Shown here one piece after another: positions 1 through 64,000 of a stretch of 64,000 bases of DNA; position 1 is the first letter of the stretch; each line of letters opens with the position of its first letter. This stretch comes from Phycisphaerae bacterium. GTDB lineage: Bacteria > Planctomycetota > Phycisphaerae > WQYP01. The stretch spans positions 78,134 through 142,133 of the forward strand of contig DASZZD010000013.1 in NCBI GenBank assembly GCA_035545015.1. The letters are read 5' to 3'. The position numbers were made by a program, and so were the translations under genes. The notes under the pieces are model-generated. The model saw only the letters and a list, made by a program, of their open reading frames with translations, was not told where the DNA came from and did no database searches.

Positions 1-396
1 CGTTGACGCCGATGCGGATGGGGATGCCGCGGTCTTTGCAGGCGTCGATGACCTGTTCGACCTGGGCCTTGTCCTGGATGTTGCCGGGGTTGAGGCGGAT
101 TTTGTGGACGCCGGCTTCGATGGCTTCCATGGCGCGCTGGAAGTGGAAGTGGACGTCGGCGACGATCGGGACTTTGACCTGTTTGAGGATTTCCTTGAGG
201 GCGTCGGTGTCTTTGCGTTCGGGGACGGCGACGCGGACGATGTCGGCGCCGGCCTTGTGGAGCTTGTTGATTTCGGCGACGCACTTATCGATGTCGTGGG
301 TGTAGCCGGAGGTCATGGTCTGGACGGAGACCGGGGCATCGCCGCCGATGAGGACGTTGCCGACTCGAACTTGTCGCGTTTTGCGCCGCTGAATCA
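1..396 (-). CDS. ispG: 4-hydroxy-3-methylbut-2-enyl diphosphate synthase (IspG/GcpE), N-terminal part; the gene continues past the left window edge
   Basis: Reverse translation gives MIQRRKTRQVRVGNVLIGGDAPVSVQTMT...GIPIRIGVN, the characteristic IspG N-terminus. Start codon is the complement of 394-396. Confidence 0.85.
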
Positions 397-794
397 TCGT
401 GGCTCCTAGCCGCCGTGAAAATGAAAAAATCCGAAACGAGTATTGTATCCGGGGATTGGGGAGGTGCTCAATTGGGGAGGCCAAGGTGCGCAGTCAGGTG
501 CGCAGCAAAATCGCGTTTTTGCCGAAGAGTCTCCAAGGTGCGCATGAACATGAGAGAACGCGGGTGGGCGGGGTTTGTGTTAAAATGGTCAATATGCGCA
601 GTTTGGTGAATGGTTATTTGCATATTCTTCTCCCGAGTGGGCGGTGCGCGTGGGCTGCCCTTTAGTAAGAACGGATGGGGCGGGGGAAAGGTTCCCGAAT
701 TTTTTGCGAATTTTTGGTGGGGGGCGGAGGGGCACGGGCGGGACGCCCGTGCCACAGGGGGCCTGGGCCACATTCAGGGGGCCTTGGGTCACGT

Positions 795-1565
795 TCAGGG
801 GGTGGGGGGAGTGGACCAGATTTGGCGGTAGCGGCCCTGTACGGGGACGGTGGGTTCGACGTGGCGGATTTTTTTGTAGGCGGCCCAGAGCAGGAGGCCG
901 TGGGAGGGGCGGAGGTAGCCGGGGAAGTCGGTGTAGAAGCGGTAGTCGCGTTCGGCGGCGAGGGAGGCGGGGGCGAGGGGGACGGCGGTGAAGCGGAGGT
1001 CGATTTCGGCGAAGCCATTGGCGAGGTAGAAGTCGCGGAAGAGGGTGGGGTTGAAGTTGACGAAGCCGTGGTCGGGCCAGTCGACGGGGGCGTGGTGGAT
1101 GGCGAGGCCACCGGGTTTGAGCATGCGGGCGACGTTGAAGAAGGCGTCCTTGAGGGAGAAGACGTGTTCGAGGGTGCCGCCGTCAAAGAGGAGGTCGAAG
1201 CGGTTTTCGAGGTTATTGGGGACGGGGAGGTTGAGGTCGTGGAGGAAGTCTGGGCGTTCGTAGTCGGAGGCGTCCATGGCGAGGACGTTGGCGGTCTGGA
1301 AGCCGAGGGCGGCGAAGAGGGTTTTCTGGTGGATGGCGCGGGCGCGTTCTTTGGCGCCGGCCCAGGCGAAGCCGGTAGTGGGGAGGATTTCGGCGGGGGG
1401 GAGGTCGCGAGCGGGGATATTCTTTTCGTGGAGGAAGGCGCGGAGTTCGTCGTAGGAGCAATAGACGTCCTGGACGCCGAGGGTGAGGAGTTGGCCGGAG
1501 CGATCGAGCTCGGCGCGGCGGAGGGTGTCGGTGAAGAGTTCGACGTCGTAGAACTTGATGCCCAT
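795..1565 (-). CDS. class I SAM-dependent methyltransferase
   Basis: 257 aa beginning MGIKFYDVELF, with a LDLGCG-like fold and DLLFDGGTLEHV motif. The ATG is preceded by a T-rich leader with no Shine-Dalgarno sequence. Confidence 0.7.
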   Translation of the reverse strand: MGIKFYDVELFTDTLRRAELDRSGQLLTLGVQDVYCSYDELRAFLHEKNIPARDLPPAEILPTTGFAWAGAKERARAIHQKTLFAALGFQTANVLAMDASDYERPDFLHDLNLPVPNNLENRFDLLFDGGTLEHVFSLKDAFFNVARMLKPGGLAIHHAPVDWPDHGFVNFNPTLFRDFYLANGFAEIDLRFTAVPLAPASLAAERDYRFYTDFPGYLRPSHGLLLWAAYKKIRHVEPTVPVQGRYRQIWSTPPTP

Positions 1566-1570
1566 GGGGT

Positions 1571-1640
1571 TCCGGTGAAAAAAAAAAGAAAAAAGAAAAA
1601 CGAAAGACGAAAGACGAAAGACGAAACGGGGGGGAAAGAC
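1571..1640. repeat. A10/A6/A5 homopolymer tracts followed by a 3.5x tandem heptamer (GAAAGAC) in the leader of the methyltransferase gene
   Basis: Direct reading gives gaaaaaaaaaagaaaaaagaaaaacgaaagacgaaagacgaaagacgaaac. Confidence 0.8.
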
Positions 1641-1653
1641 GGGATGGGGAGGG

Positions 1654-2775
1654 TTAGCGGGCGTAGAGGATGAGGTCGGACCAGTGGTGGGGGGCGTGGT
1701 GGCCGAGGTAGAGGCGGTAGGTGGGGTGGAGGGATTTGATGAGGGCGGGGAGTTGCCAGAGGTCTGGGGCGTGGTGGTAGAGGCAGATTTGGAGTTTTGG
1801 TGCGGAGCGGCGGATGAGGGATTGGGCGCCGCGGAGGGCGTCGTGCTCGGCGCCTTCGATGTCGAGCTTGATGAGGGTGGGGGAGATGCGGTGCTGGTCG
1901 CAGTAGGAATCGAGGGAGCGGATTTTGACGCGGGTTGGGGCATCGACGGCGATGCGGCTGGCGACTGGGGAGGAGGCGTCTTCGAGGAACGTGGTTTCGC
2001 CATCGGCGGCGCCAAGGGCGGCGGGGACGGGGAGGATGCGGTGTTGCAGGGAATCGCGTGCGATGCGGTCGTGGAGGCGGCGGAAATTTTCGGGCGAGGG
2101 TTCGAAGGCGTGGATGCGGCCGGCGTCGGGGCGATCGCCCATGGTTTGGAGGAAGAGGGCTGCGGTGTCGCCATCGAAGGCACCGGCGTCGATGACTTCG
2201 TCGCCGGGCTGGGCGCGGACGAGGGGGTGCTGGTATTCGCGGTAGGTGGCGGGGCGGACGAAGGAGACGCGGCGGGTGAGGCGGTAGCGGAGGACGGCGC
2301 GGAGGGCTTCACGGGAGAATTTGTCAGCGAGGACGGTGTCGAGCCATTCGAGGCGGTCCCAGGCGTCGAGGAGGGCGGGGGCGTCGAAATGGTCTTGGCC
2401 CATGATGGGGTTTTCGCCGGGGAGAGGGGCGAGGTGAGAGGCGAAATCGTGGGAGTATATCCAGCGTTGGACGGCGAGTTGGCGGAGGCGGTGTTCGGCG
2501 GGCTGGCATTGAGCGAGTGCGACGACGACGATGCCGGTGAAGCCGTGGAGGATGTCGGTGGGGGAGACGGGGAGGCCGTGGATGGAGGTGTGATGTGTGA
2601 GGGGGTCGTCGTCGACGAAGGCGCGGAAGTGGACGCCGGGGGTGTGGGCGTGGTGGTGGAGGAACTGCCGGCCGCCGTTGCCGGCGCCGTAGATGATGGC
2701 ATCGGAAGGCCTGGGGAAGGGGGCGGGGAATCGGCGAGCGAAGGCCAATTCGGATGCGAGTTCGTCCGCAAGCAT
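1654..2775 (-). CDS. FkbM-family methyltransferase
   Basis: 374 aa. The C-terminal half (VIDAGAFDGDTAALFL...HAFEPSPENFRRL...IKLDIEGAEHDAL) matches the Methyltransf_21/FkbM domain. Confidence 0.7.
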   Translation of the reverse strand: MLADELASELAFARRFPAPFPRPSDAIIYGAGNGGRQFLHHHAHTPGVHFRAFVDDDPLTHHTSIHGLPVSPTDILHGFTGIVVVALAQCQPAEHRLRQLAVQRWIYSHDFASHLAPLPGENPIMGQDHFDAPALLDAWDRLEWLDTVLADKFSREALRAVLRYRLTRRVSFVRPATYREYQHPLVRAQPGDEVIDAGAFDGDTAALFLQTMGDRPDAGRIHAFEPSPENFRRLHDRIARDSLQHRILPVPAALGAADGETTFLEDASSPVASRIAVDAPTRVKIRSLDSYCDQHRISPTLIKLDIEGAEHDALRGAQSLIRRSAPKLQICLYHHAPDLWQLPALIKSLHPTYRLYLGHHAPHHWSDLILYAR

Positions 2776-2916
2776 GGAGGCGTGTTCCTCAGGGGACGCG
2801 CATCGCCGGAAAAAGGGATTGGGGGGCGTGCGCGCCGGTGGGTTTTCTATCGACCGGGGGAAGTTCCGCCCGATAACAATTCGATTGACCTTCTCCCCAA
2901 TGCCCAAGCGCAGGAG

Positions 2917-3636
2917 ATGCCCATGGCGGCGACAGCGGTTGAAGCGGCTTCGGTGGCGATCTTGACGATTGCGACGGGCCGGTATTTCGAGGCGTTCGTG
3001 CCGGGGCTGGTGGCGTCGGTGCACGAGCGATTCATGCCGGAGCATCGGCGGGAGATGTTCATCCTGACGGATCAGACAGCGGCGATTCCGCATGCGACGC
3101 TGCTGCCGATTGCGCACCAGGCATGGCCGTTTTCGACGTTGCTGCGGTTTCATTTCATTTTGCAGCATGCGGCGGCGTATGCGGACTTTGATTATTTTTT
3201 TTACATTGATGCGGACATGGTGGTGACGGAGCGGATCACGGGGGGGATTTTGTCGGCGGAGGGGCTATCGGCGACGGAGCATCCGGGGTATTGGCCGGGG
3301 AAGCGTGGGACGTTCGAGCGGAATCCGGGGTCGGCGGCGTTTTTGCCACGGTCGTATCGTGGGCCGTACTACCAGGGCTGTTTTTTTGGCGGGCCGACGG
3401 GGCGGATGCTGGCGATGGCGGAGGAGTTGAAGGAGCGGATTGACGGGGACTTGTCGCAGAAGCCGCCGCTGATTGCGGAGTGGCATGATGAGTCACATTT
3501 GAACTGGTATTTGGCGCAGCATCCGCCGGCATTGTCGTTGCCGCCGAGTTATGCGTATGTGGACGCGTACAGGCTGCCGGTGCCGCGGAAGATTGTGCAT
3601 TTGCCGAAGAATCATGGGGCGATGCGGGCGGGGTGA
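2917..3636 (+). CDS. GT6-family glycosyltransferase (histo-blood-group ABO / alpha-1,3-galactosyltransferase-like)
   Basis: 240 aa. Motifs FFYIDADMVV (DxD), GPYYQGCFFGGP, AEWHDESHLNWYL and HLPKNHGAMR align with the GTA/GTB/alpha3GalT signatures FCMDVDMEF, GDFYYLGGFFGG, AVWHDESHLNKYL and VPKNHQAVRNP. Confidence 0.75.
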   Translation: MPMAATAVEAASVAILTIATGRYFEAFVPGLVASVHERFMPEHRREMFILTDQTAAIPHATLLPIAHQAWPFSTLLRFHFILQHAAAYADFDYFFYIDADMVVTERITGGILSAEGLSATEHPGYWPGKRGTFERNPGSAAFLPRSYRGPYYQGCFFGGPTGRMLAMAEELKERIDGDLSQKPPLIAEWHDESHLNWYLAQHPPALSLPPSYAYVDAYRLPVPRKIVHLPKNHGAMRAG

Positions 3637-3746
3637 GGGGAATGGTAAATGGTAAATGGTAATTGGGGAGTGGGGTGCGTTGGGAAGAGGGCTGGGGGGG
3701 GCGGGATGGCGTTGCGGTTTGTGGGGCTGCCTATTTTGCTGAGTGA

Positions 3747-4745
3747 CTAGATGGCGGCTGCGTGCATGTAGGCTCCGAAGGGTTCGGCGCGTTCCTCGAC
3801 GTCTATTTGTGCCTGGCGCGCCTTTTTTACGACGGCCACGTAGCGGCCGGTGAGCACGCGCAGGAATGCGTCTCCGGGGAAGCCTTTTCGGCCGATGCGT
3901 TGCAGGTTTCCCTCGGCGAGCTTTCGCAGCCAGCGCATCGCGGCGGCGCAGAATTCGGGGGTGGCTTCGAGGCGATCGAAGGCGAGTGCGGCATGCAGGC
4001 GGCGTTCGGCGGGGGTTGCCTGGATTCCCAGGCGGTCGCGGAGGAAGGAGAGTTGCAGAGCGACGCTGGCGTGTTGCTGTTGGGCGGCGTGGCGGGCGCC
4101 GACGCTGTTTTCGTGGATACGATAGCGCAGCAGCACTTCGGGCATATTGGCGAGGCCCCAGCGTGCGCTGGCTTCGATCCAGAGCGCGTAATCTTCGACG
4201 TGGCGCGCGCGGGTTTGATAGCGCAGGCCGGTGGGGGAGTGGGGGAGTCCAAAAATTTCGCGGCGCATCATGACGGCGGGATGGCCGAGGGTATTGCGAA
4301 ACACGAGTCCGCTTTCCACCGCTCCGGGATCGGTGGCATAGCGCAGGAGGCCGCGGCGTTGTCCGGCGGCATCGATCTGTTCGAGCCATCCGCCGAGGAC
4401 GCCGATAGCGGGATGTTCCTCGAGGAAAGCGACCTGCCGGGCCAGGCGTTGGGGCATCATCACATCATCGGCGTCCATGCGCGCGAGGTAGCGTCCGCGG
4501 GCGCTGGCGAGCAGGCGGTTGAGCGCCGGCACGACGCCGGCATTGGGCTGGCGGACGACGCGGAGGCGGCGATCTTTGCGTGCCAGCGCCTCGAGCCATT
4601 CGCCGCTGCCATCGGTCGAGCCATCATCACAGGCCAGCAGCTCCCATTGCACACCCTCCTGTGCGAGGACACTTGCGATCGCATCGCCTAGAAATCCCGC
4701 GGCGGCCCCGGCATTGAAGACCGGCATGAGGACACTGACGAGCAC
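3747..4745 (-). CDS. GT2-family glycosyltransferase
   Basis: VSVLMPVFNAG...LACDDGSTDGS...RMDADDV motifs. I chose the GTG start at 4745, which has a gaaagg RBS; the start is uncertain. Confidence 0.7.
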   Translation of the reverse strand: MLVSVLMPVFNAGAAAGFLGDAIASVLAQEGVQWELLACDDGSTDGSGEWLEALARKDRRLRVVRQPNAGVVPALNRLLASARGRYLARMDADDVMMPQRLARQVAFLEEHPAIGVLGGWLEQIDAAGQRRGLLRYATDPGAVESGLVFRNTLGHPAVMMRREIFGLPHSPTGLRYQTRARHVEDYALWIEASARWGLANMPEVLLRYRIHENSVGARHAAQQQHASVALQLSFLRDRLGIQATPAERRLHAALAFDRLEATPEFCAAAMRWLRKLAEGNLQRIGRKGFPGDAFLRVLTGRYVAVVKKARQAQIDVEERAEPFGAYMHAAAI

Positions 4746-4899
4746 GGGGAACCTTTCAGAGACGGCAAATGGCAAAATTGTCAAATCGTTTAATCGACCA
4801 TCTGCCTTCCACTTACGCAGAAAAATCCCGGATGCGCGGCGACCGGTGAAGGGGGCTGCGGACTTCACGAGCGGCGGCCGTTTGCCCGATAATGTGTCC

Positions 4900-5910
4900 A
4901 TGCACCGGCCGTTACGCATTCTCAGCACGTCGTTGTTTTATTACTACGGGGACACGCGCGGGATTGAGCCGCAGTTTTATTACCTGGTGAAAGTGCCGCA
5001 ATCGATGGGGCACGAGGTGGATTTTTTCGACTGGCACACGCACGCGCGGGGGGAGATGGGGGGCAGCGTGCACATGCGGCGGTTGTTTCTGAATGTGCTG
5101 CGGTCGGGGCGGTACGATGCGGCGTTCATCGCGACGTTCAAAGAGGAGTTCGACCAGGAGACGCTGGAGGAGGCCAAGAGGCTGACGACGACGTTCGCGT
5201 TCAACTCGGACGACGAATGGCGGTGGGCGGATTATTCGCAGGGGCGGGCGCCGTGGTATTCGTTCATGGTGACGAATTCGCCGACGGTTCACGCGCGGTT
5301 CAAGGGATCGACGCCGAACCTTCTGCATTGCCAGTGGGCTTGCACGGGTTTCTGGAACGGGCGGGACACGAAGAAGGACGTGGACTTTTCGTTCGCGGGC
5401 ATGATCCATGGGACGCGCAAGGAGCAGATTCAGGCGCTGCACCAGCGTGCGGGACTGGCGGCGTTCGGGATGGGGGCGAAGGAGCTGGGTCTGGCGGCGG
5501 GTGAAAATGTTCCTGAGGACCTGCGCGATGCGAGGTTCCAGACGACGCTGCCGTTTGAGACGATCAATCAGGTGTGGAATCGCAGCAAGGTGTCGTTCAC
5601 GCCATTGGATTCGTCGGACGGGAGGACGCGGCAGATCAAATCGCGCATTTTCGACATGGGGTTGTCGCGGACGCTGATGCTGGCGCACGGGGCGCCGGAG
5701 CTGGACAGGTATTACGAACCGGGGAAGGAATACGTACCGTTCGAGACGCTGGAGGAAGCGGCGGAGAAGGCGGGGTTTTATGTGAGGAACGAGGGGGCGC
5801 GGCGGGAGATCGCGGAAGCGTATGCGCGGCGGACGCAGGGTGAACATTTGTGGTCGCAGCGTTTGACGGGGCTTCTGAAGGAGGCGGCGCTTTTGAAGGA
5901 GGCGCTGTAG
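4900..5910 (+). CDS. CgeB-like glycosyltransferase (DUF3880 / Glyco_trans_1_2)
   Basis: 337 aa. Overall similarity to the CgeB spore-maturation glycosyltransferase family, with a C-terminal GT1-like RIFDMG...G motif. Confidence 0.5.
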   Translation: MHRPLRILSTSLFYYYGDTRGIEPQFYYLVKVPQSMGHEVDFFDWHTHARGEMGGSVHMRRLFLNVLRSGRYDAAFIATFKEEFDQETLEEAKRLTTTFAFNSDDEWRWADYSQGRAPWYSFMVTNSPTVHARFKGSTPNLLHCQWACTGFWNGRDTKKDVDFSFAGMIHGTRKEQIQALHQRAGLAAFGMGAKELGLAAGENVPEDLRDARFQTTLPFETINQVWNRSKVSFTPLDSSDGRTRQIKSRIFDMGLSRTLMLAHGAPELDRYYEPGKEYVPFETLEEAAEKAGFYVRNEGARREIAEAYARRTQGEHLWSQRLTGLLKEAALLKEAL

Positions 5911-5959
5911 GCGGGCGCGCGGTGCGGCGGGGGCCGGGGGGCGCTGCTGCGAGCGCTCC

Positions 5960-6247
5960 TCATTTTCTCCGTGCCCGCTCCCGCAAGCGGGCGGTTGGCT
6001 CATCCGTCGTGACGTTCCTGGGGATGCCCCACCACGCCCACCGTTGCAGCAGCGCCATTGCCATAGCGAAAATAATACCTCCGTATGTCAGGCGATGCTG
6101 TCCGGGGCCCGGCCCTCCGTAGAAAGCCGCTCCAAGCATGAACCCCACGCCCAGGGCCATCACTGGACCCCAAAGGCTTCGCACCCACCGCTGCGGATCG
6201 ACGTGGCGGTAGACCAATTTAATGGCGAGTCCCAGGCCCATTGGCAA
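5960..6247 (-). CDS. small hypothetical membrane protein with two predicted TM helices
   Basis: 96 aa containing a hydrophobic VMALGVGFMLGAAFYGG stretch and IIFAMAMALL. Confidence 0.35.
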   Translation of the reverse strand: MPMGLGLAIKLVYRHVDPQRWVRSLWGPVMALGVGFMLGAAFYGGPGPGQHRLTYGGIIFAMAMALLQRWAWWGIPRNVTTDEPTARLRERARRK

Positions 6248-6382
6248 CCTCCTTCCCGAGGGGTGCGTGCATTGCGGGATCTATTTTAACGGGTCGGCGG
6301 GCTGGTAGCAGCCTTGGGGACGCTCGCGAGGGGGACGGGTGCAGCCGTCTTGCGTGGCACGCGGCTGGCATGCGGGGGGGGG

Positions 6383-6763
6383 TTAAGGGTGGCGTTCCAT
6401 TTGGAGGACGGTTTCCCACTCGGTGGCGGTGACGGGGACGACGCTTAAGCGGCCAATGCGGACGAGGGGCCAGGCGGCAAGGTCTTGGTGTTGCTTGATC
6501 TGGGCGAGGGTGATGGGGCGTGCGAGGGGCCGGCCGGGTTTGATGGTCACGGCGCCGTCCTGGGCGTGGACGACTTTGGCGAGTCCGACCACGGCTTTTT
6601 GTTTGCCGGTGTGGTAGAGCATGACCTGGTCGCCTTTTTTCATGGCTTTGAGGTTGTTGACGGCGGCGGGGTTGGTTACGCCCTCCCAAGGCGTTTCGCC
6701 ATCGCGGAGGAGATCGGCGAAGGAATAGTCTGTCGGCTCGGTTTTGAGCAACCAATACGGCAC
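6383..6763 (-). CDS. EVE-domain (PUA-like) protein
   Basis: PYWLLKTEP...W.G.TN..A.NNLK.MK.GD.V..YH is the typical EVE/PUA-like N-terminus. GTG start with a ggaga RBS. Confidence 0.65.
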   Translation of the reverse strand: MPYWLLKTEPTDYSFADLLRDGETPWEGVTNPAAVNNLKAMKKGDQVMLYHTGKQKAVVGLAKVVHAQDGAVTIKPGRPLARPITLAQIKQHQDLAAWPLVRIGRLSVVPVTATEWETVLQMERHP

Positions 6764-6815
6764 AGTGTCTCCTGGGGAAGGGCGGGCGCTTCTGGTGGTG
6801 GGTTGTGGCGGCGAA

Positions 6816-7325
6816 TCAGCGGCGAGTTTTGGGCTTTTTTTTGGCGGCGCCGTTGATTTTTTTGCCGATGGCTTTAGTGGCGACGGCGCGTGCGGCGACG
6901 GCGATTTTGCGTTCGGCGCGGGTCTTTTTTTCGGGGGAGAGGATGGCCTGGAGAAAGGCGATGACGTCGGGGTGTCCGCCGGTTTTAGCGTGGTCGAGGA
7001 GTGAGATGCCGTGGGGTCCTTTGCTGGCGGCGAGGGAGGGATCATCTGCGAGCATGGCTTTGACGATGGCGAGTTTACCGAGTGCTGCGGCGGAGAAGAG
7101 ATCGACGCGGGCCCCTTTGGAGAGGAGGAATTCGGCGATATCGCGGCGGCCGCTATGGGCAGCGGCGCCGAGGGGCGTTTCCCAGTCGCCGTTGCCCCAA
7201 TCCCAGGCGGCATGGACGACGGTGGGATAGAGGGTGACGAGCTCGCGGACGCGCGCGAGATCGGCATGGGAACGTCCGACCACCTCTCCGACGACTCCGG
7301 GTGGCAGGGGCAGAATGCTCGGCAT
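6816..7325 (-). CDS. ankyrin-repeat protein
   Basis: Repeats of TPLGAAAHSGRRDIAEFLLSKGARVD and ISLLDHAKTGGHPDVIAFL fit the ANK consensus. Confidence 0.7.
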   Translation of the reverse strand: MPSILPLPPGVVGEVVGRSHADLARVRELVTLYPTVVHAAWDWGNGDWETPLGAAAHSGRRDIAEFLLSKGARVDLFSAAALGKLAIVKAMLADDPSLAASKGPHGISLLDHAKTGGHPDVIAFLQAILSPEKKTRAERKIAVAARAVATKAIGKKINGAAKKKPKTRR

Positions 7326-7525
7326 GGTTTACTCCCATATCGACATGCATCAATGACCTGCATGGTACAGAATTGCCCGCCTCGCTCAAACGAATTTCAG
7401 GCGGTGGAGGAAAAACCCTAATGGAGGGCAAACGAACGGGTTTTTATCGCCCCTGGGGGGGCGGCGTGGGGGTGGAAGGGGGTATGGGCATTTACGGGGA
7501 GGCGGAGAAGACATAGGATTGGCTG

Positions 7526-8668
7526 ATGCTCAGCCGCTCAGAGATTGCCCGGTCCGCCGCCGGTAAACTTGTTGCCGCCAAGCCGGTTTCCCATACAGCC
7601 GTGCTGGGATTTGATGGTTTTGTGGATGACATTATCGATGTGGTGGACAAGCGGCAGGCGTTCGACAGTTACGAGCGGCTGCTGACGATTCCGCAGTTCG
7701 CGGCGAAGGTGAGCGCGGCGGCGGGGCAGTCGTCGAATATGGAGCTGGTGATCAAGCAGCAGAAGCTCGGGGGGAACGGGCCGATCATGGCGAATGCGCT
7801 GGCGGCGATTGGTTTTGCCACAACTTACATTGGCACAACGGGTTATCCTTCAACGCATCCGGTTTTTGCGGAGCTTGCGAGGCAGGCGACGCTGCTGCCG
7901 CTGGCGGAGCCGGCGCATACGTCGGCGCTGGAGTTTTCGGACGGGAAGATCATGCTGGGGAATCTGGCGCCGCTGGCGGAGGTCACGTGGGACCGGCTGG
8001 TTTCGCGGGTGGGCGAGGAGCGGTTGAGGGGTCTGTTTGACGCGGCCGACGTGGTGGGGACGGTGAACTGGACGATGCTTCCGCACCTGACGGCGATCTG
8101 GCAGCATTTGCTCAGCGATATTCTTCCGCGTCTGTCGAAGAAGCCGCGGCTGATTTTTGTGGATCTTGCGGATCCGGAGAAGCGGATGCGCGCGGACCTT
8201 CGTGCGGCGCTGGAGGTTCTGGCGGAGATCAACCTCCAGGCGCCGGTGACGCTGGGGTTGAATCTTTCCGAGGCGATGCAGGTGGCGGAAGCGTGCGGAT
8301 GTTCGTGCGAGGGGGATGCGACGCTGGCGGATTTGGCGGCGGTGGCGGGGAGGGTGCGGGAGGCGCTGCATCTGGGGACGGTGGTGATTCACCCGCGGAG
8401 CGGCGCGGCGGCGGCGACGGCGGAGGAGTCGGCGCATTTCGAGGGGCCGTTCGTGGAGTCGCCGAAGATCTCGACGGGGGCGGGGGATCATTTCAACGCG
8501 GGTTTTGCGGCGGCCCGGCTGCTAGGACTGACGCTGGGGGAATCGCTGGCGATGGCGACGGCAACGAGCGGGTATTACGTTCGGACGGCGGTGACGCCAA
8601 GGCAAGGGGCGCTGGCGGAGTTTCTGGCAAATCTTCCGGGCGCCCAAAATGCGGGCCGTGCAGGCTGA
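7526..8668 (+). CDS. PfkB/ribokinase-family carbohydrate kinase
   Basis: C-terminal GAGDHFNAGF anion-hole motif. 381 aa. Confidence 0.7.
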   Translation: MLSRSEIARSAAGKLVAAKPVSHTAVLGFDGFVDDIIDVVDKRQAFDSYERLLTIPQFAAKVSAAAGQSSNMELVIKQQKLGGNGPIMANALAAIGFATTYIGTTGYPSTHPVFAELARQATLLPLAEPAHTSALEFSDGKIMLGNLAPLAEVTWDRLVSRVGEERLRGLFDAADVVGTVNWTMLPHLTAIWQHLLSDILPRLSKKPRLIFVDLADPEKRMRADLRAALEVLAEINLQAPVTLGLNLSEAMQVAEACGCSCEGDATLADLAAVAGRVREALHLGTVVIHPRSGAAAATAEESAHFEGPFVESPKISTGAGDHFNAGFAAARLLGLTLGESLAMATATSGYYVRTAVTPRQGALAEFLANLPGAQNAGRAG

Positions 8669-10316
8669 CCGTCGGGGGGGGCGGTTCGGAGGCGAGCAAG
8701 AGGCTGTAGCGTCGGGCACCCCAGTCGAGCAGGCCGTATCCGGCGAAGGCGAGGATATTGATGGCGGCGAGGAGGAGCGCGACGACGGTGACCGGGGCGA
8801 TCTCGATCACCGGCACCTCCTCGGCGGCCGGTGAGGGGGGAACGAGGTACATCTGGCGGATCACGCGAAAATAGTAAAAAGCGGCGAGTACGGTGTTGAT
8901 GGCGAGGGCAGCGACGCCGAGCCAGCCGCCGAGCGTCCCGGCGTTGAGCAGGACCGTGAAGACCTTCAACTTCGCCGCAAATCCGATGGTGAGCGGGATG
9001 CCGGTCAGCGACAGGAGACACACCAGCATGCACGCGGCGAGGACCGGCGCGCGTTTGGCCAATCCGGCGTAATCGGCGAGGTCTTCGCCGGTGGCGTGGA
9101 GGGTGTTGGAGGGGCCCGCGGTGGGGGGGGGCACCATGGCGCGGACGCCGATGGACATACCGGCGGCGGTTGGGCCGCTGAGGCGCTGGGCGATGGCGGC
9201 GGCGGCGACGAACGCCCCGCCATTCATGAAGAGGTAGAGCGCGAGGTAAAAGAGGAGGGCCTCGGCGGCGGCGCTCCACTGGAGCGAGCCTGTCTGGTTG
9301 TGCAGGAGCACCGACATGGCCATGAGCATGTATCCGGCGTGGGCGACGCTGGACCAGGCGAGGAGGCGTTTGATGTTGCGCTGGGGAAAGGCGGCGAGGT
9401 TGCCCCAGAAGCAGGTGAGGGCGCCGAGGGCGAGGACCGCGGGTCCGAGCCACTCGATGCGCGGTCCGAGGGCCATGACGATGCGCATGAGCAGTCCGAG
9501 GCCGGCGGTTTTGGAGGCCACGGCGAGAAAGGTGGCGATGTCGATGGGGGCGCCTTCAAAGACGTCGGGGCACCAGAAATGGAGGGGGACCATGGCGATT
9601 TTGAATCCGACGCCGACGAGGAGCGCGGCGAGGGCGAGTGCGCCGATCAGGGAGCGCGCGTGATTGGCGGCGGGCGTTGCGGGGGCGGCGAGGGCGGCAT
9701 GGGTGATGTCGCGCAGATCGAGGGTTCCGTAAAGGCCATAGAGGAGGGACATGCCATAGGCCATGACGGCGGCGGCGGCGGCGCCGAAGAGGACATACTT
9801 CAAGGCGGCCTCTGCGCCGAGGCGGTGGGTTTTGCGGAAACCGGCCAGAACGTAACTGGGCAGGGAGGCCAATTCGACGGCGATAAAGATGATGAGGAGG
9901 TTGGTGGTCTGGACCATCAAGGACATGCCGAGGATCGCGATGAGCAGGAGGAGGAAGAACTCGGGCGAATCGCCGGCCTGACCGCGTGCGAGGAACTTAT
10001 CGTGGGAATCGGTGAACCAGAGTGCCAGGACGATGCCGGAGAAGAGGAGGAGGAGCATGCGGAGCGCCCAGCCGAAGGAATCCTCCACCAGCAAACCGCC
10101 AAATAGAGTGCCGGGGGTCTGCACGCATGCCGCGCGTACGAGAAAGACGGCGACGAAAGCGGCGAGGACTCCGGTCGCCGCGCCGATCCCGGCGATGAGC
10201 AAGTCTTTCCGGGGGCGGAAAATGGGGGCGAGGAGCGTGCCGATAGCGGCGAGGGCCAGCACGGCTTCGGGCAGGAGCCGAAACATTTCATGACCTGTGG
10301 GAAGCAATGAACTCAT
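8493..10316 (-). CDS. nuoN: NADH-quinone oxidoreductase subunit N with a roughly 90-aa Pro-rich C-terminal extension
   Basis: WCPDVFEGAPIDIATFLAVASKTAG and a polytopic membrane fold. The 3' end overlaps the pfkB gene on the opposite strand by about 175 nt. Confidence 0.8.
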   Translation of the reverse strand: MSSLLPTGHEMFRLLPEAVLALAAIGTLLAPIFRPRKDLLIAGIGAATGVLAAFVAVFLVRAACVQTPGTLFGGLLVEDSFGWALRMLLLLFSGIVLALWFTDSHDKFLARGQAGDSPEFFLLLLIAILGMSLMVQTTNLLIIFIAVELASLPSYVLAGFRKTHRLGAEAALKYVLFGAAAAAVMAYGMSLLYGLYGTLDLRDITHAALAAPATPAANHARSLIGALALAALLVGVGFKIAMVPLHFWCPDVFEGAPIDIATFLAVASKTAGLGLLMRIVMALGPRIEWLGPAVLALGALTCFWGNLAAFPQRNIKRLLAWSSVAHAGYMLMAMSVLLHNQTGSLQWSAAAEALLFYLALYLFMNGGAFVAAAAIAQRLSGPTAAGMSIGVRAMVPPPTAGPSNTLHATGEDLADYAGLAKRAPVLAACMLVCLLSLTGIPLTIGFAAKLKVFTVLLNAGTLGGWLGVAALAINTVLAAFYYFRVIRQMYLVPPSPAAEEVPVIEIAPVTVVALLLAAINILAFAGYGLLDWGARRYSLLLASEPPPPTVSLHGPHFGRPEDLPETPPAPLALASPPSERNTRSLPSPSPAIPPASVLAAGPPQNPR

Positions 10317-10434
10317 CACACCCCGCTGCACATTTCACACGTCTGCTCAAGCTGGAAACCATCCCACGCACCGCCCGCCGCCATTCATGCCGCATATCCA
10401 CATTCCGCCTCGGGATACTCTGTGGTGGATTCAT

Positions 10435-12015
10435 TTAGCTCGTGACGAGGCGCACGAGGCCTTCCACGGCGGGGCGCAGGGGTTCGAGGACTGCCGCGGG
10501 GAGTATTCCCAGGGCGATCGCGGACAATCCGAGGATGGCCAATATCCATTTTTCGGAACCGGTGAGGCGGGCGAAATTCTGATGCTCGGGCTTGGGCGCA
10601 CCCATGTAGACGCGCTGGAGGGTCCAGAGGTGATAGGCGGCGGTGATGACGATGGCGCCGGCCGCGATCACGCCAAACCATAAGAGCGGTCCGGAGACGC
10701 CGATGACGCTCATGGAATGGCGAGCGAGAAATCCGTGGGGATCGGCGGCGGAAAAGACGCCGAGGAGGACGAGGAGTTCGCCGACAAATCCGCAGAGTCC
10801 GGGCAGTCCCATGGAGGCGAAGAAACCGACGGCGGCCCATCCGGTGTAAGCGGGCATGGAGCTCCACAATCCGCCGAGGCGTGGGATTTCGCGATGATGG
10901 GCGCGGTCATAGAGGACGCCGACGATGAAGAACATCATGGCGGAGGAAATGCCGTGGGCGATCATCTGGAACAAGGCTCCGGCGGTGGCGGTGGTGTTCA
11001 TGACGGCGAGGCCCAGGACCACATAGCCCATATGGCTGACGGAGGAATAAGCGACCATGCGTTTGAAATCGCGCTGGGCGAGGGCGACGAGGGCGCCGTA
11101 GACGATGGAGACGACGCCGATGAGGCCGACCCAGAACCAGTTGTCGGCGGCCTGGGAGGAGAAGATGGGATAAGAAATGCGGAGCAGCCCGTAGGCACCC
11201 ATTTTGAGGAGGACGGCGGCGAGGATCATGGAGACGGGGGTGGGGGCTTCGACGTGGGCATCGGGGAGCCAGGTATGGAGCGGGACGGAGGGCAGCTTGA
11301 CGGCGAATCCGAGGAAGAGGAGCCAGAAGGCGACGTTGCCAAAGGCGGCGGCCCGTCCGCCCTCGGCGAAGCGCGCATGGAGCGCGGGATCGGTGGCGAG
11401 TCGGATGACATCAAAGACTCCGCCGCCGTTGGGCCCCATACCGCGGGTGTGGTAATAGATTCCCAGGATAGCGATGAGGATGCCGATGGATCCGAGGAGT
11501 GTGTAGAGGAAGAATTTGATGGCGGCGTATTCTTTGCGCGGCCCGCCCCAGATGCCGATGAGGAAATACATGGGGAAGAGGGAGACTTCAAAAAAGACGT
11601 AAAAGAGGAGCAAATCGAGGGAGATAAAGGTGCCGAGCATACCGGCGAGGAGGAAGAGGAGCAGGGCGAAGTAGGCCCTGGGGGACTTGCTGATTCCATA
11701 GGACGCCCAGCAGGCGACGAGTGAGACGGCGGTGGTGAGGAGGACGAGAGGCATGGAGATGCCGTCGACGCCGACGAAATACTGCGCGCCGAGGGAGGGT
11801 ATCCAGGGGAATCGGAGCGCGAGTTGAATGGCATGCGCATCCCCGCCGGTGTAACTGACGCGTCCCCAATCGAACCAGGAGGCGGCCAGCAGGGACAGGA
11901 GGAAGGTGAGGAGGGCGACCGCGAGCGCCACCGGACGCGCGCGTTTGGCCTGACCTGATGGCAATGCCAGAATCGCCAGCCCGCCGAGCACCGGCACCAC
12001 CATCAGCCAGGTCAA
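10435..12015 (-). CDS. nuoM: NADH-quinone oxidoreductase subunit M
   Basis: LFYVFFEVSLFPMYFLIGIWGG and SVSHMGYVVLG motifs. The start is uncertain (TTG 12015 or ATG 12003). Confidence 0.85.
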   Translation of the reverse strand: MTWLMVVPVLGGLAILALPSGQAKRARPVALAVALLTFLLSLLAASWFDWGRVSYTGGDAHAIQLALRFPWIPSLGAQYFVGVDGISMPLVLLTTAVSLVACWASYGISKSPRAYFALLLFLLAGMLGTFISLDLLLFYVFFEVSLFPMYFLIGIWGGPRKEYAAIKFFLYTLLGSIGILIAILGIYYHTRGMGPNGGGVFDVIRLATDPALHARFAEGGRAAAFGNVAFWLLFLGFAVKLPSVPLHTWLPDAHVEAPTPVSMILAAVLLKMGAYGLLRISYPIFSSQAADNWFWVGLIGVVSIVYGALVALAQRDFKRMVAYSSVSHMGYVVLGLAVMNTTATAGALFQMIAHGISSAMMFFIVGVLYDRAHHREIPRLGGLWSSMPAYTGWAAVGFFASMGLPGLCGFVGELLVLLGVFSAADPHGFLARHSMSVIGVSGPLLWFGVIAAGAIVITAAYHLWTLQRVYMGAPKPEHQNFARLTGSEKWILAILGLSAIALGILPAAVLEPLRPAVEGLVRLVTS

Positions 12016-12247
12016 GATACTCGACGCGTTCAGCAAACCGCAGCTCCGGGACACACGTGGGGAGGGGGGCAACTGTGTTTTCTGCACACCGGGAAAGTCC
12101 GTCGAAGATAGGGCAAAGGGGTAGGCTTGTCACGCGAGCCTGCGGGGTGCGGCAACGTTCGCGCCCGAGGCTCCAGGTGGGGCGATGGCGCGGGGTCAGT
12201 CGGGGTTCGGTTCGATTGGTTGAACTGGGGGTTGCGGGGCGGGCTGC

Positions 12248-12994
12248 TTGACTGCCGCCCGGGTTGCCGACATGCTGACTTCTCGCATGAAGGAAACGCT
12301 CGAACGCATTGTTCCCGGAGCCGCCGACCAGCGTCACATAGCCGGCGACGATACGCTGCAGCTTCACCTGGCGCGTTACCAGTTTGCGGCGCAGTTCGCC
12401 CGGGGGAAGGTGCTGGATATCGCGTGCGGCGTGGGATATGGGTCAGCGGTCCTGGCGGAGGTTGCGAAGGTGGGGCATGTGACGGGGGTGGATCTGTCGG
12501 AGGAAGCGCTCGATGTGGCGCGGCAGCGGTATGCGCGTCCGAACATCACGTTCGTTCAGGGGGACTGCATGACGTACCGGGGCGACCCGGTCGAGACGAT
12601 CGTGTCGCTGGAGACGGTGGAACACCTTCCGGAGCCGGAGAAATTCATTCGCCGGATTGCGGAGCAACTGCTGTCGCAGGGGACGCTGATCGCATCAGTG
12701 CCGGTGACGCCGTCGATGGATTTCAATCCCTATCATCTGCACGATTTCACGCCGCGGCGGTTTGAGGCGCTGATGCGGTCGGCGGGGTTGCAGGTGGTGG
12801 ACCGGTTTCTGCAGGTGCAGAGCTACCGACCGGTGGCGGCGCTGCGGCGGAAGGAAGCGCGGATGGCGGACGCGCGGCGGAACCTTTCGGGGTATTACGT
12901 GCGACATCCGGGGAAGCTGATGCTTCGGCTGTGCTCTGTGGTGCGAGACGGGTTTGCGAACAAGTACCTGACGCTGGCTTGCAGAAAGGTCTGA
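12248..12994 (+). CDS. class I SAM-dependent methyltransferase
   Basis: VLDIACGVGYGS and IVSLETVEHL motifs. Confidence 0.7.
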   Translation: MTAARVADMLTSRMKETLERIVPGAADQRHIAGDDTLQLHLARYQFAAQFARGKVLDIACGVGYGSAVLAEVAKVGHVTGVDLSEEALDVARQRYARPNITFVQGDCMTYRGDPVETIVSLETVEHLPEPEKFIRRIAEQLLSQGTLIASVPVTPSMDFNPYHLHDFTPRRFEALMRSAGLQVVDRFLQVQSYRPVAALRRKEARMADARRNLSGYYVRHPGKLMLRLCSVVRDGFANKYLTLACRKV

Positions 12995-12996
12995 GC

Positions 12997-13674
12997 ATGG
13001 GCGAGCAGACCTTTGTGGTGATCGCGGCGTACAACGAGCAGGAAATGATCGGGCAGGTGGTGCGGTCGCTGGCGCCGCTGGCGGCGCGGGTGGTGGTGGT
13101 GGACGATGGCAGCGGCGACGAATCGGGCGAGCGTGCGTTTGAGGCGGGCGCGACGGTGCTGAGGCATCCGTTGAACCTGGGGCAGGGCGCGGCGTTGCAG
13201 ACGGGGATCGACTTTGCGCTTGGGAAGGGTGCGGAGTACATTGTGACGTTTGACGCGGACGGGCAGCACGCGGCATCGGACATAGGCGGCGCGCTGGAGG
13301 CGCTGCGGCGGTCGGGCGTGGATGTGGTGCTGGGGTCGCGGTTTCTGGGGCGTGCGATCGACATGCCTGCGGCGAAGCGGCTGGTGCTGCGGCTGGCGGT
13401 TGCGTTCACGCGTGTGACGACGGGTCTGAAGCTGACGGACACACACAACGGATTTCGGGTTCTGACGCGCTCGGCGGCGGAGCGGATCAAGCTGCGTCAG
13501 AACCGCATGTCGCACGCGTCGGACCTTCTGAGCCAGATCGCGGAGCTCAAGCTGCGGTATGAGGAGTATCCGGTGGAAGTGAGATACACGGAATACTCGC
13601 GGCGGAAGGGCCAGCCGCTGACGGCGGCGTTTCATATTCTGGTGGATTCAGCGGTCGGGAGGATGCTGAAATGA
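12997..13674 (+). CDS. GT2 glycosyltransferase, soluble polyprenol-phosphate sugar synthase-like (DPM1/Ppm-like)
   Basis: FVVIAAYNEQ, VVVVDDGSGDES and TFDADGQH motifs. aaagg RBS. Confidence 0.75.
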   Translation: MGEQTFVVIAAYNEQEMIGQVVRSLAPLAARVVVVDDGSGDESGERAFEAGATVLRHPLNLGQGAALQTGIDFALGKGAEYIVTFDADGQHAASDIGGALEALRRSGVDVVLGSRFLGRAIDMPAAKRLVLRLAVAFTRVTTGLKLTDTHNGFRVLTRSAAERIKLRQNRMSHASDLLSQIAELKLRYEEYPVEVRYTEYSRRKGQPLTAAFHILVDSAVGRMLK

Positions 13675-14039
13675 CGATCAAAATCATTCTGACGCTGCTG
13701 CTGGGGACGCTGGCGCTGTACGCGGCGCGCAACATGCGTGGGGCGCTGGCGCCGATTGCGCTGAGTTTTATCGCGGCGAGCCTCGCCGGGGTGTTTTTCG
13801 TATGGAATCCGCAGGCGGCGAACAACGTGGCGGCCCTCGTGGGGATCGGCCGGGGCGCGGACCTGATTTTCTATTTTGGCTTTATTTTCGGGCTGTTCAG
13901 CATCTTCGTGCTGCACCTGCGCATCGCGCTGCTGAACCGGCAGCTCACGGTTCTGGCTCGCCATATCGCCCTGAACGCCGCGCGTGAACATCCGGCGAGC
14001 GGCCCCCACGAGGATTCCGTGCATGCGTCCGCCCGCTAA
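13671..14039 (+). CDS. DUF2304-like small membrane protein
   Basis: 123 aa with 3 hydrophobic helices. ATGA start/stop overlap with the preceding GT2 gene; this family commonly follows GT2 genes. Confidence 0.5.
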   Translation: MTIKIILTLLLGTLALYAARNMRGALAPIALSFIAASLAGVFFVWNPQAANNVAALVGIGRGADLIFYFGFIFGLFSIFVLHLRIALLNRQLTVLARHIALNAAREHPASGPHEDSVHASAR

Positions 14040-15420
14040 GGCCTTGCTCGAGCGGGCGCTGTTCATCCTGGCGGCCACGGCGCTGCTTTGCTGGCCGATG
14101 GTGTTCAACGGCTTTCCGATTGTGTTCGGGGATTCGCTGCTTTATTCGCTGACGGCGTTCACGGGCCGGTCGATGGCGTTTCGGCCAAGCTGTTATCCGT
14201 ACCTGCTGGCCGGGGCGGGGGTGTTCCAATCGGTAGCGCCGCTGTGCGTTTTTCAATCGCTGATGGCGGCGGCGGCGCTGGAGATCGCGCTGCGGCGCGG
14301 CGCGGGGCTGGGCATTGTGCGGGCCCTGGGGGTTGTGGTTGGACTCGCGCTGGCGACGACGCTTCCGTGGTGGACGTCCTCCCTGATGCCGGACATTTTC
14401 TTCGGGCTGGCGATTCTTTCGGCGGGGGTGCTGGCTTTTGCGGAGAATCTGGCGCGTGTCGACCGGGTGGTGCTGTGGGCGATCCTGGTGATTTCCGTGG
14501 TGGAGCACGTGGCTCTTCCGCCGCCCCTGTTGGTTCTGGCGGTACTTTATGTTGGTTTGCAACTGTGCCGGCGGCGCCGCCCCACGGGGACATCGGTGGG
14601 CATCCTGGCGGTGGCGATCCTGGGGTTTGTGAGCTACCCCGTTCTGAACGCGCTGACGGCGAACACGTTCGCCCCGTCGGACAACACGTCCAAATACATC
14701 CTGTCGCGCATGGCCGGCGACGGGCTGCTGGACGACACGGACATTCGCCACTTCACGGCGAAGGCCCCGGATCGACAGGCCGAGCTGCTCACGCGGTTTC
14801 ACGCAATGGAGTCGCTTCCGGCCAATATTCCTCTGGGGTACCTTTCGCCGCAATCGGCGCGCACAGGCGCGTTCTCGCACGATCCGGGCTCTCCGTTTGC
14901 GGACTGGTCCTCGGACGGCCGGCTTCCGTCGTTCGGCGAGATGATCGTGCGCAACGTGCGGCGGAAACCGCTGCAGAACGTTCGCGCCGTGGTCGCGGGC
15001 ACGGGGCGTCTGCTGCTTTCGGGCGATTTCCCCCCGTTCGTGGAACAGATGCATCCGTCGCCGCCGCTGCCGATATTGGCCCATGACACAAACGGGTTTA
15101 CGAGCAGCCGGCAGAACCACGGGGCGCTCGGTGTGCGGGCGTGGAATCTGGTGATCGTCCCGGTTTACTGGGCGTTCGCGGCGGCGGGGATGGCGGCGCT
15201 GCTGTTGTCGATCTGGCGGCGAGACGCCTGGCAAGGCGCCGGGCTGCGGGTGGCGGCGTTCGTGCTGTGCTTCACGCTTCTGCAGGCGGCGATCGTGTAT
15301 GCGCTGTCGGGCGACTTCCCCCGCTACCAGTCGCGCATGTCGTGGATCGTCGTGCTGGCGGGGTTCCTGGCGAGCGTTTCGGTGGTGCGCCGGATGCGAT
15401 GCCAGCGGGGGCGGGGGTGA
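14020..15420 (+). CDS. polytopic integral membrane protein, candidate GT-C-type polyprenyl-phosphate-dependent glycosyltransferase
   Basis: 467 aa with at least 10 hydrophobic segments. Translationally coupled to the DUF2304 gene. Confidence 0.45.
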   Translation, partial: CMRPPAKALLERALFILAATALLCWPMVFNGFPIVFGDSLLYSLTAFTGRSMAFRPSCYPYLLAGAGVFQSVAPLCVFQSLMAAAALEIALRRGAGLGIVRALGVVVGLALATTLPWWTSSLMPDIFFGLAILSAGVLAFAENLARVDRVVLWAILVISVVEHVALPPPLLVLAVLYVGLQLCRRRRPTGTSVGILAVAILGFVSYPVLNALTANTFAPSDNTSKYILSRMAGDGLLDDTDIRHFTAKAPDRQAELLTRFHAMESLPANIPLGYLSPQSARTGAFSHDPGSPFADWSSDGRLPSFGEMIVRNVRRKPLQNVRAVVAGTGRLLLSGDFPPFVEQMHPSPPLPILAHDTNGFTSSRQNHGALGVRAWNLVIVPVYWAFAAAGMAALLLSIWRRDAWQGAGLRVAAFVLCFTLLQAAIVYALSGDFPRYQSRMSWIVVLAGFLASVSVVRRMRCQRGRG

Positions 15421-15429
15421 GGGGGCCAG

Positions 15430-15807
15430 CTATTCGCCGTGGCGAGCGGTGTAGGCGGCGCCATCCATCAAGGCGGACAAATCGGCGCCGGGCGCTTTGA
15501 CTTTGATGAGCCACCCCTTGCCGTAGGGATCCTGGTTCACGAGGGAGGGGTCGGCCTTGAGGGCGTCGTTGACATCGATGACTTCGCCGGCCACGGCGCT
15601 GTAGAGCTCGCTGGTGGCCTTGACGGACTCGATTTCGCCGAAGCGTTTTCCCGCGTCGAGCTTCTTTCCGACGGCGGGCAGATCGACGTAGGTGACATCG
15701 GTGAGCTCGTCGACGGCGAAGCGTGAAATGCCGATGGTGACGACGTCTCCCTGCTGCTGGTGCCATTCGTGGGAAGCGGAGTATTTGCGATCGTTCGGTG
15801 CAGCCAT
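15430..15807 (-). CDS. gcvH: glycine cleavage system H protein
   Basis: YSASHEW and lipoyl-lysine region GEIESVKATSELYSAV. Confidence 0.85.
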   Translation of the reverse strand: MAAPNDRKYSASHEWHQQQGDVVTIGISRFAVDELTDVTYVDLPAVGKKLDAGKRFGEIESVKATSELYSAVAGEVIDVNDALKADPSLVNQDPYGKGWLIKVKAPGADLSALMDGAAYTARHGE

Positions 15808-15869
15808 AAAACTCTCACTCCAATGGGATCGCGGCAGCCGGGAACTCAATGAAAAGGCGGCACGCGAGC

Positions 15870-16970
15870 TTAGCGCACTTTACCCGGACGCTTGTAAAAC
15901 GGAAGCGCCGCCGTTGCGGCCTCCAAAATGCCGGTGGCGCCGGCGATCCGCAGCGGCGTCTCGGGGGCGGCGAGGTCGACGGGGACGTACCCGATGGCGA
16001 TCGGCCGCTTCAGTGTCGGGCTCATTGCCCCGGAGGTGATCACGCCGACATGCTTGTCGCCCTGGAGGATGGCCATTCCCTGGCGAGCGCTTCGCGGCCC
16101 GTCAATCAGAAGCCCCGTGGCGCGGCGCTGGAGTCCGGCCTGGGCGATCCGCCGCAGCGCTGCCACGCCGACGAACTCCTTTTGCAAGTCCACGGCCCAC
16201 TCGAGGCCGGCGGACAGCGGGTCGACTTCCTCGGTCAGCTCATGGCCGTAGAGCGGCATGCCGGCTTCCATGCGCAGCGTGTCGCGTGCTCCCAGTCCGG
16301 CGGGCTTCAAGATGGCGTGCTCGCCTTCGCTTTTCAAAAGATAATTCATGGCGAGGTTCGCGGCGGTGGTGCCGCAGATGATCTCCGCGCCATCCTCGCC
16401 GGTGTATCCGCTGCGAAAGACGGTGAACTGAATCATGAGCATGTAGCGCATGACTTCAAAGTGATAGCGTTTCAGATCGGAGACGGGTTCGGGCAGGACC
16501 TCATCGAGCAGGGGCACAGCCTTGGGACCCTGGATGGCGACCATGGCGGTTTTGGTCGTTTCATCCTCGATGGTCGGCACATCCTTGTGCGTGGCAAACC
16601 AGGCCAGGAGCTTCTCCCGGTTGGCGGCGTTACAGACCATGTACCAGTGGTTGTCAAAGCGCGAGACGATCACATCATCGAGGATGCCGCCGTCGTCCCT
16701 GCACACGAGCGAGTACATCGACTGGCCGACCGTTCCCTTTGCCAGGTTGCGCGTGCACATGCGCTGGAGGAAGGGCTCGGCGGTTTTGCCGGTGAATTTG
16801 AGCCGGCCCATGTGGGAGACGTCAAAGATGCTGGCGGCGGCGCGCGTGTGGAGGTGCTCATCGATGATGCCACGATAGAGGAGGGGCATTTCCCAGCCGG
16901 CATAGGCGACCATGCGTGCCCCGGCCTTGAGATGAAAGTCATAAAAGGGCGTACGTTTCAAATCCGGCAC
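15870..16970 (-). CDS. gcvT: glycine cleavage system aminomethyltransferase T
   Basis: TPFYDFHLKAGARMVAYAGWEMPLLY...FDVSHMGRL. Confidence 0.9.
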   Translation of the reverse strand: MPDLKRTPFYDFHLKAGARMVAYAGWEMPLLYRGIIDEHLHTRAAASIFDVSHMGRLKFTGKTAEPFLQRMCTRNLAKGTVGQSMYSLVCRDDGGILDDVIVSRFDNHWYMVCNAANREKLLAWFATHKDVPTIEDETTKTAMVAIQGPKAVPLLDEVLPEPVSDLKRYHFEVMRYMLMIQFTVFRSGYTGEDGAEIICGTTAANLAMNYLLKSEGEHAILKPAGLGARDTLRMEAGMPLYGHELTEEVDPLSAGLEWAVDLQKEFVGVAALRRIAQAGLQRRATGLLIDGPRSARQGMAILQGDKHVGVITSGAMSPTLKRPIAIGYVPVDLAAPETPLRIAGATGILEAATAALPFYKRPGKVR

Positions 16971-17052
16971 AAAAAGACTCCGCGCTCGTCAGGAGGCAAC
17001 TGTCCGGACTATACTCCCCCATTTGGCCGCCATCCATCGATTGAGGTTTTCC

Positions 17053-17817
17053 ATGGCCGGGCTTAGGAACAGAATCGCGATCGTCACGGGGGCGTCGTCG
17101 GGGATCGGGGAAGCGACGGCCCGGGAGCTTTCTGCTCAAGGCGCCGGGGTGGTGGTCGCGGCGCGTCGCCAGGAGCGCCTGGAGGCGCTTGCCGCCGAAC
17201 TTTCCGCCGCCGGCCAGCGCGTCCTTGCGGTGCGCGCGGACGCATCGAGCGAATCGGACAACGCCCGCCTCATCGAACGAGCGCAGGCATTCTCGCACGA
17301 GCTCGGCTGCGCGGGGCGGATTGACATTCTCATCGCCAACGCGGGCCGCGGCCTGGCCGGCGGGCTTCTGTCCTCCGAGCAGTCCCAATGGGACAATTTG
17401 TACAAGCTCAACGTGCTGGGTCCGGCCGATCTGATGCGGCGCGCCGGGGCCCTGATGGTCGAACAGAAATCCGGGGATATCATCGCGCTGGGCTCGGTTT
17501 CCGGATTCAACATCTCGCCGTTCTCGGGATTCTACGGCTCGACCAAATTCGCCATCGCCTCGATCGCCGAGGCATTTCGCCGGGAAGTCTGCTCCAGGGG
17601 CGTGCGCGTGACCACGATCATGCCGGCGGTGGTGATTTCGGAATTCCAGGAGAACGCGGGCTATACGAAGGAGAACTTTTACAAAACGATCGAAAAATTC
17701 GGCACGCCGCTGGCTCCGCAGGACGTCGCCCGGAGCATCGCGTTCATCGTGTCGCAGCCTCCGCACGTGCATATCAACCAGCTCATCATCCGTCCCACGG
17801 GGCAGGATTATCCCTGA
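17053..17817 (+). CDS. SDR-family oxidoreductase
   Basis: TGASSGIG glycine-rich NAD(P)-binding motif, plus NAG and YxxxK elements. Confidence 0.8.
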   Translation: MAGLRNRIAIVTGASSGIGEATARELSAQGAGVVVAARRQERLEALAAELSAAGQRVLAVRADASSESDNARLIERAQAFSHELGCAGRIDILIANAGRGLAGGLLSSEQSQWDNLYKLNVLGPADLMRRAGALMVEQKSGDIIALGSVSGFNISPFSGFYGSTKFAIASIAEAFRREVCSRGVRVTTIMPAVVISEFQENAGYTKENFYKTIEKFGTPLAPQDVARSIAFIVSQPPHVHINQLIIRPTGQDYP

Positions 17818-18009
17818 GCCGCGCGATCCCGCAGACAAGGCGCAAGCGTGTGTTCACCTGTCCGTCGCAGCGACGGCGGCCGGGCGGGTCTCTCACCACC
17901 TCCGGACCGGCGCTCAGTCACGCCGCGCCGATTATCGGTCGCCGGGCAAGAAAGGTCTGCCGCTTTCCTGCCGACAATGTTTGAACCCCGGCACATTCTG
18001 GAGGGCCTC

Positions 18010-18531
18010 ATGTCTAAAGCCGCATTCTCTTTCGCCGCCATCTTCGCCGCCCTGACGGCGGCCGCCGCTTATCAGTACGCCCACGCGAATCCGTCGGCCC
18101 CGGAGGAACTCGTCAACAAATCCGCGCCGGACTTCACGCTGCAGAAGGTCGGCGGCGGCGCCATCTCCCTGCAGCAGCTCCGGGGCAAAATTGTCGTGCT
18201 GGATTTCTGGTATCGCGCGTGCCCCTGGTGCATCCGCGCGATGCCGCAGGTCAATCAGCTCGCCATCGACTTCAAGCATCAGAATGTGGTCGTTCTGGGC
18301 ATGAACGTCGATCACAACGAAGCCGACGCCCAGGCCGTCATCAACCAGTTCGGCCTTCATTACCCCTCGCTGCGCGCCTCCCGCGAGGTCGTCCAATCCT
18401 TCGGCGTGCAGGGATATCCTACGGCCATCCTCATCGACCAGCAGGGCACCATACGGGCCGTCCACGTCGGCTACACCGACTCCCTGCACGACGACCTCTC
18501 GGCCACCATCAAATCGCTGCTCAAATCCTGA
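18010..18531 (+). CDS. TlpA/ResA-like thiol-disulfide oxidoreductase (redoxin), secreted
   Basis: N-terminal signal-like hydrophobic segment, CPWC active site, ggaggg RBS. Confidence 0.75.
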   Translation: MSKAAFSFAAIFAALTAAAAYQYAHANPSAPEELVNKSAPDFTLQKVGGGAISLQQLRGKIVVLDFWYRACPWCIRAMPQVNQLAIDFKHQNVVVLGMNVDHNEADAQAVINQFGLHYPSLRASREVVQSFGVQGYPTAILIDQQGTIRAVHVGYTDSLHDDLSATIKSLLKS

Positions 18532-18555
18532 AGCGTTCGCGGGCGCGCGCGGGGC

Positions 18556-19734
18556 TCACCAACTGACTTCAAATGACAGGCGCACCGAGGCCCAGGTGTC
18601 CCATCCGTGCTGCCCCTTGAACTCGGGCGACTCGCTGGTCCAGCTATAGGTGAACTCGAAATACTTCAAAAAGCGGTGGGACAACCCGTACTCGACCCCG
18701 AAGATTCCATGCACGGGGGAGGCGGTCACCGGATCGCGGTCGGAAAAAGCATCTCCCTCCAGGAGCGAATTCCGGCCCACGACCTGGCCATAGGGTCGGG
18801 CGAAGATAAAGAAGGACTGCTTGCGGAAAAAATCCTCCCAGGCATAGGGATCGTCGATGCCCGCGGCGCGATAGGTGAAGTCGCCGGGCATGGCGAGGTT
18901 TCCGGGGCCAAAATCGTCGGGCATGTTCCAGCCCGCGCGGAGGATCGCCCCCGCGTGGGCTTCATCGAGCACGGAGCCGGCGGTCAGGCCCAGCTCCGGC
19001 AGCACCTGCACCCTGGGCGCCCACGGCTGCCACTCGGCCGGCGGGGTCCAGGCATCGAGGCGCCACCGCCGGTCATATTTGATCGCAAATTCCCCCTCGT
19101 CGTTGATCTGGTTGCTCCAACCGCGCGGCATCGTGTAACCGAACGTGTGGTGCACCATCTCCTGCGCATTTTGCGCCAGAGAGGAGGGGCCCATGATGCC
19201 CACATCCAGCTCGAGGGCTTCATACACGGGCACCTTGGCCTGGCGATTCGCCCGCTGGAAGAAGAGTCCTCCATACGTGTAACCCGCGAACGGGCGGTCG
19301 CTGGGAATCGGCTGCGTCAGCTCGTAGTGCTTGGGAGTGTACATGGTCAAGGCGCCCACGAACCCCATGGCGTGATCAGTGGTCGCTTTGGGAAACTCGC
19401 CCGCGATGGAGGGCACGTTGTCGAGGAGCGCATCGACCCAGGGCGCCTGCCAGGCCACGGAAGCTCCGACGCCCGAGGTGTAATGCTTGTCGTGGCGATC
19501 GATGGCCTTGGCCCATCCGCCGTCGTTGTCCCAATAGAGGGTCCATTTCGTGGCATATGTGTTTTGGCCGCGCTCGCCCAGAAATGCCACTTGTCTGACT
19601 GCCGCGGGCATATCCTCCGGACGGAGGGTCAAGCCGGGCGCTTCCAAGGGCCCGGCTGCCCGCGCGATTCCGCACCCGCCGCACACCGCCGCCGCCAACA
19701 CCCGCGCCCATCGTCCACCCATCGGATTCCTCAC
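18556..19734 (-). CDS. LpxR-family (DUF2219) outer-membrane protein, putative lipid A deacylase-like
   Basis: Signal peptide, YWDNDGG...DRHDKHYTSG motif resembling the LpxR N-terminal signature, and a C-terminal aromatic residue (…FEVSW). Confidence 0.45.
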   Translation of the reverse strand: MRNPMGGRWARVLAAAVCGGCGIARAAGPLEAPGLTLRPEDMPAAVRQVAFLGERGQNTYATKWTLYWDNDGGWAKAIDRHDKHYTSGVGASVAWQAPWVDALLDNVPSIAGEFPKATTDHAMGFVGALTMYTPKHYELTQPIPSDRPFAGYTYGGLFFQRANRQAKVPVYEALELDVGIMGPSSLAQNAQEMVHHTFGYTMPRGWSNQINDEGEFAIKYDRRWRLDAWTPPAEWQPWAPRVQVLPELGLTAGSVLDEAHAGAILRAGWNMPDDFGPGNLAMPGDFTYRAAGIDDPYAWEDFFRKQSFFIFARPYGQVVGRNSLLEGDAFSDRDPVTASPVHGIFGVEYGLSHRFLKYFEFTYSWTSESPEFKGQHGWDTWASVRLSFEVSW

Positions 19735-20330
19735 GGCTGGAATTTGTATTTAACGAGCAACGCCCGCAATTCCCGGCTTCCCTCCTCGTGGGCCCGCAGG
19801 CTGTTCTGCAGATACATCCGCAATTCCGGATCGGTGGCCAGGGGCAGCGTCTCGGTGAGCAGGCTGATCTGCCAGTCGTAATCGGTCGACATGTTGATGA
19901 TCATGTCGCGCTCAAAATTGAGCTTGTCGTCGCCGCGCGCCACTTTTTCCTGCCGATCCTCCATGAATTTCTGGGCGCGTCCCTCGATGTCGTTTGAATA
20001 GTGGAAGGTCAAATCGACGTGATGCTCGCCGGCCCAACGCTTCAGCTGCTTGAGCAGATCGCCCTGGACATCGCCCATGTTTCTGAAGAACTGCTTGAAG
20101 GGCTGATCCACGGGGCGCAGCGGGGTGCTGGTGTAGAAGGCCAGTTCGGTTTTCTGCTGGTGCGCCCGGGCGAGCATGGACAGCACATCGCGGAGATCGG
20201 GGGTCATGGCCTGGGGGGTTCGCGGCTGGGTCGCCGGAGGGGTTTGTGGGGAGGGGGAACGGGCCCCCTGCCCGGCGCATCCGGCAAGGAGTCCGGTGAT
20301 TAACAGCACCGCAGAAAGCCGCTTCTCCAT
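19731..20330 (-). CDS. hypothetical lipoprotein
   Basis: Lipobox LLAGCAG. 4-nt ATGA overlap with the downstream LpxR-like gene. Confidence 0.5.
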   Translation of the reverse strand: MEKRLSAVLLITGLLAGCAGQGARSPSPQTPPATQPRTPQAMTPDLRDVLSMLARAHQQKTELAFYTSTPLRPVDQPFKQFFRNMGDVQGDLLKQLKRWAGEHHVDLTFHYSNDIEGRAQKFMEDRQEKVARGDDKLNFERDMIINMSTDYDWQISLLTETLPLATDPELRMYLQNSLRAHEEGSRELRALLVKYKFQP

Positions 20331-20342
20331 TCATCCGCATCC

Positions 20343-21227
20343 TTAGGCCAGGTTGTCCTGAATCAATCCCGCATTGAACAGGGCGGCCTTGATGAGGCCG
20401 CGCGTGGCGGGGGTAACTTCACAGAGGGGCAGGCGCATCTCGCCGGTATCGCGTCCGAGGATGTTCATGGCGGTTTTGACGCCCATGGGATTGCCTTCGA
20501 TGAAGAGGGCTTTGAAGAGCTCGAAGTGTTTGAGGTGAATTTCCCGGGCTTCGTCCAGGCGCTGGGCGCGGGCGGCATCAACCATCTGGCGGATCTGCTT
20601 CGGAATGAAGTTGCTGGCGACGCTGACGACGCCCACGGCGCCGACGGCGAGCATGGGGAGGGTGAGGGAATCATCGCCGGAGAGGACGGGAAAATTCATT
20701 GCGCACAGTTCGCTGCAGGAATCCATGCTGCCGGTGGCTTCTTTCATGGCGACGACGTTCTTGAACTCGCGGGCGAGGCGCATGACGGTCGCGTTGGCCA
20801 AGGTAACGCCGGTGCGTCCGGGGATGTTGTAAAGGACGATGGGGAGGTCGACGTGTCTGGCGATGGCGGCAAAGTGGCGGTACATGCCCTCCTGGGTGGG
20901 CTTGTTGTAATAGGGATTGACGAGGAGGGCGGCATCGGCGCCGGCGCGTTTGGCAAATGCCGTCAGGTCCATGGCCTCGTCGGTGGAGTTGGATCCGGTG
21001 CCGGCGATGACTTTCATGCCGGTTCCCCTGGCGGCCTTGACGGCGAGCTCGATGACCTGGTGGTGCTCCTCGTGGCTCAGGGTTGGGGACTCGCCGGTGG
21101 TGCCGACGGGGACGATGCCGTTGGTGCCGCCCCGGGCCTGATACTCGATCTGTTTTTCAAAGCCGGCGCGATCAAATTGGCCGTTGCGAAAGGGGGTGAC
21201 CAGCGCCGTGTAGGATCCGGAAAACAT
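20343..21227 (-). CDS. dapA: 4-hydroxy-tetrahydrodipicolinate synthase
   Basis: TALVTPF...GTTGES and the YNIPGRTG region. Confidence 0.9.
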   Translation of the reverse strand: MFSGSYTALVTPFRNGQFDRAGFEKQIEYQARGGTNGIVPVGTTGESPTLSHEEHHQVIELAVKAARGTGMKVIAGTGSNSTDEAMDLTAFAKRAGADAALLVNPYYNKPTQEGMYRHFAAIARHVDLPIVLYNIPGRTGVTLANATVMRLAREFKNVVAMKEATGSMDSCSELCAMNFPVLSGDDSLTLPMLAVGAVGVVSVASNFIPKQIRQMVDAARAQRLDEAREIHLKHFELFKALFIEGNPMGVKTAMNILGRDTGEMRLPLCEVTPATRGLIKAALFNAGLIQDNLA

Positions 21228-21433
21228 GACTGCTCCGATGACTGCTCCGGGGAAAGGTGATCCCGCCAGGGGGCGAGAGGGAAGGCGTCATTGTATCACG
21301 GCGGGCGGTTCAGGCGACTGGCGGGGCGCCTAGGATGATGGGTCGGGCGGCGGTGGGCCGGCGGCGCGGCTTGACAGGGGCGATGCATGCCCATAATGGA
21401 GGGCGGCCGAAAGGGGGGTTATGGAGGTATGCC

Positions 21434-21994
21434 ATGCCATTGGATGAGATTTTGTTTGAAGCGGAAGAGTCGATGGAGAAGGCGCTGGACCACCTGAAGC
21501 ACGAGTTGCAGGGCCTGCGCACGGGCCGCGCTTCCACCGCGCTCGTCGATCGCGTCAAGGTCGATTACTACGGCACGCCCACCGACCTGCGCGCCCTCGC
21601 CTCCCTCACTACGCCTGATGCCACTAGCATTCTCATCAAGCCCTTCGATCCCAGCTCGGTCAAGGACATCGTGCGGGGGCTGGAGGCGGCCAATCTGGGG
21701 ATCAACCCGCAGAGTGACGGCAAGCAGGTGCGGCTGGTGCTTCCGCCGTTGTCGGGGGAGCGGCGGCAGCAGCTTGCGCACAAGGCGAAGGAAGCGGCGG
21801 AGCAATCGCGCATTGCGCTGCGCAACATCCGCCGTGACGCCAACAAGAAGGTCGATGGCGAGGAGAAGGAATCGCTGCTCACGGAGGACCAGGCGAAGGG
21901 GGGCCGGGACGAGGTGCAGGAGCTGCTCAAAAAGTTCGAGGGTCAGGTGGAATCGCTGGTGGCCGCCAAGACGAAGGAAATCATGGAAGTGTGA
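21434..21994 (+). CDS. frr: ribosome recycling factor
   Basis: 187 aa with a typical Frr sequence. ggagg RBS. Confidence 0.9.
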   Translation: MPLDEILFEAEESMEKALDHLKHELQGLRTGRASTALVDRVKVDYYGTPTDLRALASLTTPDATSILIKPFDPSSVKDIVRGLEAANLGINPQSDGKQVRLVLPPLSGERRQQLAHKAKEAAEQSRIALRNIRRDANKKVDGEEKESLLTEDQAKGGRDEVQELLKKFEGQVESLVAAKTKEIMEV

Positions 21995-22033
21995 GCCGGG
22001 GGCGGGGGGAGCGGGGGAAGGGAGGAGGGCGCA

Positions 22034-24034
22034 TCAGGAGCCGAGGAGGGCGCGCAGCTTTTCGCTGACGGTGGCGACCGGCGACGCCCAGTCCTGATAG
22101 GCGGGCTGGCGGAAGAGGGTGAAGGTGGGGTACCAGGGGGAATCGGTGCGTTCCAGCATCCACATGTGGCCGGGCGAAAAGGCCAGCAGCATCCACACGG
22201 GCCTGGCGAGCGCCCCGGCGACGTGCACCACGGAGGTGTCGATGGAAATGAGCAGGTCCATGTTCTGGAGGATGGCGGCGGTATCTGAAAAGTCGTTGAT
22301 GTCGGCGTCGAGGTCGGTGAAGTCGGCGTCGGGGGAACGCCACGCGTCGGGGAGATTCGCGGGCTTGGCCTGGCCGGCAGCGGGGCCTTTTTGCAGGGAG
22401 TAGAAAGAGACGCCGGGGACGCGGGCCAGGGGAGAAAATGCGGCGAGCGACGCCGAGCGCAGAAAGTTTTCCGCCTGGAACGCTCCGCCCTCCCACACGA
22501 GGCCGACGCGGAAGCGATTGCGCGATGCGGCCAGGCGCTGCTTCCACTGCTGCACCCTGGCGGGATCGGCCGCGATGTAGGGGACGGTGTTGGGGACATT
22601 TTCGAGCGTGGTTTTGAACATTCCGGGCAGGGACATGATGGGAAAATGGGTATCGAAGGGAGGGAGCGGGACGCCGGAGGTGGCGACCTCGCGGACGCCG
22701 CGGATCGATTTGACGAGGTCCACCAGCGGGGGCTGTGCACAGAGGATCACGTAACCGCCGCGTTCCTCGGCGACGCGCGTCACGTAACGCCCGAAGAAGA
22801 CGGTGTCGCCAAGGCCCTGCTCGCCATAGAGGAGGATGCGTTTTCCGTTGAGCGGCGCCCCGTCCCAGGCGGGCTCTTTGAAATTGACGGCGGAATTGCG
22901 CAGGCCGGGGTGTTTCCAGCGCCATTCGTATTCTGGCCAGGCCTCGGCGTACTTGCCAAGCATGAGGCGTGCGACGGAGATGTCGAAGTGCAGCGTCGGC
23001 GGGGTGGGGTCGATGGCGAGCGATTTTTCCAGGGCGGCAAGCCCCTCCACGGCGCGGCCGGCGCGAATCAGGGTGATTCCCAGCGAGTGATAGAGCCGTC
23101 CGGAGGGCTGGATAGCGAGGCCTTTTTCGATGGCGGCGATCGCCTCATCGAAGCGGCCAAAGGTGGAAAGGGCGTCGGCGATGAGGGAATAGGGATCGGA
23201 ATTGCCGGGGAACTTGCGTGCGATCTGTTCGGAGACTTCGAGCGCTTTACCGAATTGTTTGGTGCGGTGGAGGCAGGCGGCGTAGTTCAGCAGGGCGAGT
23301 TCATCATCGGGGTTGAGCGCGACCGCGCGTTCGAAGACCTGGAGCGCCTCGGGATAGCGGCCGAGATTGGCCAGCGCGGACCCGAGGTTGCGCACGACGG
23401 CGAAATTATTGGGGGCGAGCGGAAGGGCGCGCTGCTGGCAGACGAGGGCGTCCTCGTGGCGACCGAGTTTTTCGAAGCACACGCCGAGGGTGCTGAGCGT
23501 GTCGGCGTTGCCGGGCTCGAGTTCGCTGCCTTTGAGGAAATAGGAGAGGGCGGCGGCGGGATTTTTATCGAAGAGGCAGCAGCCCGCGTGGGTGTAGGCG
23601 ATGGCCATGGCGGGGTTCAACTCAATCGCTTTTTGAGCGGAGGGGAGGGCTTCATCGGGGCGGCCGGCGGCGCGGAGGAGTGCGGCGACGTTGACGTGGG
23701 CGCTGGCGTTGGCGGGGGCGAGCTGGAGGGCGCGGCGTGCGGATTGGAGGCCGGCCTCGATCTGGCCGACGGAGCGCTGCAATTCGGCGAGGTTGACGAA
23801 AATGTCGGCGTTGGCGGGATGGAGCTCTGCTGCGCGCGCCACGAGTTGCAGGGCCTGCTGGGTGTGGCCGTGCTGGTGGAGCAGGACGCCGAGCATGTGG
23901 AGGGCGTCGGCGTTGCTGGGGTTCATCGCGAGGGTCTGGCGATAAGCGACTTCGGCCTCCGCGGCGCGGCCGGCGCGGTGGAGTTGGACGGCGGCGGCGA
24001 AGGCGCGCATTTCTTGTTCGGTGACGAGCGGCAT
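22034..24034 (-). CDS. TPR-repeat protein with a C-terminal GT9 (heptosyltransferase-like) glycosyltransferase domain
   Basis: About 11 TPR units followed by KRILLYGEQGLGDTVFF ... ISIDTSVVHVAGALARPVWML, which resembles the GT9 motifs LGD and ISVDTGPMHLAAAL. Confidence 0.7.
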   Translation of the reverse strand: MPLVTEQEMRAFAAAVQLHRAGRAAEAEVAYRQTLAMNPSNADALHMLGVLLHQHGHTQQALQLVARAAELHPANADIFVNLAELQRSVGQIEAGLQSARRALQLAPANASAHVNVAALLRAAGRPDEALPSAQKAIELNPAMAIAYTHAGCCLFDKNPAAALSYFLKGSELEPGNADTLSTLGVCFEKLGRHEDALVCQQRALPLAPNNFAVVRNLGSALANLGRYPEALQVFERAVALNPDDELALLNYAACLHRTKQFGKALEVSEQIARKFPGNSDPYSLIADALSTFGRFDEAIAAIEKGLAIQPSGRLYHSLGITLIRAGRAVEGLAALEKSLAIDPTPPTLHFDISVARLMLGKYAEAWPEYEWRWKHPGLRNSAVNFKEPAWDGAPLNGKRILLYGEQGLGDTVFFGRYVTRVAEERGGYVILCAQPPLVDLVKSIRGVREVATSGVPLPPFDTHFPIMSLPGMFKTTLENVPNTVPYIAADPARVQQWKQRLAASRNRFRVGLVWEGGAFQAENFLRSASLAAFSPLARVPGVSFYSLQKGPAAGQAKPANLPDAWRSPDADFTDLDADINDFSDTAAILQNMDLLISIDTSVVHVAGALARPVWMLLAFSPGHMWMLERTDSPWYPTFTLFRQPAYQDWASPVATVSEKLRALLGS

Positions 24035-24267
24035 GGATGGTTTCCGGATGAAGGGAAGTCAGGGGTAAAGCATGATAAGTGGCGTGCCGCAAATGACAAA
24101 CGTCGGCTGCCGGAATGGCAGGCGCGGAGACGGTTCACAGGGCTTTGTATCGGCAAAAAGGGGGGGGCGGCGGTGGTACGCCATTTGTTCATGGTAGGCA
24201 CGACACGATTGCATGACGTTTACAGGTGCCTCACCCCAGCGGTGGGCGGAATGGTGATTTTGTGCGA

Positions 24268-26856
24268 ATGGATAAATTGACGATCAAGGCGCAGGAGGCG
24301 TTGCAGGCGGGGCAGGCGTTGGCGGGGGAGTTGCAGCACAGCGAGTTTGGGACGCTGGAGTTGCTGAGCGCGCTATTGGGGGACAAAGAAGGATTGGTAC
24401 GGCCGATATTGGCGAAGCTGGGGGCGGATCCGGATCGGGTGGCGGGGGTGGTGCGGAGCGAGCTGACGCGGGTGCCGACGGTGTCGGGCGGGGCGCAGCT
24501 TGGCGTTTCGCGCGATTTGCAGGCGGTGCTGAATGATGCGCAGAAGGAAGCGGATCGGCTCAAAGACGAGTATCTATCGACGGAGCATTTGCTGCTGGCG
24601 CTGGCGGGCGTGAAGTCACCGGCGAAGGAAGTGCTGTCGGCGATGGGGGTGACGCGGGACAAGATTCTCGCGGCGCTCAAGGAGGTGCGCGGGAATACGC
24701 GCGTGACGGATGAGAATCCCGAGGCGAAATTCCAGGCGCTCGAGAAATACGGTCGCGACCTGGTGGAAGCGGCGCGGAAGGGCAAGCTCGATCCGGTGAT
24801 CGGGCGCGATGATGAGATTCGGCGCTGCATGCAGGTGTTGAGCCGGCGGACGAAGAACAACCCGGTGCTGATCGGCGAGCCGGGGGTGGGCAAGACGGCG
24901 ATTGTCGAAGGACTGGCGCAGCGGATTCTGGCGGGGGATGTGCCGGAGAGTTTGAAGAACAAGCGGCTGATTGCGCTGGACATGGGGGCGCTGATCGCGG
25001 GGGCGAAGTTCCGGGGCGAGTTTGAGGATCGGCTGAAGGCGGTGCTGAAGGAAGTGGAGTCGTCGCAGGGCGGGATCATCCTGTTCATCGACGAGATTCA
25101 CAACGTGGTGGGCGCGGGCAAAGCGGAAGGGAGCATGGATGCGGGGAATCTGCTCAAGCCGATGCTGGCCCGTGGGGAGCTGCGGTGCATCGGGGCGACG
25201 ACGCTGGATGAATATCGCAAGCACATTGAGAAGGATCCGGCGCTGGAGCGGCGTTTCCAGCAGATTTATGTGGGGCAGCCGAGCGTGGAGGACACGATCG
25301 CGATCCTGCGCGGATTGAAGGATCGGTACGAGACGCACCATGGCGTGCGGATCCAGGATTCGGCGCTGGTGGCGGCGGCGACGTTGTCGCAGCGGTACAT
25401 CGCGGACCGGTTTTTGCCGGACAAGGCGATCGATCTGATCGATGAGGCGGCGAGCCGGCTGCGGATCGAGAACGATTCGATGCCGCAGGAACTGGATGAG
25501 ATTCGCCGGCGGATCATGCAACTGGAGATCGAGCGCGAGGCGTTGAAGAAGGAAAAGGACGAGGGATCACGGCAGCAGCTTGAGAAGGTGGAGAAGCAGC
25601 TTGGCGATTTGCAGGAACAGAACACGCGCCTGACCACACAATGGGAACAGGAGGCGGGGGCGTTGCGCGGGATCAAGGAAATCCGCGAGAAGATCGAAAA
25701 TGCCCAGCGGGCGCTGGAAGAGGCGACGCGCAAGGGGCAGCTTGAGGAGGCGGCGCGGCTGCGGTACGGGACGATTCGGGAACTCGAAACGCAACTGGCG
25801 GAGCGGCAGAAGCAACTCGACGCGCAGCTTAAAAGCGGCGCGGCGCTGGTGCGCGAAGAAGTCACGCCGGAGGAAATCGCGGAAGTCGTCGCCAAGTGGA
25901 CGGGCATTCCGGTGAGCAAGATGCTCGAAGGCGACAAGGAGCGGCTGCGGAAAATGGAGTCGTTCCTGGGCAAGCGCGTGGTCGGGCAGGAAGAGGCGGT
26001 GAAGGCGGTCAGCGATGCGGTGCGGCGTTCGCGCGCGGGGCTGGGCGATCCGCGCCGGCCGATCGGCAGCTTCATGTTCCTGGGGCCGACCGGGGTGGGG
26101 AAGACCGAGTTGTGCAAGGCGCTGGCGGAGTTTCTCTTCGACACGGAAGACGCGCTGATCCGCATCGACATGAGCGAATTCATGGAGCAGCACTCGGTGG
26201 CGCGGCTGATCGGCGCTCCGCCGGGATACGTCGGTTATGAGGAAGGCGGCGTGCTTACGGAAGCAGTGCGGCGCCGGCCTTACTCGGTGATCCTGTTTGA
26301 TGAAATCGAGAAGGCGCACCGCGATGTGTTCAACGTGCTGCTGCAGGTGCTCGATGACGGCCGGCTGACGGACGGTCAAGGCCGCACGGTGGATTTCAAG
26401 AACACGGTGATCATCATGACCAGCAACATCGGCTCGCAGGTGATCCAGGACCTCACGGGCAAGGAAGGCGCGGAATGGGAGATCGAGGCGCAGGTGCGCG
26501 GCCTGCTTAAGCAGCATTTCCGGCCGGAGTTCCTCAACCGCGTCGATGAGATCGTGATTTTCCACGCGCTCGACAAGCAGCATCTCACGCGCATCGTGGA
26601 CATCCAGTTGGGCGGGCTGGAGAAGCGGCTGGAGAATCGCGGGCTGCACCTGGCGATCAGCGACGCGGCCAAGGCGGAGCTGGCGGAGCGGGGGTACGAT
26701 CCGGTCTTTGGCGCCCGGCCGCTGAAGCGGGTGATCCAGCAGGAGATCGAAAATCCGCTGGCGACGCAGATCCTCGACGGGGAGTTCGAAGAGGGCGATA
26801 CGGTGCGGGTCGATGCCGATCATCACAAGCGTTTCGCATTCAGCAAGGGCAAGTGA
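24268..26856 (+). CDS. clpB: ATP-dependent chaperone ClpB
   Basis: Two AAA+ modules (GEPGVGKT and GPTGVGKT), a coiled-coil middle domain, 862 aa. Confidence 0.95.
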
Positions 26857-26862
26857 TCGGCG

Positions 26863-27339
26863 TTGGAGAGTTGCGTGAGCGAAACCGGCGAGCGTGTGGT
26901 GTTGTTTCTGTGCAGCGGGAATTATTACCGCAGCCGGTTCGCGGAGGAGCTTTTCAATCATCTGGCGCGCGAGGCGGGGTTGCCGTGGCGGGCGACGTCG
27001 TCGGGCTTGCGTGTGGATGAAGGCCTTTCGATGAACATCGGGCCGCTGTCGTGGTGGGCGCGGCAGGGTTTGGAGGAACGGGGCATCGCGGCGGCGGGGG
27101 CCCAGCGGATGCCACGGCAGGTGTCGGAGAGGGAGCTGGAAGGGGCGGCGATCGTGGTGGCGGTGAAGGAGGCGGAGCATCGTCCGTTGATGCGGCGGCG
27201 TCATCCGGCATGGGAAAGCCGGGTGCGCTATTGGGCGGTGGATGATCTGGATTGCGCCCAGCCATCGGAGGCGCTTGGGGAGCTTGAGCGCCTGGTGCGC
27301 GAGCTGATCGCGGAGCTGGGCCGCCTGCCGCCCGCATGA
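26863..27339 (+). CDS. low-molecular-weight phosphotyrosine phosphatase / ArsC-like protein
   Basis: CX5R P-loop VLFLCSGNYYRS. Confidence 0.5.
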   Translation: MESCVSETGERVVLFLCSGNYYRSRFAEELFNHLAREAGLPWRATSSGLRVDEGLSMNIGPLSWWARQGLEERGIAAAGAQRMPRQVSERELEGAAIVVAVKEAEHRPLMRRRHPAWESRVRYWAVDDLDCAQPSEALGELERLVRELIAELGRLPPA

Positions 27340-28385
27340 GCGTCCCCATGCCAGATGCTGCCGCTTCCGGTACACTTTCCGCCATGAGCGACAGCGGCGT
27401 GATGCTTTCGATCGTTTCTCCCATGTACAACGAAGCGGAGGGGATCGCGGAATTTGTGCGGCAGGTGCACGCGGCGATCGATCCGTTGGCGCTCGAAGGG
27501 GGTTGGGAGCTGGTGCTGGTGAACGACGGTTCGCGCGATGCCTCGCTGGCCGTCGCCAGTGAGATTGCCGCGCGCAATCCGGTAGTCCGCGTTGTTTCTT
27601 TTTCCCGCAATTTCGGGCATGAAGCGGCTTCCACAGCGGGCCTGCGTTACGCGCGCGGCAAGGCCGTGGTGCTGATCGATTCGGACCTGCAGGACCCGCC
27701 GGGCGTCATCCCGACGATGGTGACCAAATGGCGGGAGGGCTTCGAGGTGGTGTACGGCGTGCGTTCGAAGCGCAACGAGGAGACGATTCTCAAAAAATTT
27801 ACGAGCTGGGGGTTTTACCGGCTCATGGGCCGCCTTGCGAAAATCGACCTGCCCAAAGACACCGGCGATTTCCGCCTGATGGATCGCAAAGTCGTGGATG
27901 CCTTCAACACCCTGCCGGAGCGAAACCGCTTTGTGCGCGGAATGATCTGCTGGACGGGCTTCCGCACCGCCGGCGTGCCGTTCGAGCGTGCGCCGCGCTT
28001 CGCCGGCAAGACGAAATACAACTACGTGAAGCTGGTGCGGCTGGCGATCGATTCCATCACCGGCTTCACCACCGCTCCGCTGAAAATCGCCACGTGGCTA
28101 GGGATGATGATCGCGCTGGGGGCGCTCGCGTGGATCGCCGTGGTCATCCTGCAATTCTTCTTCTGGCCAGGCTACCGCACACCGGGTTACACCTTCCTGG
28201 CGATCGCGATTCTCTTTCTCGGCGGGGTGCAGATTTTTCTAATCGGGCTCGTGGGGGAGTACCTGGCCAGGACATACGAACAGGTGCAGGGGCGGCCGCT
28301 GTATATCGTGAGCGATCTGGTCAATTTCGGTCAGACGCGCGCGGTGGGGGGGGCGAATGGGGGGCTGCTGGGCGAGAAGCCGTGA
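27336..28385 (+). CDS. membrane-anchored GT2 polyprenol-phosphate glycosyltransferase (GtrB/ArnC-like)
   Basis: LSIVSPMYNE, LVNDGSRD and DSDLQD motifs plus two C-terminal TM helices. ATGA overlap with the upstream gene. An alternative start at 27384 is possible. Confidence 0.8.
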   Translation: MSVPMPDAAASGTLSAMSDSGVMLSIVSPMYNEAEGIAEFVRQVHAAIDPLALEGGWELVLVNDGSRDASLAVASEIAARNPVVRVVSFSRNFGHEAASTAGLRYARGKAVVLIDSDLQDPPGVIPTMVTKWREGFEVVYGVRSKRNEETILKKFTSWGFYRLMGRLAKIDLPKDTGDFRLMDRKVVDAFNTLPERNRFVRGMICWTGFRTAGVPFERAPRFAGKTKYNYVKLVRLAIDSITGFTTAPLKIATWLGMMIALGALAWIAVVILQFFFWPGYRTPGYTFLAIAILFLGGVQIFLIGLVGEYLARTYEQVQGRPLYIVSDLVNFGQTRAVGGANGGLLGEKP

Positions 28386-28412
28386 GGCGGGCCGCGTGGC
28401 CGGGCCCCCAGA

Positions 28413-28500
28413 CGACGACGTAAATGGCCACGAAAAGGCACGAAAAACACGAAGGACGACCACGACGGGAGTTGTCCACGAATGCACACGAAGTTGCACG
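28413..28500 (-). repeat. Type-A repeat element, inverted copy of about 88 bp: ACGACGTAAATGGCC terminal 15-mer plus CACGAA hexamer repeats
   Basis: Its reverse complement aligns along its whole length, with a number of mismatches and one short gap, with 46443-46532. Confidence 0.8.
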
Positions 28501-28629
28501 TATGGAGGCGGGGGGACTGGATGGAACGGAAGTGGCTGACGATACACGCTGATGGATGCGGCTGATGGGATTGCGGCGGGAAAATGTTGTCAGCAATCGC
28601 CTCGGGAGAGCATGTGTCGGAATCCTGAG

Positions 28630-28665
28630 CCATGAGTAGCCTCCCCGGAACAGGGGAGGGGCGAT
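28630..28665 (+). terminator. 7-bp hairpin (CCTCCCC / GGGGAGG) followed by GCGATTTTG
   Basis: agcctccccggaacaggggaggggcgatttt. A possible intrinsic terminator or attenuator between the left repeat and the TPR gene. Confidence 0.3.
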
Positions 28666-28791
28666 TTTGACCTGTCCGTCCGGTCCTGCTTTGCGGAAAT
28701 ACTGAAGCAGACGCGCAGACGTTGCCGATAGCCCGGATACCAGGCACATTTTGCGCACCGGACAGCCCCCGAACCATCCGGAGCGCGCCGC

Positions 28792-28807
28792 AGGCAGGAG
28801 GCTTGCG
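28792..28807 (+). promoter_or_regulatory. candidate sigma-54 promoter (-24 GG / -12 TTGC) upstream of the TPR-FlgN-like-HK-RR operon
   Basis: AGGCAGGaggcTTGCG against TGGCACGnnnnTTGCW: correct spacing, 2 mismatches. Chance matches are frequent at this GC content. Confidence 0.3.
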
Positions 28808-28847
28808 GCAGGGGGCCAGGTAGTTCACGACGGCGGAGCCGCACGGA

Positions 28848-31358
28848 ATGACCACCGCAGCCGACACTGACGCACACGCCCCGTTGGAGGCCGGCGCTTC
28901 CGCGCCCGCCGCCCGGCGCGCGCCCGCGGCGGGGGCGAATCCGTGGCGGCGTCTCTGGCAGATACCGCTGCTGCTGGCCGGCCTCACGCTGTTCGCCTAT
29001 GGCGTGCGGACGCTGGCGCGGACGATCAAGCCGGTCCCATTTGAAGCGCACGTCACGGACATCCAGAACATGCTGGCGGCCGGGCGGTACAACGACGCCG
29101 TGGCGCGGATCAACATTCTGGCGGACCATTTTCACGAGCGCTCGCAGCAGGCCACGCTGGAGGTGCTTGCGGGCGACACGCTGTACCTGGCGCAGCAGAA
29201 GCAGGCGGCGCCGGTGCGTTCGAATTTCGAGGGCATCATCCGGCATTATCAGCGTGCGACGACGCTGGGCTTTGCGCCTACGCCGACGTTCAACGAGCGC
29301 TGGGGGGAAGCGTCGCTGGCGCTCGGGGATGCCCCGACGGCCATCCAGAAATTTGAAGCCGCCGCCGCGGTGAATCCGGCGATCCTCCAGGCGCACGTGC
29401 ACGAGCTGGTTGACGCCTATACCGGCGCTGGCAACATGGCCAAGGCCGCCGCGGTCGTCGATCGCCTGCTTGCGCAGCCCGATCTGCCGATCGACGATCG
29501 GGCGTGGGGCCTGTGCGAGAAAATCCGCATGGCGCTTCAGCAGGATGTGTCGGGCGGTGCGCCCTCCGGCGAGCTCACTGCCGCGGTCAATGCTGCCGAG
29601 GCTGCCGTTCCGAAGATCGCTGAGCGCGATCCGGCGGGGCGCGTTCTGGTGTGGATCGGCCGGGCCCGCTACGAACAAGGTCAGTTGGATGCCGCCGCCG
29701 CCGCCCTGACAGACGCCCGCTCGCGCTTCATCGTGCATCATCTTGATGACGGTCGCGCGGAGTTGCTCCTGGCCAAAATCGCCCAGGCGGAGTTTGCCAA
29801 GACGGGCGATGCCGCGCAGCTCAAAACCGCCCAGGATCTCTTCCAGGAAGTTGTCACCCGCCACGCCGGCACGCCGATTTTCGCCGCAGCGCTTCTCGGT
29901 CGGGCCGAAGTCGCCGCCGCGCAACCGGGGAAGGTCACCGTGGACAAGGAGCGTCTCGAAGCCGATTACCGCTTCGCGATCAAAGCGGTCACGCCGGCCG
30001 CGGATGCCGCCCCCTCCGCCACGCTTGATCCGCCGGCGGAATTCATCACGCATGAGAGTGTGCGCAGCAGCCTGATCGCGGCCCACGAGCACGCCTTCCT
30101 CGCCGGCCGCCTCGATGACGCGCTGATGTATCTCTCGCTGGCGCGCGAGCTCGGCGATCCGGAATCCGCCGATGATGCCTTGCGCTGGGCGATCACGCAC
30201 GAACGCCGCGCCGACGAAATGCTGGCCGGAATCCCCGAAGGTCACGAGCGCGCCCCCGCGCTTGCGATGCTCGGGCAGGCTGCCGAGGATTACCTCCGCC
30301 ATTCGCGTCTCACCACGATGCAGGACGATGTCTCCGGGAACAGCCTCTGGAAGGCCGCCGCGCTCTTCGACGCCGCCGGCCAAACCCTGCGTTCCGCCGG
30401 CATCTACGAGGAATTCACGGCCCAGCGCCCCGCCGACCCGCGCGTTCCCGAGGCGCTTCTCGACACCGGCCGTCTTTACCAATCCGTGGGCCAGATCGAC
30501 AAGGCCATCCCGGTCTACCAGCGCAACATCCGCGAAAATCCCCGCACGCCCGCCGCCTACACCTCCGCGGTGAATCTCGCCCGCTGCTATATGACCCTTG
30601 GCCCGCAGGATTTCGACAAGGCCGAGGCGGCGCTGCTGTCGCTCGTGCAGGACAACCGCGACCTGCTGCCGACGGCCAACGAATTCCGCATCAGCATCTT
30701 CACGCTTGGCGAGTTGTATTACCGAAACCAGCGCTGGGCTGACGCGATTCTGCGTCTGGAGGAGGCCCGTACGCGCTATCCCGATGATCCCGCCGTGCCG
30801 CACGCCACCTTCATGCTGGCCGAAAGCTATCGCCACAGCGCCCAGGAAATCGGGGCCGCGCTCAAGAATAACCCCGGCGCCGATGACCGCGCCGCCATGG
30901 AGGCCGCGCGCAGCGATCGCTATGCCCGGGCCTCGGATCTGTTTGGCTCCGTCATCAGCGCCCTCGATTCCGCACCCGAGCAACCGGCTGCGGCGACCAC
31001 AGCGACCACTGGCCCTGCCGCTTCGACTTCCCATCTATCCCCTGTGGATGCCGAATACCTGCGAACCGCCTATCTCGATCGTGCCAGTTGCGCCTACGAA
31101 ACCCAGCGCTATACCGATGCGATTCACCTGTACGACGGGGTGGCTTCGCGCTTCCCCGATGAGCTGATCGCCGTCGACGCCTACATCCAGATCGTCAACA
31201 CCTATCTGGCGCTCCAGCAGCCCGCCGAGGCCGCCGCCGCCGCCGAGCGCGCCCGCTGGGTGCTCAAGCGCATCCCCGACGATGCTTTTCCCAAGACCCC
31301 GATCGCGCTCACGCGCGCGTATTACGAAAACTTTCTCAAGATCGGCAGCCAGCCCTGA
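28848..31358 (+). CDS. TPR-repeat protein with an N-terminal TM segment
   Basis: 836 aa. Hydrophobic segment WQIPLLLAGLTLFAYGV, then many TPR-like helical repeats. Confidence 0.6.
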   Translation: MTTAADTDAHAPLEAGASAPAARRAPAAGANPWRRLWQIPLLLAGLTLFAYGVRTLARTIKPVPFEAHVTDIQNMLAAGRYNDAVARINILADHFHERSQQATLEVLAGDTLYLAQQKQAAPVRSNFEGIIRHYQRATTLGFAPTPTFNERWGEASLALGDAPTAIQKFEAAAAVNPAILQAHVHELVDAYTGAGNMAKAAAVVDRLLAQPDLPIDDRAWGLCEKIRMALQQDVSGGAPSGELTAAVNAAEAAVPKIAERDPAGRVLVWIGRARYEQGQLDAAAAALTDARSRFIVHHLDDGRAELLLAKIAQAEFAKTGDAAQLKTAQDLFQEVVTRHAGTPIFAAALLGRAEVAAAQPGKVTVDKERLEADYRFAIKAVTPAADAAPSATLDPPAEFITHESVRSSLIAAHEHAFLAGRLDDALMYLSLARELGDPESADDALRWAITHERRADEMLAGIPEGHERAPALAMLGQAAEDYLRHSRLTTMQDDVSGNSLWKAAALFDAAGQTLRSAGIYEEFTAQRPADPRVPEALLDTGRLYQSVGQIDKAIPVYQRNIRENPRTPAAYTSAVNLARCYMTLGPQDFDKAEAALLSLVQDNRDLLPTANEFRISIFTLGELYYRNQRWADAILRLEEARTRYPDDPAVPHATFMLAESYRHSAQEIGAALKNNPGADDRAAMEAARSDRYARASDLFGSVISALDSAPEQPAAATTATTGPAASTSHLSPVDAEYLRTAYLDRASCAYETQRYTDAIHLYDGVASRFPDELIAVDAYIQIVNTYLALQQPAEAAAAAERARWVLKRIPDDAFPKTPIALTRAYYENFLKIGSQP

Positions 31359-31378
31359 GTGTTTTTCGCGAGGACGTT

Positions 31379-31858
31379 ATGACTCAATTGTTCCCGCCAC
31401 CAAACAGCCCGTTCGCCGGCCCGCTCGGGCAGACCAGCCTCGCGGCCACGCTGGCCCGCGCCCTCTCCGGCCAGAAGGCCATCTACGCCCAGATCCTCGC
31501 GCTGTGCAAACAGCAATCGCAGTACGTCGCGACCGGCGAAACCGAGCACTTGATGACCATCCTCGCCGCACGCAACCGCCTGATCGAGCAGGTGGGCCCG
31601 CTCGATCGCGAGCTCCAGCCTTACAAGGGACGCTGGCAGCAGGTGCTCGATGGCCTGCCGGCGCGGGAGCGTGAAACCGTGGGCGGTTTACTGAAGGAAG
31701 TGCAGACGCTGTTGGCCCAAATCCTCGCCGCCGATGAGGCCGACAAGGAATCGCTGACGCGCCAGAAGAGTTACATCGGCACGGAAATTTCCCGCACCGT
31801 GAGCGGCGCCACGCTCAATCGCGCTTATGGTATCAACGCCCGGGTGGCCCGCGGATGA
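31379..31858 (+). CDS. FlgN-like flagellar export chaperone (putative)
   Basis: 160-aa helical protein directly upstream of the HK/sigma-54 activator and flgB. The FlgN family call is tentative. Confidence 0.35.
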   Translation: MTQLFPPPNSPFAGPLGQTSLAATLARALSGQKAIYAQILALCKQQSQYVATGETEHLMTILAARNRLIEQVGPLDRELQPYKGRWQQVLDGLPARERETVGGLLKEVQTLLAQILAADEADKESLTRQKSYIGTEISRTVSGATLNRAYGINARVARG

Positions 31859-32745
31859 CCGACACCGTGACAACCTCCACCCTCGACGATGGCCCGCAAA
31901 CCCCCGGCGGCGCTCCCCCTCGCACGCTCGAGGACCTGCACGAAATCCTCAAGATGTACAACGAGGTTACGCAGCGTTTGCAAGTCAGCCATGAGCGCCT
32001 GCAGCAGGAAGTCGTGCGGCTCACCGAGCAGCTCGAACAGAAAAACCGCGAGCTGGAACTGAAAAAACGCCTCGCCGCCCTCGGTGAGATGGCGGCCGGC
32101 ATCGCGCATGAAATCCGCAATCCGCTGGGCGGGATCGGGCTTTACGCCTCCACCCTCGCGGCCGAAGTTGCCGACCGTCCCCTCGCCGCCGAGCTCGTCC
32201 GCAAAATTTCCTCCGGCGTCAAAGGCCTCAACGCGCTCGTCTCCGACATGCTCACTTTCACCCGCGATCTGCACCTCGACGCGCAGCCGCAGGAGCTCGA
32301 ATCCATCGTCCTCGAGGCTTTGGAACTCGCCGCCCCCAGCCTCCTCGCTCAGGACATCACCGCACGCGTTCATGGTTCCGTGAAAGGCAAAACGGTCCGC
32401 GCCGACCGACGCTTGCTGTCTCGCGTGCTGCTCAACCTCGTGCTCAACGGCGCGGAAGCCATCACCGAGGCGAATATCACCGGCGGCCGCATCGAAATCC
32501 GGGCCTGCCGCAACGGCGACAAAAACGAAATCACCGTCGAAGATAACGGCCCCGGCATCCCCCAAGACCTCGTCGAAAAAATCTTTGATCCCTTCTTCAC
32601 CACCAAGCACACCGGCACAGGCCTGGGGCTGGCTATCGTCCACCGCATCATCGAAGCCCACGGCGGCCAAATCACTGCCCATAACCGCAAATCCCCGGAC
32701 CGCGGCGCACGCATCCGCATCGTGCTTCCGCATGTGAACACCTGA
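31855..32745 (+). CDS. cytoplasmic sensor histidine kinase (FlrB/FleS/FlgS-like)
   Basis: HisKA H-box [12 protein letters not shown] and HATPase_c motifs GTGLGLAIV. No TM segments. ATGA overlap with the upstream gene. Confidence 0.8.
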
Positions 32746-32823
32746 ATCCGCAGAGAGAGAATCTCTGTGACAAACTTTTCGCACGACCTTCAAACGAACC
32801 AGGAACTTGAGGAGTAGCTAAGG

Positions 32824-34254
<1,431 letters not shown>

Positions 34255-34366
34255 TCGCGCAGCCTCCCCGGGGGCGCAGCGCTCTTCCTGCGCCCGACGC
34301 GCAACACCTGCGCGTCCTCCCACTGCCTCCTTCAAGATTCCCCGAGGATTCCAACACCGGCCCCCG

Positions 34367-34383
34367 CGGTACACAGCTTGCAA
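34367..34383 (+). promoter_or_regulatory. candidate sigma-54 promoter upstream of flgB
   Basis: cGGTACAcagcTTGCAa against TGGCACGnnnnTTGCW: GG and TTGCA with canonical spacing, 2 mismatches. About 30 nt upstream of the flgB start. Confidence 0.4.
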
Positions 34384-34412
34384 TAGCATCCGCACCCAGC
34401 AAGGATTCGCCT

Positions 34413-34844
34413 GTGATCGATGATCTCATTTCAACCCCCACCACCCGCGTGCTCGAAGGCGCCGTCAACTTCACCGAGCAGCGCCACCAGGTCCTGTTGG
34501 AAAATATCGCCAATCTCGATGTCCCCGGCTACATCCAGAAAGACCTCAACGTCGGCGATTTCCAATCCTCCCTCCGCAACGCCCTCGACCGCGAACGGGC
34601 CTCCGTCGGCACCGACGTCAACCCCGCCTCCACCGAGACCATCGATTTCTCCCAGGGCGCCAGCAATCCCATCGGCATCCCTCAACAGGTGATCGCCAGC
34701 CCCGTGTTCCACGACAAGGGCGCCCGCTCCATCGATTCGCTCATGAGCAACCTCGCCGACAACGCCCTCGCCCACAACACCGCCGTCCAACTCCTGAAGT
34801 ACAGCTACGACAGGATCAGCCGCGCGATTTCCATGAAGGTGTAA
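34413..34844 (+). CDS. flgB: flagellar basal-body rod protein FlgB
   Basis: GTG start. ENIANLDVPGY and a C-terminal rod motif. Confidence 0.85.
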   Translation: MIDDLISTPTTRVLEGAVNFTEQRHQVLLENIANLDVPGYIQKDLNVGDFQSSLRNALDRERASVGTDVNPASTETIDFSQGASNPIGIPQQVIASPVFHDKGARSIDSLMSNLADNALAHNTAVQLLKYSYDRISRAISMKV

Positions 34845-34867
34845 CTCCGGTTTTTTCCTGGATACTT

Positions 34868-34900
34868 TTCATGCTTTTCGTGTTTTTCGTGGCCATTTAA
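34868..34900 (+). repeat. Type-A repeat, partial copy (2x TTCGTG + GGCCATTTAA) between flgB and flgC
   Basis: gcttttcgtgtttttcgtggccatttaagg. Confidence 0.7.
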
Positions 34901-34909
34901 GGTTCTCGC

Positions 34910-35314
34910 ATGTTCGGTTCCTTCGATATCTCCTCCAGTGCCCTGAGCGCCGAGCGCATCCGCCTCGACACCATCGCCTCCAACCTCGCGAATGTCGACA
35001 CCGTCCTGGGACCCAACCATCAGCCCCAGCCTTATCGCCGCCTTTTCGCGACGTTTCAGACCCAGCGCACCCCCGATGGCGGCGTCGGCGTCGGCGTCGC
35101 CTCCATCGAGCAGGACACGCAAACCCCCTTCCGCATGAAGCTCGAGCCCGGCAGTCCCGCCGCGGACGCCAACGGCTGGGTCCGTTATCCCAACGTCGAT
35201 CTTTCCACCGAATACGTCAACGCCCTGGAGACGACCCGGGCGTATGAAGCCAACATTACCGCGATCGAAACCACCAAGTCGATGATCAACTCGGCGCTTC
35301 GCATCCTGGCCTGA
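34910..35314 (+). CDS. flgC: flagellar basal-body rod protein FlgC
   Basis: FDISSSALSAERIRLDTIASNLANVDT...YVNALETTRAYEAN. Confidence 0.9.
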   Translation: MFGSFDISSSALSAERIRLDTIASNLANVDTVLGPNHQPQPYRRLFATFQTQRTPDGGVGVGVASIEQDTQTPFRMKLEPGSPAADANGWVRYPNVDLSTEYVNALETTRAYEANITAIETTKSMINSALRILA

Positions 35315-35365
35315 ACGATCCGTCACCCGCAACCGCCGGCAGCGCCGGCCTGAGAGGACCTTCCC

Positions 35366-35680
35366 GTGGACGCCCTCAACTCCCTCAACAATCTCTCCGT
35401 CGGCGGCGCCAATGTCTCGGCCGGTTCCGCGGCCTCATCCCCTGCCGCCGGCACGCCGAGCACCAGTTTCAAAGACGTGCTGATGAAAAACCTCAGCGAG
35501 GTCAACGATCTTCAGCAGGATGCCGACAAAAAAATAGAAGACTTCGTCACCGGCCGCTCGCAGAACATGGGCGAAATCATCTCCGCCAGCCAGAAAGCGA
35601 CGATGGCCTTCAACATGCTTACGCAAATCCGCAACAAGCTTCAGGACGCCTACGACGAAGTGAAGAACCTGCGCGTCTGA
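35366..35680 (+). CDS. fliE: flagellar hook-basal body protein FliE
   Basis: GTG start with a gagagga RBS. FKDVLMKNLSEVNDLQQDAD...MAFNMLTQIRNKL. Confidence 0.8.
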   Translation: MDALNSLNNLSVGGANVSAGSAASSPAAGTPSTSFKDVLMKNLSEVNDLQQDADKKIEDFVTGRSQNMGEIISASQKATMAFNMLTQIRNKLQDAYDEVKNLRV

Positions 35681-35861
35681 TCCCCCACTCCCCCATCGAG
35701 GGCAAACAGGCAATACCTGCGCGTCCGCCCGCTCTTTCGGCAAGCTTTGCCGCGCTCATCCATTTTCTCCTGTTGAACTTCCCGCCTTTCTACCGATGAC
35801 ATCCATACGACTGCGGAGCGGTCGCACCACGGGACACGTCTTCTCGGTCCTGACCTGAGGC

Positions 35862-37565
35862 ATGGATGCCATGGCGTTTCTGCGCAGAACCCTCGAACAG
35901 CTCAAAACCCAGCTCGCCGGGCTGTCGGTCAGCAACAAGCTGCTCATCGGCCTGTGCCTGCTCATCATGGTCGCGGTCGCGTTCTTCACCGTCGCCAACT
36001 CCTCCAAGCCCGCCATGGTCGTGCTCATCGACCAGCCCATGACCCCCCAGGAAATCAACAAAGTCGAAATGCAACTCACGGGCAAGCACACCTACAAGGT
36101 CGACGGCGACAAAATTCTCGTGCCCGCCGAAGACGCCTACGCCATCCGCGGCGAGCTCTTCGCCGCCCAGGCCCTCCCCTCCGACACCACGATGGCCTTC
36201 GAGGAACTGGTCAAGGCCAACAACCTCTTCACCACCGAGCACAACGCCGCGCGCCAGTGGAACGTCGCCACCCAGGAAACCCTCTCGCGCATGCTCAAGT
36301 ATTTTCCCTACATCGAATCCGGGACGGTGATCGTCGTGCCCGGTGAACGCGCCGGCATTGGCCAGTCGATGGCCCCGTCGACCGCGAGCGTCACCGTCAA
36401 GGTCCGCAACAACGAAGCCCTTTCGAGCCGCCAGGTCGACGCCATCGTCTCGATGGTCGCCGGCTCCGTCTCGGGCCTCAAGCGCCAGAACGTCAACGTC
36501 GTCGATGGCCAGCGTTCGTACCACGTGCAGGACGACGGCGTCGCCATGCCCACGGAACTGCTCGAACTCAAAAAGGCCATCGAAGACACGCTCACGCAGA
36601 AGCTCTACACCATGTTCAGCGAAGTCCCCAACGTCAAAATCGCCGTCAACGCCGTCCCCGACATGCGCTCCCGCACTCAGGACTCCCAAACCTACGATCC
36701 CAAGGGCGTTGTCCACGCGGACATTTCCGAAACGCGCCACACCACCAATACGTCCGACGGCACCGCGCAAAAATCCGAGCCCGGCGTCCGCCCCAACGTC
36801 GGCCTCGTCGCCGATTCCTCCAACGGCAACCACAGCAGCTCTTCCACCAGCAACGACACCTCCACCAGCAGCGAAGCCCGCTTCTCCAAAGTCGACGAGC
36901 ACACGCAGTTCACCCCCGGCGCCGACCTCAAGGAGCTCACCGCCTCCATCTCCCTGCCCCGCTCCTATTTCGTCTCGCTCTATCGCCGCATGACCAAGGA
37001 CCCGAAGGCCGATCCCGAGGACGACAAGCTCAAGCCCGTGATCGACGAGCAGCTCAAAGCCTTCGCCCTTCGCGCCAAGAACGCCATCGGCGCCCAGTCC
37101 GATGACCAGATCCGCGTCGATTGGTTCGATGACACGCTCGCCCCGCCCCCGCCCGATGTCGTCGTCGCAGGCACGGGCCTCTCCGCGGGAACCGTCGGCG
37201 GGCTGGTCTCGCAATACGCCCGGCAGGGAATCCTCGCCGTGCTCGCCCTTGGCGCCCTGGGCATGATGCTGATGATGGTCAAGCGCGCCGTCCCCGCCGC
37301 CGCGGGCGAAGACCTCGATCCGTCCGTCCTTTTCGGCGGCGCGGGCGCCGGGGGCAAAAAGCGCGGCGCTTCCGCGGGCCAGTTCGACACCGACGACGAT
37401 GTCTTCGGCGAAGCCAACTCCGGCGAGGCCGTCCTCACCGGCATCGAACTCGACGACGACACCCTCGCCAGCCGCAAGATGGTCGATGAAGTCTCCACCA
37501 TGATCAAAGAAAACCCGGAAAACGCCGCCGCCCTGGTAAAGCGCTGGATCGCCAAAGGCAAGTAA
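35862..37565 (+). CDS. fliF: flagellar M-ring protein FliF
   Basis: 567 aa. N-terminal TM segment, YscJ/FliF family body and a C-terminal TM region. Confidence 0.9.
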   Translation: MDAMAFLRRTLEQLKTQLAGLSVSNKLLIGLCLLIMVAVAFFTVANSSKPAMVVLIDQPMTPQEINKVEMQLTGKHTYKVDGDKILVPAEDAYAIRGELFAAQALPSDTTMAFEELVKANNLFTTEHNAARQWNVATQETLSRMLKYFPYIESGTVIVVPGERAGIGQSMAPSTASVTVKVRNNEALSSRQVDAIVSMVAGSVSGLKRQNVNVVDGQRSYHVQDDGVAMPTELLELKKAIEDTLTQKLYTMFSEVPNVKIAVNAVPDMRSRTQDSQTYDPKGVVHADISETRHTTNTSDGTAQKSEPGVRPNVGLVADSSNGNHSSSSTSNDTSTSSEARFSKVDEHTQFTPGADLKELTASISLPRSYFVSLYRRMTKDPKADPEDDKLKPVIDEQLKAFALRAKNAIGAQSDDQIRVDWFDDTLAPPPPDVVVAGTGLSAGTVGGLVSQYARQGILAVLALGALGMMLMMVKRAVPAAAGEDLDPSVLFGGAGAGGKKRGASAGQFDTDDDVFGEANSGEAVLTGIELDDDTLASRKMVDEVSTMIKENPENAAALVKRWIAKGK

Positions 37566-37580
37566 AAAACAGCAGCGTTC

Positions 37581-37620
37581 TTTCGTGTCCTTCGTGCCTT
37601 TCGTGGCCAATTTACGTCGT
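37581..37620 (+). repeat. Type-A repeat, partial copy (3x TTCGTGNNN + GGCCAATTTACGTCGT) between fliF and fliG
   Basis: tttcgtgtccttcgtgcctttcgtggccaatttacgtcgt. Confidence 0.8.
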
Positions 37621-37637
37621 AAGAAGCCAGAGTTCGC

Positions 37638-38654
37638 ATGCCCGAAACCGCCGCCGAAATCTCCGGTCTCAAAAAGTCCGCCATTCTCGTGCTGACGCTC
37701 GAGCAGTCGATCGCTTCGGAGATCCTCAAGCATCTCGACGAAAGCCAGATCGAAGAGCTGTCGCGCGAAATCGCTTCCATGGGCCCCGTTCCCCAGGCCC
37801 TGCGCGATGAAGTCGTCAACGAGTTCTACCAGCTCGCGCTCGCCCGCTCCTATGCCGATGAAGGCGGCTGGGATTTCGCCAAGGCCCTGCTCGCCAAGAG
37901 CCTGCCCGAGGACAAGGCCAAAAAAATCATCGATCAGGTCAACCAGACCATTCAATCCGCGCCCTTTTCCTTCCTGCAGAAAGCCGAAAGCGAAAACCTT
38001 CTCACCTTCATCCAAGATGAGCACCCCCAGACCATCGCCCTGATCCTCGCGCACTTGAAGCCCACGCAGGCCTCCGAAATTCTCGTCGGCCTGGCCGCGC
38101 AAAAGCAGGTCGAGGTCGTCAAACGCATCGCCAACATGGAGCAGACCAACCCCGAGGTCATCAAGGAAGTCGAGCGCGGACTCGAACACCGCTTGTCCGC
38201 CATGATCACCCAGACCTTCGAAAAAGCCGGCGGCGTCGATACCGTCGCCGAGATGCTCAACCTCGCCGACCGCGCCACCGAGAAGACCATCATGGAAGGC
38301 CTCGAAGCGGAAGACCCCGACCTCGTCGAGCAGATCCGCCGCCTGATGTTCGTCTTCGAGGACATCATGATGGTCAACGACAAGGGCATTCAGTCGATGC
38401 TCAAGGAAGTCGACAACGAAGACCTCTCGCTGGCCCTCAAGACCGCCTCGCAGGAGCTCAAGGACAAGATCTTCAAGAACATGTCCGAACGCGCCGCGCA
38501 GCTTATCAAGGAAGACATGGAATACATGGGCCCGGTGCGCGTCAGCGATGTCGAAGGCGCCCAGCAGAAAATCGTCGACGTCGTCCGGCGCCTCGAAGAA
38601 TCCGGTGAAATCATCATCTCCGGCCGGGGCGGCGAAAAAGACCTCATCGTGTGA
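37638..38654 (+). CDS. fliG: flagellar motor switch protein FliG
   Basis: 338 aa with FliG-type EHPQTIALILAHL and MFVFEDI motifs. Confidence 0.9.
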   Translation: MPETAAEISGLKKSAILVLTLEQSIASEILKHLDESQIEELSREIASMGPVPQALRDEVVNEFYQLALARSYADEGGWDFAKALLAKSLPEDKAKKIIDQVNQTIQSAPFSFLQKAESENLLTFIQDEHPQTIALILAHLKPTQASEILVGLAAQKQVEVVKRIANMEQTNPEVIKEVERGLEHRLSAMITQTFEKAGGVDTVAEMLNLADRATEKTIMEGLEAEDPDLVEQIRRLMFVFEDIMMVNDKGIQSMLKEVDNEDLSLALKTASQELKDKIFKNMSERAAQLIKEDMEYMGPVRVSDVEGAQQKIVDVVRRLEESGEIIISGRGGEKDLIV

Positions 38655-38683
38655 TCCCCGCGAGCTTTCACGCTGCGACTTCA

Positions 38684-38715
38684 CGACTTGACGATTTAAC
38701 GACTTGACGATTTGA
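38684..38715 (+). repeat. Type-B tandem repeat, 2x 16 bp (ACGACTTGACGATTTR), between fliG and fliH
   Basis: acgacttgacgatttaacgacttgacgatttg. It overlaps the ORF-caller TTG start at 38712, which argues for the ATG at 38736 as the real fliH start. Confidence 0.8.
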
Positions 38716-38735
38716 CCCCCAACGCCGGACCTCCC

Positions 38736-39434
38736 ATGCCCCTGCTCAAAGCCCACTCCGCCCCGCGCCTCCGCGAGTCCTCCATCGTGATGGACCTTTC
38801 CGATCTGGAGCGCGAAGCCACGCAGATCGTTAAAAGCGCCAAGGCGCAGGCCGACGAAATGCTCGCCGCCGCCCGCGCCGCCGCCCAGCGTGAAGCCGCC
38901 GCCATCCGCGAACAGGCCCGCGCCCAGGGCCACGCCGAAGGACTTGTCAAAGGCCTCGAAGAAGGCCGGAAATCCGGCCACGACGCCGCCGTCGCCGAAA
39001 CCTCCGCCCTCGTCAAGGACCTCACCGCCCGCTGGTCGCAGTCGCTGGAAATCATCCACCAGCACATGCCCGCCCACGCCGCCGACGCCAAGTCCGATCT
39101 CCTCCGCCTGGCGCTTGCCATCGCCGCGCGCGTGACGCATCAGGAAGCGCTCCGCAACAAAAAAGTCGCCGAAGCCGTCGCCGCCGACGCCCTCGCCCTC
39201 GCCGCCACCGCCCGCCGGATCACGCTCCTGGCCAACCCCGCCGAAGCCGATCTCCTCAACGCCTACCTCCCCGAACTGGTCGCCAAACTCCGCACTATCG
39301 ATTCCGTCCAGCTCCTCCCCGACCCCTCCATCACCCCCGGCGGCGTCATCGCCCAATTCGGCGCCGGCGAAATCGACGCGCGCCTGGAAACCCAACTCCA
39401 ACGCATCACCGACGAACTCCTCGCCGCCGAATAG
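38736..39434 (+). CDS. fliH: flagellar assembly protein FliH
   Basis: Position between fliG and fliI. Charged coiled-coil N-terminus (EAAAIREQARAQGHAEG) and a FliH-like C-terminus. The start is uncertain (38712 TTG or 38736 ATG). Confidence 0.7.
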   Translation: MPLLKAHSAPRLRESSIVMDLSDLEREATQIVKSAKAQADEMLAAARAAAQREAAAIREQARAQGHAEGLVKGLEEGRKSGHDAAVAETSALVKDLTARWSQSLEIIHQHMPAHAADAKSDLLRLALAIAARVTHQEALRNKKVAEAVAADALALAATARRITLLANPAEADLLNAYLPELVAKLRTIDSVQLLPDPSITPGGVIAQFGAGEIDARLETQLQRITDELLAAE

Positions 39435-39491
39435 ACATCGTTTAGCCCCGGCCCTTGGGCCGGGCTTCATACGTGAAAAGCCGCAGCCATC

Positions 39492-40880
39492 ATGACCCTA
39501 TTGCAAACCTACATCGACCAGCTCCACACCCTCGAACCCAAATCGGTCCGCGGTCAGGTCGAGTCCGTCCGCGGCCTCACCGTCCGCGTCGCCGACCTCG
39601 CCGCCCCCGTCGACTCCGCCGTCGAAATCACCAGCGAGCGCGGCGAAAAAATCCCCGGACAGGTCGTCGGCTTCGAAAACCAGTTCGCCATGGTCATGCC
39701 CCTCGGACCCCTCCAGGGCATCGCCCGAGGCAACACCGTCCGCACCACCTCCACCTCGCAGCGCATCATCTGCTCCCCGCTCCTCGTCGGCCGCGTCATC
39801 GACGCCCTCGGCCGCCCCATCGATGGCAAAGGCCCCATCAAGCTCCCCGAGCATCGCCCCGTCAACGTGCGCGCCATCGACTGCATGCGCCGCGTCCCGA
39901 TCCACCAGCCCATTTCCACCGGCATCCGCTCCATCGACGGACTCCTCACCTGCGGCCTCGGCCAACGCATGGGCATCTTCGCCGGTCCCGGCGTCGGCAA
40001 GTCCACCCTCATGTCCATGATCTCCAAAAACACCTCCGCCGATATCTCTGTCATCGCCCTGATTGGTGAGCGTGGCCGCGAAGTTCAGGACTTCCTCCAG
40101 CATTCCCTCGGCGAAGAAGGCCTCCGCCGCGCCATCGTCGTCGTCTCCACGGCCGACGATCCGCCCATCCTCCGCGTCCGCGCCGCCCGCGCCGCCTGCA
40201 CCATCGCCGAATATTTCCGCGATGGCGCCGGCGGGGCCGCCGGTGGTAAGGGCCTCAACGTCCTGCTCCTCCTCGATTCCCTCACCCGCATGGCCCAGGC
40301 CCAGCGCCAGATCGGCCTCTCCGTCGGCGAACCCCCCGCCACCAAGGGCTACACCCCCTCCGTCTTCGCGCTGCTTCCCGAAATCCTCGAACGCGCCGGC
40401 AAAACCGACACCGGCTCCATCACCGGCTTCTACACCATCCTCGTCGAAGGCGACGACTTCAACGAACCCATCGCCGACGCCGTCAAAGGCATCACCGACG
40501 GCCACCTCTGGCTCGACCGCCACCTCGCCAACAAAGGCCACTTCCCCGCCGTCGGCGTCCTCCAATCCATCTCCCGCGTTCGCACCGATGTCACCGACAA
40601 AGACCACCAGGCCATGGCCCGCCGCATCAACCAGCTCCTGGCCACCTACGCCGACATCGAAGACCTCGTCAACATCGGCGCGTACACCCCCGGCTCCAAC
40701 CCCGCCAACGATCTCGCCGTGCGCAGCTACGCCCGCATCCTCGATTTCCTCCAGCAAGCCACCGACGCTCCCAGCGGCTTCGACCAGACCCGCGTCCACC
40801 TCACCAATCTCTGCGCCACGATCGAAAAAGACGCCAAACTCCTCGAACAAGGAAAACCCCCCGCGCAACGAAAAACCTAA
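39492..40880 (+). CDS. fliI: flagellum-specific ATPase FliI
   Basis: Walker A GPGVGKST. Homology to the F1/T3SS ATPase family. Confidence 0.95.
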   Translation: MTLLQTYIDQLHTLEPKSVRGQVESVRGLTVRVADLAAPVDSAVEITSERGEKIPGQVVGFENQFAMVMPLGPLQGIARGNTVRTTSTSQRIICSPLLVGRVIDALGRPIDGKGPIKLPEHRPVNVRAIDCMRRVPIHQPISTGIRSIDGLLTCGLGQRMGIFAGPGVGKSTLMSMISKNTSADISVIALIGERGREVQDFLQHSLGEEGLRRAIVVVSTADDPPILRVRAARAACTIAEYFRDGAGGAAGGKGLNVLLLLDSLTRMAQAQRQIGLSVGEPPATKGYTPSVFALLPEILERAGKTDTGSITGFYTILVEGDDFNEPIADAVKGITDGHLWLDRHLANKGHFPAVGVLQSISRVRTDVTDKDHQAMARRINQLLATYADIEDLVNIGAYTPGSNPANDLAVRSYARILDFLQQATDAPSGFDQTRVHLTNLCATIEKDAKLLEQGKPPAQRKT

Positions 40881-40894
40881 CCCCGCTTCCCCTC

Positions 40895-40915
40895 CTGACT
40901 ACTGACTTCTGACTT
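40895..40915 (+). repeat. Type-C tandem heptamer (CTGACTN x3) immediately 5' of the fliJ start; the leader lacks an SD
   Basis: ctgactactgacttctgacttctcccttATG. Confidence 0.8.
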
Positions 40916-40922
40916 CTCCCTT

Positions 40923-41426
40923 ATGGCCCAACCCCGATTCCATTTCCCCCTCGAAGCCCTCCTCGAGCACCGCCGCGCCGCCGAGCGCGACCACATGCGC
41001 AAAGTCGCCCTCGCCCAGCAGGAAGTCCAATCCCTCCTCGCCACCATCCGCACCGCCCAGCAACGCATCGCCGACGAAAACCGCGCCCTCTCCACCACCC
41101 ATCTCACCGGCCGCCTCGATATGGCCGCGATCGCCTTCGGCAAACGCTACGTCGGCAACCTCCACTTCCAGATTGTTCTGACCGCCCAGAAGCTCGCCGC
41201 CGCCGAGCAAAAAGTCGCCGCCGCCCGCGCCCAGCTCCTCCAGGCCGCCCGCGCCCGCAAGGTCATCGAAAAACTGCGCGAAAAGCAGCACGCCCGCTGG
41301 CTCGCCGAACTCGAACGCAAGGACGCCGCCCTCATGGACGAAATCGGCACCCAGCTCGCCATCCGCGAAGCCGCCCGCACCGCAGCCGAATCCCCCACCC
41401 TTCCCCAACCCGCAGGTGACGCATGA
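40923..41426 (+). CDS. fliJ: flagellar export protein FliJ
   Basis: 167-aa coiled-coil protein following fliI, as in the conserved fliH-fliI-fliJ order. Confidence 0.65.
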   Translation: MAQPRFHFPLEALLEHRRAAERDHMRKVALAQQEVQSLLATIRTAQQRIADENRALSTTHLTGRLDMAAIAFGKRYVGNLHFQIVLTAQKLAAAEQKVAAARAQLLQAARARKVIEKLREKQHARWLAELERKDAALMDEIGTQLAIREAARTAAESPTLPQPAGDA

Positions 41427-42148
41427 AAAAAATCGCCTCCTTCCTCAGCCTCCTGGCCATCTTCAATCTTCTCGCCCTCGCCGCCGTCATCATTTATCTC
41501 TCCTCCACCAACCGCCTCGACGGCGCCAAGGCCCATGCCATCGCCGACCTCCTCCGCCACCAGGGCGAGCCTCCCGCCCTGCGCGAAAAGCTCGCCGATA
41601 TTCTCGATCCCAAGCCCGCCGCCACCGCCCCCGCCACGCAATCCGCCGCCACGCAATCCAGTGACGGCGACATCCCCCTCGCCGCCTCCGCCCAGGACCG
41701 CCTCGACTTCGCCCGCCAGGCCATGGAACAGGAACGCCTCCGCCTCGAAACCCAGGCGCAGGACCTGCAGCATCGGCAGGAATTGCTCGAACGCGAGCAG
41801 GCAGCCTTTGCGCAAAAGGTCGACGCCCTCGAAAAGGACAAAAAAGATTTCGACGCCCGCGTCGCCGCGGCCTCCACCAAAACCAAAGACGACAATTTCC
41901 AGAAATCCCTCGCCCTCTACGACCAGATGAAACCCGATCAAATCAAGGAAATCTTCGTGGGAATGCAGCCCGACGTCGTCGCCGACTTCCTCCTGGCCAT
42001 GGACCCTTCCCGCGCCGGAAAAATCATCGGCGAGTTCCAAACCGACCAGGAACAGAAGTACATCGCCTCCGTTCTCGAATTGATCCGCACGCGTGGCACG
42101 GACTCTGCTTCTGCGTCAGCGACCCCCGCAAAACCCAGCGGCTCCTGA
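41423..42148 (+). CDS. YlxF/MotE-like flagellar protein (MgtE_N-like domain)
   Basis: N-terminal TM segment and a coiled-coil, with a C-terminal DQMKPDQIKEIFVGMQPDVVADFLLAMDPSRAGKI MgtE_N-like segment. Occupies the ylxF slot between fliJ and fliK, as in Bacillus. Confidence 0.45.
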   Translation: MKKIASFLSLLAIFNLLALAAVIIYLSSTNRLDGAKAHAIADLLRHQGEPPALREKLADILDPKPAATAPATQSAATQSSDGDIPLAASAQDRLDFARQAMEQERLRLETQAQDLQHRQELLEREQAAFAQKVDALEKDKKDFDARVAAASTKTKDDNFQKSLALYDQMKPDQIKEIFVGMQPDVVADFLLAMDPSRAGKIIGEFQTDQEQKYIASVLELIRTRGTDSASASATPAKPSGS

Positions 42149-42160
42149 CGAGAATGCTTC

Positions 42161-43696
42161 ATGCCCGCAACCTCCATCGACACCTCCCTCGCCTCCTCCG
42201 CCACCCAGCTCCCCGCCAACTCCTCCCTTCCCGATCCCACGCCCGATCCCACCGCCCCTGCCTTCTCCGAAACCCTCCGCGCCGCGCGCGGGCCCAAGCC
42301 CGATTCAACCCGCACGCCCGCCTCCGCCTCCGACGCCCCCAAACCCGCTCCCGCCAAACCCAGGCACAAATCCAAAGCCGACGACGATCAGAAATCCTCC
42401 ACCGCCGACACCGATTCCACCGACACCCCCGACGCCGCGCACCCCACTGACCAGCCTGCCCCATCAACCACCGCCACGGATGATGACGACTCCACCGGCA
42501 GCGCCACGCCCGTCAAATCCCAGAAGCCCGAAAAACCCGACCCCTCCGCCGACACCCCCCCCGACCTCGCCGCCCTGCTGCTCGCCTCCGCGGCGCCGCA
42601 ACCTGTTGCGCAACTCCCCACCAAAAAACTCCCCGCCGCAACCGCCGAAAAAAAAGCTCCCTCGGTTCCCGCGAGCGCCACCGTCACCACCACCGCCACG
42701 CAGCTCCCCACGCCCTCCCATGCCGCCAAAATCATCCCCGCCAAGCCCTCCGCAAAATCACCGACCCCGGCCCAAACGTCCACGCCCGATGCCCCCCCCG
42801 CGCACGAGACCCCCGTCTCCTCCACCAAATCCGTCACCCCGCAACCGCCGGCCACTCCCGCGCCCGCCGTCGTCAAGGACCAAATCCCCCAGCCTCAGCC
42901 CGATCCTCTCACCGCGGAAAAACCCAAATCCAAATCCCCTCTCACCAAAGACGCCGCCACGAGCGCGACTGCCGCCGCGCCGTCAGCCGCTTCGGATGCC
43001 GCCGCTCCCCCCACAGCCTCCGTCGCCACCCTCGCCGCCGTCGCCGGCGCGCCAGCTTCCTCCCCAGCCCCCGACAACAAACCCGCCGATCCCGCCCCGC
43101 AGAAATCCTCCGCCGCCGACACCGCGCCTCTCCCGCTCCCCGCGCCAGCACAAAGCGCAACCTCCGCCGCCCACAGCGCAAGCTCCGCCGCGCAAGCGCA
43201 CGATTCGCCCCGCGCCGCCGACGACTCCACCTTCGATCAGATCGTCCTGGGCCTGCGCTCCAAGCTCGACCCCTCCAACGGAAAGGCCGAAATCAGCCTC
43301 CAACCGCCATCTCTGGGCAAACTCACCGTCTCCATCTCCCTCAACAACGGCGCGCTCACTGCCCACTTCAGGGCGGCTTCCGATTCGGTACGAGACTTGC
43401 TCAGCAGCAACATGGATAAGTTGAAAAATGTCCTTGAGTCCCAGGGTGTCGCCGTCGATCGCCTTGCCGTCAATGCCGCTCCCGACACCCCCAACTCCGG
43501 CGGATCCGCCACCGGCGGCAATAACTCCGCCAACTCCGGCTCCGCCAGTCACGACGGCCGCAGCGCGGGTGAGTACTCCCGCGAAGGCTCCGGCAGCTCA
43601 GGCCGCGACGCCCAACGAAGACCCGATCCCGGCTCCTTCGCACGCCTCTGGAACGGCGCGCGAACGACCCCCGATCCCCTCGACCTCGTCGCCTGA
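42161..43696 (+). CDS. fliK: flagellar hook-length control protein FliK
   Basis: Pro/Ala/Thr-rich N-terminal region. C-terminal Flg_hook domain ISLQPPSLGKLTVSISLNNGALTAHFRAASDSVRDLL. Confidence 0.7.
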   Translation: MPATSIDTSLASSATQLPANSSLPDPTPDPTAPAFSETLRAARGPKPDSTRTPASASDAPKPAPAKPRHKSKADDDQKSSTADTDSTDTPDAAHPTDQPAPSTTATDDDDSTGSATPVKSQKPEKPDPSADTPPDLAALLLASAAPQPVAQLPTKKLPAATAEKKAPSVPASATVTTTATQLPTPSHAAKIIPAKPSAKSPTPAQTSTPDAPPAHETPVSSTKSVTPQPPATPAPAVVKDQIPQPQPDPLTAEKPKSKSPLTKDAATSATAAAPSAASDAAAPPTASVATLAAVAGAPASSPAPDNKPADPAPQKSSAADTAPLPLPAPAQSATSAAHSASSAAQAHDSPRAADDSTFDQIVLGLRSKLDPSNGKAEISLQPPSLGKLTVSISLNNGALTAHFRAASDSVRDLLSSNMDKLKNVLESQGVAVDRLAVNAAPDTPNSGGSATGGNNSANSGSASHDGRSAGEYSREGSGSSGRDAQRRPDPGSFARLWNGARTTPDPLDLVA

Positions 43697-43722
43697 TTTC
43701 CCTCTCGCTGGAAAGGATTCCC

Positions 43723-44235
43723 ATGGCTGTTTCCGGTATCGCCACCACCCCCACCGCCGCCCCCGCCACCACGTCCAGCGCCACCGCCATGTCCTCCACC
43801 GATTTCATGAAGGTCATGCTTCAGCAGCTCGAACATCAGGACCCCCTCAACCCCACCGATTCCAACCAGCTTCTCACCCAGCTCTCCGAAATCAGCCAGC
43901 TCCAGTCCAACACCGACATGCAGAACAACATCGCCTCGCTCACCCTTCAGCAATCCATGGGCGCCGCCGGCAATCTCATCGGCAAGCAGGTCCAGGGCAT
44001 CACCCCCTCCGGCCAGGCCACCACCGGCACCGTCACCAAGGTCCAGATCACCAACCAGCAGGTCTCCCTCCAGCTCGACAACGGCGCTTCGCTCCCCATG
44101 CAGAACGTCACCATCATCGCCCAGCCCACGCCCACGGCGACCAGCGCCAACGGCGCCACCACTACCTCCTCGCAATCCGCGGCACAACAGCTTCTCCAGT
44201 TGCTTCAAGGCATGGCAGGCGGCTCAAGCAGTTGA
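43723..44235 (+). CDS. flgD: flagellar hook capping protein FlgD
   Basis: DFMKVMLQQLEHQDPLNPTDSNQLLTQLSEISQLQ is the FlgD N-domain. Confidence 0.8.
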   Translation: MAVSGIATTPTAAPATTSSATAMSSTDFMKVMLQQLEHQDPLNPTDSNQLLTQLSEISQLQSNTDMQNNIASLTLQQSMGAAGNLIGKQVQGITPSGQATTGTVTKVQITNQQVSLQLDNGASLPMQNVTIIAQPTPTATSANGATTTSSQSAAQQLLQLLQGMAGGSSS

Positions 44236-44404
44236 CCCGCTGATCCACGTATTTTCACGGGCCGCAGGATGCAGCCCGCCAATCTCGTGCGCGGCGTGAT
44301 CCATCGGGGCGGCGGAGCCCGCCCCATCACGTCGTGTTTAACATCTCCGTGGCACGGCGCGCCCCGGCGCGCCTTCCCGCCACTTCCTGATACTCGGAGG
44401 CCTC

Positions 44405-46144
44405 ATGGGCATCACTTCCTCCCTCGTCACGGGTCTCTCCGGTCTCTCCAGTTCCCAGTCTGAAATCGACGTCATCGGCAACAACATCGCCAACGTCAAC
44501 ACCGTCGGCTTCAAATCCTCGCGCCTCGATTTCAAAACCCAGTTCCTCGAAAACTTCTCCTACGGCACCGCACCCTCCGCCACCGCCGGCGGCACCAACC
44601 CCCTCCAGATCGGCCTGGGCACCCAGGCCGGCGCCATCACCAAGGACTTCGGCGACGGCTCCCTCCAGGTCACCGGCGTCCCCACCAACATGGCCATCCA
44701 GGGCAATGGCTTCTTCGTCCTCAAAGACGGCACCCAGCAGGTCTACACTCGCGACGGCTCCTTCCAGCTCAATGGCCTCAATCAGCTCGTCTCCGGCACC
44801 GGTCAGCTCGTCCAGGGCTACGGCGTCGACGCCAACTACAACATCACCTCCGGCGTCCTCACCAACCTCACCATCCCCGTCGGCTCCCTCACCGTCGCCC
44901 AGGCTACCTCTAAAACCACCTTCGCCGGCAATCTCAACTCCGGCGGCGATATCCCCACCTCCGTCACCGATTACACCCTCGGCCAGCCCCTTTATCTCAC
45001 CGATGGCGCAGGCGGCGTGAACCCCACCAACCCGCCCACCGGCGCCACCCTCCTTACCGATGTCACCGACGCCACCGGCGCCGCCCAATTCCAGGTCGGC
45101 GACGTCCTCACGGTCAAAGGTTCCAAGGGCTCCAAAGACTCCGTCAGCATCGCCCCCGAAACCCTCACCGTCACCGGCACCACCACCCTCGCCGATCTCC
45201 AGTCCTTCTTCACCGGCGCCCTGGGCATCAACACCAGCGCCGGCGCCAACGGCTCCATCGCCACCGTCCCCGGCGTCACCATCCCCGCCACCGGCAACAC
45301 CGCCACCTTCACCATCGATGGCAACCCCGGCCTCGAAAATGACATCGTCCTCGACAACAACTCCTTCACCGTCACCCGCGCAGGTACTGTCCTCACCCCC
45401 TACACCTTCACCAAAAATTCCTCCGCCGATGGCGAATCCACCACCACCTCCATGACCGCCTACGACTCCCTCGGCACCCCCATCACCATCAATGTCACCG
45501 CGGTCCTTGAATCCAAATCCAGCTCCGGTTCCACCTGGCGCTACTTCGCCACCTCTCCCGCCAACACCAACGTCACCCCCGCCACCTCCACCGCCGTCGG
45601 CACTGGCACGCTCTCCTTCGATACCTCCGGCCAGCAAGTCTCTTCCACCAATCCCACCATCACCATCAATCGCGCAGGCACCGGCGCACAGCCCAGCCTC
45701 TCCGTCAACGCCGATTTCTCCCAGATCACCGCCCTCTCCGGCACCACCAGCACCCTCGCTTCCACCTTCCAGGACGGCTCACCCCCGGGCACCCTCACCA
45801 CCTTCGCCATCGGCACCGACGGCATCATCACCGGCTCCTTCTCCAACGGCCTCTCCCGCACCGTCGGCCAGGTCGCGCTCGCCACCTTTCGCAACGACGA
45901 AGGCCTCATCGACGACGGCTCCAACACCTACATCGAAGGCCCCAACTCCGGAAACGCCATCATCTCCGCCCCCCAGCAGCTCTCCTCCGGCCGCGTCGTC
46001 GCAGGCTCCCTTGAACTTTCCAACGTCGACCTCTCCTCCGAATTCGTCCAGCTCATCGCCGCCTCCACCGCCTTCTCCGCCAGCTCCAAAGTCATCACCG
46101 AAAGCAACCAACTCCTCCAGGACCTCCTCTCCTCTGTCCGCTAA
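44405..46144 (+). CDS. flgE: flagellar hook protein FlgE
   Basis: N-terminal IGNNIANVNTVGFK and C-terminal LELSNVDLSSEFVQLIAASTAF rod/hook motifs. ggagg RBS. Confidence 0.9.
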   Translation: MGITSSLVTGLSGLSSSQSEIDVIGNNIANVNTVGFKSSRLDFKTQFLENFSYGTAPSATAGGTNPLQIGLGTQAGAITKDFGDGSLQVTGVPTNMAIQGNGFFVLKDGTQQVYTRDGSFQLNGLNQLVSGTGQLVQGYGVDANYNITSGVLTNLTIPVGSLTVAQATSKTTFAGNLNSGGDIPTSVTDYTLGQPLYLTDGAGGVNPTNPPTGATLLTDVTDATGAAQFQVGDVLTVKGSKGSKDSVSIAPETLTVTGTTTLADLQSFFTGALGINTSAGANGSIATVPGVTIPATGNTATFTIDGNPGLENDIVLDNNSFTVTRAGTVLTPYTFTKNSSADGESTTTSMTAYDSLGTPITINVTAVLESKSSSGSTWRYFATSPANTNVTPATSTAVGTGTLSFDTSGQQVSSTNPTITINRAGTGAQPSLSVNADFSQITALSGTTSTLASTFQDGSPPGTLTTFAIGTDGIITGSFSNGLSRTVGQVALATFRNDEGLIDDGSNTYIEGPNSGNAIISAPQQLSSGRVVAGSLELSNVDLSSEFVQLIAASTAFSASSKVITESNQLLQDLLSSVR

Positions 46145-46151
46145 AAATCCG

Positions 46152-46186
46152 GACTACTGACTCCTGACTTCTGACTACTGACTACT
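46152..46186 (+). repeat. Type-C tandem heptamer (GACTNCT x5) immediately 5' of the flbD start
   Basis: gactactgactcctgacttctgactactgactactcccccATG. Confidence 0.8.
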
Positions 46187-46191
46187 CCCCC

Positions 46192-46389
46192 ATGATTCCC
46201 GTCACCAAACTCTCCAACCAATCCATCGTCATCAACGCCGAGCTGATCAAGTTCGTCGAGTCGACGCCCGACACCCTGATCACCCTGACCACCGGCGATC
46301 GCGTCCTGGTCAAGGAATCCGCCGACGAAATCATCCGCCGCGTCATCGACTACGGCCGCTCCCTCCGCCGCCTCCTCCCACCATCCTGA
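46192..46389 (+). CDS. flbD: flagellar protein FlbD
   Basis: MIPVTKLSNQSIVINAELIKFVESTPDTLITLTTGDRVLVKESADEII closely parallels Bacillus FlbD (SwrD): LNSDLIEFIEETPDTVITL..VKES.EEVI. Confidence 0.75.
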   Translation: MIPVTKLSNQSIVINAELIKFVESTPDTLITLTTGDRVLVKESADEIIRRVIDYGRSLRRLLPPS

Positions 46390-46442
46390 GGCGCCCGCCC
46401 TTCCCAACACCCCCCCCTCAATAAACAATTCTACAAATCAGA

Positions 46443-46532
46443 ATTCGTGAAAATTCGTGGACAATTCCCTTCGTCGGCGGTGGGGGGGGAACTTTCGTGC
46501 CTTTCGTGTCCTTCGTGGCCATTTACGTCGTA
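46443..46532 (+). repeat. Type-A repeat element, full forward copy of about 90 bp (5-6 TTCGTG hexamers + GGCCATTTACGTCGT terminus)
   Basis: attcgtgaaaattcgtggacaattcccttcgtcggcggtggggggggaactttcgtgcctttcgtgtccttcgtggccatttacgtcgt. Inverted partner at 28413-28500. Confidence 0.8.
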
Positions 46533-46534
46533 CG

Positions 46535-49500
46535 TCACTGCAGCGTCTTCAACGCCTCCACCGCCATCGCCACCTCCGGCACCTTCCCCTCCGCGCTCGT
46601 CCCCGCTAGCGCCCCCACATCCTCCAGGTGCATCCGCGCCAACCCCGCCTGCCCCAGCTTCGCATACCCCACCCCCAGGTGATAATGCACCGCCGGATCC
46701 AGCCGCAACGCCGGCAACACCTTCGCCACCCGCTTCGTCCCATCCCCCGCCTCCCCCGACAGAATCTCGATCCATCCCAGCGTGTCCTGGAACACCGGCA
46801 CCTGCGGCGCTTTCGAAACCGCGAACTCGATGTCCTTCTTCGCCTCCGCCAGCGCCCCCTTGTCCTCCGGATGCGCCGCCGCCAGCATGTACGCCAGGTT
46901 GTTCGCCGCCGCCACATCATCCGGCGCCGCCGCCCGAATCTTCCGATCCAGCGCCACCGCGTCATCCAGCCGCCCCAGCTTCTCATCCAGGCTCGCCAGC
47001 GCCGTCAGCACGTCCGCTCGCCCCGTCGCTTCCAACGGCTTGAGCATCTCCAGCGCTTCCGCGTTCTTCCCCTCCTTGCTCCATGATGCCGCCAGCAGCA
47101 CCCGCACCCCCGGCACATCATCCCCCGCCTTGAACTTCGCCGCGATCTGGTCCCGCACCTGGTTCGCCTCCGACGTCCGCGCCAGCAACGTCAACGACTG
47201 CTCCTTCAATATCAGCGCATCCGTCAACGCCGGGCCGCCATCCTTCTCAAGCTGATTCGCCACATCCACCGCCGCCGTGCTCCACCCCGCCTCCAGCACC
47301 CGGTTCGCCAACGCCAGCTTCATCAGCCGCCCCGCCGCCTCCGGCCCGTTCCCCGCCTCCTCCAGTATCTTCTGAATGTCCTGCGGAAACACCCGCGGAT
47401 TCTTCGCTATCTCCGCCAGCGCACCCGACCGATCTCCCGGCGGCATCGCCGCCACCGTCGCAATCACGATCGACGGCACCCCTTCCGCCAGCACCCGCTT
47501 CTCGCCCTTGCCCGTCCCCACCTCCAACCCCACAAACGTCTTGTTGAACGTGGGCGCATCATCCTTCAGCCCCTGCGCCGCCTCCGCTTCCTTCTTTTTC
47601 CCATCCAGCAGGTTCAACAGCGCCAGATCGATCGCGCTCGCCGCCACCGAATCCTTGTCCATCGACTCGAGCAGTTTCACCGCCCCCGCGTAATCCTTCC
47701 CCTCGCGCGCCGCCATCGCCGCCAGCAGCGTCCATTGCTGCCACTGCTGCGAATTCGCCAGCGTCTGCGTCCGCTGCGCCAGCGCCAGTTCCATCGCCGC
47801 CGGCGCCTTGTCCGCCCGCAGCAACGTGTGGAACAGCGGCACCGACGCCTGCTGCGCCGCCGCCGCCGAACTCTTCGACAGCTCCTCCAGCGCCGCCGCC
47901 CCCTTGTCCGGATTGCCCGCCTCCGTGTCCAGCGCCGCCAGCGCGATTCGCGCCGCCGGATATTCCCCCGCATACGCCGGTATCTGCTCCAGCTCCTTGC
48001 GCGCTTCGTCCGGCCGCTTCAATTCCTCCCACCCGCGCCCCACCGCCAGCATCGATGCAAAATCCTTCGCCGACCCCGCATCGCCCGCCAGCTCCGCCGC
48101 CGCCTCTTTCAGCAGCCCCATCGAAATCAAATACCGCAGCCGCGCGCTCGTCGCCAGTTCCTTCCCCGTCGCCCCCATCGACTTGGTCTCATCCAACGTC
48201 GCCAGCGCCCCGGGCGCGTCCCCCATCGCCGCCTGCGTCTGCGCCAGCGAAATCCGGTAATGCGGATTCGATCCGTCGCGCGCCACCAGCGACTGCCGCA
48301 CCTTCAGTGCCTCCTCCGGCTTCGTGGTCTCCAGCAGCGTCGCATACGCATCCAGCAACTGCGGATCGGCCCCCGCCGCCGTCGCCCGCGGCTTCAAAAT
48401 CGCCTCCGCCTTGTCCGCCTGCCCCATCGTCACCTGCCGCTGCACCAGGGCCAGCACCAGCGGCGCCGGCGCATCGGCCGCCAGGTTCCCCGCCAGTTGG
48501 TCCAGCTCCTTCTCCGAGCCCTCCCGATCCCCCAGCGCCAGCAGCTTGTCCGACGCCATCAGCCGCAGCCCCGGCGCAAAATACGCATCCTTCTCCGCAT
48601 ACGTGTCCGCGTCCTTCTTCACCGCCGCCGCGTTCTTCTGGCTCGCATCCAGATCCAGAATCGCCGTGTAAAGCGCATCCCGCGCCGGACGCGATTCCGT
48701 CAACCGCGAGCTCGCATCCAGCCCATGCAGATAATCCTTCATCGCCAGGTCCGGCTTCCCCGCCGTCTCATACAGCTTCCCGATCGCCCACTCCGCCAGC
48801 GCCCCGTTGATTCCCTGCAACTGCTGGCCGAACCCGATCCCCCGCAGCGCCGCGTCCGCCGTCGGAAACAGCGACACAAACGTCGCATACGCCTGCAAAT
48901 CATTGGGCTTATTGCCCGCCCCCGCCAATGCCTCCTTCGCCGCCTCCTCTTCCTTGCCCATCGATCCCAGCGCCCGCGCCGCCGCCAGGTGCAGCCCCGC
49001 ATTGTTCGGATCCTTCGTCAACGCATTGCGCGCGATCGTCAACGCCGCGCCGGGATCCTTCCGATCCAGCGCCGCATTCGCCGCCCGCAGGGGATCGCTC
49101 GCCGTCCCCGCGTTCGCCGTCTCCGTCGCCGCGGGAGGCGCCTGTCCCTCCATCATCGCCTGCGCCTGCGCTTCCAGTTCCGTCGCCTCCGATGGCTTCC
49201 CCTTCGCCAGCACCGGCTTGAGCACCGCCTCCGCCCGCTCCGGCAGCCGTAGCGTCAGATATCCCCGCGCCACCCGGGTCGCTTCGTCCGGCGTCAGCGA
49301 TCCCTTCGCCGCTTCGTCCAACTGCCCTCGCGCATCCGCCGACAGCCCCGACCCCGCCAGCACGCTCGCATACTCCAGACGCAACGCCACATTCTTCGGA
49401 TCCGCCTCCACCGCCGACGCCAGCATCTTCCGCGCTTCCACCCGGTTCCCGCTCGATAACGCGATCTCCGCTTCCAGCCGCTGCGTCGTCGGATCATTCG

Positions 49501-51076
49501 CCGGCATCTTCTGAATCAGCTTCGCCGCCGCGTCATTCGCGTTCACCGCCACCAGCAGCCCCGCCAGTTCCCCCCGCGCATCCGCAGGCAACTGCGGGTC
49601 CTCCGACAGCCCCACCAGCATCTGCCGCGCCTGTTCCTCCTGCCCGTGCGACCGCAAGCTGTCGCACGTCACCGCCCACGCCGGCATGAAATAGTGGTCC
49701 TCCCGGATGATGTCCAGCGCCAGAATTTGCGCCGCCGACGTATTCCCGTCCCGCATCTCCGTCCGCAGCAACTCCCGCTTCGCCAGCGCATAGTTCGCGT
49801 CCAACTGCACCGCCTTGCGAAACGCCTCCTCCGCCCCCTTGTAATCCCCCGCATCCGTGTCCGCCATCCCCAGCACATACCACACCTGCGGTATGTTCGC
49901 ATAGCTCGCCGTCAGCGGCATGATCATCGCCAGCGCATCGCTCGTCTTCTTCTCCTTCAGCCGCGCGTTAATCGCCAAAATCTGCCCGTCTATGTCCGAA
50001 TCCTTACTCCCAATCGCCTTTTGCGCCATCTTGTCCGCCCCCTGCGTGTCCCCCTGCTCCAGCAGCACCTGCCCCAGCGCCACCGTCACCTTCGTGTCCT
50101 CCGGATGCTCCTTCAGATACCCCTCCAGCACCTCCCGCGCCGCGCTCAACCGCTTCCCCTCCGCCGGCTGCGTCCCCGTGTCCGCGATGTGCACGTTCGC
50201 CGCCGTGATCGCCAGCCCCTGCGACACCGCCTTCTCTCCGCCCTCCTTCACCACCCGCTCATACACCGCCAGCGCATCGCCATAGCGATGGTCCTGGTAC
50301 TCATAATCCGCCAGCAGCCGCGGCGCACGGGCATCCTTCGGATCCAGCTTCCACGCCTCCTGCAAAAGCGCCAACGCCTTCTTCTCCCGCTCGCCTGCCG
50401 GCTCCTTGTACTCCGCCAGCTCGTTCTGCGCCTGGCCGATCGCCGTCTGATTCCCCGCCAGCGTCGCCGCCTGCAATTCTCCCTGCGCCGCCGAACGCCC
50501 CTCATCCTCCAGCGTCTCATACAGCCGGTCCAACTGCGCCTCGCCCACCAGGTTCCGCGCCTCCCGCGGCAACTTCTCCAGGCTCGCTATCCCCGTGTCG
50601 ATCGTCTGAAAAATCTCCTTCCGCGTCGACAGCGACAACGGCTTGATCGCCGTCTGATACTTCCGAAACGCCGGATGCACGTACGTCTGCTGCAGATTGT
50701 CCAGCGCTTCCGCGTTCCCCGGCGACATCTTCAGCGCTTCCTGCACGTACTCCTGCGCATCGGCCTCGCGCCCGTCCTCGATCAACGCCTCCGCCAGCAG
50801 GTTCCTGATCCGCACCCCCGCGTCCCCCGCGGGATTCTTCTTCACCGCCTGCGTCAGAAAATCCACCGCCCGCTTCGTGTCGTGCTGCCCCAGCGCCAGT
50901 TCCCCCTTCTTCGCCAGCGCCGATGGCGTGTGATTGTGCCAGTACATGTAGCCGCCGCCCCCCGCCAGCACCACCGCCGCCGCTGCCGCCGCGCCCAGCA
51001 TCAGGTTCCGCGCCGCCAGCCCGCGACGCTCCGCCTTCTCAAACGGATGCCTCGTCATCGCACTTTTCATCGCCAT
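46535..51076 (-). CDS. giant TPR-repeat protein (1514 aa) with an N-terminal TM segment; resembles PEP-CTERM-system PrsT-like TPR proteins
   Basis: gagga RBS with ATG at 51076. TM segment LMLGAAAAAAVVLAGGGGYMYW followed by dozens of TPR units. Confidence 0.7.
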   Translation of the reverse strand: MAMKSAMTRHPFEKAERRGLAARNLMLGAAAAAAVVLAGGGGYMYWHNHTPSALAKKGELALGQHDTKRAVDFLTQAVKKNPAGDAGVRIRNLLAEALIEDGREADAQEYVQEALKMSPGNAEALDNLQQTYVHPAFRKYQTAIKPLSLSTRKEIFQTIDTGIASLEKLPREARNLVGEAQLDRLYETLEDEGRSAAQGELQAATLAGNQTAIGQAQNELAEYKEPAGEREKKALALLQEAWKLDPKDARAPRLLADYEYQDHRYGDALAVYERVVKEGGEKAVSQGLAITAANVHIADTGTQPAEGKRLSAAREVLEGYLKEHPEDTKVTVALGQVLLEQGDTQGADKMAQKAIGSKDSDIDGQILAINARLKEKKTSDALAMIMPLTASYANIPQVWYVLGMADTDAGDYKGAEEAFRKAVQLDANYALAKRELLRTEMRDGNTSAAQILALDIIREDHYFMPAWAVTCDSLRSHGQEEQARQMLVGLSEDPQLPADARGELAGLLVAVNANDAAAKLIQKMPANDPTTQRLEAEIALSSGNRVEARKMLASAVEADPKNVALRLEYASVLAGSGLSADARGQLDEAAKGSLTPDEATRVARGYLTLRLPERAEAVLKPVLAKGKPSEATELEAQAQAMMEGQAPPAATETANAGTASDPLRAANAALDRKDPGAALTIARNALTKDPNNAGLHLAAARALGSMGKEEEAAKEALAGAGNKPNDLQAYATFVSLFPTADAALRGIGFGQQLQGINGALAEWAIGKLYETAGKPDLAMKDYLHGLDASSRLTESRPARDALYTAILDLDASQKNAAAVKKDADTYAEKDAYFAPGLRLMASDKLLALGDREGSEKELDQLAGNLAADAPAPLVLALVQRQVTMGQADKAEAILKPRATAAGADPQLLDAYATLLETTKPEEALKVRQSLVARDGSNPHYRISLAQTQAAMGDAPGALATLDETKSMGATGKELATSARLRYLISMGLLKEAAAELAGDAGSAKDFASMLAVGRGWEELKRPDEARKELEQIPAYAGEYPAARIALAALDTEAGNPDKGAAALEELSKSSAAAAQQASVPLFHTLLRADKAPAAMELALAQRTQTLANSQQWQQWTLLAAMAAREGKDYAGAVKLLESMDKDSVAASAIDLALLNLLDGKKKEAEAAQGLKDDAPTFNKTFVGLEVGTGKGEKRVLAEGVPSIVIATVAAMPPGDRSGALAEIAKNPRVFPQDIQKILEEAGNGPEAAGRLMKLALANRVLEAGWSTAAVDVANQLEKDGGPALTDALILKEQSLTLLARTSEANQVRDQIAAKFKAGDDVPGVRVLLAASWSKEGKNAEALEMLKPLEATGRADVLTALASLDEKLGRLDDAVALDRKIRAAAPDDVAAANNLAYMLAAAHPEDKGALAEAKKDIEFAVSKAPQVPVFQDTLGWIEILSGEAGDGTKRVAKVLPALRLDPAVHYHLGVGYAKLGQAGLARMHLEDVGALAGTSAEGKVPEVAMAVEALKTLQ

Positions 51077-51149
51077 GCTCGTTTCCTCAAAGTGTCGCCC
51101 CGCACCCTCCCGCGAAATCACGCCCCCGCCGCCCGCGCCGCCCCCGGCC

Positions 51150-51884
51150 CTACGGCGCCGGATTCAACCGGTCCCGTATGTACGGAAACGTCACCGCCAG
51201 CAAGGCATCCACCCGCGCCCGCGCCGCCTCCAGTCCCGGACCGCTCGACGAGTTGTCACCGATCGGCGCCGAATACCGGATCAACGCCCCCGCCGCATTC
51301 TGCCCCGTCAACCCGTTCCACACGATCTTCGCTTGCTGCCAGTAAAACGACGGCGTGAACGAATCCCCGCACTTGTAAAAATACGCGTAATACACGTATC
51401 GGCCGTCACCATCCGCCGTCACCAGCTCCCGCACCGTCAGCGGCGTCCCCGCGACCCTCTCCTGCCGGTCCCCACGCATCACAATCCGGCTCCCATTGCC
51501 CTCCAGACATACGTCCGGCGGATGCGTCCCCTTCCGGTTGTCCTCCGAAAATATCACGCACAAATCCACCGGCGCCCCCTCCCCGTCCTGATACGTCCGG
51601 TACACGTAATCGTGCGTCTCCAATATGTCCATCTCCGCGTCCGAAAACGTGTTCCGCGTCGATGTCCATACATCCCCCCCCGCGCCCTTCGCCCCTGCCT
51701 CATCGATCGTCGCCGGGATCGCCTGCGCCGCTATGTCCGATTTCTGCGTCGCCCGCGCTTCGCTCACCACCAGCAGCACCGTCAGCAGAATCACCGGCGC
51801 GATGATCCCCGACAGCACCAGCGCACGCTTCCCCAACTGCGAAACCGTCCCCGCATCCTGAATTGGCTCTTCTGTATCGCCCAT
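51150..51884 (-). CDS. EpsI-family (exosortase-associated) protein, putative
   Basis: N-terminal TM segment, then DYVYRTYQDGEGAPVDLCVIF...THPPDVCLEGNGS, which resembles the EpsI signature (Y..Y..g.pv.l.vay...Q...g.e.HsP..CLpG.GW). Confidence 0.5.
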   Translation of the reverse strand: MGDTEEPIQDAGTVSQLGKRALVLSGIIAPVILLTVLLVVSEARATQKSDIAAQAIPATIDEAGAKGAGGDVWTSTRNTFSDAEMDILETHDYVYRTYQDGEGAPVDLCVIFSEDNRKGTHPPDVCLEGNGSRIVMRGDRQERVAGTPLTVRELVTADGDGRYVYYAYFYKCGDSFTPSFYWQQAKIVWNGLTGQNAAGALIRYSAPIGDNSSSGPGLEAARARVDALLAVTFPYIRDRLNPAP

Positions 51885-52079
51885 AACCGCACTCTTCCCA
51901 CGAAACGGCCCACTCCAGCACTACGCACCCGCTCACCCCCAGGATTGCCCCCACCCCGCCTTATCTCATCTTCCACTCATCGGACCGCCCCCCAATCAAA
52001 AAACCGCACTTCCCCTCAGGCCGATTCCGGGTATACTACCGCTCAGCCACCATTCAAACACCTAACAACGCTTCGGGCC

Positions 52080-52469
52080 ATGACCACGCACAATCTTCTA
52101 TCCCGCGATCCCGCCGACTGCCACCTCCTCCTGGTCGATGACCACGCGGATACCCTCCTCGCCGTCGGCAAATATCTCCGCCAGTGCGGATACGTCGTCC
52201 ACACCGCCGCCACCTTCGCCCAAGCCCTTGAGATCGCCTTAGCCCATCCCATCCATGTCCTTGTCACCGATATCGGCCTCCCCGATGGCGACGGCTGCGA
52301 TCTCCTTACTGAAATCCGCGCCTCCCGCCCTATCCGTGGCCTCGCCATCTCCGGTTACGGCATGTCCGAGGACATCGAACGCTGCACCCAGGCCGGCTTC
52401 GAAAAACACCTTCTCAAACCCATCAAGCCCGACGACCTCCGCTCCGCCATCGAAAACGCCTGCTCCTGA
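52080..52469 (+). CDS. single-domain response regulator (CheY-like receiver)
   Basis: LLVDDHADT...TDIGLPDGDG...KPIK receiver motifs. 129 aa. Confidence 0.8.
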   Translation: MTTHNLLSRDPADCHLLLVDDHADTLLAVGKYLRQCGYVVHTAATFAQALEIALAHPIHVLVTDIGLPDGDGCDLLTEIRASRPIRGLAISGYGMSEDIERCTQAGFEKHLLKPIKPDDLRSAIENACS

Positions 52470-52527
52470 AGTGCGCCCCTCCTCCCTCATGTCCCGCACG
52501 CCCGCCGCGCACCCCTCTCCTCACCCC

Positions 52528-55500
52528 TCACGGCAAGTTCCCCTTCCCCAAACTCGCCGTCCCGGGACCCTTCTCGCTGCTCCCCGTCATCTCGCCCGCG
52601 CCGCCGCCCGCCGCGAACACCGCCCAATCGTGCGTCGAAAAATACATCACCAGCTTCCCATCTTCCGCCCGCCACGACCCGTGCCCCCCTTGGTCCGTCA
52701 GCACCGAGCCATCCGCCGCGAGAGTCCACACCGCCGCCCCTCCTCCAACGTGCGCCTGCCACTGTCCCACAAACGCGGCCCCCTCATCCGCCGGCAACTT
52801 CTCCGCCGCCAGCGCCGCTGGATCCGCCCCGATGTGCTTCGCCGCTTCCCACGCCATCGCGTAATTCTCCCCCGCCGTGCCGCCGCCGTGTAACGCCCGC
52901 TTCAGCAGCGGCAACGCCTCCGCCTTGCGCCCCGTCGCCGCCAGCAGGATCGCCGTCTCCGAAAGCTCCGCCGGCGCATCCTCCCCACGCCAATCCGCCT
53001 CCCGCAGCACCGCCAGATGGTCCAGCGCAAACCCCACCTGGTTCCCCCGCGCCGCCGCCGCCAGCTCCCTCCCGAACGGCTTCTTGAAGTTCTCCATCTC
53101 CGTCAGGCCGTGCTCCAGCGCCCGTGGGTCTTTCGCCAGCGCCGCCAGCGCCGCATAAATCGCCCAGTCGTTCACATCGAACCCGTGCTCCCCGTGGGCA
53201 TAACTTTTCAACGCCTTCCGCCAATCCCCCGCCGCCACCGCCGTCCACGCATTATCCGCCGCCTCCGGATGCTTCTGCGCATATGCCTCCGCCAATCCCT
53301 TGGCCTCCTCCAGCGACCCGTCCCCCGTCCGCGCCGCCCACAACTCCCACAGCCCCGCCGTCGACGGGTACAACGCCGCGTTCCGCCGCTCCCACTGCGC
53401 CGCTTCCTCCCGATTTCCCATCCGCTCCTGGCACGCCGCCGCAATCATGTAACCCCACGACGAATCACTGTCGGCCGCGTATTTCGCGTACAGCCACCCC
53501 TCGTCCGCGTGTCCCCCCGCGATCAACGCCCGCGCCGCCTGAAACGCCAGCTCCTGCGACTCCATCACCTTCGCATTGCTCACCGCCAGACCCTGGTCCG
53601 CGATGTCTTTCGCCGCGCTCACGTTCCCCATGTGCAGATACGCCTCCACCAGCGGCTGGGCCACCCGCACCGTCGGATCCTCCTTCATCGCGCCCGCCAT
53701 CATCCCGATCCCCTCCTTGAAATCGTTCAGGTCGCACGCCCACTCTCCCGCATCGCCCATCACCCGCGGCCGGGTCGCGAAATGCGCCTCCGCCTCCGCG
53801 ATCACCTTCTGCGCCGCCGCCGGATTCTCACGCCGCTTCTCCACCCCGTAATGCTCCAACCACCCCGCGAACAACAGCGCCGAATAAGGACTCTCCCGCC
53901 GCGCCGCCTCCAGCCGGTCCACATCCTCCGGGTCCTTAATCGAATCGATCACGTGCGGTGAATAATCCAATGCCGTCGCATCCAGCGACGCCAGCGCGCT
54001 GGAAAACCAGTTCATGTTGATCCTGTGCCACAGGTCCGTCTCCACGAACACGTTGTCGTACGTCCACCTCCCCGTATCCCGCGGATGCCATTTCTTGTAC
54101 GCATTCACCAGCCCCGTCCCCGCCTGCTCGTCATTCACCAGCATCGCCCCGATAAACGCCGCGTGCGGATGCCCCTTCCACGCCGGCGCCACCGCCTCGA
54201 TCCGCGCCCGTATCGCATCATCCGGACCTTCCCACCTTTGCCGCGCGCTGATCCCGATCTCCGCCGCCGCCACGAACCCCTCATCTCGAACCAGCAGCCC
54301 CAGCAGCCCCAGCGACGGCTCCCCCGCATCCTCCGCCCCCGCCTTCGACAGCGCCTCCGCCATCGCCGCCGTTTGCGCCGCCGCCACCCCGGCCCCGCTC
54401 GGCCCGCCCGCCCCATCCGCCGCCGCCACCTCCTTCAACCCCATCCTCTCGATCGCCCCCCGCACCTCCGCCGGCACCGCCGCCATCAGCTCCTCCGGCT
54501 CGCTCAGCACCACCTCCAGAATGTCCGTGTGCCACTCCACCTGCCTCAAAAACGTGCTCTTCGGCAGCACCTCCAGGCAGTCCGTCGCGATGTCCTTCGC
54601 CCGGTCCGGACCCGACGAATCCCGCGCTATCCCCGCCGCCAGAACCGTCGCCAGCTCCCGGCACGGACGCCCCTCCACCCCCTCCGACAGCTCCCCATCC
54701 AGGTCATACCGGCACCAGCAGTCGATCGCCGCCTTCCACTCCGGCGACGTTCCCGCCTTCTGCAAATCCTCCTCGGCCAGCCGCTGCAACCCCGCCAGCG
54801 CACGCGCATACGCTCGCGCCTCCAGCGACGCCGCCGACCCCTTCTCGTGCACCACCAGCCGCTCCGCATACAACAGCGAACGCGCCGCAAATACCTTCGA
54901 ATCCGCATTCCACAAAAACTGCGTCAAAAATCCCAGGTTCGCATACCCCCGCACCAGCGCCGCCACGCGCTCCACCGACGCTCCCTTCTCCCGCATCTCC
55001 CCATGCAGCAGCCGCACCGCCTCATACTGCGACTCCGGATCCATCCGCTTCAGCGCCGCCAAGGCCTCCGCCCCGGGCGCGCCGTTCCCCCACGCCGTCG
55101 GCGCCTCCGGCTCCCCGCGCATCACCCCCGTCTTCCGCAGCAGCTCCACAAAATCCGTCCGCGATTGCCGCTCCGCCTCGCTCGTAAACGCCGCATAATC
55201 CACCAGCCCCTTCCCCAGCTTGAACTCCGCCTGTCCCACCGCCGCCGCCGCTTTCGCCTCCGCCCCCGTCGCCGCCTTCTCACCCTTCTTCGCCGGCATC
55301 GACAGCACCACCAGCGACCGCTCCCCGCGTATGTTGTGCGTCACGATGTTCAGCATCGTCCCATCCCCATCCAGCCGCTCCCCCAACGCCGCATCCCGCG
55401 TCCGCAATCCCAGCTCCTCCCGCGCCGCCAGCAACACCGCCTGCCGCTCCAGCTCCCGGCACAGCAGGCCCCCGAACACCTTCCCCTCCGCCTCCGCTCC

Positions 55501-55617
55501 GCTTACCTCCTGCGCCGAGAGACCCACCTCCGCCCGCAGCTCCGCCCCCCACGCCCCGCTTCCCGCCGCCAGCACCGCCCACGCCACCACCACTGCCCGC
55601 CAGTCCCAACGTGCCAT
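52528..55617 (-). CDS. large secreted hypothetical protein (1030 aa), Ala/Trp-rich alpha-helical repeats
   Basis: ggaggtgg RBS. Signal peptide MARWDWRAVVVAWAVLAAGSGAWGAE. No recognisable catalytic motifs. Confidence 0.55.
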   Translation of the reverse strand: MARWDWRAVVVAWAVLAAGSGAWGAELRAEVGLSAQEVSGAEAEGKVFGGLLCRELERQAVLLAAREELGLRTRDAALGERLDGDGTMLNIVTHNIRGERSLVVLSMPAKKGEKAATGAEAKAAAAVGQAEFKLGKGLVDYAAFTSEAERQSRTDFVELLRKTGVMRGEPEAPTAWGNGAPGAEALAALKRMDPESQYEAVRLLHGEMREKGASVERVAALVRGYANLGFLTQFLWNADSKVFAARSLLYAERLVVHEKGSAASLEARAYARALAGLQRLAEEDLQKAGTSPEWKAAIDCWCRYDLDGELSEGVEGRPCRELATVLAAGIARDSSGPDRAKDIATDCLEVLPKSTFLRQVEWHTDILEVVLSEPEELMAAVPAEVRGAIERMGLKEVAAADGAGGPSGAGVAAAQTAAMAEALSKAGAEDAGEPSLGLLGLLVRDEGFVAAAEIGISARQRWEGPDDAIRARIEAVAPAWKGHPHAAFIGAMLVNDEQAGTGLVNAYKKWHPRDTGRWTYDNVFVETDLWHRINMNWFSSALASLDATALDYSPHVIDSIKDPEDVDRLEAARRESPYSALLFAGWLEHYGVEKRRENPAAAQKVIAEAEAHFATRPRVMGDAGEWACDLNDFKEGIGMMAGAMKEDPTVRVAQPLVEAYLHMGNVSAAKDIADQGLAVSNAKVMESQELAFQAARALIAGGHADEGWLYAKYAADSDSSWGYMIAAACQERMGNREEAAQWERRNAALYPSTAGLWELWAARTGDGSLEEAKGLAEAYAQKHPEAADNAWTAVAAGDWRKALKSYAHGEHGFDVNDWAIYAALAALAKDPRALEHGLTEMENFKKPFGRELAAAARGNQVGFALDHLAVLREADWRGEDAPAELSETAILLAATGRKAEALPLLKRALHGGGTAGENYAMAWEAAKHIGADPAALAAEKLPADEGAAFVGQWQAHVGGGAAVWTLAADGSVLTDQGGHGSWRAEDGKLVMYFSTHDWAVFAAGGGAGEMTGSSEKGPGTASLGKGNLP

Positions 55618-55793
55618 GCGCCACCTCCTTGGCTCCCTCCCGTCCCACCCCCGCCAGTCCCTCCAACGACCCGCCGGCGCTGCCATTGCCAGCCTTCTTC
55701 TTTACGCAACGCCCGCCACTTCGTACACTCACGGGTCTCTGGCCGCACGTGCGGCCAGTTTTCCCTCCCACTCCAACCCTGCGAGATCACCCC

Positions 55794-56666
55794 ATGGCGG
55801 AAATCACTGCAAAAATGGTCAACGAACTCCGGCAACGCACCAACGCCCCCATGATGGACGCCAAACGCGCCCTCGTCGACGCCGCCGGCGACATCGAAAA
55901 AGCCGCCGAACTCCTCCGCGAACGCGGCGCCGCCTCCGCTGATAAAAAACTCGCCAACGAAATGAAGGAAGGCCTCGTCTCCGGACGCATCTCCACCGAC
56001 GGCAAGCTCGGCGTACTCCTCCGCCTCGGCTGCCAGACCGACTTCGTCGCTCGCAACGACGGCTTCCTCAAGCTCCTCGGCGACCTCACCGACCTCGCCT
56101 TCGAAAACAACGTCAACGCCCCCGCCGACTTGAACCCCCTCACCTACCCCGATGGCTCCGGCCGCACCGTCGAACAGGTCATCAAGGAACTCATCGGCGG
56201 CACCATCAAGGAAAACATCGGCGTCACCGGCCTCGCACGCTTCTCCACCCCCAACGGCCGCGTCGAAAAATACGTCCACCACAACGCCAAGGTCGGCGCT
56301 CTCGTCCAGATCGACGGCTCCACCGATGACGCCGTCAAAGTCACCGCCGCCGAAATCGCCATGCACGTCACCGCCGCCGTCCCCCAGGTCGCCCTCGCCG
56401 TCGACCGCACCGGCCTCGACCCCGCCATCGTCGCCAGGGAAAAAGAGTCCGCCTCCGAAGGCACCGCCGGCAAACCCGCGAACATCATCGAAAAAATCGT
56501 TGCCGGCAAACTCGAAAAATACTTCCAGGACGTCGCCCTCGTCGATCAGCCCTTCATCAAAGATGACAAACGCCGCATCCGCGACCTCCTCACCGACACC
56601 GGCAAAGCCGTCGGCGCCGAAGTAAAAATCATCCGCTTCGCCCGCTTCAAAGTCGGCGAGGCGTGA
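55794..56666 (+). CDS. tsf: elongation factor Ts
   Basis: MAEITAKMVNELRQRTNAPMMDAKRAL and LGCQTDFVARN motifs. Confidence 0.9.
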   Translation: MAEITAKMVNELRQRTNAPMMDAKRALVDAAGDIEKAAELLRERGAASADKKLANEMKEGLVSGRISTDGKLGVLLRLGCQTDFVARNDGFLKLLGDLTDLAFENNVNAPADLNPLTYPDGSGRTVEQVIKELIGGTIKENIGVTGLARFSTPNGRVEKYVHHNAKVGALVQIDGSTDDAVKVTAAEIAMHVTAAVPQVALAVDRTGLDPAIVAREKESASEGTAGKPANIIEKIVAGKLEKYFQDVALVDQPFIKDDKRRIRDLLTDTGKAVGAEVKIIRFARFKVGEA

Positions 56667-56744
56667 TCGCGCGGCAATCACCCTTTTAGCGCCGTTGCAA
56701 CGCAACTCGGTGGCCAGGCGGCGAATGTAGGCGGTGCCGTGCAC

Positions 56745-56795
56745 CCGGCGAAGGGCCCGGGTTATTGCCATGCCCCGGGTGCCTTCGTCATTTCT
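56745..56795. terminator. possible bidirectional terminator hairpin (GCCCGGG...CCCGGG) between convergent tsf and the 56842 gene
   Basis: gggcccgggttattgccatgccccgggtgcc followed by a T-rich stretch on both strands. Confidence 0.3.
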
Positions 56796-56841
56796 AACCC
56801 CGCCCCACAACCACCCCACCGCTATTCCCGCCGGCACCCAT

Positions 56842-57588
56842 TTATTTCTTTAGCGTGCTCATCTCCAGAATCTGTCGACGCAACTCTTCGTCCGCCGTCG
56901 CACCCGCTAGAAACGCCTGAGCCGCCTTCACGTCGTACTTCTGCTGCACGATGTACGCCGCGAGAAACCTGCTGTAAGGCCCCGTGTAAATCCGCTTTTG
57001 ATGACGAACCTCCACCTGACGGTTCCGCCGCTCGATCACCTCGGCGCCCGCACGATCGGTCACAGGCGGCTCATGATCGAACTCCGGATCAATCTCCGAC
57101 TCCAAACCCTTCCACACAGACAGCCACAGCTTTAAACACTGCCCGGGGTTCGCTGCATCAACAGGCGAACCCACCCGCAGATACACCGCCAGCCGAAGCG
57201 CGATTTCCGTCGACGGCATGTGATCGCGCAGGCACATGAACGCAAGACTCTGCTTGTCCGTCATTGCCGCAGACTGATCGCGCAGCGAAACGTTGTCCAT
57301 CGCCATGCATAGCTCAGCGCAAATCTCCCCAACCTCATCCGGCGAAGCATTCGCATACTTGGTCAACAGGGTGCTCTTCAGGGCATCCACCTTCTCCAGC
57401 GATCCTGGCCCCGATCTATACAACGACCGAATCAGCAGAACCTCGTCGGCCACGCTCCCCCCGAGCAGCACCAGCGGTTGCGCCGGGGCAGCCTTCCTCT
57501 CCTGCGCGAAACACGGCGCCAACCAGAAGCCGCTGCCGAGCAAGGCAACAACCCACGTATTCCGCCGGATTCTTACGCTGATCGGCAT
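56842..57588 (-). CDS. hypothetical secreted protein
   Basis: Signal peptide MPISVRIRRNTWVVALLGSGFWLAPCFAQE. Confidence 0.45.
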   Translation of the reverse strand: MPISVRIRRNTWVVALLGSGFWLAPCFAQERKAAPAQPLVLLGGSVADEVLLIRSLYRSGPGSLEKVDALKSTLLTKYANASPDEVGEICAELCMAMDNVSLRDQSAAMTDKQSLAFMCLRDHMPSTEIALRLAVYLRVGSPVDAANPGQCLKLWLSVWKGLESEIDPEFDHEPPVTDRAGAEVIERRNRQVEVRHQKRIYTGPYSRFLAAYIVQQKYDVKAAQAFLAGATADEELRRQILEMSTLKK

Positions 57589-57774
57589 GATTGCCCAGCC
57601 CCCGCAATCTCGCCACCGCTCCCTCAAGCCGCTTCACTCCCGCAACCGAGCTTACCCCGCCGCCCTCCCGCGCATCCACAGAAATCTTTCCCGTCTATAA
57701 CGCGCCCCGCCCTTATCTCCATGCCACTATCCACCTGTCACACCAAACCACTCCCCGATACATTTATCGCTAGG

Positions 57775-58101
57775 TCAGTTGAGCGACGCTTCCATGATCC
57801 CCCGAAACGGCGCGATGGGCGCCCCCGGTGTGCCGCACGGAACCCGCCGCTGCCACGCATGCTGGGCCACGCGCTCCAGCGCGGAATCGTCAAAGTAGTT
57901 CCGAATCGCCATCCGAAAACCGGAAAATGCGTCCCGCGAGCGGAGGGTCACCCGGATCGTATCCCGTCCGTCCGGAGCGCGGTCCAGCTCGATGTGGATC
58001 GTCAGCGAGGAGCAGAGATCGCATGCCCGCCGAATCGTCGCCTCCCCAATGCTGATCGCCGTGCGAAGCAGCGGGTTGTTGATGTTCAGGCCATATTCCA
58101 T
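57775..58101 (-). CDS. small hypothetical protein (109 aa) divergent from the LysR-family regulator
   Basis: MEYGLNINNPLLRTAISIGEATIRRACDLCSSLTIHIELD... has no confident family assignment. Confidence 0.35.
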   Translation of the reverse strand: MEYGLNINNPLLRTAISIGEATIRRACDLCSSLTIHIELDRAPDGRDTIRVTLRSRDAFSGFRMAIRNYFDDSALERVAQHAWQRRVPCGTPGAPIAPFRGIMEASLN

Positions 58102-58418
58102 GGGTTGAGAATCCTCTGTTGGCCGGCGCCGGCGAACAGGAGCGCCGCCAGCGCCGCTATTGTCCGCGCTTCCTTTCAGCAATCGACGCGCCGCGCCGCC
58201 GCCTTGCCCCGCCCCCGCAAAAACCCCGCCAACACTCACCTATTCGATAAAACCGCAGAATATTTATGGAAAATCGCAATGTCGCCTGGATAGGAAAAAG
58301 CGAATCGGCGGGGTAAAGTTCCGGATTAATCGAAGTGCAAACGGCGCCCCTTTCCCCAACCCCGAGGCACGCCGCCTCGGCGGATCAATCCCCCTGCCGC
58401 CGCACTCCTGGAGGTCCC

Positions 58419-59318
58419 ATGCCCTTCCTTAACTATCACCACCTCATGTATTTCTGGACCGTCGCCCGCGAGGGCGGCGTCGCCCGCGCCGCCGAAAAGC
58501 TCCACCTCTCCAGCCCCACCATCTCCGCGCAGATCCACGAACTCGAAGACATGCTCGGTGACAAGCTCTTCGAACGCCGCGGCCGCTCCCTCGTGCTCAC
58601 CGAGATCGGCCAGATGGCCTATAAATATGCCGACGACATTTTCATGCTCGGACGCGAACTCCTCGATGCCGTCAAGGTCGGGCCCGAAGCACGGCCCCGC
58701 AAGCTCGCCGTGGGCATCGCCGACGCCATGCCCAAGCTCGTGTCCGTCGCGCTCCTCGAACCCGCCCTGGCCCTCGAGCCCGCCTGCGCGGTCGTCGCCA
58801 CGGAGGACAAAATCGACGCACTCCTCGTCGAGCTCGCCACCTATCGCATTGACCTGATCCTCTCGGATACCCCCATCGGCGCCGGATCCCAGTTGCGCGC
58901 TTACAATCATTTGCTCGGGGAATCCGGAGTCACCTTCTTCGGCGGAAAGAACCTGGTCGCCAAGTACAGCAAGGATTTTCCACGCTGCCTCGACGGGGCC
59001 CCGCTCTTTCTCCCCACCCGAAACACCTCCCTCCGCCGCTCACTCGATCAATACTTTGACGCCAACGGCATTCATCCGCGCATTCTTGGAGAGTTCGAGG
59101 ACGCCGCCCTCCTGCAGGCCTTCGGACAGACCGGCCGGGCCCTGTTTCCCGCATCCGCGCTCGTCGAGGAGGAAGTCTGCCGGCAAAACGCCGTGAAGGT
59201 CATCGGCCGCCTCGATGGCGTCCGCGAACGCTTCTACGCCATCAGCCCCGAACGAAAACTCAAACATCCCGCCGTCGTCGCCATTTGCGCCGCGGCTCGC
59301 GGTGATTTTTTCCGCTAA
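58419..59318 (+). CDS. LysR-family transcriptional regulator (NhaR-like)
   Basis: N-terminal HTH LNYHHLMYFWTVAREGGVARAAEKLHLSSPTISAQIHELE closely resembles the NhaR N-terminus. ggagg RBS. Confidence 0.85.
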   Translation: MPFLNYHHLMYFWTVAREGGVARAAEKLHLSSPTISAQIHELEDMLGDKLFERRGRSLVLTEIGQMAYKYADDIFMLGRELLDAVKVGPEARPRKLAVGIADAMPKLVSVALLEPALALEPACAVVATEDKIDALLVELATYRIDLILSDTPIGAGSQLRAYNHLLGESGVTFFGGKNLVAKYSKDFPRCLDGAPLFLPTRNTSLRRSLDQYFDANGIHPRILGEFEDAALLQAFGQTGRALFPASALVEEEVCRQNAVKVIGRLDGVRERFYAISPERKLKHPAVVAICAAARGDFFR

Positions 59319-59446
59319 CCGGGGAGCCATATAATGAATGCCATGCTCGCGGATGAACAATTGCAACGGCGGCGGCAGGATTATCGCGTGCGGAGCGAAC
59401 AGTTGGAACGCGCCAAAAGCGATGAGCGGCGACTGGAGAACGTTCT

Positions 59447-60949
59447 ATGTCCAGACTCGATCAATTCCTCGATCGCATTCGCGACGTGCACAACCTGAAC
59501 ATGGCCAACGCCGTCCTGAACTGGGACCAGCGCACCTATATGCCCACTCGCGGCGTCGAGGCGCGCGCCAAACAGCTTGGCACCTTGGCGAAGTTGGCGC
59601 ATGACCTCTTCGTCAGCAGGGAGACCCAGGACCTGCTCGCGGCCGCGGAGGGGGAAATGGCCGGCTATCCCGAAGATTCGCCCCAGCGCGCCATGGTGCG
59701 GGTGGCGCGACGCGACATGGATCGCGCCACCAGGGTGCCCACGCAACTGGTCGTCCGCATGACCGAAACCTGCGCCGTCTCCGAAGAGGTCTGGCAGAAG
59801 GCCCGCGCCGATGATGATTACGCGAGCTTCGCCCCTTGGCTCGAAAAAGTGCTGGAATTGAAGCGCGAAGTGGTGGCGGCGATCGACGCGGGCAAGCCCA
59901 TCTATGATGTGCTCCTCGATGATTTTGAGCCGGACATGACCGGAGCTCTCCTCGACCCGCTCTTTACGCAGTTGAAGAAATTCACGGCCCCGCTGGTGGC
60001 CCGGATTGTCGAGCATGCCGGCCGCGTCTCCGACGCAGTCCTGACGCGCGACTATGATGAAGCCGCCCAGCAGGCCTTTGGCCGCAAAATTCTGACGGCA
60101 TGCGGTTTTCCCTGGGACCGCGGCCGCCTGGATGTGTCCGTGCATCCCTTCTGCACGAACTTCTCGCCCAAGGATGTGCGCATCACCACGCGCTACGAGC
60201 GGAACTGGATGCCCGGCTCCTTGTTCGGCTGCATGCACGAAATGGGGCACGCCTTTTATGAGCTGAATGTCGATCCTGCTTACGAGGGCACGCCGCTGGG
60301 CGGCGGCGTTTCGCTCGGGGTGCACGAAAGCCAGAGCCGGCTGTGGGAGAACATGGTGGGGCGGAGCGTGGAATTCTGGGAGCGGTACTATCCGGAGTTG
60401 CAGGGCGCGTTTCCGGGGCAGCTTCGCGATGTGCCGCTGGATATTTTCTATCGCGCGATCAATCGTGTGACGCCGTCGCTGATTCGCGTCGAGGCGGATG
60501 AAGTGACCTACAACCTGCACATCATCCTGCGATATGAAATGGAGCAGGACCTGCTGAACAAGCGGATTTCGGTGAAGGACGCGCCCGCGTTGTGGAAACA
60601 CAAAATGCGGGAATCGGTGGGAATCGAGCCGCAGACGGACCGCGAGGGGATTCTCCAGGATGTGCACTGGTCCGGCGGCGGCGTGGGATATTTTCCGACA
60701 TACACGCTCGGGAATATTCTCTCGGCGCAGCTTTTTGAAGCGGCGACGGCCGCCGTTCCGACCATTCGCACGGACATCCGCGCGGGGCGGTTTGATGCGT
60801 TGTATGAGTGGCTGCGCGTGAACGTGCATCAGCACGGCAGGCGCTATCAGCCGGCGGAATTGATCCAGCGGGCGACGGGCAAGCCGCTGTCGCTGGAGCC
60901 CTACATGAACTATCTCAAGGGGAAGTTCAGCCGCGTCTATGAGTTGTAG
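59447..60949 (+). CDS. M32-family metallocarboxypeptidase (Taq-type carboxypeptidase)
   Basis: HEMGHAFYE (HExxH), HESQSRLWEN and DRGRLDVSVHPF motifs. Confidence 0.9.
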   Translation: MSRLDQFLDRIRDVHNLNMANAVLNWDQRTYMPTRGVEARAKQLGTLAKLAHDLFVSRETQDLLAAAEGEMAGYPEDSPQRAMVRVARRDMDRATRVPTQLVVRMTETCAVSEEVWQKARADDDYASFAPWLEKVLELKREVVAAIDAGKPIYDVLLDDFEPDMTGALLDPLFTQLKKFTAPLVARIVEHAGRVSDAVLTRDYDEAAQQAFGRKILTACGFPWDRGRLDVSVHPFCTNFSPKDVRITTRYERNWMPGSLFGCMHEMGHAFYELNVDPAYEGTPLGGGVSLGVHESQSRLWENMVGRSVEFWERYYPELQGAFPGQLRDVPLDIFYRAINRVTPSLIRVEADEVTYNLHIILRYEMEQDLLNKRISVKDAPALWKHKMRESVGIEPQTDREGILQDVHWSGGGVGYFPTYTLGNILSAQLFEAATAAVPTIRTDIRAGRFDALYEWLRVNVHQHGRRYQPAELIQRATGKPLSLEPYMNYLKGKFSRVYEL

Positions 60950-61060
60950 CCCGGGGTTGTAACCCGCGGAGCGACGCAGCGGCCGGGCCATCATTGCAAA
61001 TATCCGTCAATCCCTGCAAAAGCTGCAAAAAACTGAAATCACGGAATGTTGCAATAAGCT

Positions 61061-62014
61061 TCAGGTGATCGGCCAGTGGTCGCGCGCTTCGTGCGGCAGG
61101 TGGGCCGGCGGTTCGAGCGGAGGATGCTCCGGAACGTAGCCGCCCGTGCGCTGCGCCAGGCCCATGGCGTCGAAGGGGGCACGGACTTTGACGTCATTGT
61201 CGAAATAGATGAAAACGTCGCGCTGCTTGCGCTTTTTGGCAGGCTTTTCCGACGCGTGGGCGGCATCGGGAGGTTCCCTTCCCGCAAGCCAGGCGTTGAC
61301 GCGCCCGGCCCATTTGTCCAACGCTTCGGGTGTGTAGCCGGAGGTGTAAAGCTGCTCGTCGCCGTGCAGCCGGGCGTACACAAAATCGCTGGTGAGGTCT
61401 TCGAGAAAGGGCCATTTACCGGCGGTGTCGGCGACGACGAGCGCGACATCGTGCTTGCGAAGAAGCGCGATGAATTCGGGGCACTTGAAGGAATCATGGC
61501 GAATTTCCATCGCGTGGCGCAGGGGATGATTGGCGTGTGCTTCGAAAAAGGTGCGGCCGTTCATGAAAGCGGTGTGCTTCTTTCCGAGCCGCGCCGCTTC
61601 CTGGGTATCGCGCGGCAACATTTCGAAGAAAGCTTCTATCTTTTCCGCATCAAAGCGAAAGTTTGGCGGAAACTGCCACAAGATCGGGCCCAGCTTTTCC
61701 CCCAGCGCAAGCAATCCCTGTGAAAAGAAATTCGCCAGCGGCTCCCCGACATCTTTCAGCTTGCGCATGTGCGTGATATAGCGGCTGCCCTTGATGGAAA
61801 ATACGAAATCCTCGGGCGTCTGTTCATACCACGACTTCCAGGAACTGGGCCGCTGGAGCGAGTAAAAAGACCCGTTGATTTCGATGGAATTGAGCTGGCG
61901 AGAGGCGTATTCGAGCTCGCGCTTCTGCGCGAGGTCTTCGGGATAGAAGGTTCCGCGCCAGGGTTTGTAGCGCCAGCCGGAGATGCCGATGCGGGGCACA
62001 CGTTTCGCGGCCAC
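61061..62014 (-). CDS. DUF72 (UPF0759) family protein
   Basis: IGISGWRYKPWRGTFYPE...SIEINGSFYSL is the hallmark DUF72 N-terminus. Confidence 0.85.
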   Translation of the reverse strand: MAAKRVPRIGISGWRYKPWRGTFYPEDLAQKRELEYASRQLNSIEINGSFYSLQRPSSWKSWYEQTPEDFVFSIKGSRYITHMRKLKDVGEPLANFFSQGLLALGEKLGPILWQFPPNFRFDAEKIEAFFEMLPRDTQEAARLGKKHTAFMNGRTFFEAHANHPLRHAMEIRHDSFKCPEFIALLRKHDVALVVADTAGKWPFLEDLTSDFVYARLHGDEQLYTSGYTPEALDKWAGRVNAWLAGREPPDAAHASEKPAKKRKQRDVFIYFDNDVKVRAPFDAMGLAQRTGGYVPEHPPLEPPAHLPHEARDHWPIT

Positions 62015-62024
62015 GGGAGTCCTC

Positions 62025-62411
62025 TCATCGATGCTTTTTGGATGCCGTGTAGCTGGCGGTCACGACGGAATGCAGCCCGCCGCGCGGCGTCCATTCCGTG
62101 GTCACGGTCATCGACCGTGGCTTGAGGGCGCGCACGAGATCGTCAAGAAGCCGATTGGTCACGTCCTCGTAAAAAATTCCGCATTGGCGGAAGGATTGCA
62201 GGTACAGTTTATAGGATTTGAGCTCGACGCAAAGTTTCTCCGGCACGTAGGAAAGTTTAATGGTGCCAAAATCCGGCTGCCCGGTTTTGGGGCAGACCGA
62301 CGTGAATTCCGGGGCGACATGCAGAATCGAGTAATCGCGCCGCGGATGCGGATTCGGAAAGGTTTCCAGAAGGGCGGGCTGCGGCTGGGGAGTGGGAGCC
62401 ATGGGAAGCAT
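62025..62411 (-). CDS. queF: NADPH-dependent 7-cyano-7-deazaguanine reductase QueF (YkvM type)
   Basis: [41 protein letters not shown] is the QueF QH-motif region. Confidence 0.8.
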
Positions 62412-62491
62412 TCTCGTTGTAAAAAATTCGGCGACGCTGCGGACGTGCAGAGCCCTTTCACGTTCCATTGTAAACCAAACACTATTACAGG

Positions 62492-63220
62492 TCAGGTGCC
62501 CTTCCTGTTCCCCCACAAGTGAACGTGCATGCGCGGCGAGAGGCGATAACTCTTTGCGAGGCACAGCGGAGCGAGATCGCGGGAGCGCGCGGCCAGCGTT
62601 TCGGCGTCCGTGGCCTCGGGCATCAGCAGGATGTCGGCGGGGGGGATGCGTTCGGCCAAAGGAAGGCGTTCGTTCAGAGTCGCAAGGAGTTCTTCCGCTT
62701 CGGTGACATCCTCGGGACGCGTGATCACGAATTTCCACTGGCGGTCACGGATGGCCCCCTCGCGCGCGATCGCCGCCAGAGCCCCCAGGTTGAGGCGCTG
62801 CCGTTCGTGGACCTGCGCAAACCGCCCGTTCTCACGCCGCCACGGCGTCGAGTTCGACAGCTTCGGCGAAATGCTCGCCAGGTCGATCACGCCCCGTTCC
62901 AGCCCGCCCGGCCAGAGCGTCCCCGCCGTTTCCACCGTGATGTGCTTCCCCGCGCGCTTCAGGCCGTGAAGCAGCTCGGGAATCTCTTTGAACATCAAAG
63001 GCTCGCCGCCCGTGACGACCACGTGTGCGCACCGATAACCCAGCACCCGTTCGACGATCCCCTCGACCGGCATGTCATCTCCCTCCGGCTCCCACGAGGC
63101 GTACGGCGTATCGCACCAGGTGCAGCGAAGGTTGCATCCCGACGTGCGCACGAACACCGACGGCATGCCGGTCAGCTTGCCCTCCCCCTGAAGTGAATAA
63201 AAAATTTCCGCAATGCGCAT
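62492..63220 (-). CDS. queE: 7-carboxy-7-deazaguanine synthase QueE (radical SAM)
   Basis: [38 protein letters not shown] has the CxxxCxxC-type radical-SAM cluster motif. Confidence 0.85.
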
Positions 63221-63301
63221 CACCCCATTGTAGCGGCCTCGAAACCTCGTGGCGTATACTGCGCGGCTTTGTTTCACGGGACGTACGCACAGGAGAGTTG
63301 T

Positions 63302-64000
63302 CATGTCTGGCAATGCAGTGATCGGACAATCGGGCGGGCCCACCGCGGTAATCAATCAAAGCCTCGTCGGGGCCATCGAAGCGCTCACCGCGGCGCAGCA
63401 CCAGGGACGCATCGGAAAAATCCTCGGGGCCAAACACGGCGTCCGCGGCGTCATCCAGAACGAGTTCGTCTCCCTCGACGGCCTCTCGAAAGACCTGCTC
63501 GAGCGCGTCGCCGCGACGCCCTCCTCGGCTCTCGGATCCACACGCGACAAGCCCGACGAAGCCTACTGCCGCAAAATCTTCGAGTCCTTCAAGAAGAACA
63601 ACGTCTCGCACTTTTTTTATATCGGCGGCAACGATTCCGCGGATACCGCACGCATCACCGCCGAAATGGCCGCGGCCGATGGCGTCAACCTCCGTGTCTA
63701 TCACGTTCCCAAAACCATCGACAACGACCTGCGCACGACCGATCACTGCCCCGGCTATGGCAGCGCGGCACGCTTCGTCGCGCTGGCGCACCAGGGCGAC
63801 GATGCCGACAATCGCTCCCTCAAGGGCATCAAAATCAACATCGTCATGGGCCGCGATGCCGGCTGGCTCACGGCCGCCTCCGCGCTCGGGCGATGGGATG
63901 AATCCGATGGCCCCCATCTGATCTACGTGCCAGAGGTCGACTTCAACGAGGATCGCTTCATCGGCGATGTCGACCGCGTCTACACCAAACTCGGGCGCTG
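63302..64000 (+). CDS. pyrophosphate-dependent phosphofructokinase-like (PFK family), N-terminal part; continues past the window end
   Basis: My own translation gives MSGNAVIGQSGGPTAVINQSL...YIGGNDS...KTIDNDL...MGRDAGWL, which are PFK-family motifs. This ORF is not in the supplied track because it has no stop within the window. Confidence 0.65.

What the first reader, a model, noticed from the sequence alone, without database searches (positions are those of the whole stretch)
795..5910. Glycan-modification island with a bacterial GT6 (ABO/alpha-1,3-GalT-like) enzyme retaining the DxD motif, two methyltransferases, a GT2 and a CgeB-like glycosyltransferase
The 2917-3636 product aligns motif for motif with mammalian GT6 enzymes (DAD for DVD, FFGG, WHDESHLN, PKNH). 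GT6 is rare in bacteria, and the characterised Bacteroides homologue replaced DxD with NxN. This one keeps D-A-D, implying metal-dependent activity. It is embedded between an FkbM methyltransferase, a class I methyltransferase, a GT2 and a CgeB-type glycosyltransferase on alternating strands. That mosaic is typical of O-antigen, capsule or protein (possibly flagellin) glycosylation loci and a candidate horizontally acquired region.
Basis: partly seen in the sequence, partly recalled or inferred. Interest (0 to 1): 0.55.

Follow-up and report, generated by a model that had tools for sequence, protein, structure and literature searches.

The report
Phycisphaerae GT6 glycan-methylation gene cassette
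A soil planctomycete (class Phycisphaerae) carries a real bacterial relative of the human ABO blood-group enzymes inside a conserved five-gene sugar-adding and sugar-methylating cassette, but enzymes of this metal-binding type are already known and turn out to be common in environmental microbes, so the find is sound but fairly ordinary.

Summary
Window 795-5910 encodes five genes: an atypical class I methyltransferase-like protein (795-1565, -), an FkbM methyltransferase (1654-2775, -), a GT6 glycosyltransferase (2917-3636, +), a GT2 (3747-4745, -) and a PF13524 "CgeB-like" glycosyltransferase (4900-5910, +). GT6 membership is solid: Pfam 95 bits against a cutoff of 25, model TM 0.84-0.89 to ABO, alpha3GT and BoGT6a, and all catalytic residues present.

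- DxD retention is not unusual. A DxD "minimal" prokaryote/phage clade was described in 2012, and the Parachlamydia enzyme was shown to need metal.
- In my censuses about 90% or more of related prokaryotic GT6 domains have DxD.
- GT6 occurs in at least 333 of 185,579 species genomes and in more than 2,000 clusters at 50% identity.
- Nothing marks a recent island: GC is 63.9% against 64.4%, flanks are syntenic in a relative at 79% identity, and there are no tRNAs, integrases or bounding repeats.
- No Wzx/Wzy, initiating transferase or flagellin gene is adjacent.

New here: the cassette recurs intact in a different genomic context. The enzyme belongs to an uncharacterised Gln-Gly-Cys/His specificity class. 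Only this class is linked to the 256-aa methyltransferase family. Most likely function: metal-dependent alpha-1,3-Gal(NAc) capping of an O-methylated surface glycan.

The parts
795..1565 (-). 256-aa atypical class I SAM-methyltransferase-like protein ('MT254'). The glycine-rich motif I is replaced by a conserved L-G-V/R-Q-D. It also has a conserved D98, D110-L-N and DGGTLEHVF.
   Evidence: Methyltransf_11 scores 22.4 bits against a cutoff of 21.2, and there is no NCBIfam hit. 39 homologues were found, most without any precomputed Pfam domain. The AF2 model has pLDDT 94, and all top Foldseek hits are class I methyltransferases (NovO, UbiG, BioC, PNMT) at probability 1.0 but TM only 0.35-0.5.
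1654..2775 (-). 373-aa FkbM-family methyltransferase with an N-terminal Rossmann-like extension
   Evidence: PF05050 scores 57.5 bits and TIGR01444 89.5 bits. PDB 2py6 'Methyltransferase FkbM' matches at E 3e-19 over residues 143-369. Residues 26-88 resemble NeuD/PglB/VioB N-terminal domains only weakly.
2776..2916 (.). 141-bp divergent intergenic region between the FkbM gene and the GT6 gene (presumed promoters; none detected by the sigma-70 scan)
   Evidence: Sequence; the scan found nothing here.
2917..3636 (+). 239-aa GT6 glycosyltransferase consisting of the catalytic domain only. Key residues: D98-A-D100, H122, G124, T132, Y151, Q153-G-C155, W189-H-D-E192, H228, K231, R237.
   Evidence: PF03414 scores 95.1 bits. 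PDB sequence matches: ABO E 1.3e-25 and BoGT6a E 4.8e-25. The AF2 model has pLDDT 96.6. Foldseek TM is 0.84-0.89 to GTA/GTB, alpha3GT and BoGT6a. The protein is 100% identical to NCBI HVS70075.1, annotated 'hypothetical protein', Phycisphaerae MAG.
3747..4745 (-). 332-aa GT2 (GT-A fold, inverting family) glycosyltransferase with a C-terminal helical extension. The GTG start at 4745 was chosen by homology.
   Evidence: PF00535 scores 102.5 bits. The start was set by alignment to the L001 and L005 orthologues, which begin VLVSVL.../VPRVSVV.... Nearest named families, all far below their equivalog cutoffs, are EpsE, TuaG and WcaA. PDB matches are chondroitin synthase and GalT1.
4746..4899 (.). 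154-bp divergent intergenic region between the GT2 gene and the PF13524 gene, with one sigma-70-like site at 4864-4893 (+)
   Evidence: TTCACG-18-GATAAT, 9 of 12 matches. This is a consensus match only.
4900..5910 (+). 336-aa PF13524 (Glyco_trans_1_2, 'CgeB-like') putative GT-B glycosyltransferase
   Evidence: PF13524 scores 62.6 bits over residues 207-326. There is no NCBIfam hit and no solved relative by sequence.
5936..5961 (+). Terminator-like hairpin (10-bp stem followed by a T-rich tail) after the PF13524 gene
   Evidence: This is a consensus match; the number of such sites is no higher than in shuffled sequence.
1..397 (-). Left flank: 5' part of ispG (gcpE), which runs off the window. 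This housekeeping gene bounds the cassette.
   Evidence: The translation [28 protein letters not shown]... appears. The syntenic gene in L001 carries PF04551 GcpE.
6383..6856 (-). Right flank: EVE-domain protein, followed by ankyrin-repeat, ketohexokinase-like, nuoN and nuoM genes
   Evidence: PF01878 scores 119 bits. The gene order is the same in L001.

Best explanation
Window 795-5910 is a conserved, chromosomally fixed five-gene glycan-tailoring cassette of a Phycisphaerae (Planctomycetota) bacterium. All five products are predicted to be soluble cytoplasmic enzymes.

The centrepiece is a minimal, catalytic-domain-only GT6 of the DxD type. I infer that it is a retaining, Mn2+/Mg2+-dependent transferase that puts an alpha-1,3-linked hexose on a beta-Gal-type acceptor. 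The hexose is more likely Gal than GalNAc, because of Gln153-Gly-Cys155 at the positions that discriminate the donor in ABO enzymes.

The GT2 (inverting) and the PF13524 GT-B enzyme would add neighbouring sugars. The FkbM methyltransferase and the atypical 256-aa methyltransferase would O-methylate the product.

The result would be a short, methylated, alpha-Gal(NAc)-capped side branch or terminus on a cell-surface glycan (LPS or exopolysaccharide). The initiation, export and polymerisation genes for that glycan must lie elsewhere in the genome.

Shown: the gene identities, fold, catalytic residues, cassette conservation and gene-neighbourhood associations.
Inferred: metal dependence, donor, acceptor, methylation of sugars and the surface-glycan destination.
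For: GT6 identity:
- PF03414 scores 95 bits.
- Sequence E-values to ABO and BoGT6a are about 1e-25.
- The model has pLDDT 96.6 and TM 0.84-0.89 to GT6 structures.
- The residues equivalent to human Y126, R188, D211, D213, H233, G235, T245, Y264, W300, H301, D302, E303, K346 and R352 are all conserved.

Metal dependence:
- The DxD motif is intact.
- The DxD enzyme of Parachlamydia needs Mg2+/Mn2+, whereas NxN BoGT6a does not (PMC3516806, PMC3961637).

Cassette as a functional unit:
- The same five genes in the same order and orientation occur in GCA_035548175.1 (GT6 79% identical, same flanks).
- They also occur on a 179-kb contig with entirely different flanks (GT6 59% identical).

The partner enzymes recur with GT6 elsewhere:
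- Single-chain fusions exist: GT6-FkbM (P0113), GT6-GT2 (P0092, P0094, P0195) and GT6-GT4/GT1 (P0099, P0110, P0127).
- An Omnitrophota ORF (L080) carries a methyltransferase domain related to the 256-aa protein (28% identity over 121 aa, E 3e-10) upstream of its GT6 domain.
- In cyanophage P-SSM2 an unannotated FkbM gene sits directly upstream of GT6, and a class I methyltransferase lies nearby.
- Homologues of the 256-aa methyltransferase lie next to GT6 in 10 of 33 loci with a Q-G-C-type GT6 and in none of about 130 other GT6 domains (Fisher p 3e-8, not corrected for relatedness).

Surface-glycan destination:
- More distant homologues of the 256-aa methyltransferase sit in Wzx/EpsG/GT4/O-acetyltransferase polysaccharide loci.
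- Locus L101 reads Gmd-Fcl-GT11-GT6-MT-MT-GT6-...-GT25.
- The genome has lipid A machinery (LpxR).

Solubility: no hydrophobic segments longer than beta-strand 1 in any of the five proteins.
Against: - No biochemical data exist for any Q-G-C/His-type GT6, so the donor call rests on analogy with GTB Met266/Ala268 and alpha3GT His280.
- The residues that accommodate a 2'-fucosylated acceptor in GTA and BoGT6a (His122, Gly124) are conserved. Yet no GT11 fucosyltransferase or GDP-fucose synthesis gene occurs in the 64-kb window or in the two orthologous loci, so the acceptor is unknown.
- No flippase, polymerase, ABC exporter or initiating phosphoglycosyltransferase lies within about 10 kb. The surface-glycan destination is therefore inferred from other organisms' loci.
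- The 256-aa protein lacks the canonical GxGxG SAM loop, so its methyltransferase activity is not assured.
- The NJ tree has no bootstrap support values.
Confidence: 0.55

Rival explanations
1. The GT6 is a blood-group-A-type enzyme like PaGT6 and BoGT6a. It would transfer GalNAc from UDP-GalNAc onto a Fuc-alpha1,2-Gal acceptor, so the cassette would make an A-antigen mimic.
For: The acceptor residues shared by GTA and BoGT6a are conserved: His122 (A1), Gly124 (A2), Thr132, Tyr151, Trp189 and Glu192 (PMC3516806). Both characterised prokaryotic enzymes use UDP-GalNAc and H-type acceptors (PMC3516806).
Against: The donor-discriminating triplet is Q-G-C, not A-G-G (BoGT6a, P-SSM2) or L-G-G (GTA). 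It covaries with His instead of Ala/Ile at position A7: 87 of 93 Q-G-C domains have His, against 40 of 43 A-G-G domains with Ala, which marks a separate specificity class. Loci such as L095-L103 carry one gene of each class side by side, implying different jobs. No GT11 or GDP-fucose genes occur in the window, L001 or L005.
Confidence: 0.22
2. The cassette glycosylates a protein (flagellin or a cell-envelope protein) rather than a lipid-linked polysaccharide.
For: The window holds a flagellar cluster: FliF, FliG, FliI and FlgE with a sigma-54 regulator at 31.7-46.1 kb. All five enzymes are soluble. No lipid-carrier machinery is adjacent. I recall that PF13524 takes its 'CgeB' name from a Bacillus spore-surface maturation protein.
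Against: The flagellar genes lie about 26 kb or more away, beyond nuo, gcv, dapA, frr and clpB. I found no flagellin or Maf-type gene. The cassette in L005 has no flagellar neighbours. Homologues of the 256-aa methyltransferase lie in Wzx/EpsG polysaccharide loci.
Confidence: 0.13
3. The cassette makes an intracellular polymethylated oligo- or polysaccharide, analogous in logic to mycobacterial methylglucose and methylmannose polysaccharides.
For: The cassette contains only glycosyltransferases and methyltransferases, with no export, polymerase or initiating genes. All products are soluble. The comparison with the mycobacterial systems comes from my own knowledge.
Against: To my knowledge no GT6 has been tied to an intracellular glycan. 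GT6 contexts elsewhere are LPS/EPS-like. There is no hydrolase or acyltransferase of the kind found in those mycobacterial clusters.
Confidence: 0.07
4. The region is a recently acquired genomic island.
For: GT6 is phylogenetically patchy: about 0.2% of species across many phyla and DPANN archaea. The same cassette sits in a different genomic context in L005, where its GC is lower than the flanks (0.53-0.60 against 0.61-0.66). The codon-usage distance of the cassette genes is high (1.5-2.3 against a mean of 1.27).
Against: In this genome GC is 63.9% against 64.4%, and GC3 of 0.75-0.88 is within the range of other genes. The codon-usage distance is fully matched by other high-skew genes at 44-56 kb (2.06-2.11), so it reflects the genome's extreme strand skew. 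Insertion between ispG and the EVE gene is shared with a relative at 79% identity. There are no tRNAs, integrases or bounding repeats.
Confidence: 0.1

Closest known systems
Clade-1 'minimal DXD' prokaryote/phage GT6: Parachlamydia acanthamoebae PaGT6 and cyanophage P-SSM2 GT6 (Thiyagarajan et al. 2012, PMC3516806)
   Same: Both are catalytic-domain-only proteins of about 230-240 aa with an intact DxD and no transmembrane, stem or C-terminal membrane-binding (BHB) domain. PaGT6 is metal-dependent. P-SSM2 GT6 is 37.5% identical to the window protein. Its gene neighbourhood likewise holds an FkbM methyltransferase, a class I methyltransferase and GT-B glycosyltransferases.
   Different: P-SSM2 has the A-G-G donor triplet and Ala at position A7, as in GTA; the window enzyme has Q-G-C and His. 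P-SSM2 and L101 carry a GT11 fucosyltransferase next to GT6; this cassette does not. In a rough NJ tree the window enzyme forms its own Phycisphaerae subclade (57-79% identity inside it, 46% or less outside), away from the Chlamydiae/Dependentiae group.
Bacteroides ovatus BoGT6a (PDB 4AYJ, 4AYL, 4CJ8)
   Same: It shares the GT-A fold (TM 0.85-0.89, rmsd about 2 A) at about 32% identity. The same catalytic Glu192, Trp189, His122, Gly124 and Lys231 are present, even at nearly the same residue numbers.
   Different: BoGT6a has N95-A-N97 and is metal-independent. It has an A-G-G donor triplet, Ile228 and a C-terminal extension (PMC3961637). The window protein scores below the NCBIfam NF041524 cutoff (155 bits against 250).
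Vertebrate GT6: human GTA/GTB and bovine alpha-1,3-galactosyltransferase
   Same: DxD, WHDESHLN and PKNH are conserved, and the last two are identical to the human sequence. E-values are about 1e-25 and TM about 0.84.
   Different: Identity is about 31%. There is no cytoplasmic tail, membrane anchor or stem. The triplet is Q-G-C rather than L-G-G (GTA), M-G-A (GTB) or H-A-A (alpha3GT). D326 is replaced by Val215 and A343 by His228.
Aquatic metagenome GT6 loci such as L101 (Gmd-Fcl-GT11-GT6[AGG]-MT-MT-GT6[QGC]-...-GT25)
   Same: They contain a Q-G-C/His-type GT6 together with a homologue of the 256-aa methyltransferase and a second methyltransferase.
   Different: They also encode GDP-fucose synthesis, a GT11 and a second (A-G-G) GT6. 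All genes are on one strand, and there is no PF13524 gene.

Membership tests
CAZy GT6 / Pfam PF03414 | Profile match above the curated threshold, with no better match to another GT family | tested here: met
   PF03414 scores 95.1 bits against a cutoff of 25 and is the only Pfam hit.
CAZy GT6 / Pfam PF03414 | GT-A fold superimposable on solved GT6 structures | tested here: met
   The AF2 model has pLDDT 96.6. Foldseek TM is 0.84-0.89 to 3SXG, 1K4V and 4CJ8, and all of the 50 listed top hits are GT6.
CAZy GT6 / Pfam PF03414 | Catalytic Glu (human E303, BoGT6a E192) within W-H-D-E | tested here: met
   W189-H190-D191-E192 is present. D191, E192 and S193 are invariant in the 59-sequence alignment.
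CAZy GT6 / Pfam PF03414 | C-terminal Lys and Arg that contact the UDP diphosphate (human K346 and R352) | tested here: met
   K231 and R237 align to K346 and R352.
CAZy GT6 / Pfam PF03414 | Retaining alpha-1,3 transfer of Gal or GalNAc from a UDP-sugar | not testable with these tools
   This needs an enzyme assay.
GT6 clade 1 (minimal DXD prokaryote/phage; PMC3516806) | DxD metal-binding motif retained | tested here: met
   D98-A-D100 aligns to human D211-V-D213 and to BoGT6a N95-A-N97.
GT6 clade 1 (minimal DXD prokaryote/phage; PMC3516806) | Catalytic domain only, with no stem, membrane anchor or BHB tail | tested here: met
   The protein is 239 aa and the model covers the whole chain. There is no hydrophobic segment beyond beta-strand 1.
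GT6 clade 1 (minimal DXD prokaryote/phage; PMC3516806) | Activity dependent on a divalent metal | not testable with these tools
   Inferred from the DxD motif and the PaGT6 precedent only.
GT6 clade 3 (bacterial NXN, metal-independent, BoGT6a-like) / NCBIfam NF041524 | NxN in place of DxD; score above the NF041524 cutoff | tested here: not met
   The motif is DxD, not NxN. NF041524 scores 155.4 bits against a cutoff of 250.
FkbM methyltransferase family (PF05050 / TIGR01444) | Profile match above the curated thresholds | tested here: met
   PF05050 scores 57.5 against 22.7 and TIGR01444 89.5 against 37.7. PDB 2py6 matches at E 3e-19.
Class I SAM-dependent methyltransferase (for the 256-aa protein) | Rossmann-like methyltransferase fold | tested here: met
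   The model has pLDDT 94. The top 50 Foldseek hits are almost all class I methyltransferases or methyltransferase-fold proteins at probability about 1.0, but TM is only 0.35-0.5.
Class I SAM-dependent methyltransferase (for the 256-aa protein) | Glycine-rich motif I (GxGxG) and an acidic motif II residue for SAM binding | tested here: inconclusive
   Motif I is L-G-V-Q-D: G30 is invariant and Q32 nearly invariant, but there is no second Gly. D98 is invariant. The Pfam hit is marginal at 22.4 against 21.2.
GT2 (PF00535) | Profile match above threshold | tested here: met
   PF00535 scores 102.5 bits against 23.3. No NCBIfam equivalog is reached.
PF13524 Glyco_trans_1_2 ('CgeB-like') | Profile match above threshold | tested here: met
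   PF13524 scores 62.6 bits against 25, covering only residues 207-326. Orthology to B. subtilis CgeB was not tested.
O-antigen / capsule biosynthesis locus | Wzx/Wzy or an ABC exporter, plus an initiating phosphoglycosyltransferase, in the same locus | tested here: not met
   The neighbours are ispG, EVE, ankyrin-repeat, Khk, nuoN and nuoM. Not every ORF in the window was annotated.
Flagellin glycosylation island | Adjacency to flagellin or flagellar genes | tested here: not met
   The flagellar genes start about 26 kb away. There are none near the L005 cassette.
Recently acquired genomic island | Atypical composition, a tRNA or integrase at the border, flanking direct repeats, and absence from close relatives | tested here: not met
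   GC is 63.9% against 64.4%. There are no tRNAs and no bounding repeats. The cassette is present at the same site in the relative at 79% identity.

The most novel reading that the evidence does not exclude
The window enzyme exemplifies a large, biochemically uncharacterised specificity class of DxD GT6 enzymes. The class is defined by Gln-Gly-Cys at the ABO donor-discriminating positions, covarying with His at the acceptor 'A7' position. It is functionally coupled to a methyltransferase-like family that lacks any family annotation (motif I is LG[VR]QD). These pairs would make an O-methylated alpha-linked hexose epitope with a donor and/or acceptor specificity not yet seen in GT6, for example a methylated or non-fucosylated acceptor. 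They are spread across Planctomycetota, Omnitrophota, Bacteroidota and aquatic bacteria or phages.
Probability: 0.3. Interest if true: 0.45.

Novelty: new member of a known kind. Interest (0 to 1): 0.3.

Why it matters
GT6 enzymes make the ABO, alpha-Gal and Forssman antigens. Their microbial relatives bear on two questions: where the vertebrate genes came from, and which environmental or commensal microbes display blood-group-like epitopes.

This locus adds a Planctomycetota lineage. I found no paper mentioning GT6 in this phylum, and the public record calls the protein 'hypothetical'.

The locus also shows that DxD, not NxN, is the usual prokaryotic state in current data. It points to an untested specificity class (Q-G-C/His) that travels with two kinds of methyltransferase.

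That gives a concrete, cheap experiment: express the GT6 and the methyltransferases and identify the methylated product. On its own, however, the locus does not overturn anything known about the family.

Tried and rejected
- Exact look-up of the window's own GT6 protein on contigs found nothing on record, so the upstream flank was inferred from the relative L001.
- L003 and L004 seemed to replace the GT2 gene with two small plus-strand ORFs. Six-frame phmmer showed the GT2 gene is intact on the minus strand, so this was a gene-calling artefact.
- Codon-usage distance suggested that the cassette is atypical. I rejected this as evidence of transfer, because equally large distances occur in other genes with extreme GC3 skew.
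- I searched with BoGT6a to find E. coli O86 WbnI as a Gal-specific calibrator for the donor triplet. No E. coli protein was among the 120 listed hits. The search only showed that the 110 full-length proteins among those hits are all NxN, mostly with A-G-G.
- A literature search for WbnI donor determinants gave nothing usable.
- A metagenome scan for close relatives found none above 44% identity. The cassette is therefore known only from the window, L001 and its Logan copies, L005, and short contigs (P0003, P0005).
- The organism behind L005 could not be named.
- Promoter, terminator, tandem-repeat, tRNA and direct-repeat scans gave nothing beyond chance, apart from one plausible promoter and one terminator.
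- Sequence search of the PF13524 protein against the PDB found no relative.
- phmmer with Gmd, Fcl and GT11 queries found no fucose-pathway genes in the window, L001 or L005.

Full report
**1. What is there**

The window is 64.3% G+C. It comes from a Phycisphaerae (Planctomycetota) metagenome-assembled genome. The 2917-3636 product is 100% identical to NCBI HVS70075.1, which is annotated only as 'hypothetical protein' and sits on a 157-kb contig.

High G+C produces many long spurious ORFs on both strands. I picked the real frames using Pfam hits, third-position G+C and orthologues.

| Gene | Coordinates (strand) | Size | Main evidence |
|---|---|---|---|
| Methyltransferase-like protein | 795-1565 (-) | 256 aa | Methyltransf_11, 22.4 bits against a cutoff of 21.2 |
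| FkbM methyltransferase | 1654-2775 (-) | 373 aa | PF05050 57.5 bits; TIGR01444 89.5 bits |
| GT6 | 2917-3636 (+) | 239 aa | PF03414 95.1 bits, E 4.4e-27, only Pfam hit |
| GT2 | 3747-4745 (-) | 332 aa | PF00535 102.5 bits; GTG start set by homology |
| PF13524 'CgeB-like' glycosyltransferase | 4900-5910 (+) | 336 aa | PF13524 62.6 bits |

The left flank is the 5' end of ispG (1-397, -). The right flank is an EVE-domain gene, followed by ankyrin-repeat, ketohexokinase-like, nuoN and nuoM genes.

**2. The GT6 call**

Sequence search of the PDB gives human ABO transferases at E 1.3e-25 and Bacteroides ovatus BoGT6a at 4.8e-25. An AlphaFold2 model built on 59 homologues has mean pLDDT 96.6. Its 50 best Foldseek matches in the PDB are all GT6 structures (GTA/GTB, bovine alpha3GT, BoGT6a), with TM 0.84-0.89 normalised to the query.

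I made a three-way alignment whose human numbering I validated on more than 20 known residues. It shows these equivalences:

| Window residue | Human GTA/GTB residue |
|---|---|
| Y23 | Y126 |
| R77 | R188 |
| D98-A-D100 | D211-V-D213 |
| H122 | H233 |
| G124 | G235 |
| T132 | T245 |
| Y151 | Y264 |
| W189-H-D-E192 | W300-H-D-E303 |
| K231 | K346 |
| R237 | R352 |

**3. Is DxD retention remarkable? No.**

Thiyagarajan et al. 2012 (PMC3516806) already divided GT6 into three clades:
- minimal prokaryote/phage enzymes with DxD (cyanophage P-SSM2, marine metagenome homologues and Parachlamydia PaGT6);
- vertebrate enzymes;
- bacterial NxN enzymes with a C-terminal membrane-binding domain.

The same paper showed that PaGT6 transfers GalNAc to H antigen and is inactive without Mg2+/Mn2+. 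Pham et al. 2014 (PMC3961637) restate this.

My censuses agree:
- Of 91 database homologues, only three have NxN.
- Among the best 80 of 333 GT6 loci in one-genome-per-species GTDB contigs, 79 domains are DxD and 8 NxN.
- Among 80 metagenome loci, 80 are DxD and 9 NxN.
- Among 235 domains from the database and representative searches, 225 are DxD.

These lists are ranked by similarity to a DxD query, so they overstate the DxD share. The NxN clade is itself large: 882 proteins at E of 1e-10 or lower to BoGT6a, and the 110 full-length proteins among the 120 listed hits are all NxN.

'Rare in bacteria' holds only per species. At least 333 of 185,579 species representatives carry a GT6 (about 0.2%), a lower bound from a single peptide pattern. 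The carriers include Chlamydiota, Dependentiae, Pseudomonadota, Bacteroidota, Cyanobacteria, Acidobacteriota, Planctomycetota, Verrucomicrobiota, Omnitrophota, Bacillota and DPANN archaea. An exhaustive HMMER scan finds 2,269 clusters at 50% identity with E of 0.001 or lower.

The window protein fits clade 1. A literature search returned no paper mentioning GT6 in Planctomycetes.

**4. Placement and specificity class**

The protein forms a tight group with four other sequences (57-79% identity). The next relatives are at 46% or less. BoGT6a is at 32% and human ABO at 31%. The NJ tree has no bootstrap support values and should be read only as a sketch.

More informative are the positions that decide donor choice in ABO enzymes (266-268):

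| Enzyme | Triplet |
|---|---|
| GTA (GalNAc) | L-G-G |
| GTB (Gal) | M-G-A |
| BoGT6a and P-SSM2 | A-G-G |
| Window enzyme | Q153-G-C155 |

Across 235 domains, Q-G-C is the commonest state (93). It covaries with His at the acceptor position called A7 in PMC3516806: 87 of 93 Q-G-C domains have His. A-G-G and C-G-G go with Ala: 40 of 43 and 33 of 39.

So there are at least two specificity classes among DxD enzymes. The characterised BoGT6a and the P-SSM2 enzyme carry A-G-G, and I found no characterised enzyme with Q-G-C/His. I did not look at PaGT6's own triplet. Several aquatic loci carry one gene of each class side by side.

By analogy, I lean towards UDP-Gal as the donor. The polar His280 of alpha3GT recognises the 2-OH of Gal, and the bulkier residue at 268 in GTB excludes the N-acetyl group. 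Both points are established structure-function knowledge that I recalled rather than tested.

His122 and Gly124 match the enzymes that accept 2'-fucosylated Gal. However, no GT11, Gmd or Fcl homologue is present in the window or in the two orthologous loci. The acceptor is therefore open.

**5. The cassette is a unit**

The same five genes, in the same order and orientation, occur in Phycisphaerae MAG GCA_035548175.1. There the GT6 is 79% identical and the other four genes give E-values of 1e-137 to 1e-181. The cassette lies between the same ispG and EVE-Ank-Khk-nuo flanks.

The five genes also occur on a 179-kb contig (L005, GT6 59% identical) whose flanks are unrelated. In L005 there is also an extra 174-aa ORF, a 785-aa PF13524 protein and a DegT aminotransferase.

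The partner families recur with GT6 in unrelated organisms:
- Single polypeptides fuse GT6 to FkbM (P0113), to GT2 (P0092, P0094, P0195), to GT4/GT1 domains (P0099, P0110, P0127), and to GT31 plus GT11 (P0102, P0116).
- PF13524 genes abut GT6 in Acidobacteriota and Woesearchaeota loci.
- In cyanophage P-SSM2 the gene directly upstream of GT6, annotated 'hypothetical', is an FkbM methyltransferase (PF05050, 65 bits). A class I methyltransferase lies three genes further upstream.

**6. The 256-aa protein**

It has 39 database homologues, most without any precomputed Pfam domain. Conserved features are L-G-V/R-Q-D where methyltransferases have GxGxG, an invariant Asp98, D-L-N, and DGGTLEHVF.

Its model (pLDDT 94) matches class I methyltransferases and methyltransferase-fold proteins almost exclusively, but with modest TM of 0.35-0.5. 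I treat it as a divergent SAM methyltransferase, with the caveat that SAM binding is untested.

More distant homologues sit in polysaccharide loci with Wzx-type flippases, EpsG, GT4, TylF and O-acetyltransferases.

Homologues lie next to, or fused with, GT6 only where a Q-G-C-type GT6 is present:
- the three Phycisphaerae-type loci;
- an Omnitrophota ORF (L080) with a related methyltransferase domain upstream of its GT6 domain (28% identity over 121 aa, E 3e-10);
- Chitinophaga alhagiae;
- seven aquatic contigs arranged GT6(A-G-G) - MT - GT6(Q-G-C).

That is 10 of 33 loci with a Q-G-C-type GT6, against none of about 130 other GT6 domains. Fisher's exact test gives p = 3e-8, which overstates significance because many loci are related. 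One aquatic locus reads Gmd - Fcl - GT11 - GT6 - MT - MT - GT6 ... GT25, a classic fucosylated LPS/EPS tailoring set.

**7. Island and locus-type claims**

- Cassette G+C is 63.9% against 64.4% for the rest of the window.
- GC3 of 0.75-0.88 is within the range of other genes.
- The window has no tRNA, and no direct repeats bound the cassette. I saw no integrase among the ORFs I annotated.
- The insertion site is shared with a relative at 79% identity.

The high codon-usage distance of the cassette genes is matched by genes at 44-56 kb. It is caused by an extreme strand-specific G/C bias at third positions, not by foreign origin. Recent acquisition in this genome is therefore not supported.

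Older lateral movement of the whole cassette is plausible. It has a different context and lower G+C than its flanks in L005, and GT6 has a patchy distribution.

No flippase, polymerase, ABC exporter, initiating transferase or flagellin gene is adjacent. A flagellar cluster begins about 26 kb away, beyond housekeeping genes. All five proteins lack membrane-spanning segments.

**8. Best explanation**

The cassette is a soluble tailoring module. The GT2 and the PF13524 enzyme add neighbouring sugars. The DxD GT6 adds a metal-dependent alpha-1,3-Gal(NAc)-type cap. The two methyltransferases O-methylate the product. The target is most probably a surface glycan whose core machinery is encoded elsewhere.

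Rivals are an A-antigen-type GalNAc transferase, protein glycosylation, an intracellular methylated glycan and a recent island. They are listed with their tests in the rival explanations.

**9. Verdict**

The gene identification is correct and the gene-content description is useful. The claimed unusual feature (DxD) is the norm and already has a characterised precedent, and the island and locus-type readings lack support.

The modestly new elements are three:
- a Planctomycetota GT6 lineage that the public record calls 'hypothetical' (NF041524 scores 155 bits, below its 250 cutoff);
- a conserved five-gene cassette;
- the Q-G-C/His class linked to an unannotated methyltransferase family.

Noticed in passing
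whole window; strongest at 800-3600 and 39000-56000: G/C skew at third codon positions is extreme and independent of gene strand. On the plus strand it is +0.73 to +0.86 for genes on either strand at 0.8-3.6 kb, and about -0.7 to -0.8 at 39-56 kb. Cumulative G-C peaks near 29.5 kb and bottoms near 59 kb. Relatives L001 and L005 show the same patchy pattern, but orthologous genes differ sharply (FkbM +0.86 here against +0.06 in L001). I have no explanation, and it confounds codon-usage tests for gene transfer.
   Followed up: partly
window 12224-15417 (+): A second glycan module: a class I methyltransferase, a small GT2, DUF2304, and a 481-aa protein with about seven hydrophobic segments and no Pfam or NCBIfam match. 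It resembles a polyprenyl-phosphate-sugar system with an unannotated membrane glycosyltransferase. It is conserved in L001.
   Followed up: partly
window 31738-46144: A flagellar gene cluster with a histidine kinase, a sigma-54-dependent response regulator, FliF, FliG, FliI and FlgE, so the organism is probably motile.
   Followed up: partly
window 18556-19749 (-): An LpxR (lipid A 3'-O-deacylase) homologue, PF09982 at 212 bits. It indicates lipid A/LPS in this planctomycete.
   Followed up: no
window 26857-28385 (+): A low-molecular-weight phosphotyrosine phosphatase immediately followed by another GT2. This pairing is typical of exopolysaccharide regulation.
   Followed up: no
window 52528-55701 (-) and 46535-51163 (-): A 1,057-aa ORF with high GC3 and no Pfam domain, next to a 1,542-aa TPR-rich protein.
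   Followed up: no
window 1577-1626 and 3641-3666: Simple repeats lie in cassette spacers. There is an A-run plus (GAAAGAC) x4.6 between the FkbM and 256-aa methyltransferase genes, and (AATGGTA) x3.7 after GT6. The L001 spacer has only a weak echo (GTCTTT repeats). These could be slippage-prone tracts, but I did not test that.
   Followed up: partly
L171 (Prochlorococcus phage P-SSM2, AY939844.2 199598-202497): Two proteins annotated 'hypothetical' in the phage's GT6 gene cluster are methyltransferases. PSSM2_267, directly upstream of GT6, is FkbM family (PF05050, 65 bits). PSSM2_264 is a class I methyltransferase (26.8 bits).
   Followed up: yes
P0102, P0116, P0107 (database proteins): In P0102 and P0116 a single polypeptide combines GT31-type galactosyltransferase, GT11 fucosyltransferase and GT6 domains. 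All three steps needed to build an A/B-type antigen would then sit in one chain. P0107 combines GT11 and GT6 only.
   Followed up: no
L012, L013, L065, L070: GT6 genes with DxD occur on contigs assigned to DPANN archaea (Woesearchaeota, Nanoarchaeota). In L012 and L013 they lie beside GT2 and a 1,076-aa PF13524-like protein. The 2014 paper stated that GT6 had not been found in archaea (PMC3961637).
   Followed up: no
L095-L103 (aquatic metagenome contigs): Two GT6 paralogues of different specificity class (A-G-G/Ala and Q-G-C/His) flank a homologue of the 256-aa methyltransferase. In L101 they sit downstream of Gmd, Fcl and GT11.
   Followed up: partly
L003 and L004: Public gene calls replace the minus-strand GT2 gene with two short plus-strand ORFs. 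This is a gene-calling artefact of the high G+C content.
   Followed up: yes

Follow-up and report, generated by a model that had tools for sequence, protein, structure and literature searches.

Phased TTCGTG arrays in and beside a Phycisphaerae-like flagellar operon as probable ORF-less arms of a dispersed miniature element family linked to GxxExxY genes

Introduction

Two long repeats in opposite orientation stand at the ends of an 18-kb flagellar gene block in the 64-kb stretch of DNA analysed here (the window), and shorter copies lie at gene junctions inside it. Do these repeats delimit a mobile cassette, regulate the flagellar genes, act on their transcripts, or belong to a family that is not tied to flagella? 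The first-pass annotation had offered three readings: a platform to which a flagellar regulator binds, an element of RNA processing or stability, and a MITE-like element that mobilised or delimits the block. We find that the repeats are neither boundaries nor switches of the flagellar cluster, and that the block is not a mobile cassette. The copies probably represent arms, devoid of any ORF, of miniature selfish elements that form a widespread family and whose full-length units bear a GxxExxY gene.

Results

Four copies with a common architecture

The window holds four arrays of three TTCGTG-type hexamers with a period of 9-10 bp, followed by a tail of the form GGCCA(A)TTTA(CGTCGT):

28413-28502, minus strand: copy A, two modules, in the glycosyltransferase/TPR spacer
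28477-28502, minus strand: upstream units of copy A, TACGTG/TTCGTG/TTCGTG
28467-28477, minus strand: inter-module segment of copy A, GGACAACTCCC
28429-28453, minus strand: TTCGTG x3 of copy A, spacing 9 and 10
28415-28429, minus strand: tail of copy A, GGCCATTTACGTCGT
34865-34900, plus strand: flgB-flgC spacer copy, opening with TTCATG (TTCATG/TTCGTG/TTCGTG, 9-bp period), then GGCCATTTA
37579-37620, plus strand: fliF-fliG spacer copy, TTCGTG x3 at 37582-37605, then GGCCAATTTACGTCGT
46443-46532, plus strand: copy B, with the stop of flbD (46389) on one side and that of a convergent 1528-aa TPR gene (46535) on the other
46444-46459, plus strand: first module of copy B, TTCGTG x2
46459-46469, plus strand: GGACAATTCCC of copy B
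46482-46489, plus strand: G8 run of copy B
46494-46517, plus strand: second module of copy B, TTCGTG x3
46517-46531, plus strand: tail of copy B, GGCCATTTACGTCGT

Copies A and B can be aligned over about 85-90 bp, and each consists of two modules in the same direction, one of two or three TTCGTG units plus GGACAAYTCCC and one of three units plus GGCCATTTACGTCGT. This bears out the earlier description of long copies in opposite orientation at the two block ends with a 15-mer common to their outer ends: GGCCATTTACGTCGT is exact in both tails and recurs with two mismatches at 37606-37620. At one mismatch or fewer, TTCGTGNNNTTCGTG has eight matches against 0.32 expected from shuffles, seven of them inside the four copies. 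All four copies contain TTCGTGGCC, that is, a G directly after the last hexamer, which marks the outer end. The shorter copies reported between flgB and flgC and between fliF and fliG are likewise real, and stop 9 nt short of the flgC start codon and 17 nt short of that of fliG, respectively. A degenerate copy proposed upstream of flgE (44319-44335) lacks hexamer units altogether and differs from the 15-mer at four or more positions; we ascribe it to chance.

Copy A and the two short copies occupy co-directional spacers and copy B a convergent one. The bracketing described earlier needs one qualification: copy A directly adjoins the end of the glycosyltransferase gene upstream of it and lies 348 bp ahead of the TPR gene start. 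It is antisense to both flanking genes. All four copies lie within 18 kb, and the other 46 kb of the window hold none, a clustering that may be due to the abundance of co-directional spacers there. No window copy has a nearby inverted partner arm (CCACGAA...TTCGTGG at 9-150 bp, or at about 380 bp with an ORF); A and B are 18 kb apart.

Copies vary among relatives that keep the gene order

The closest relative, locus L120 (FliG 100% identical, 85-94% nucleotide identity), has the same glycosyltransferase/TPR junction as the window without copy A; in BLASTN blocks, 254 bp of the window (28387-28640) correspond to 42 bp there. L120 also lacks the flgB-flgC copy, carries the fliF-fliG copy with an identical array, and carries copy B with three upstream units (two in the window) and a G11 run. 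Copy A is missing at the same gene junction in L493, L494, L497 and L499 as well, the flgB-flgC copy from every other relative compared, the fliF-fliG copy from L493-L501, and copy B from L493-L496, the four loci sequenced that far, in which flbD ends the cluster. In eight further loci, more distant and drawn from six relatives, the flgB-to-flbD order is kept and none of the four copies is present. The window copies have been gained or lost among close relatives, and we read them as recent gains in operon spacers. The inverted arrangement of A and B is then probably coincidental, the two having been gained independently.

Other arrays occur in the same cluster. In L493, L497 and L499, homologous arrays with drifting hexamers lie in another spacer, fliI-fliJ, and in L499-L501 a TIGR02436 '23S_rRNA_IVP' gene sits at the fliH-fliI junction with inverted arrays of short units on both sides (ATTATTC/GAATAAT, with one unit reading CACGAAT).

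The triple hexamer is dispersed across phyla and phages

A genome scan placed TTCGTG x3 at no fewer than 119 loci, intergenic and in more than ten phyla, and also in phage contigs, for example beside terminase (L164) and baseplate genes (L205); in true phage contigs nearly every spacer can hold an array. The base after the third hexamer is G in 91% of arrays (133/150 matches among those listed), although the search pattern did not ask for it. Among the arrays listed, the spacers between hexamers differ in 88%, a fourth unit occurs in almost none, and 39% have an inverted partner, the remaining 61% being single. Partners take the geometry CCACGAA..TTCGTGG in 45 of 51 pairs in genomes and 25 of 27 in viral contigs, again among the matches listed, forming an inverted doublet (CCACGAA x3 ... 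TTCGTG x3 GG) whose arms typically lie 9-150 bp apart, or about 380 bp apart with a gene between them; the hexamers of the two arms are identical and their spacers 63% complementary. Control hexamers, compared for the kind of match among those listed and not for abundance, gave in-frame coding repeats only, with no partners.

The family sits mostly in co-directional spacers and seldom in divergent ones. Single arrays in co-directional spacers read 15 sense to 13 antisense in genomes and 11 to 25 in viral contigs; with respect to replication there is no bias in genomes (46 vs 55) and a weak one in viral contigs (32 vs 70). The window-type 15-nt tail occurs at 12 non-flagellar metagenome loci, some within a dispersed repeat of about 165 bp. 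The array is not particular to flagellar loci.

No target-site duplication was found at family doublets and no gene remnant inside ORF-less doublets, and neither an empty site with exact borders nor a transposition event was seen. A BLAST search of cultured phages and plasmids with a doublet as query returned chance-level matches only, and a literature word search with the hexamer and its variants returned primers and eukaryotic motifs only. Rfam at its gathering threshold gave no match in the window and 19 array loci; its E-value mode, applied to two stretches of the window and one of L032, gave generic hairpin (miRNA) matches only. With no Rfam family and no describing paper found, the array family is apparently undescribed.

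Inverted arms bracket GxxExxY genes

All-against-all clustering of array-neighbouring ORFs yielded common housekeeping superfamilies, a small GxxExxY cluster and no other recurring family. Gene-bearing units measure 430-473 bp and contain one gene for a GxxExxY protein of about 128 aa (PF13366 PDDEXK_3 / TIGR04256). Arms bracket this gene in L102 and in all four cases (L502, L503, L505, L506) that were sampled by protein homology alone, which represent one subfamily, being 61-66% identical to one array-ascertained protein. The distant homologues L508 and L509 (31-32% identity) have no arrays, and a search of viral contigs for GxxExxY genes returned two distant, array-less homologues only.

Each arm of a unit consists of three (A/T)TTCGTG hexamers 9-10 bp apart, about one helical turn, with GG at the outer edge. 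The start of the gene, its ATG and first four codons (MDTN), lies inside the left arm, and the N-terminus M[DN][TA][ND], which corresponds to ATG RAC RCG AAT, is found in 103 of 120 homologues; in L503 a variant word, CACAGAT/ATCTGTG, co-varies in both arms. Units are wedged between conserved genes of operons that remain intact, and the right arm of a full-length unit stops 4-13 nt short of the ATG of the next gene. The protein is predicted to have a PD-(D/E)XK nuclease fold: its AF2 model (pLDDT 91) is nearest to Cas4, lambda exonuclease and Hjc, all weakly (E ~1e-3, TM ~0.5), I-Bth0305I and Hjc-like folds are among the weak structural neighbours, and P73, D74, D84 and K86 are invariant, leaving the PD...DxK motif intact.

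Among the matches listed, 3 of the 119 array-ascertained loci have the gene, and gene-less arrays outnumber gene-bearing ones by about 40 to 1. A phmmer search of the window and of all Phycisphaerae loci fetched returned no GxxExxY gene, which leaves a cognate nuclease of the window's genome putative. In the window the hexamers are spaced at 9 bp and followed by a long tail specific to the lineage (GGCCAATTTACGTCG); the gene-bearing units seen are spaced at 10 bp and end in GGTT.

Discussion

Because the triple hexamer recurs across phyla, forms inverted doublets and brackets GxxExxY genes, we consider it probable that the window copies are ORF-less arms of this family. The data establish that the copies belong to the family by their architecture, that copies have been gained and lost among relatives, and that arm and gene are linked. 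We propose more tentatively, with our judgement close to evenly divided, that the TTCGTG triplets are recognition arms of undescribed miniature mobile elements driven by the 128-aa GxxExxY nuclease, and that the flagellar copies are stray arms. In such a scheme the full-length element would be a unit of about 450 bp with one GxxExxY gene between two inverted arms, and the window copies might be terminal repeats, either solo or duplicated in tandem, or else MITE-like derivatives. The element's nuclease may bind the hexamer triplets as an oligomer, and may cut and mobilise full-length and ORF-less copies, those of the window included, in trans; single arms would be decay products. The units, and the ORF-less doublets and single arms that far outnumber them, lie in short co-directional or convergent spacers with the operon left whole, and copies probably settled recently in four such spacers in and beside the flagellar operon of this Phycisphaerae-like genome.

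Among the alternatives, those that tie the repeats to the flagellar block fare worst. Copies A and B do show the family's usual inverted geometry with GG outermost, but that they are working terminal inverted repeats which move the whole 18-kb block is extremely improbable: their distance is far outside the usual range between arms, and synteny contradicts a composite transposon or delimited cassette, the left junction and the gene order being kept without the repeats and flbD ending the cluster in relatives without copy B. Scarcely more credible is a platform at which a flagellar regulator (the FlrC-like sigma-54 activator, sigma-28 or some other) binds the phased hexamers. In its favour, none of the four copies lies away from the block, which has a sigma-54 activator gene next to it; but the copies are missing from relatives with the same genes, and both tail and array recur at loci unrelated to flagella, the array also near housekeeping genes across phyla. 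Upstream sites for the sigma-54 activator were rejected since the arrays are missing in relatives and have no GG-N10-GC promoter after them.

Action at the RNA level is unlikely but deserves more weight than these two. The arrays might be unstructured transcript spacers that set translation of the next cistron, or paired arms might fold into stems that RNase III cleaves, as it does in rRNA intervening sequences; array and unit ends do lie close to start codons, divergent (promoter-only) spacers are avoided, and the TIGR02436 gene of L499 is also flanked by inverted arrays. The copies, however, fold no more stably than shuffles (z from -0.15 to 0.30), a terminator scan gave background only and no terminator-like site within them, the arrays have no Rfam match, single arrays take either orientation to transcription, copy A is antisense to both its neighbours, and arm spacers are poorly complementary while the hexamers are identical; the suggested processing or stability element has no support. 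Slightly less probable still are simple repeats, neither mobile nor functional, which replication slippage would create and alter on the spot where spacers are under weak constraint. Tandem repeats of 7-8 bp in neighbouring spacers are hypervariable, copy B varies in its number of upstream units and hexamers drift among the orthologous arrays of L493, L497 and L499, but slippage sits poorly with a unit number that is nearly always three, a distinct terminal G, spacers that differ between units, an 85-90 bp compound element recurring 18 kb away, a 15-nt tail at 12 unrelated loci, and arms tied to a gene cassette with its start codon inside one of them. We hold it equally doubtful that the arrays bind a host factor (nucleoid, roadblock, termination) unrelated to GxxExxY and that nuclease genes insert in or next to them. 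The conservation of hexamer and terminal G across phyla and true phage contigs, and the great excess of gene-less arrays, would suit such sites; GxxExxY is nonetheless the sole protein family recurring beside arrays, no MraZ or RayT gene is nearby, and both the conserved MDTN N-terminus and the variant word in the two arms of L503 argue that arm and gene evolve as one unit.

Our preferred reading, ORF-less arms of a GxxExxY-linked family, invites comparison with known systems. REPs and REPINs with their RAYT genes (REPtrons) are short, non-coding, high-copy repeats, each unit of which folds as a stem-loop of 20-40 bp and bears a tag, GTAG or CGTC (PMC3733652). Both they and the arrays lie between unidirectional or convergent ORFs, occur as inverted doublets and singleton remnants, lack target duplication and are tied to one small, repeat-flanked, element-specific gene (PMC3733652). 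The array unit differs in being three direct hexamers with no hairpin (z ~0), the CGTC of its tail is not beside a stem, and the linked gene is a PD-(D/E)XK GxxExxY gene, with no RayT association, rather than a Y1 HUH tyrosine transposase. A RayT/REPtron idea raised by a RayT-like fragment in L131 was dropped when tblastn over 132 loci matched L131 only.

Like IS-derived MITEs, the arrays are small, ORF-less, intergenic and strain-variable, with inverted terminal repeats in common with a gene-bearing relative, as in L102, L502, L503, L505 and L506 from other genomes. They depart from MITEs in that the window copies have no partner arm, the family's inverted doublets have no target-site duplication, the repeats are three phased hexamers, and the gene-bearing form of about 450 bp encodes a 128-aa nuclease-fold protein and no DDE transposase. 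The MITE-like reading thus survives as a dispersed intergenic family with gene-bearing relatives and fails as a cassette that was mobilised or delimited: flanking copies are missing from relatives with the same cluster, a result that the first-pass annotation had itself named as counting against a delimiting role. Free-standing homing endonuclease genes, PD-(D/E)XK ones included, are likewise small selfish nuclease genes wedged within conserved operons; to our knowledge they have no inverted repeat arms at their ends and leave no ORF-less repeat derivatives. The 23S rRNA intervening-sequence ORFs (TIGR02436 four-helix bundle, PF05635) offer a second small multi-copy gene flanked by inverted arrays, although the TIGR02436 gene has another fold, the direction of its arms with respect to the gene is reversed and there is one example; GxxExxY genes may also occur in rRNA intervening sequences. 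MraZ operators are direct GTG-containing repeats with a 10-bp period, and with no mraZ in about 250 loci we keep them as an architectural analogy only.

These results link an abundant unnamed intergenic motif of PVC bacteria, Acidobacteriota, Chloroflexota, Bacteroidota, Desulfobacterota and their phages to GxxExxY, a large protein family whose function is listed as unknown. If our proposal is right, GxxExxY proteins would be nucleases that act on the hexamer-triplet arms of their own elements, and units of about 450 bp, doublets and single arms would be spread through operon spacers of more than ten phyla and phages. Annotators gain a means of recognising TTCGTG arrays, and short metagenome contigs carrying GxxExxY genes may be due to the units. 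Lying a few bases from neighbouring stop and start codons, the units may affect operon expression.

The spacers of the window also hold hypervariable 7-8 bp tandem repeats, and two further features lie outside the four copies:

28503-28640: remainder of the window-specific segment, with GCTGAYG x3, 13-bp period, at 28535-28567
1595-1626: array of GAAAGAC x4.6 on the plus strand, TTTCGTC on the minus strand, a 7-bp repeat

The latter is the array in the methyltransferase leader that had been taken as related; it is real but repeats a different word. Cyanobacterial STRRs are tandem 7-nt units in intergenic DNA, and the CTGACTN and TTTCGTC arrays in other window spacers resemble them, whereas the TTCGTG arrays have conserved hexamers, variable spacers, a fixed three units, a defined end and a link to a gene cassette. 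CTGACTN is repeated three times in the window and ten times in L120, and CGACTTGA four and six times. A sigma-54-like site at 34368-34382 and a repeated 12-mer lie away from the arrays.

Relatives keep the flagellar block without the flanking copies

The 15-mer GGCCATTTACGTCGT occurs exactly twice in the window, at 28415-28429 on the minus strand and 46517-46531 on the plus strand, and the window search found it again with two mismatches at 37606-37620. With at most one mismatch, TTCGTGNNNTTCGTG has eight matches in the window against 0.32 expected, seven of which fall in four places.

Array copies in the window
28413-28502, minus strand: copy A
34865-34900, plus strand: copy in the flgB-flgC spacer
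37579-37620, plus strand: copy in the fliF-fliG spacer
46443-46532, plus strand: copy B

Copies A and B can be aligned across ~85-90 bp and share the exact 15-mer. The inverted flanking elements described in the first-pass annotation hold up, as do the two shorter spacer copies and the genes it lists between A and B (TPR, FlgN-like, histidine kinase and sigma-54 response regulator genes, then flgB to flbD); the degenerate copy proposed before flgE was unconvincing on re-examination. Each of A and B consists of two modules in one direction, the first with two or three TTCGTG-type hexamers followed by GGACAAYTCCC and the second with three hexamers followed by GGCCATTTACGTCGT, and the tails of the two modules are alike. 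Predicted folds of the four copies are no more stable than those of shuffled sequences, and no terminator-like site in the window overlaps them. A C8 run (46410-46417) and a G8 run (46482-46489), which pair in the predicted fold, flank the first module of copy B; the window holds 12 G runs of at least eight.

By the names on its FliG homologues, Phycisphaerae and Tepidisphaeraceae, the source organism is a planctomycete. The closest relative, L120 (GCA_035548175.1), has a FliG identical to the window's, and its DNA is 85-94% identical over the region. Both the fliF-fliG array and copy B are there, with three upstream units in copy B versus two, and G11 versus G8, in the window; L120 is without copy A, because 42 bp stand at the glycosyltransferase/TPR junction for the window's 254 bp (28387-28640), and its flgB-flgC spacer is array-free, at 30 bp versus 65 bp. 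None of the four copies is present in the more distant flagellar loci L493-L497 and L499-L501 (FliG identity to the window 95-96% in L493, L497 and L499-L501, 89-91% in L494-L496), which keep the flgB to flbD order as far as their contigs reach; four of them (L493, L494, L497 and L499) share the glycosyltransferase/TPR junction as well. The suggestion that A and B delimit or moved an 18-kb cassette thus fails, as relatives retain gene order and left junction without the copies. Nor is the stop at flbD tied to the right repeat: the cluster ends there in L493-L496, all lacking copy B, and is followed by varying genes (RecJ in L494, a hypothetical gene in L495, a glycosyltransferase in L496). Ending at flbD is thus a trait of the lineage, and A and B came to bracket the block through two separate recent gains.

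The array is dispersed across phyla and phages

Among the matches listed, two hexamers with the tail occur at 12 metagenome loci, none of them flagellar as judged from neighbouring translations, and the module lies inside a ~165-bp repeat at at least four sites within one metagenome. A genome scan for TTCGTG x3, with one genome per species, gave at least 119 loci, and the matches listed come from Verrucomicrobiota, Planctomycetota, Acidobacteriota, Chloroflexota, Bacteroidota, Desulfobacterota, Heliobacteria, Gammaproteobacteria and others. A separate scan of viral contigs also gave matches, and some of those listed are true phage contigs, which carry terminase or baseplate genes and have an array in almost all spacers. 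This spread over non-flagellar loci, many phyla and phage contigs contradicts the view of the array as a flagellar feature. The ~165-bp repeat is bounded by GTTTACCG...CGGTAAAC, with the TTCGTG array and tail internal (L131, L121, L124, L125); in L131 (6080-8200 and 8528-10168), two ORFs lie between two inverted copies, with a RayT-like fragment (YQGRFKS...RYVERNALRANLV) 430 bp away.

Array features outside the search pattern are strongly non-random. Although absent from the pattern, a G comes directly after the third hexamer in 133 of the 150 matches listed (91% of arrays by position), and among the same matches the spacers differ from unit to unit in 88% of arrays, hexamer spacing is 9 or 10 bp with 10-then-9 far commoner than 9-then-10, a fourth unit is rare, and the consensus reads tTTCGTGt.tTTCGTGt.aTTCGTG followed by GTTAAA. 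Control hexamers of equal composition returned, among the matches listed, in-frame 9-bp coding repeats only and no inverted partners, a comparison that holds for the kind of match and not for absolute abundance.

An inverted partner accompanies 39% of arrays among the matches listed, and the pair geometry is nearly always CCACGAA x3, 9-150 bp, TTCGTG x3 GG (45 versus 6 of other geometry in genomes and 25 versus 2 in viral contigs, among the matches listed). The hexamers are common to both arms; the arm spacers are merely 63% complementary. No target duplication was found around array doublets. Arrays lie mainly in co-directional spacers, seldom in divergent ones (matches listed), in either orientation relative to transcription. 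No Rfam family matches in the window or at 19 array loci, and a word search of the literature did not find a TTCGTG-type array. REP elements likewise occupy unidirectional and convergent spacers and form inverted dimers, with singletons as remnants (PMC3733652), a distribution that the arrays resemble in spacer type, inverted dimers and singletons; in contrast, the TTCGTG array unit has no stem-loop. In the doublets of L095 (2050-3480), the left arm is built of CACTAAT and the right of ATTCGTG, so that the arms differ at one same position in every unit and are mismatched on either strand, a pattern that would suit sequence recognition more than any requirement for a perfect hairpin.

Inverted arms border a small nuclease-fold gene

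In three array loci (L059, L095, L102), a small ORF lies 11-38 bp from the array and encodes a GxxExxY protein (PF13366 PDDEXK_3, TIGR04256); the gene is present in 3 of the 119 array-ascertained loci listed. To avoid DNA-based ascertainment, we sampled homologues of that protein (61-66% identical) on long contigs, and all four sampled homologues with DNA (L502, L503, L505, L506) showed the same unit. Its left arm, AACCACGAAT-n3-CACGAAT-n3-CACGAAT, precedes an ORF of 126-132 aa, a gap of 0-26 nt (9-13 in three of four) and the right arm, ATTCGTG-n3-ATTCGTG-n3-ATTCGTGGTT, for a total of 430-473 bp from CC to GG; L503 uses the variant word CACAGAT/ATCTGTG in both arms. Because the ATG lies inside the left arm, 103 of the 120 closest homologues start with M[DN][TA][ND], that is, ATG RAC RCG AAT. 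Each unit lies between cistrons of an ordinary operon (a microcompartment operon, opp, ptsI, thrS), with flanking spacers of 2-13 bp in three of four and ~320 bp upstream in L503. This link between gene and arms covers one subfamily; no arrays accompany the distant GxxExxY homologues of AT-rich viral contigs.

The protein's AlphaFold model is of high confidence (pLDDT 91, residues 1-7 disordered). Among solved structures it comes closest to Cas4, lambda exonuclease and Holliday-junction resolvase, all weak matches (E about 1e-3, TM about 0.5). Residues E35, P73, D74, D84 and K86 of the protein are invariant, and no solved structure related to it by sequence was found. A 2012 superfamily survey lists PF13366 as of unknown function, occurring in viruses as well as prokaryotes and transferred multiple times (PMC3424549).

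We read the TTCGTG triplets as the inverted arms at the ends of a miniature gene-bearing unit, and the ORF-less doublets and single arms as its far more numerous derivatives; from this architecture we infer that the GxxExxY nuclease might bind the hexamers and mobilise the copies. All four window copies show the triplet, its terminal G and the usual kind of spacer; none has a partner arm, and the 64-kb window contains no GxxExxY gene. We therefore class them as probable ORF-less arms belonging to a lineage-specific branch that has 9-bp spacing and a long tail. The presence of four within 18 kb would most simply reflect the operon's supplying most of the window's short co-directional spacers; local spread may also account for it.

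Other spacers and candidate sites

Turnover in the spacers of the flagellar operon is rapid. Short tandem repeats occupy others of these spacers, with unit numbers that differ from L120.

Tandem repeats in the window
38676-38716, fliG-fliH spacer: CGACTTGA x4-5 (x6 in L120)
40895-40917, fliI-fliJ spacer: CTGACTN x3 (CTGACTT; x10 in L120)
46152-46186, flgE-flbD spacer: CTGACTN x5
1577-1626: GAAAGAC x4.6 (TTTCGTC on the minus strand)
3641-3666: AATGGTA x3.7

All five directly precede start codons, and two of the spacers have no Shine-Dalgarno-like sequence. The fliI-fliJ spacers of L493, L497 and L499 hold arrays built like the window's, with drifting hexamers (TTCGTG, TCCGTG, ATCTGTG, ATCCGTG, ATCCGCG) and related tails such as GGCCGTTCCCCCGTCGTC. 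Other words stand in the same spacers of relatives: the L120 fliH-fliI spacer (11805-11924) has an inverted array, CACAGAG/CTCTGTG, and in L496 TGAGTT-type repeats precede flgC, fliG and fliE (spacers 7118-7163, 9958-10001 and 7552-7713). Between fliH and fliI of L499 (11763-12314), and likewise in L500 and L501, lies a 138-aa TIGR02436/PF05635 '23S_rRNA_IVP' four-helix-bundle gene, flanked by inverted arrays (ATTATTC x2 ... GAATAAT x3, plus one CACGAAT unit); it is a second small gene family bordered by short-unit arrays. Elsewhere in the window, GGTGCGCAG occurs three times in one spacer (485-560), and a two-unit minus-strand array, AAATTCGC-AAAAAATTCGG, adjoining a G run (700-730), may be a decayed relative of the TTCGTG arrays.

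Third-position GC skew tracks DNA strand, not gene orientation (1-58000): measured on the plus strand, genes at 8-27 kb give +0.2 to +0.5 and those at 31-56 kb give -0.3 to -0.8, on both coding strands, and the skew weakens past about 58 kb. The sign changes between about 27300 and 31800, at copy A's glycosyltransferase/TPR junction; a replication terminus or rearrangement breakpoint would give such a plus-to-minus switch. In the same spacer, GCCGATA (28724-28730) is similar to the sigma-28 -10 box, and it is kept with its surroundings in L120, L493, L494, L497 and L499, unlike the adjoining copy A. The 12-mer ACCTGCGCGTCC lies upstream of both flgB (34306-34317) and fliF (35715-35726), and a GG-N10-GC site before flgB, GGTACACAGCTTGCA (34368-34382), resembles a sigma-54 promoter; as candidate activator and promoter sites, these outrank the TTCGTG arrays.
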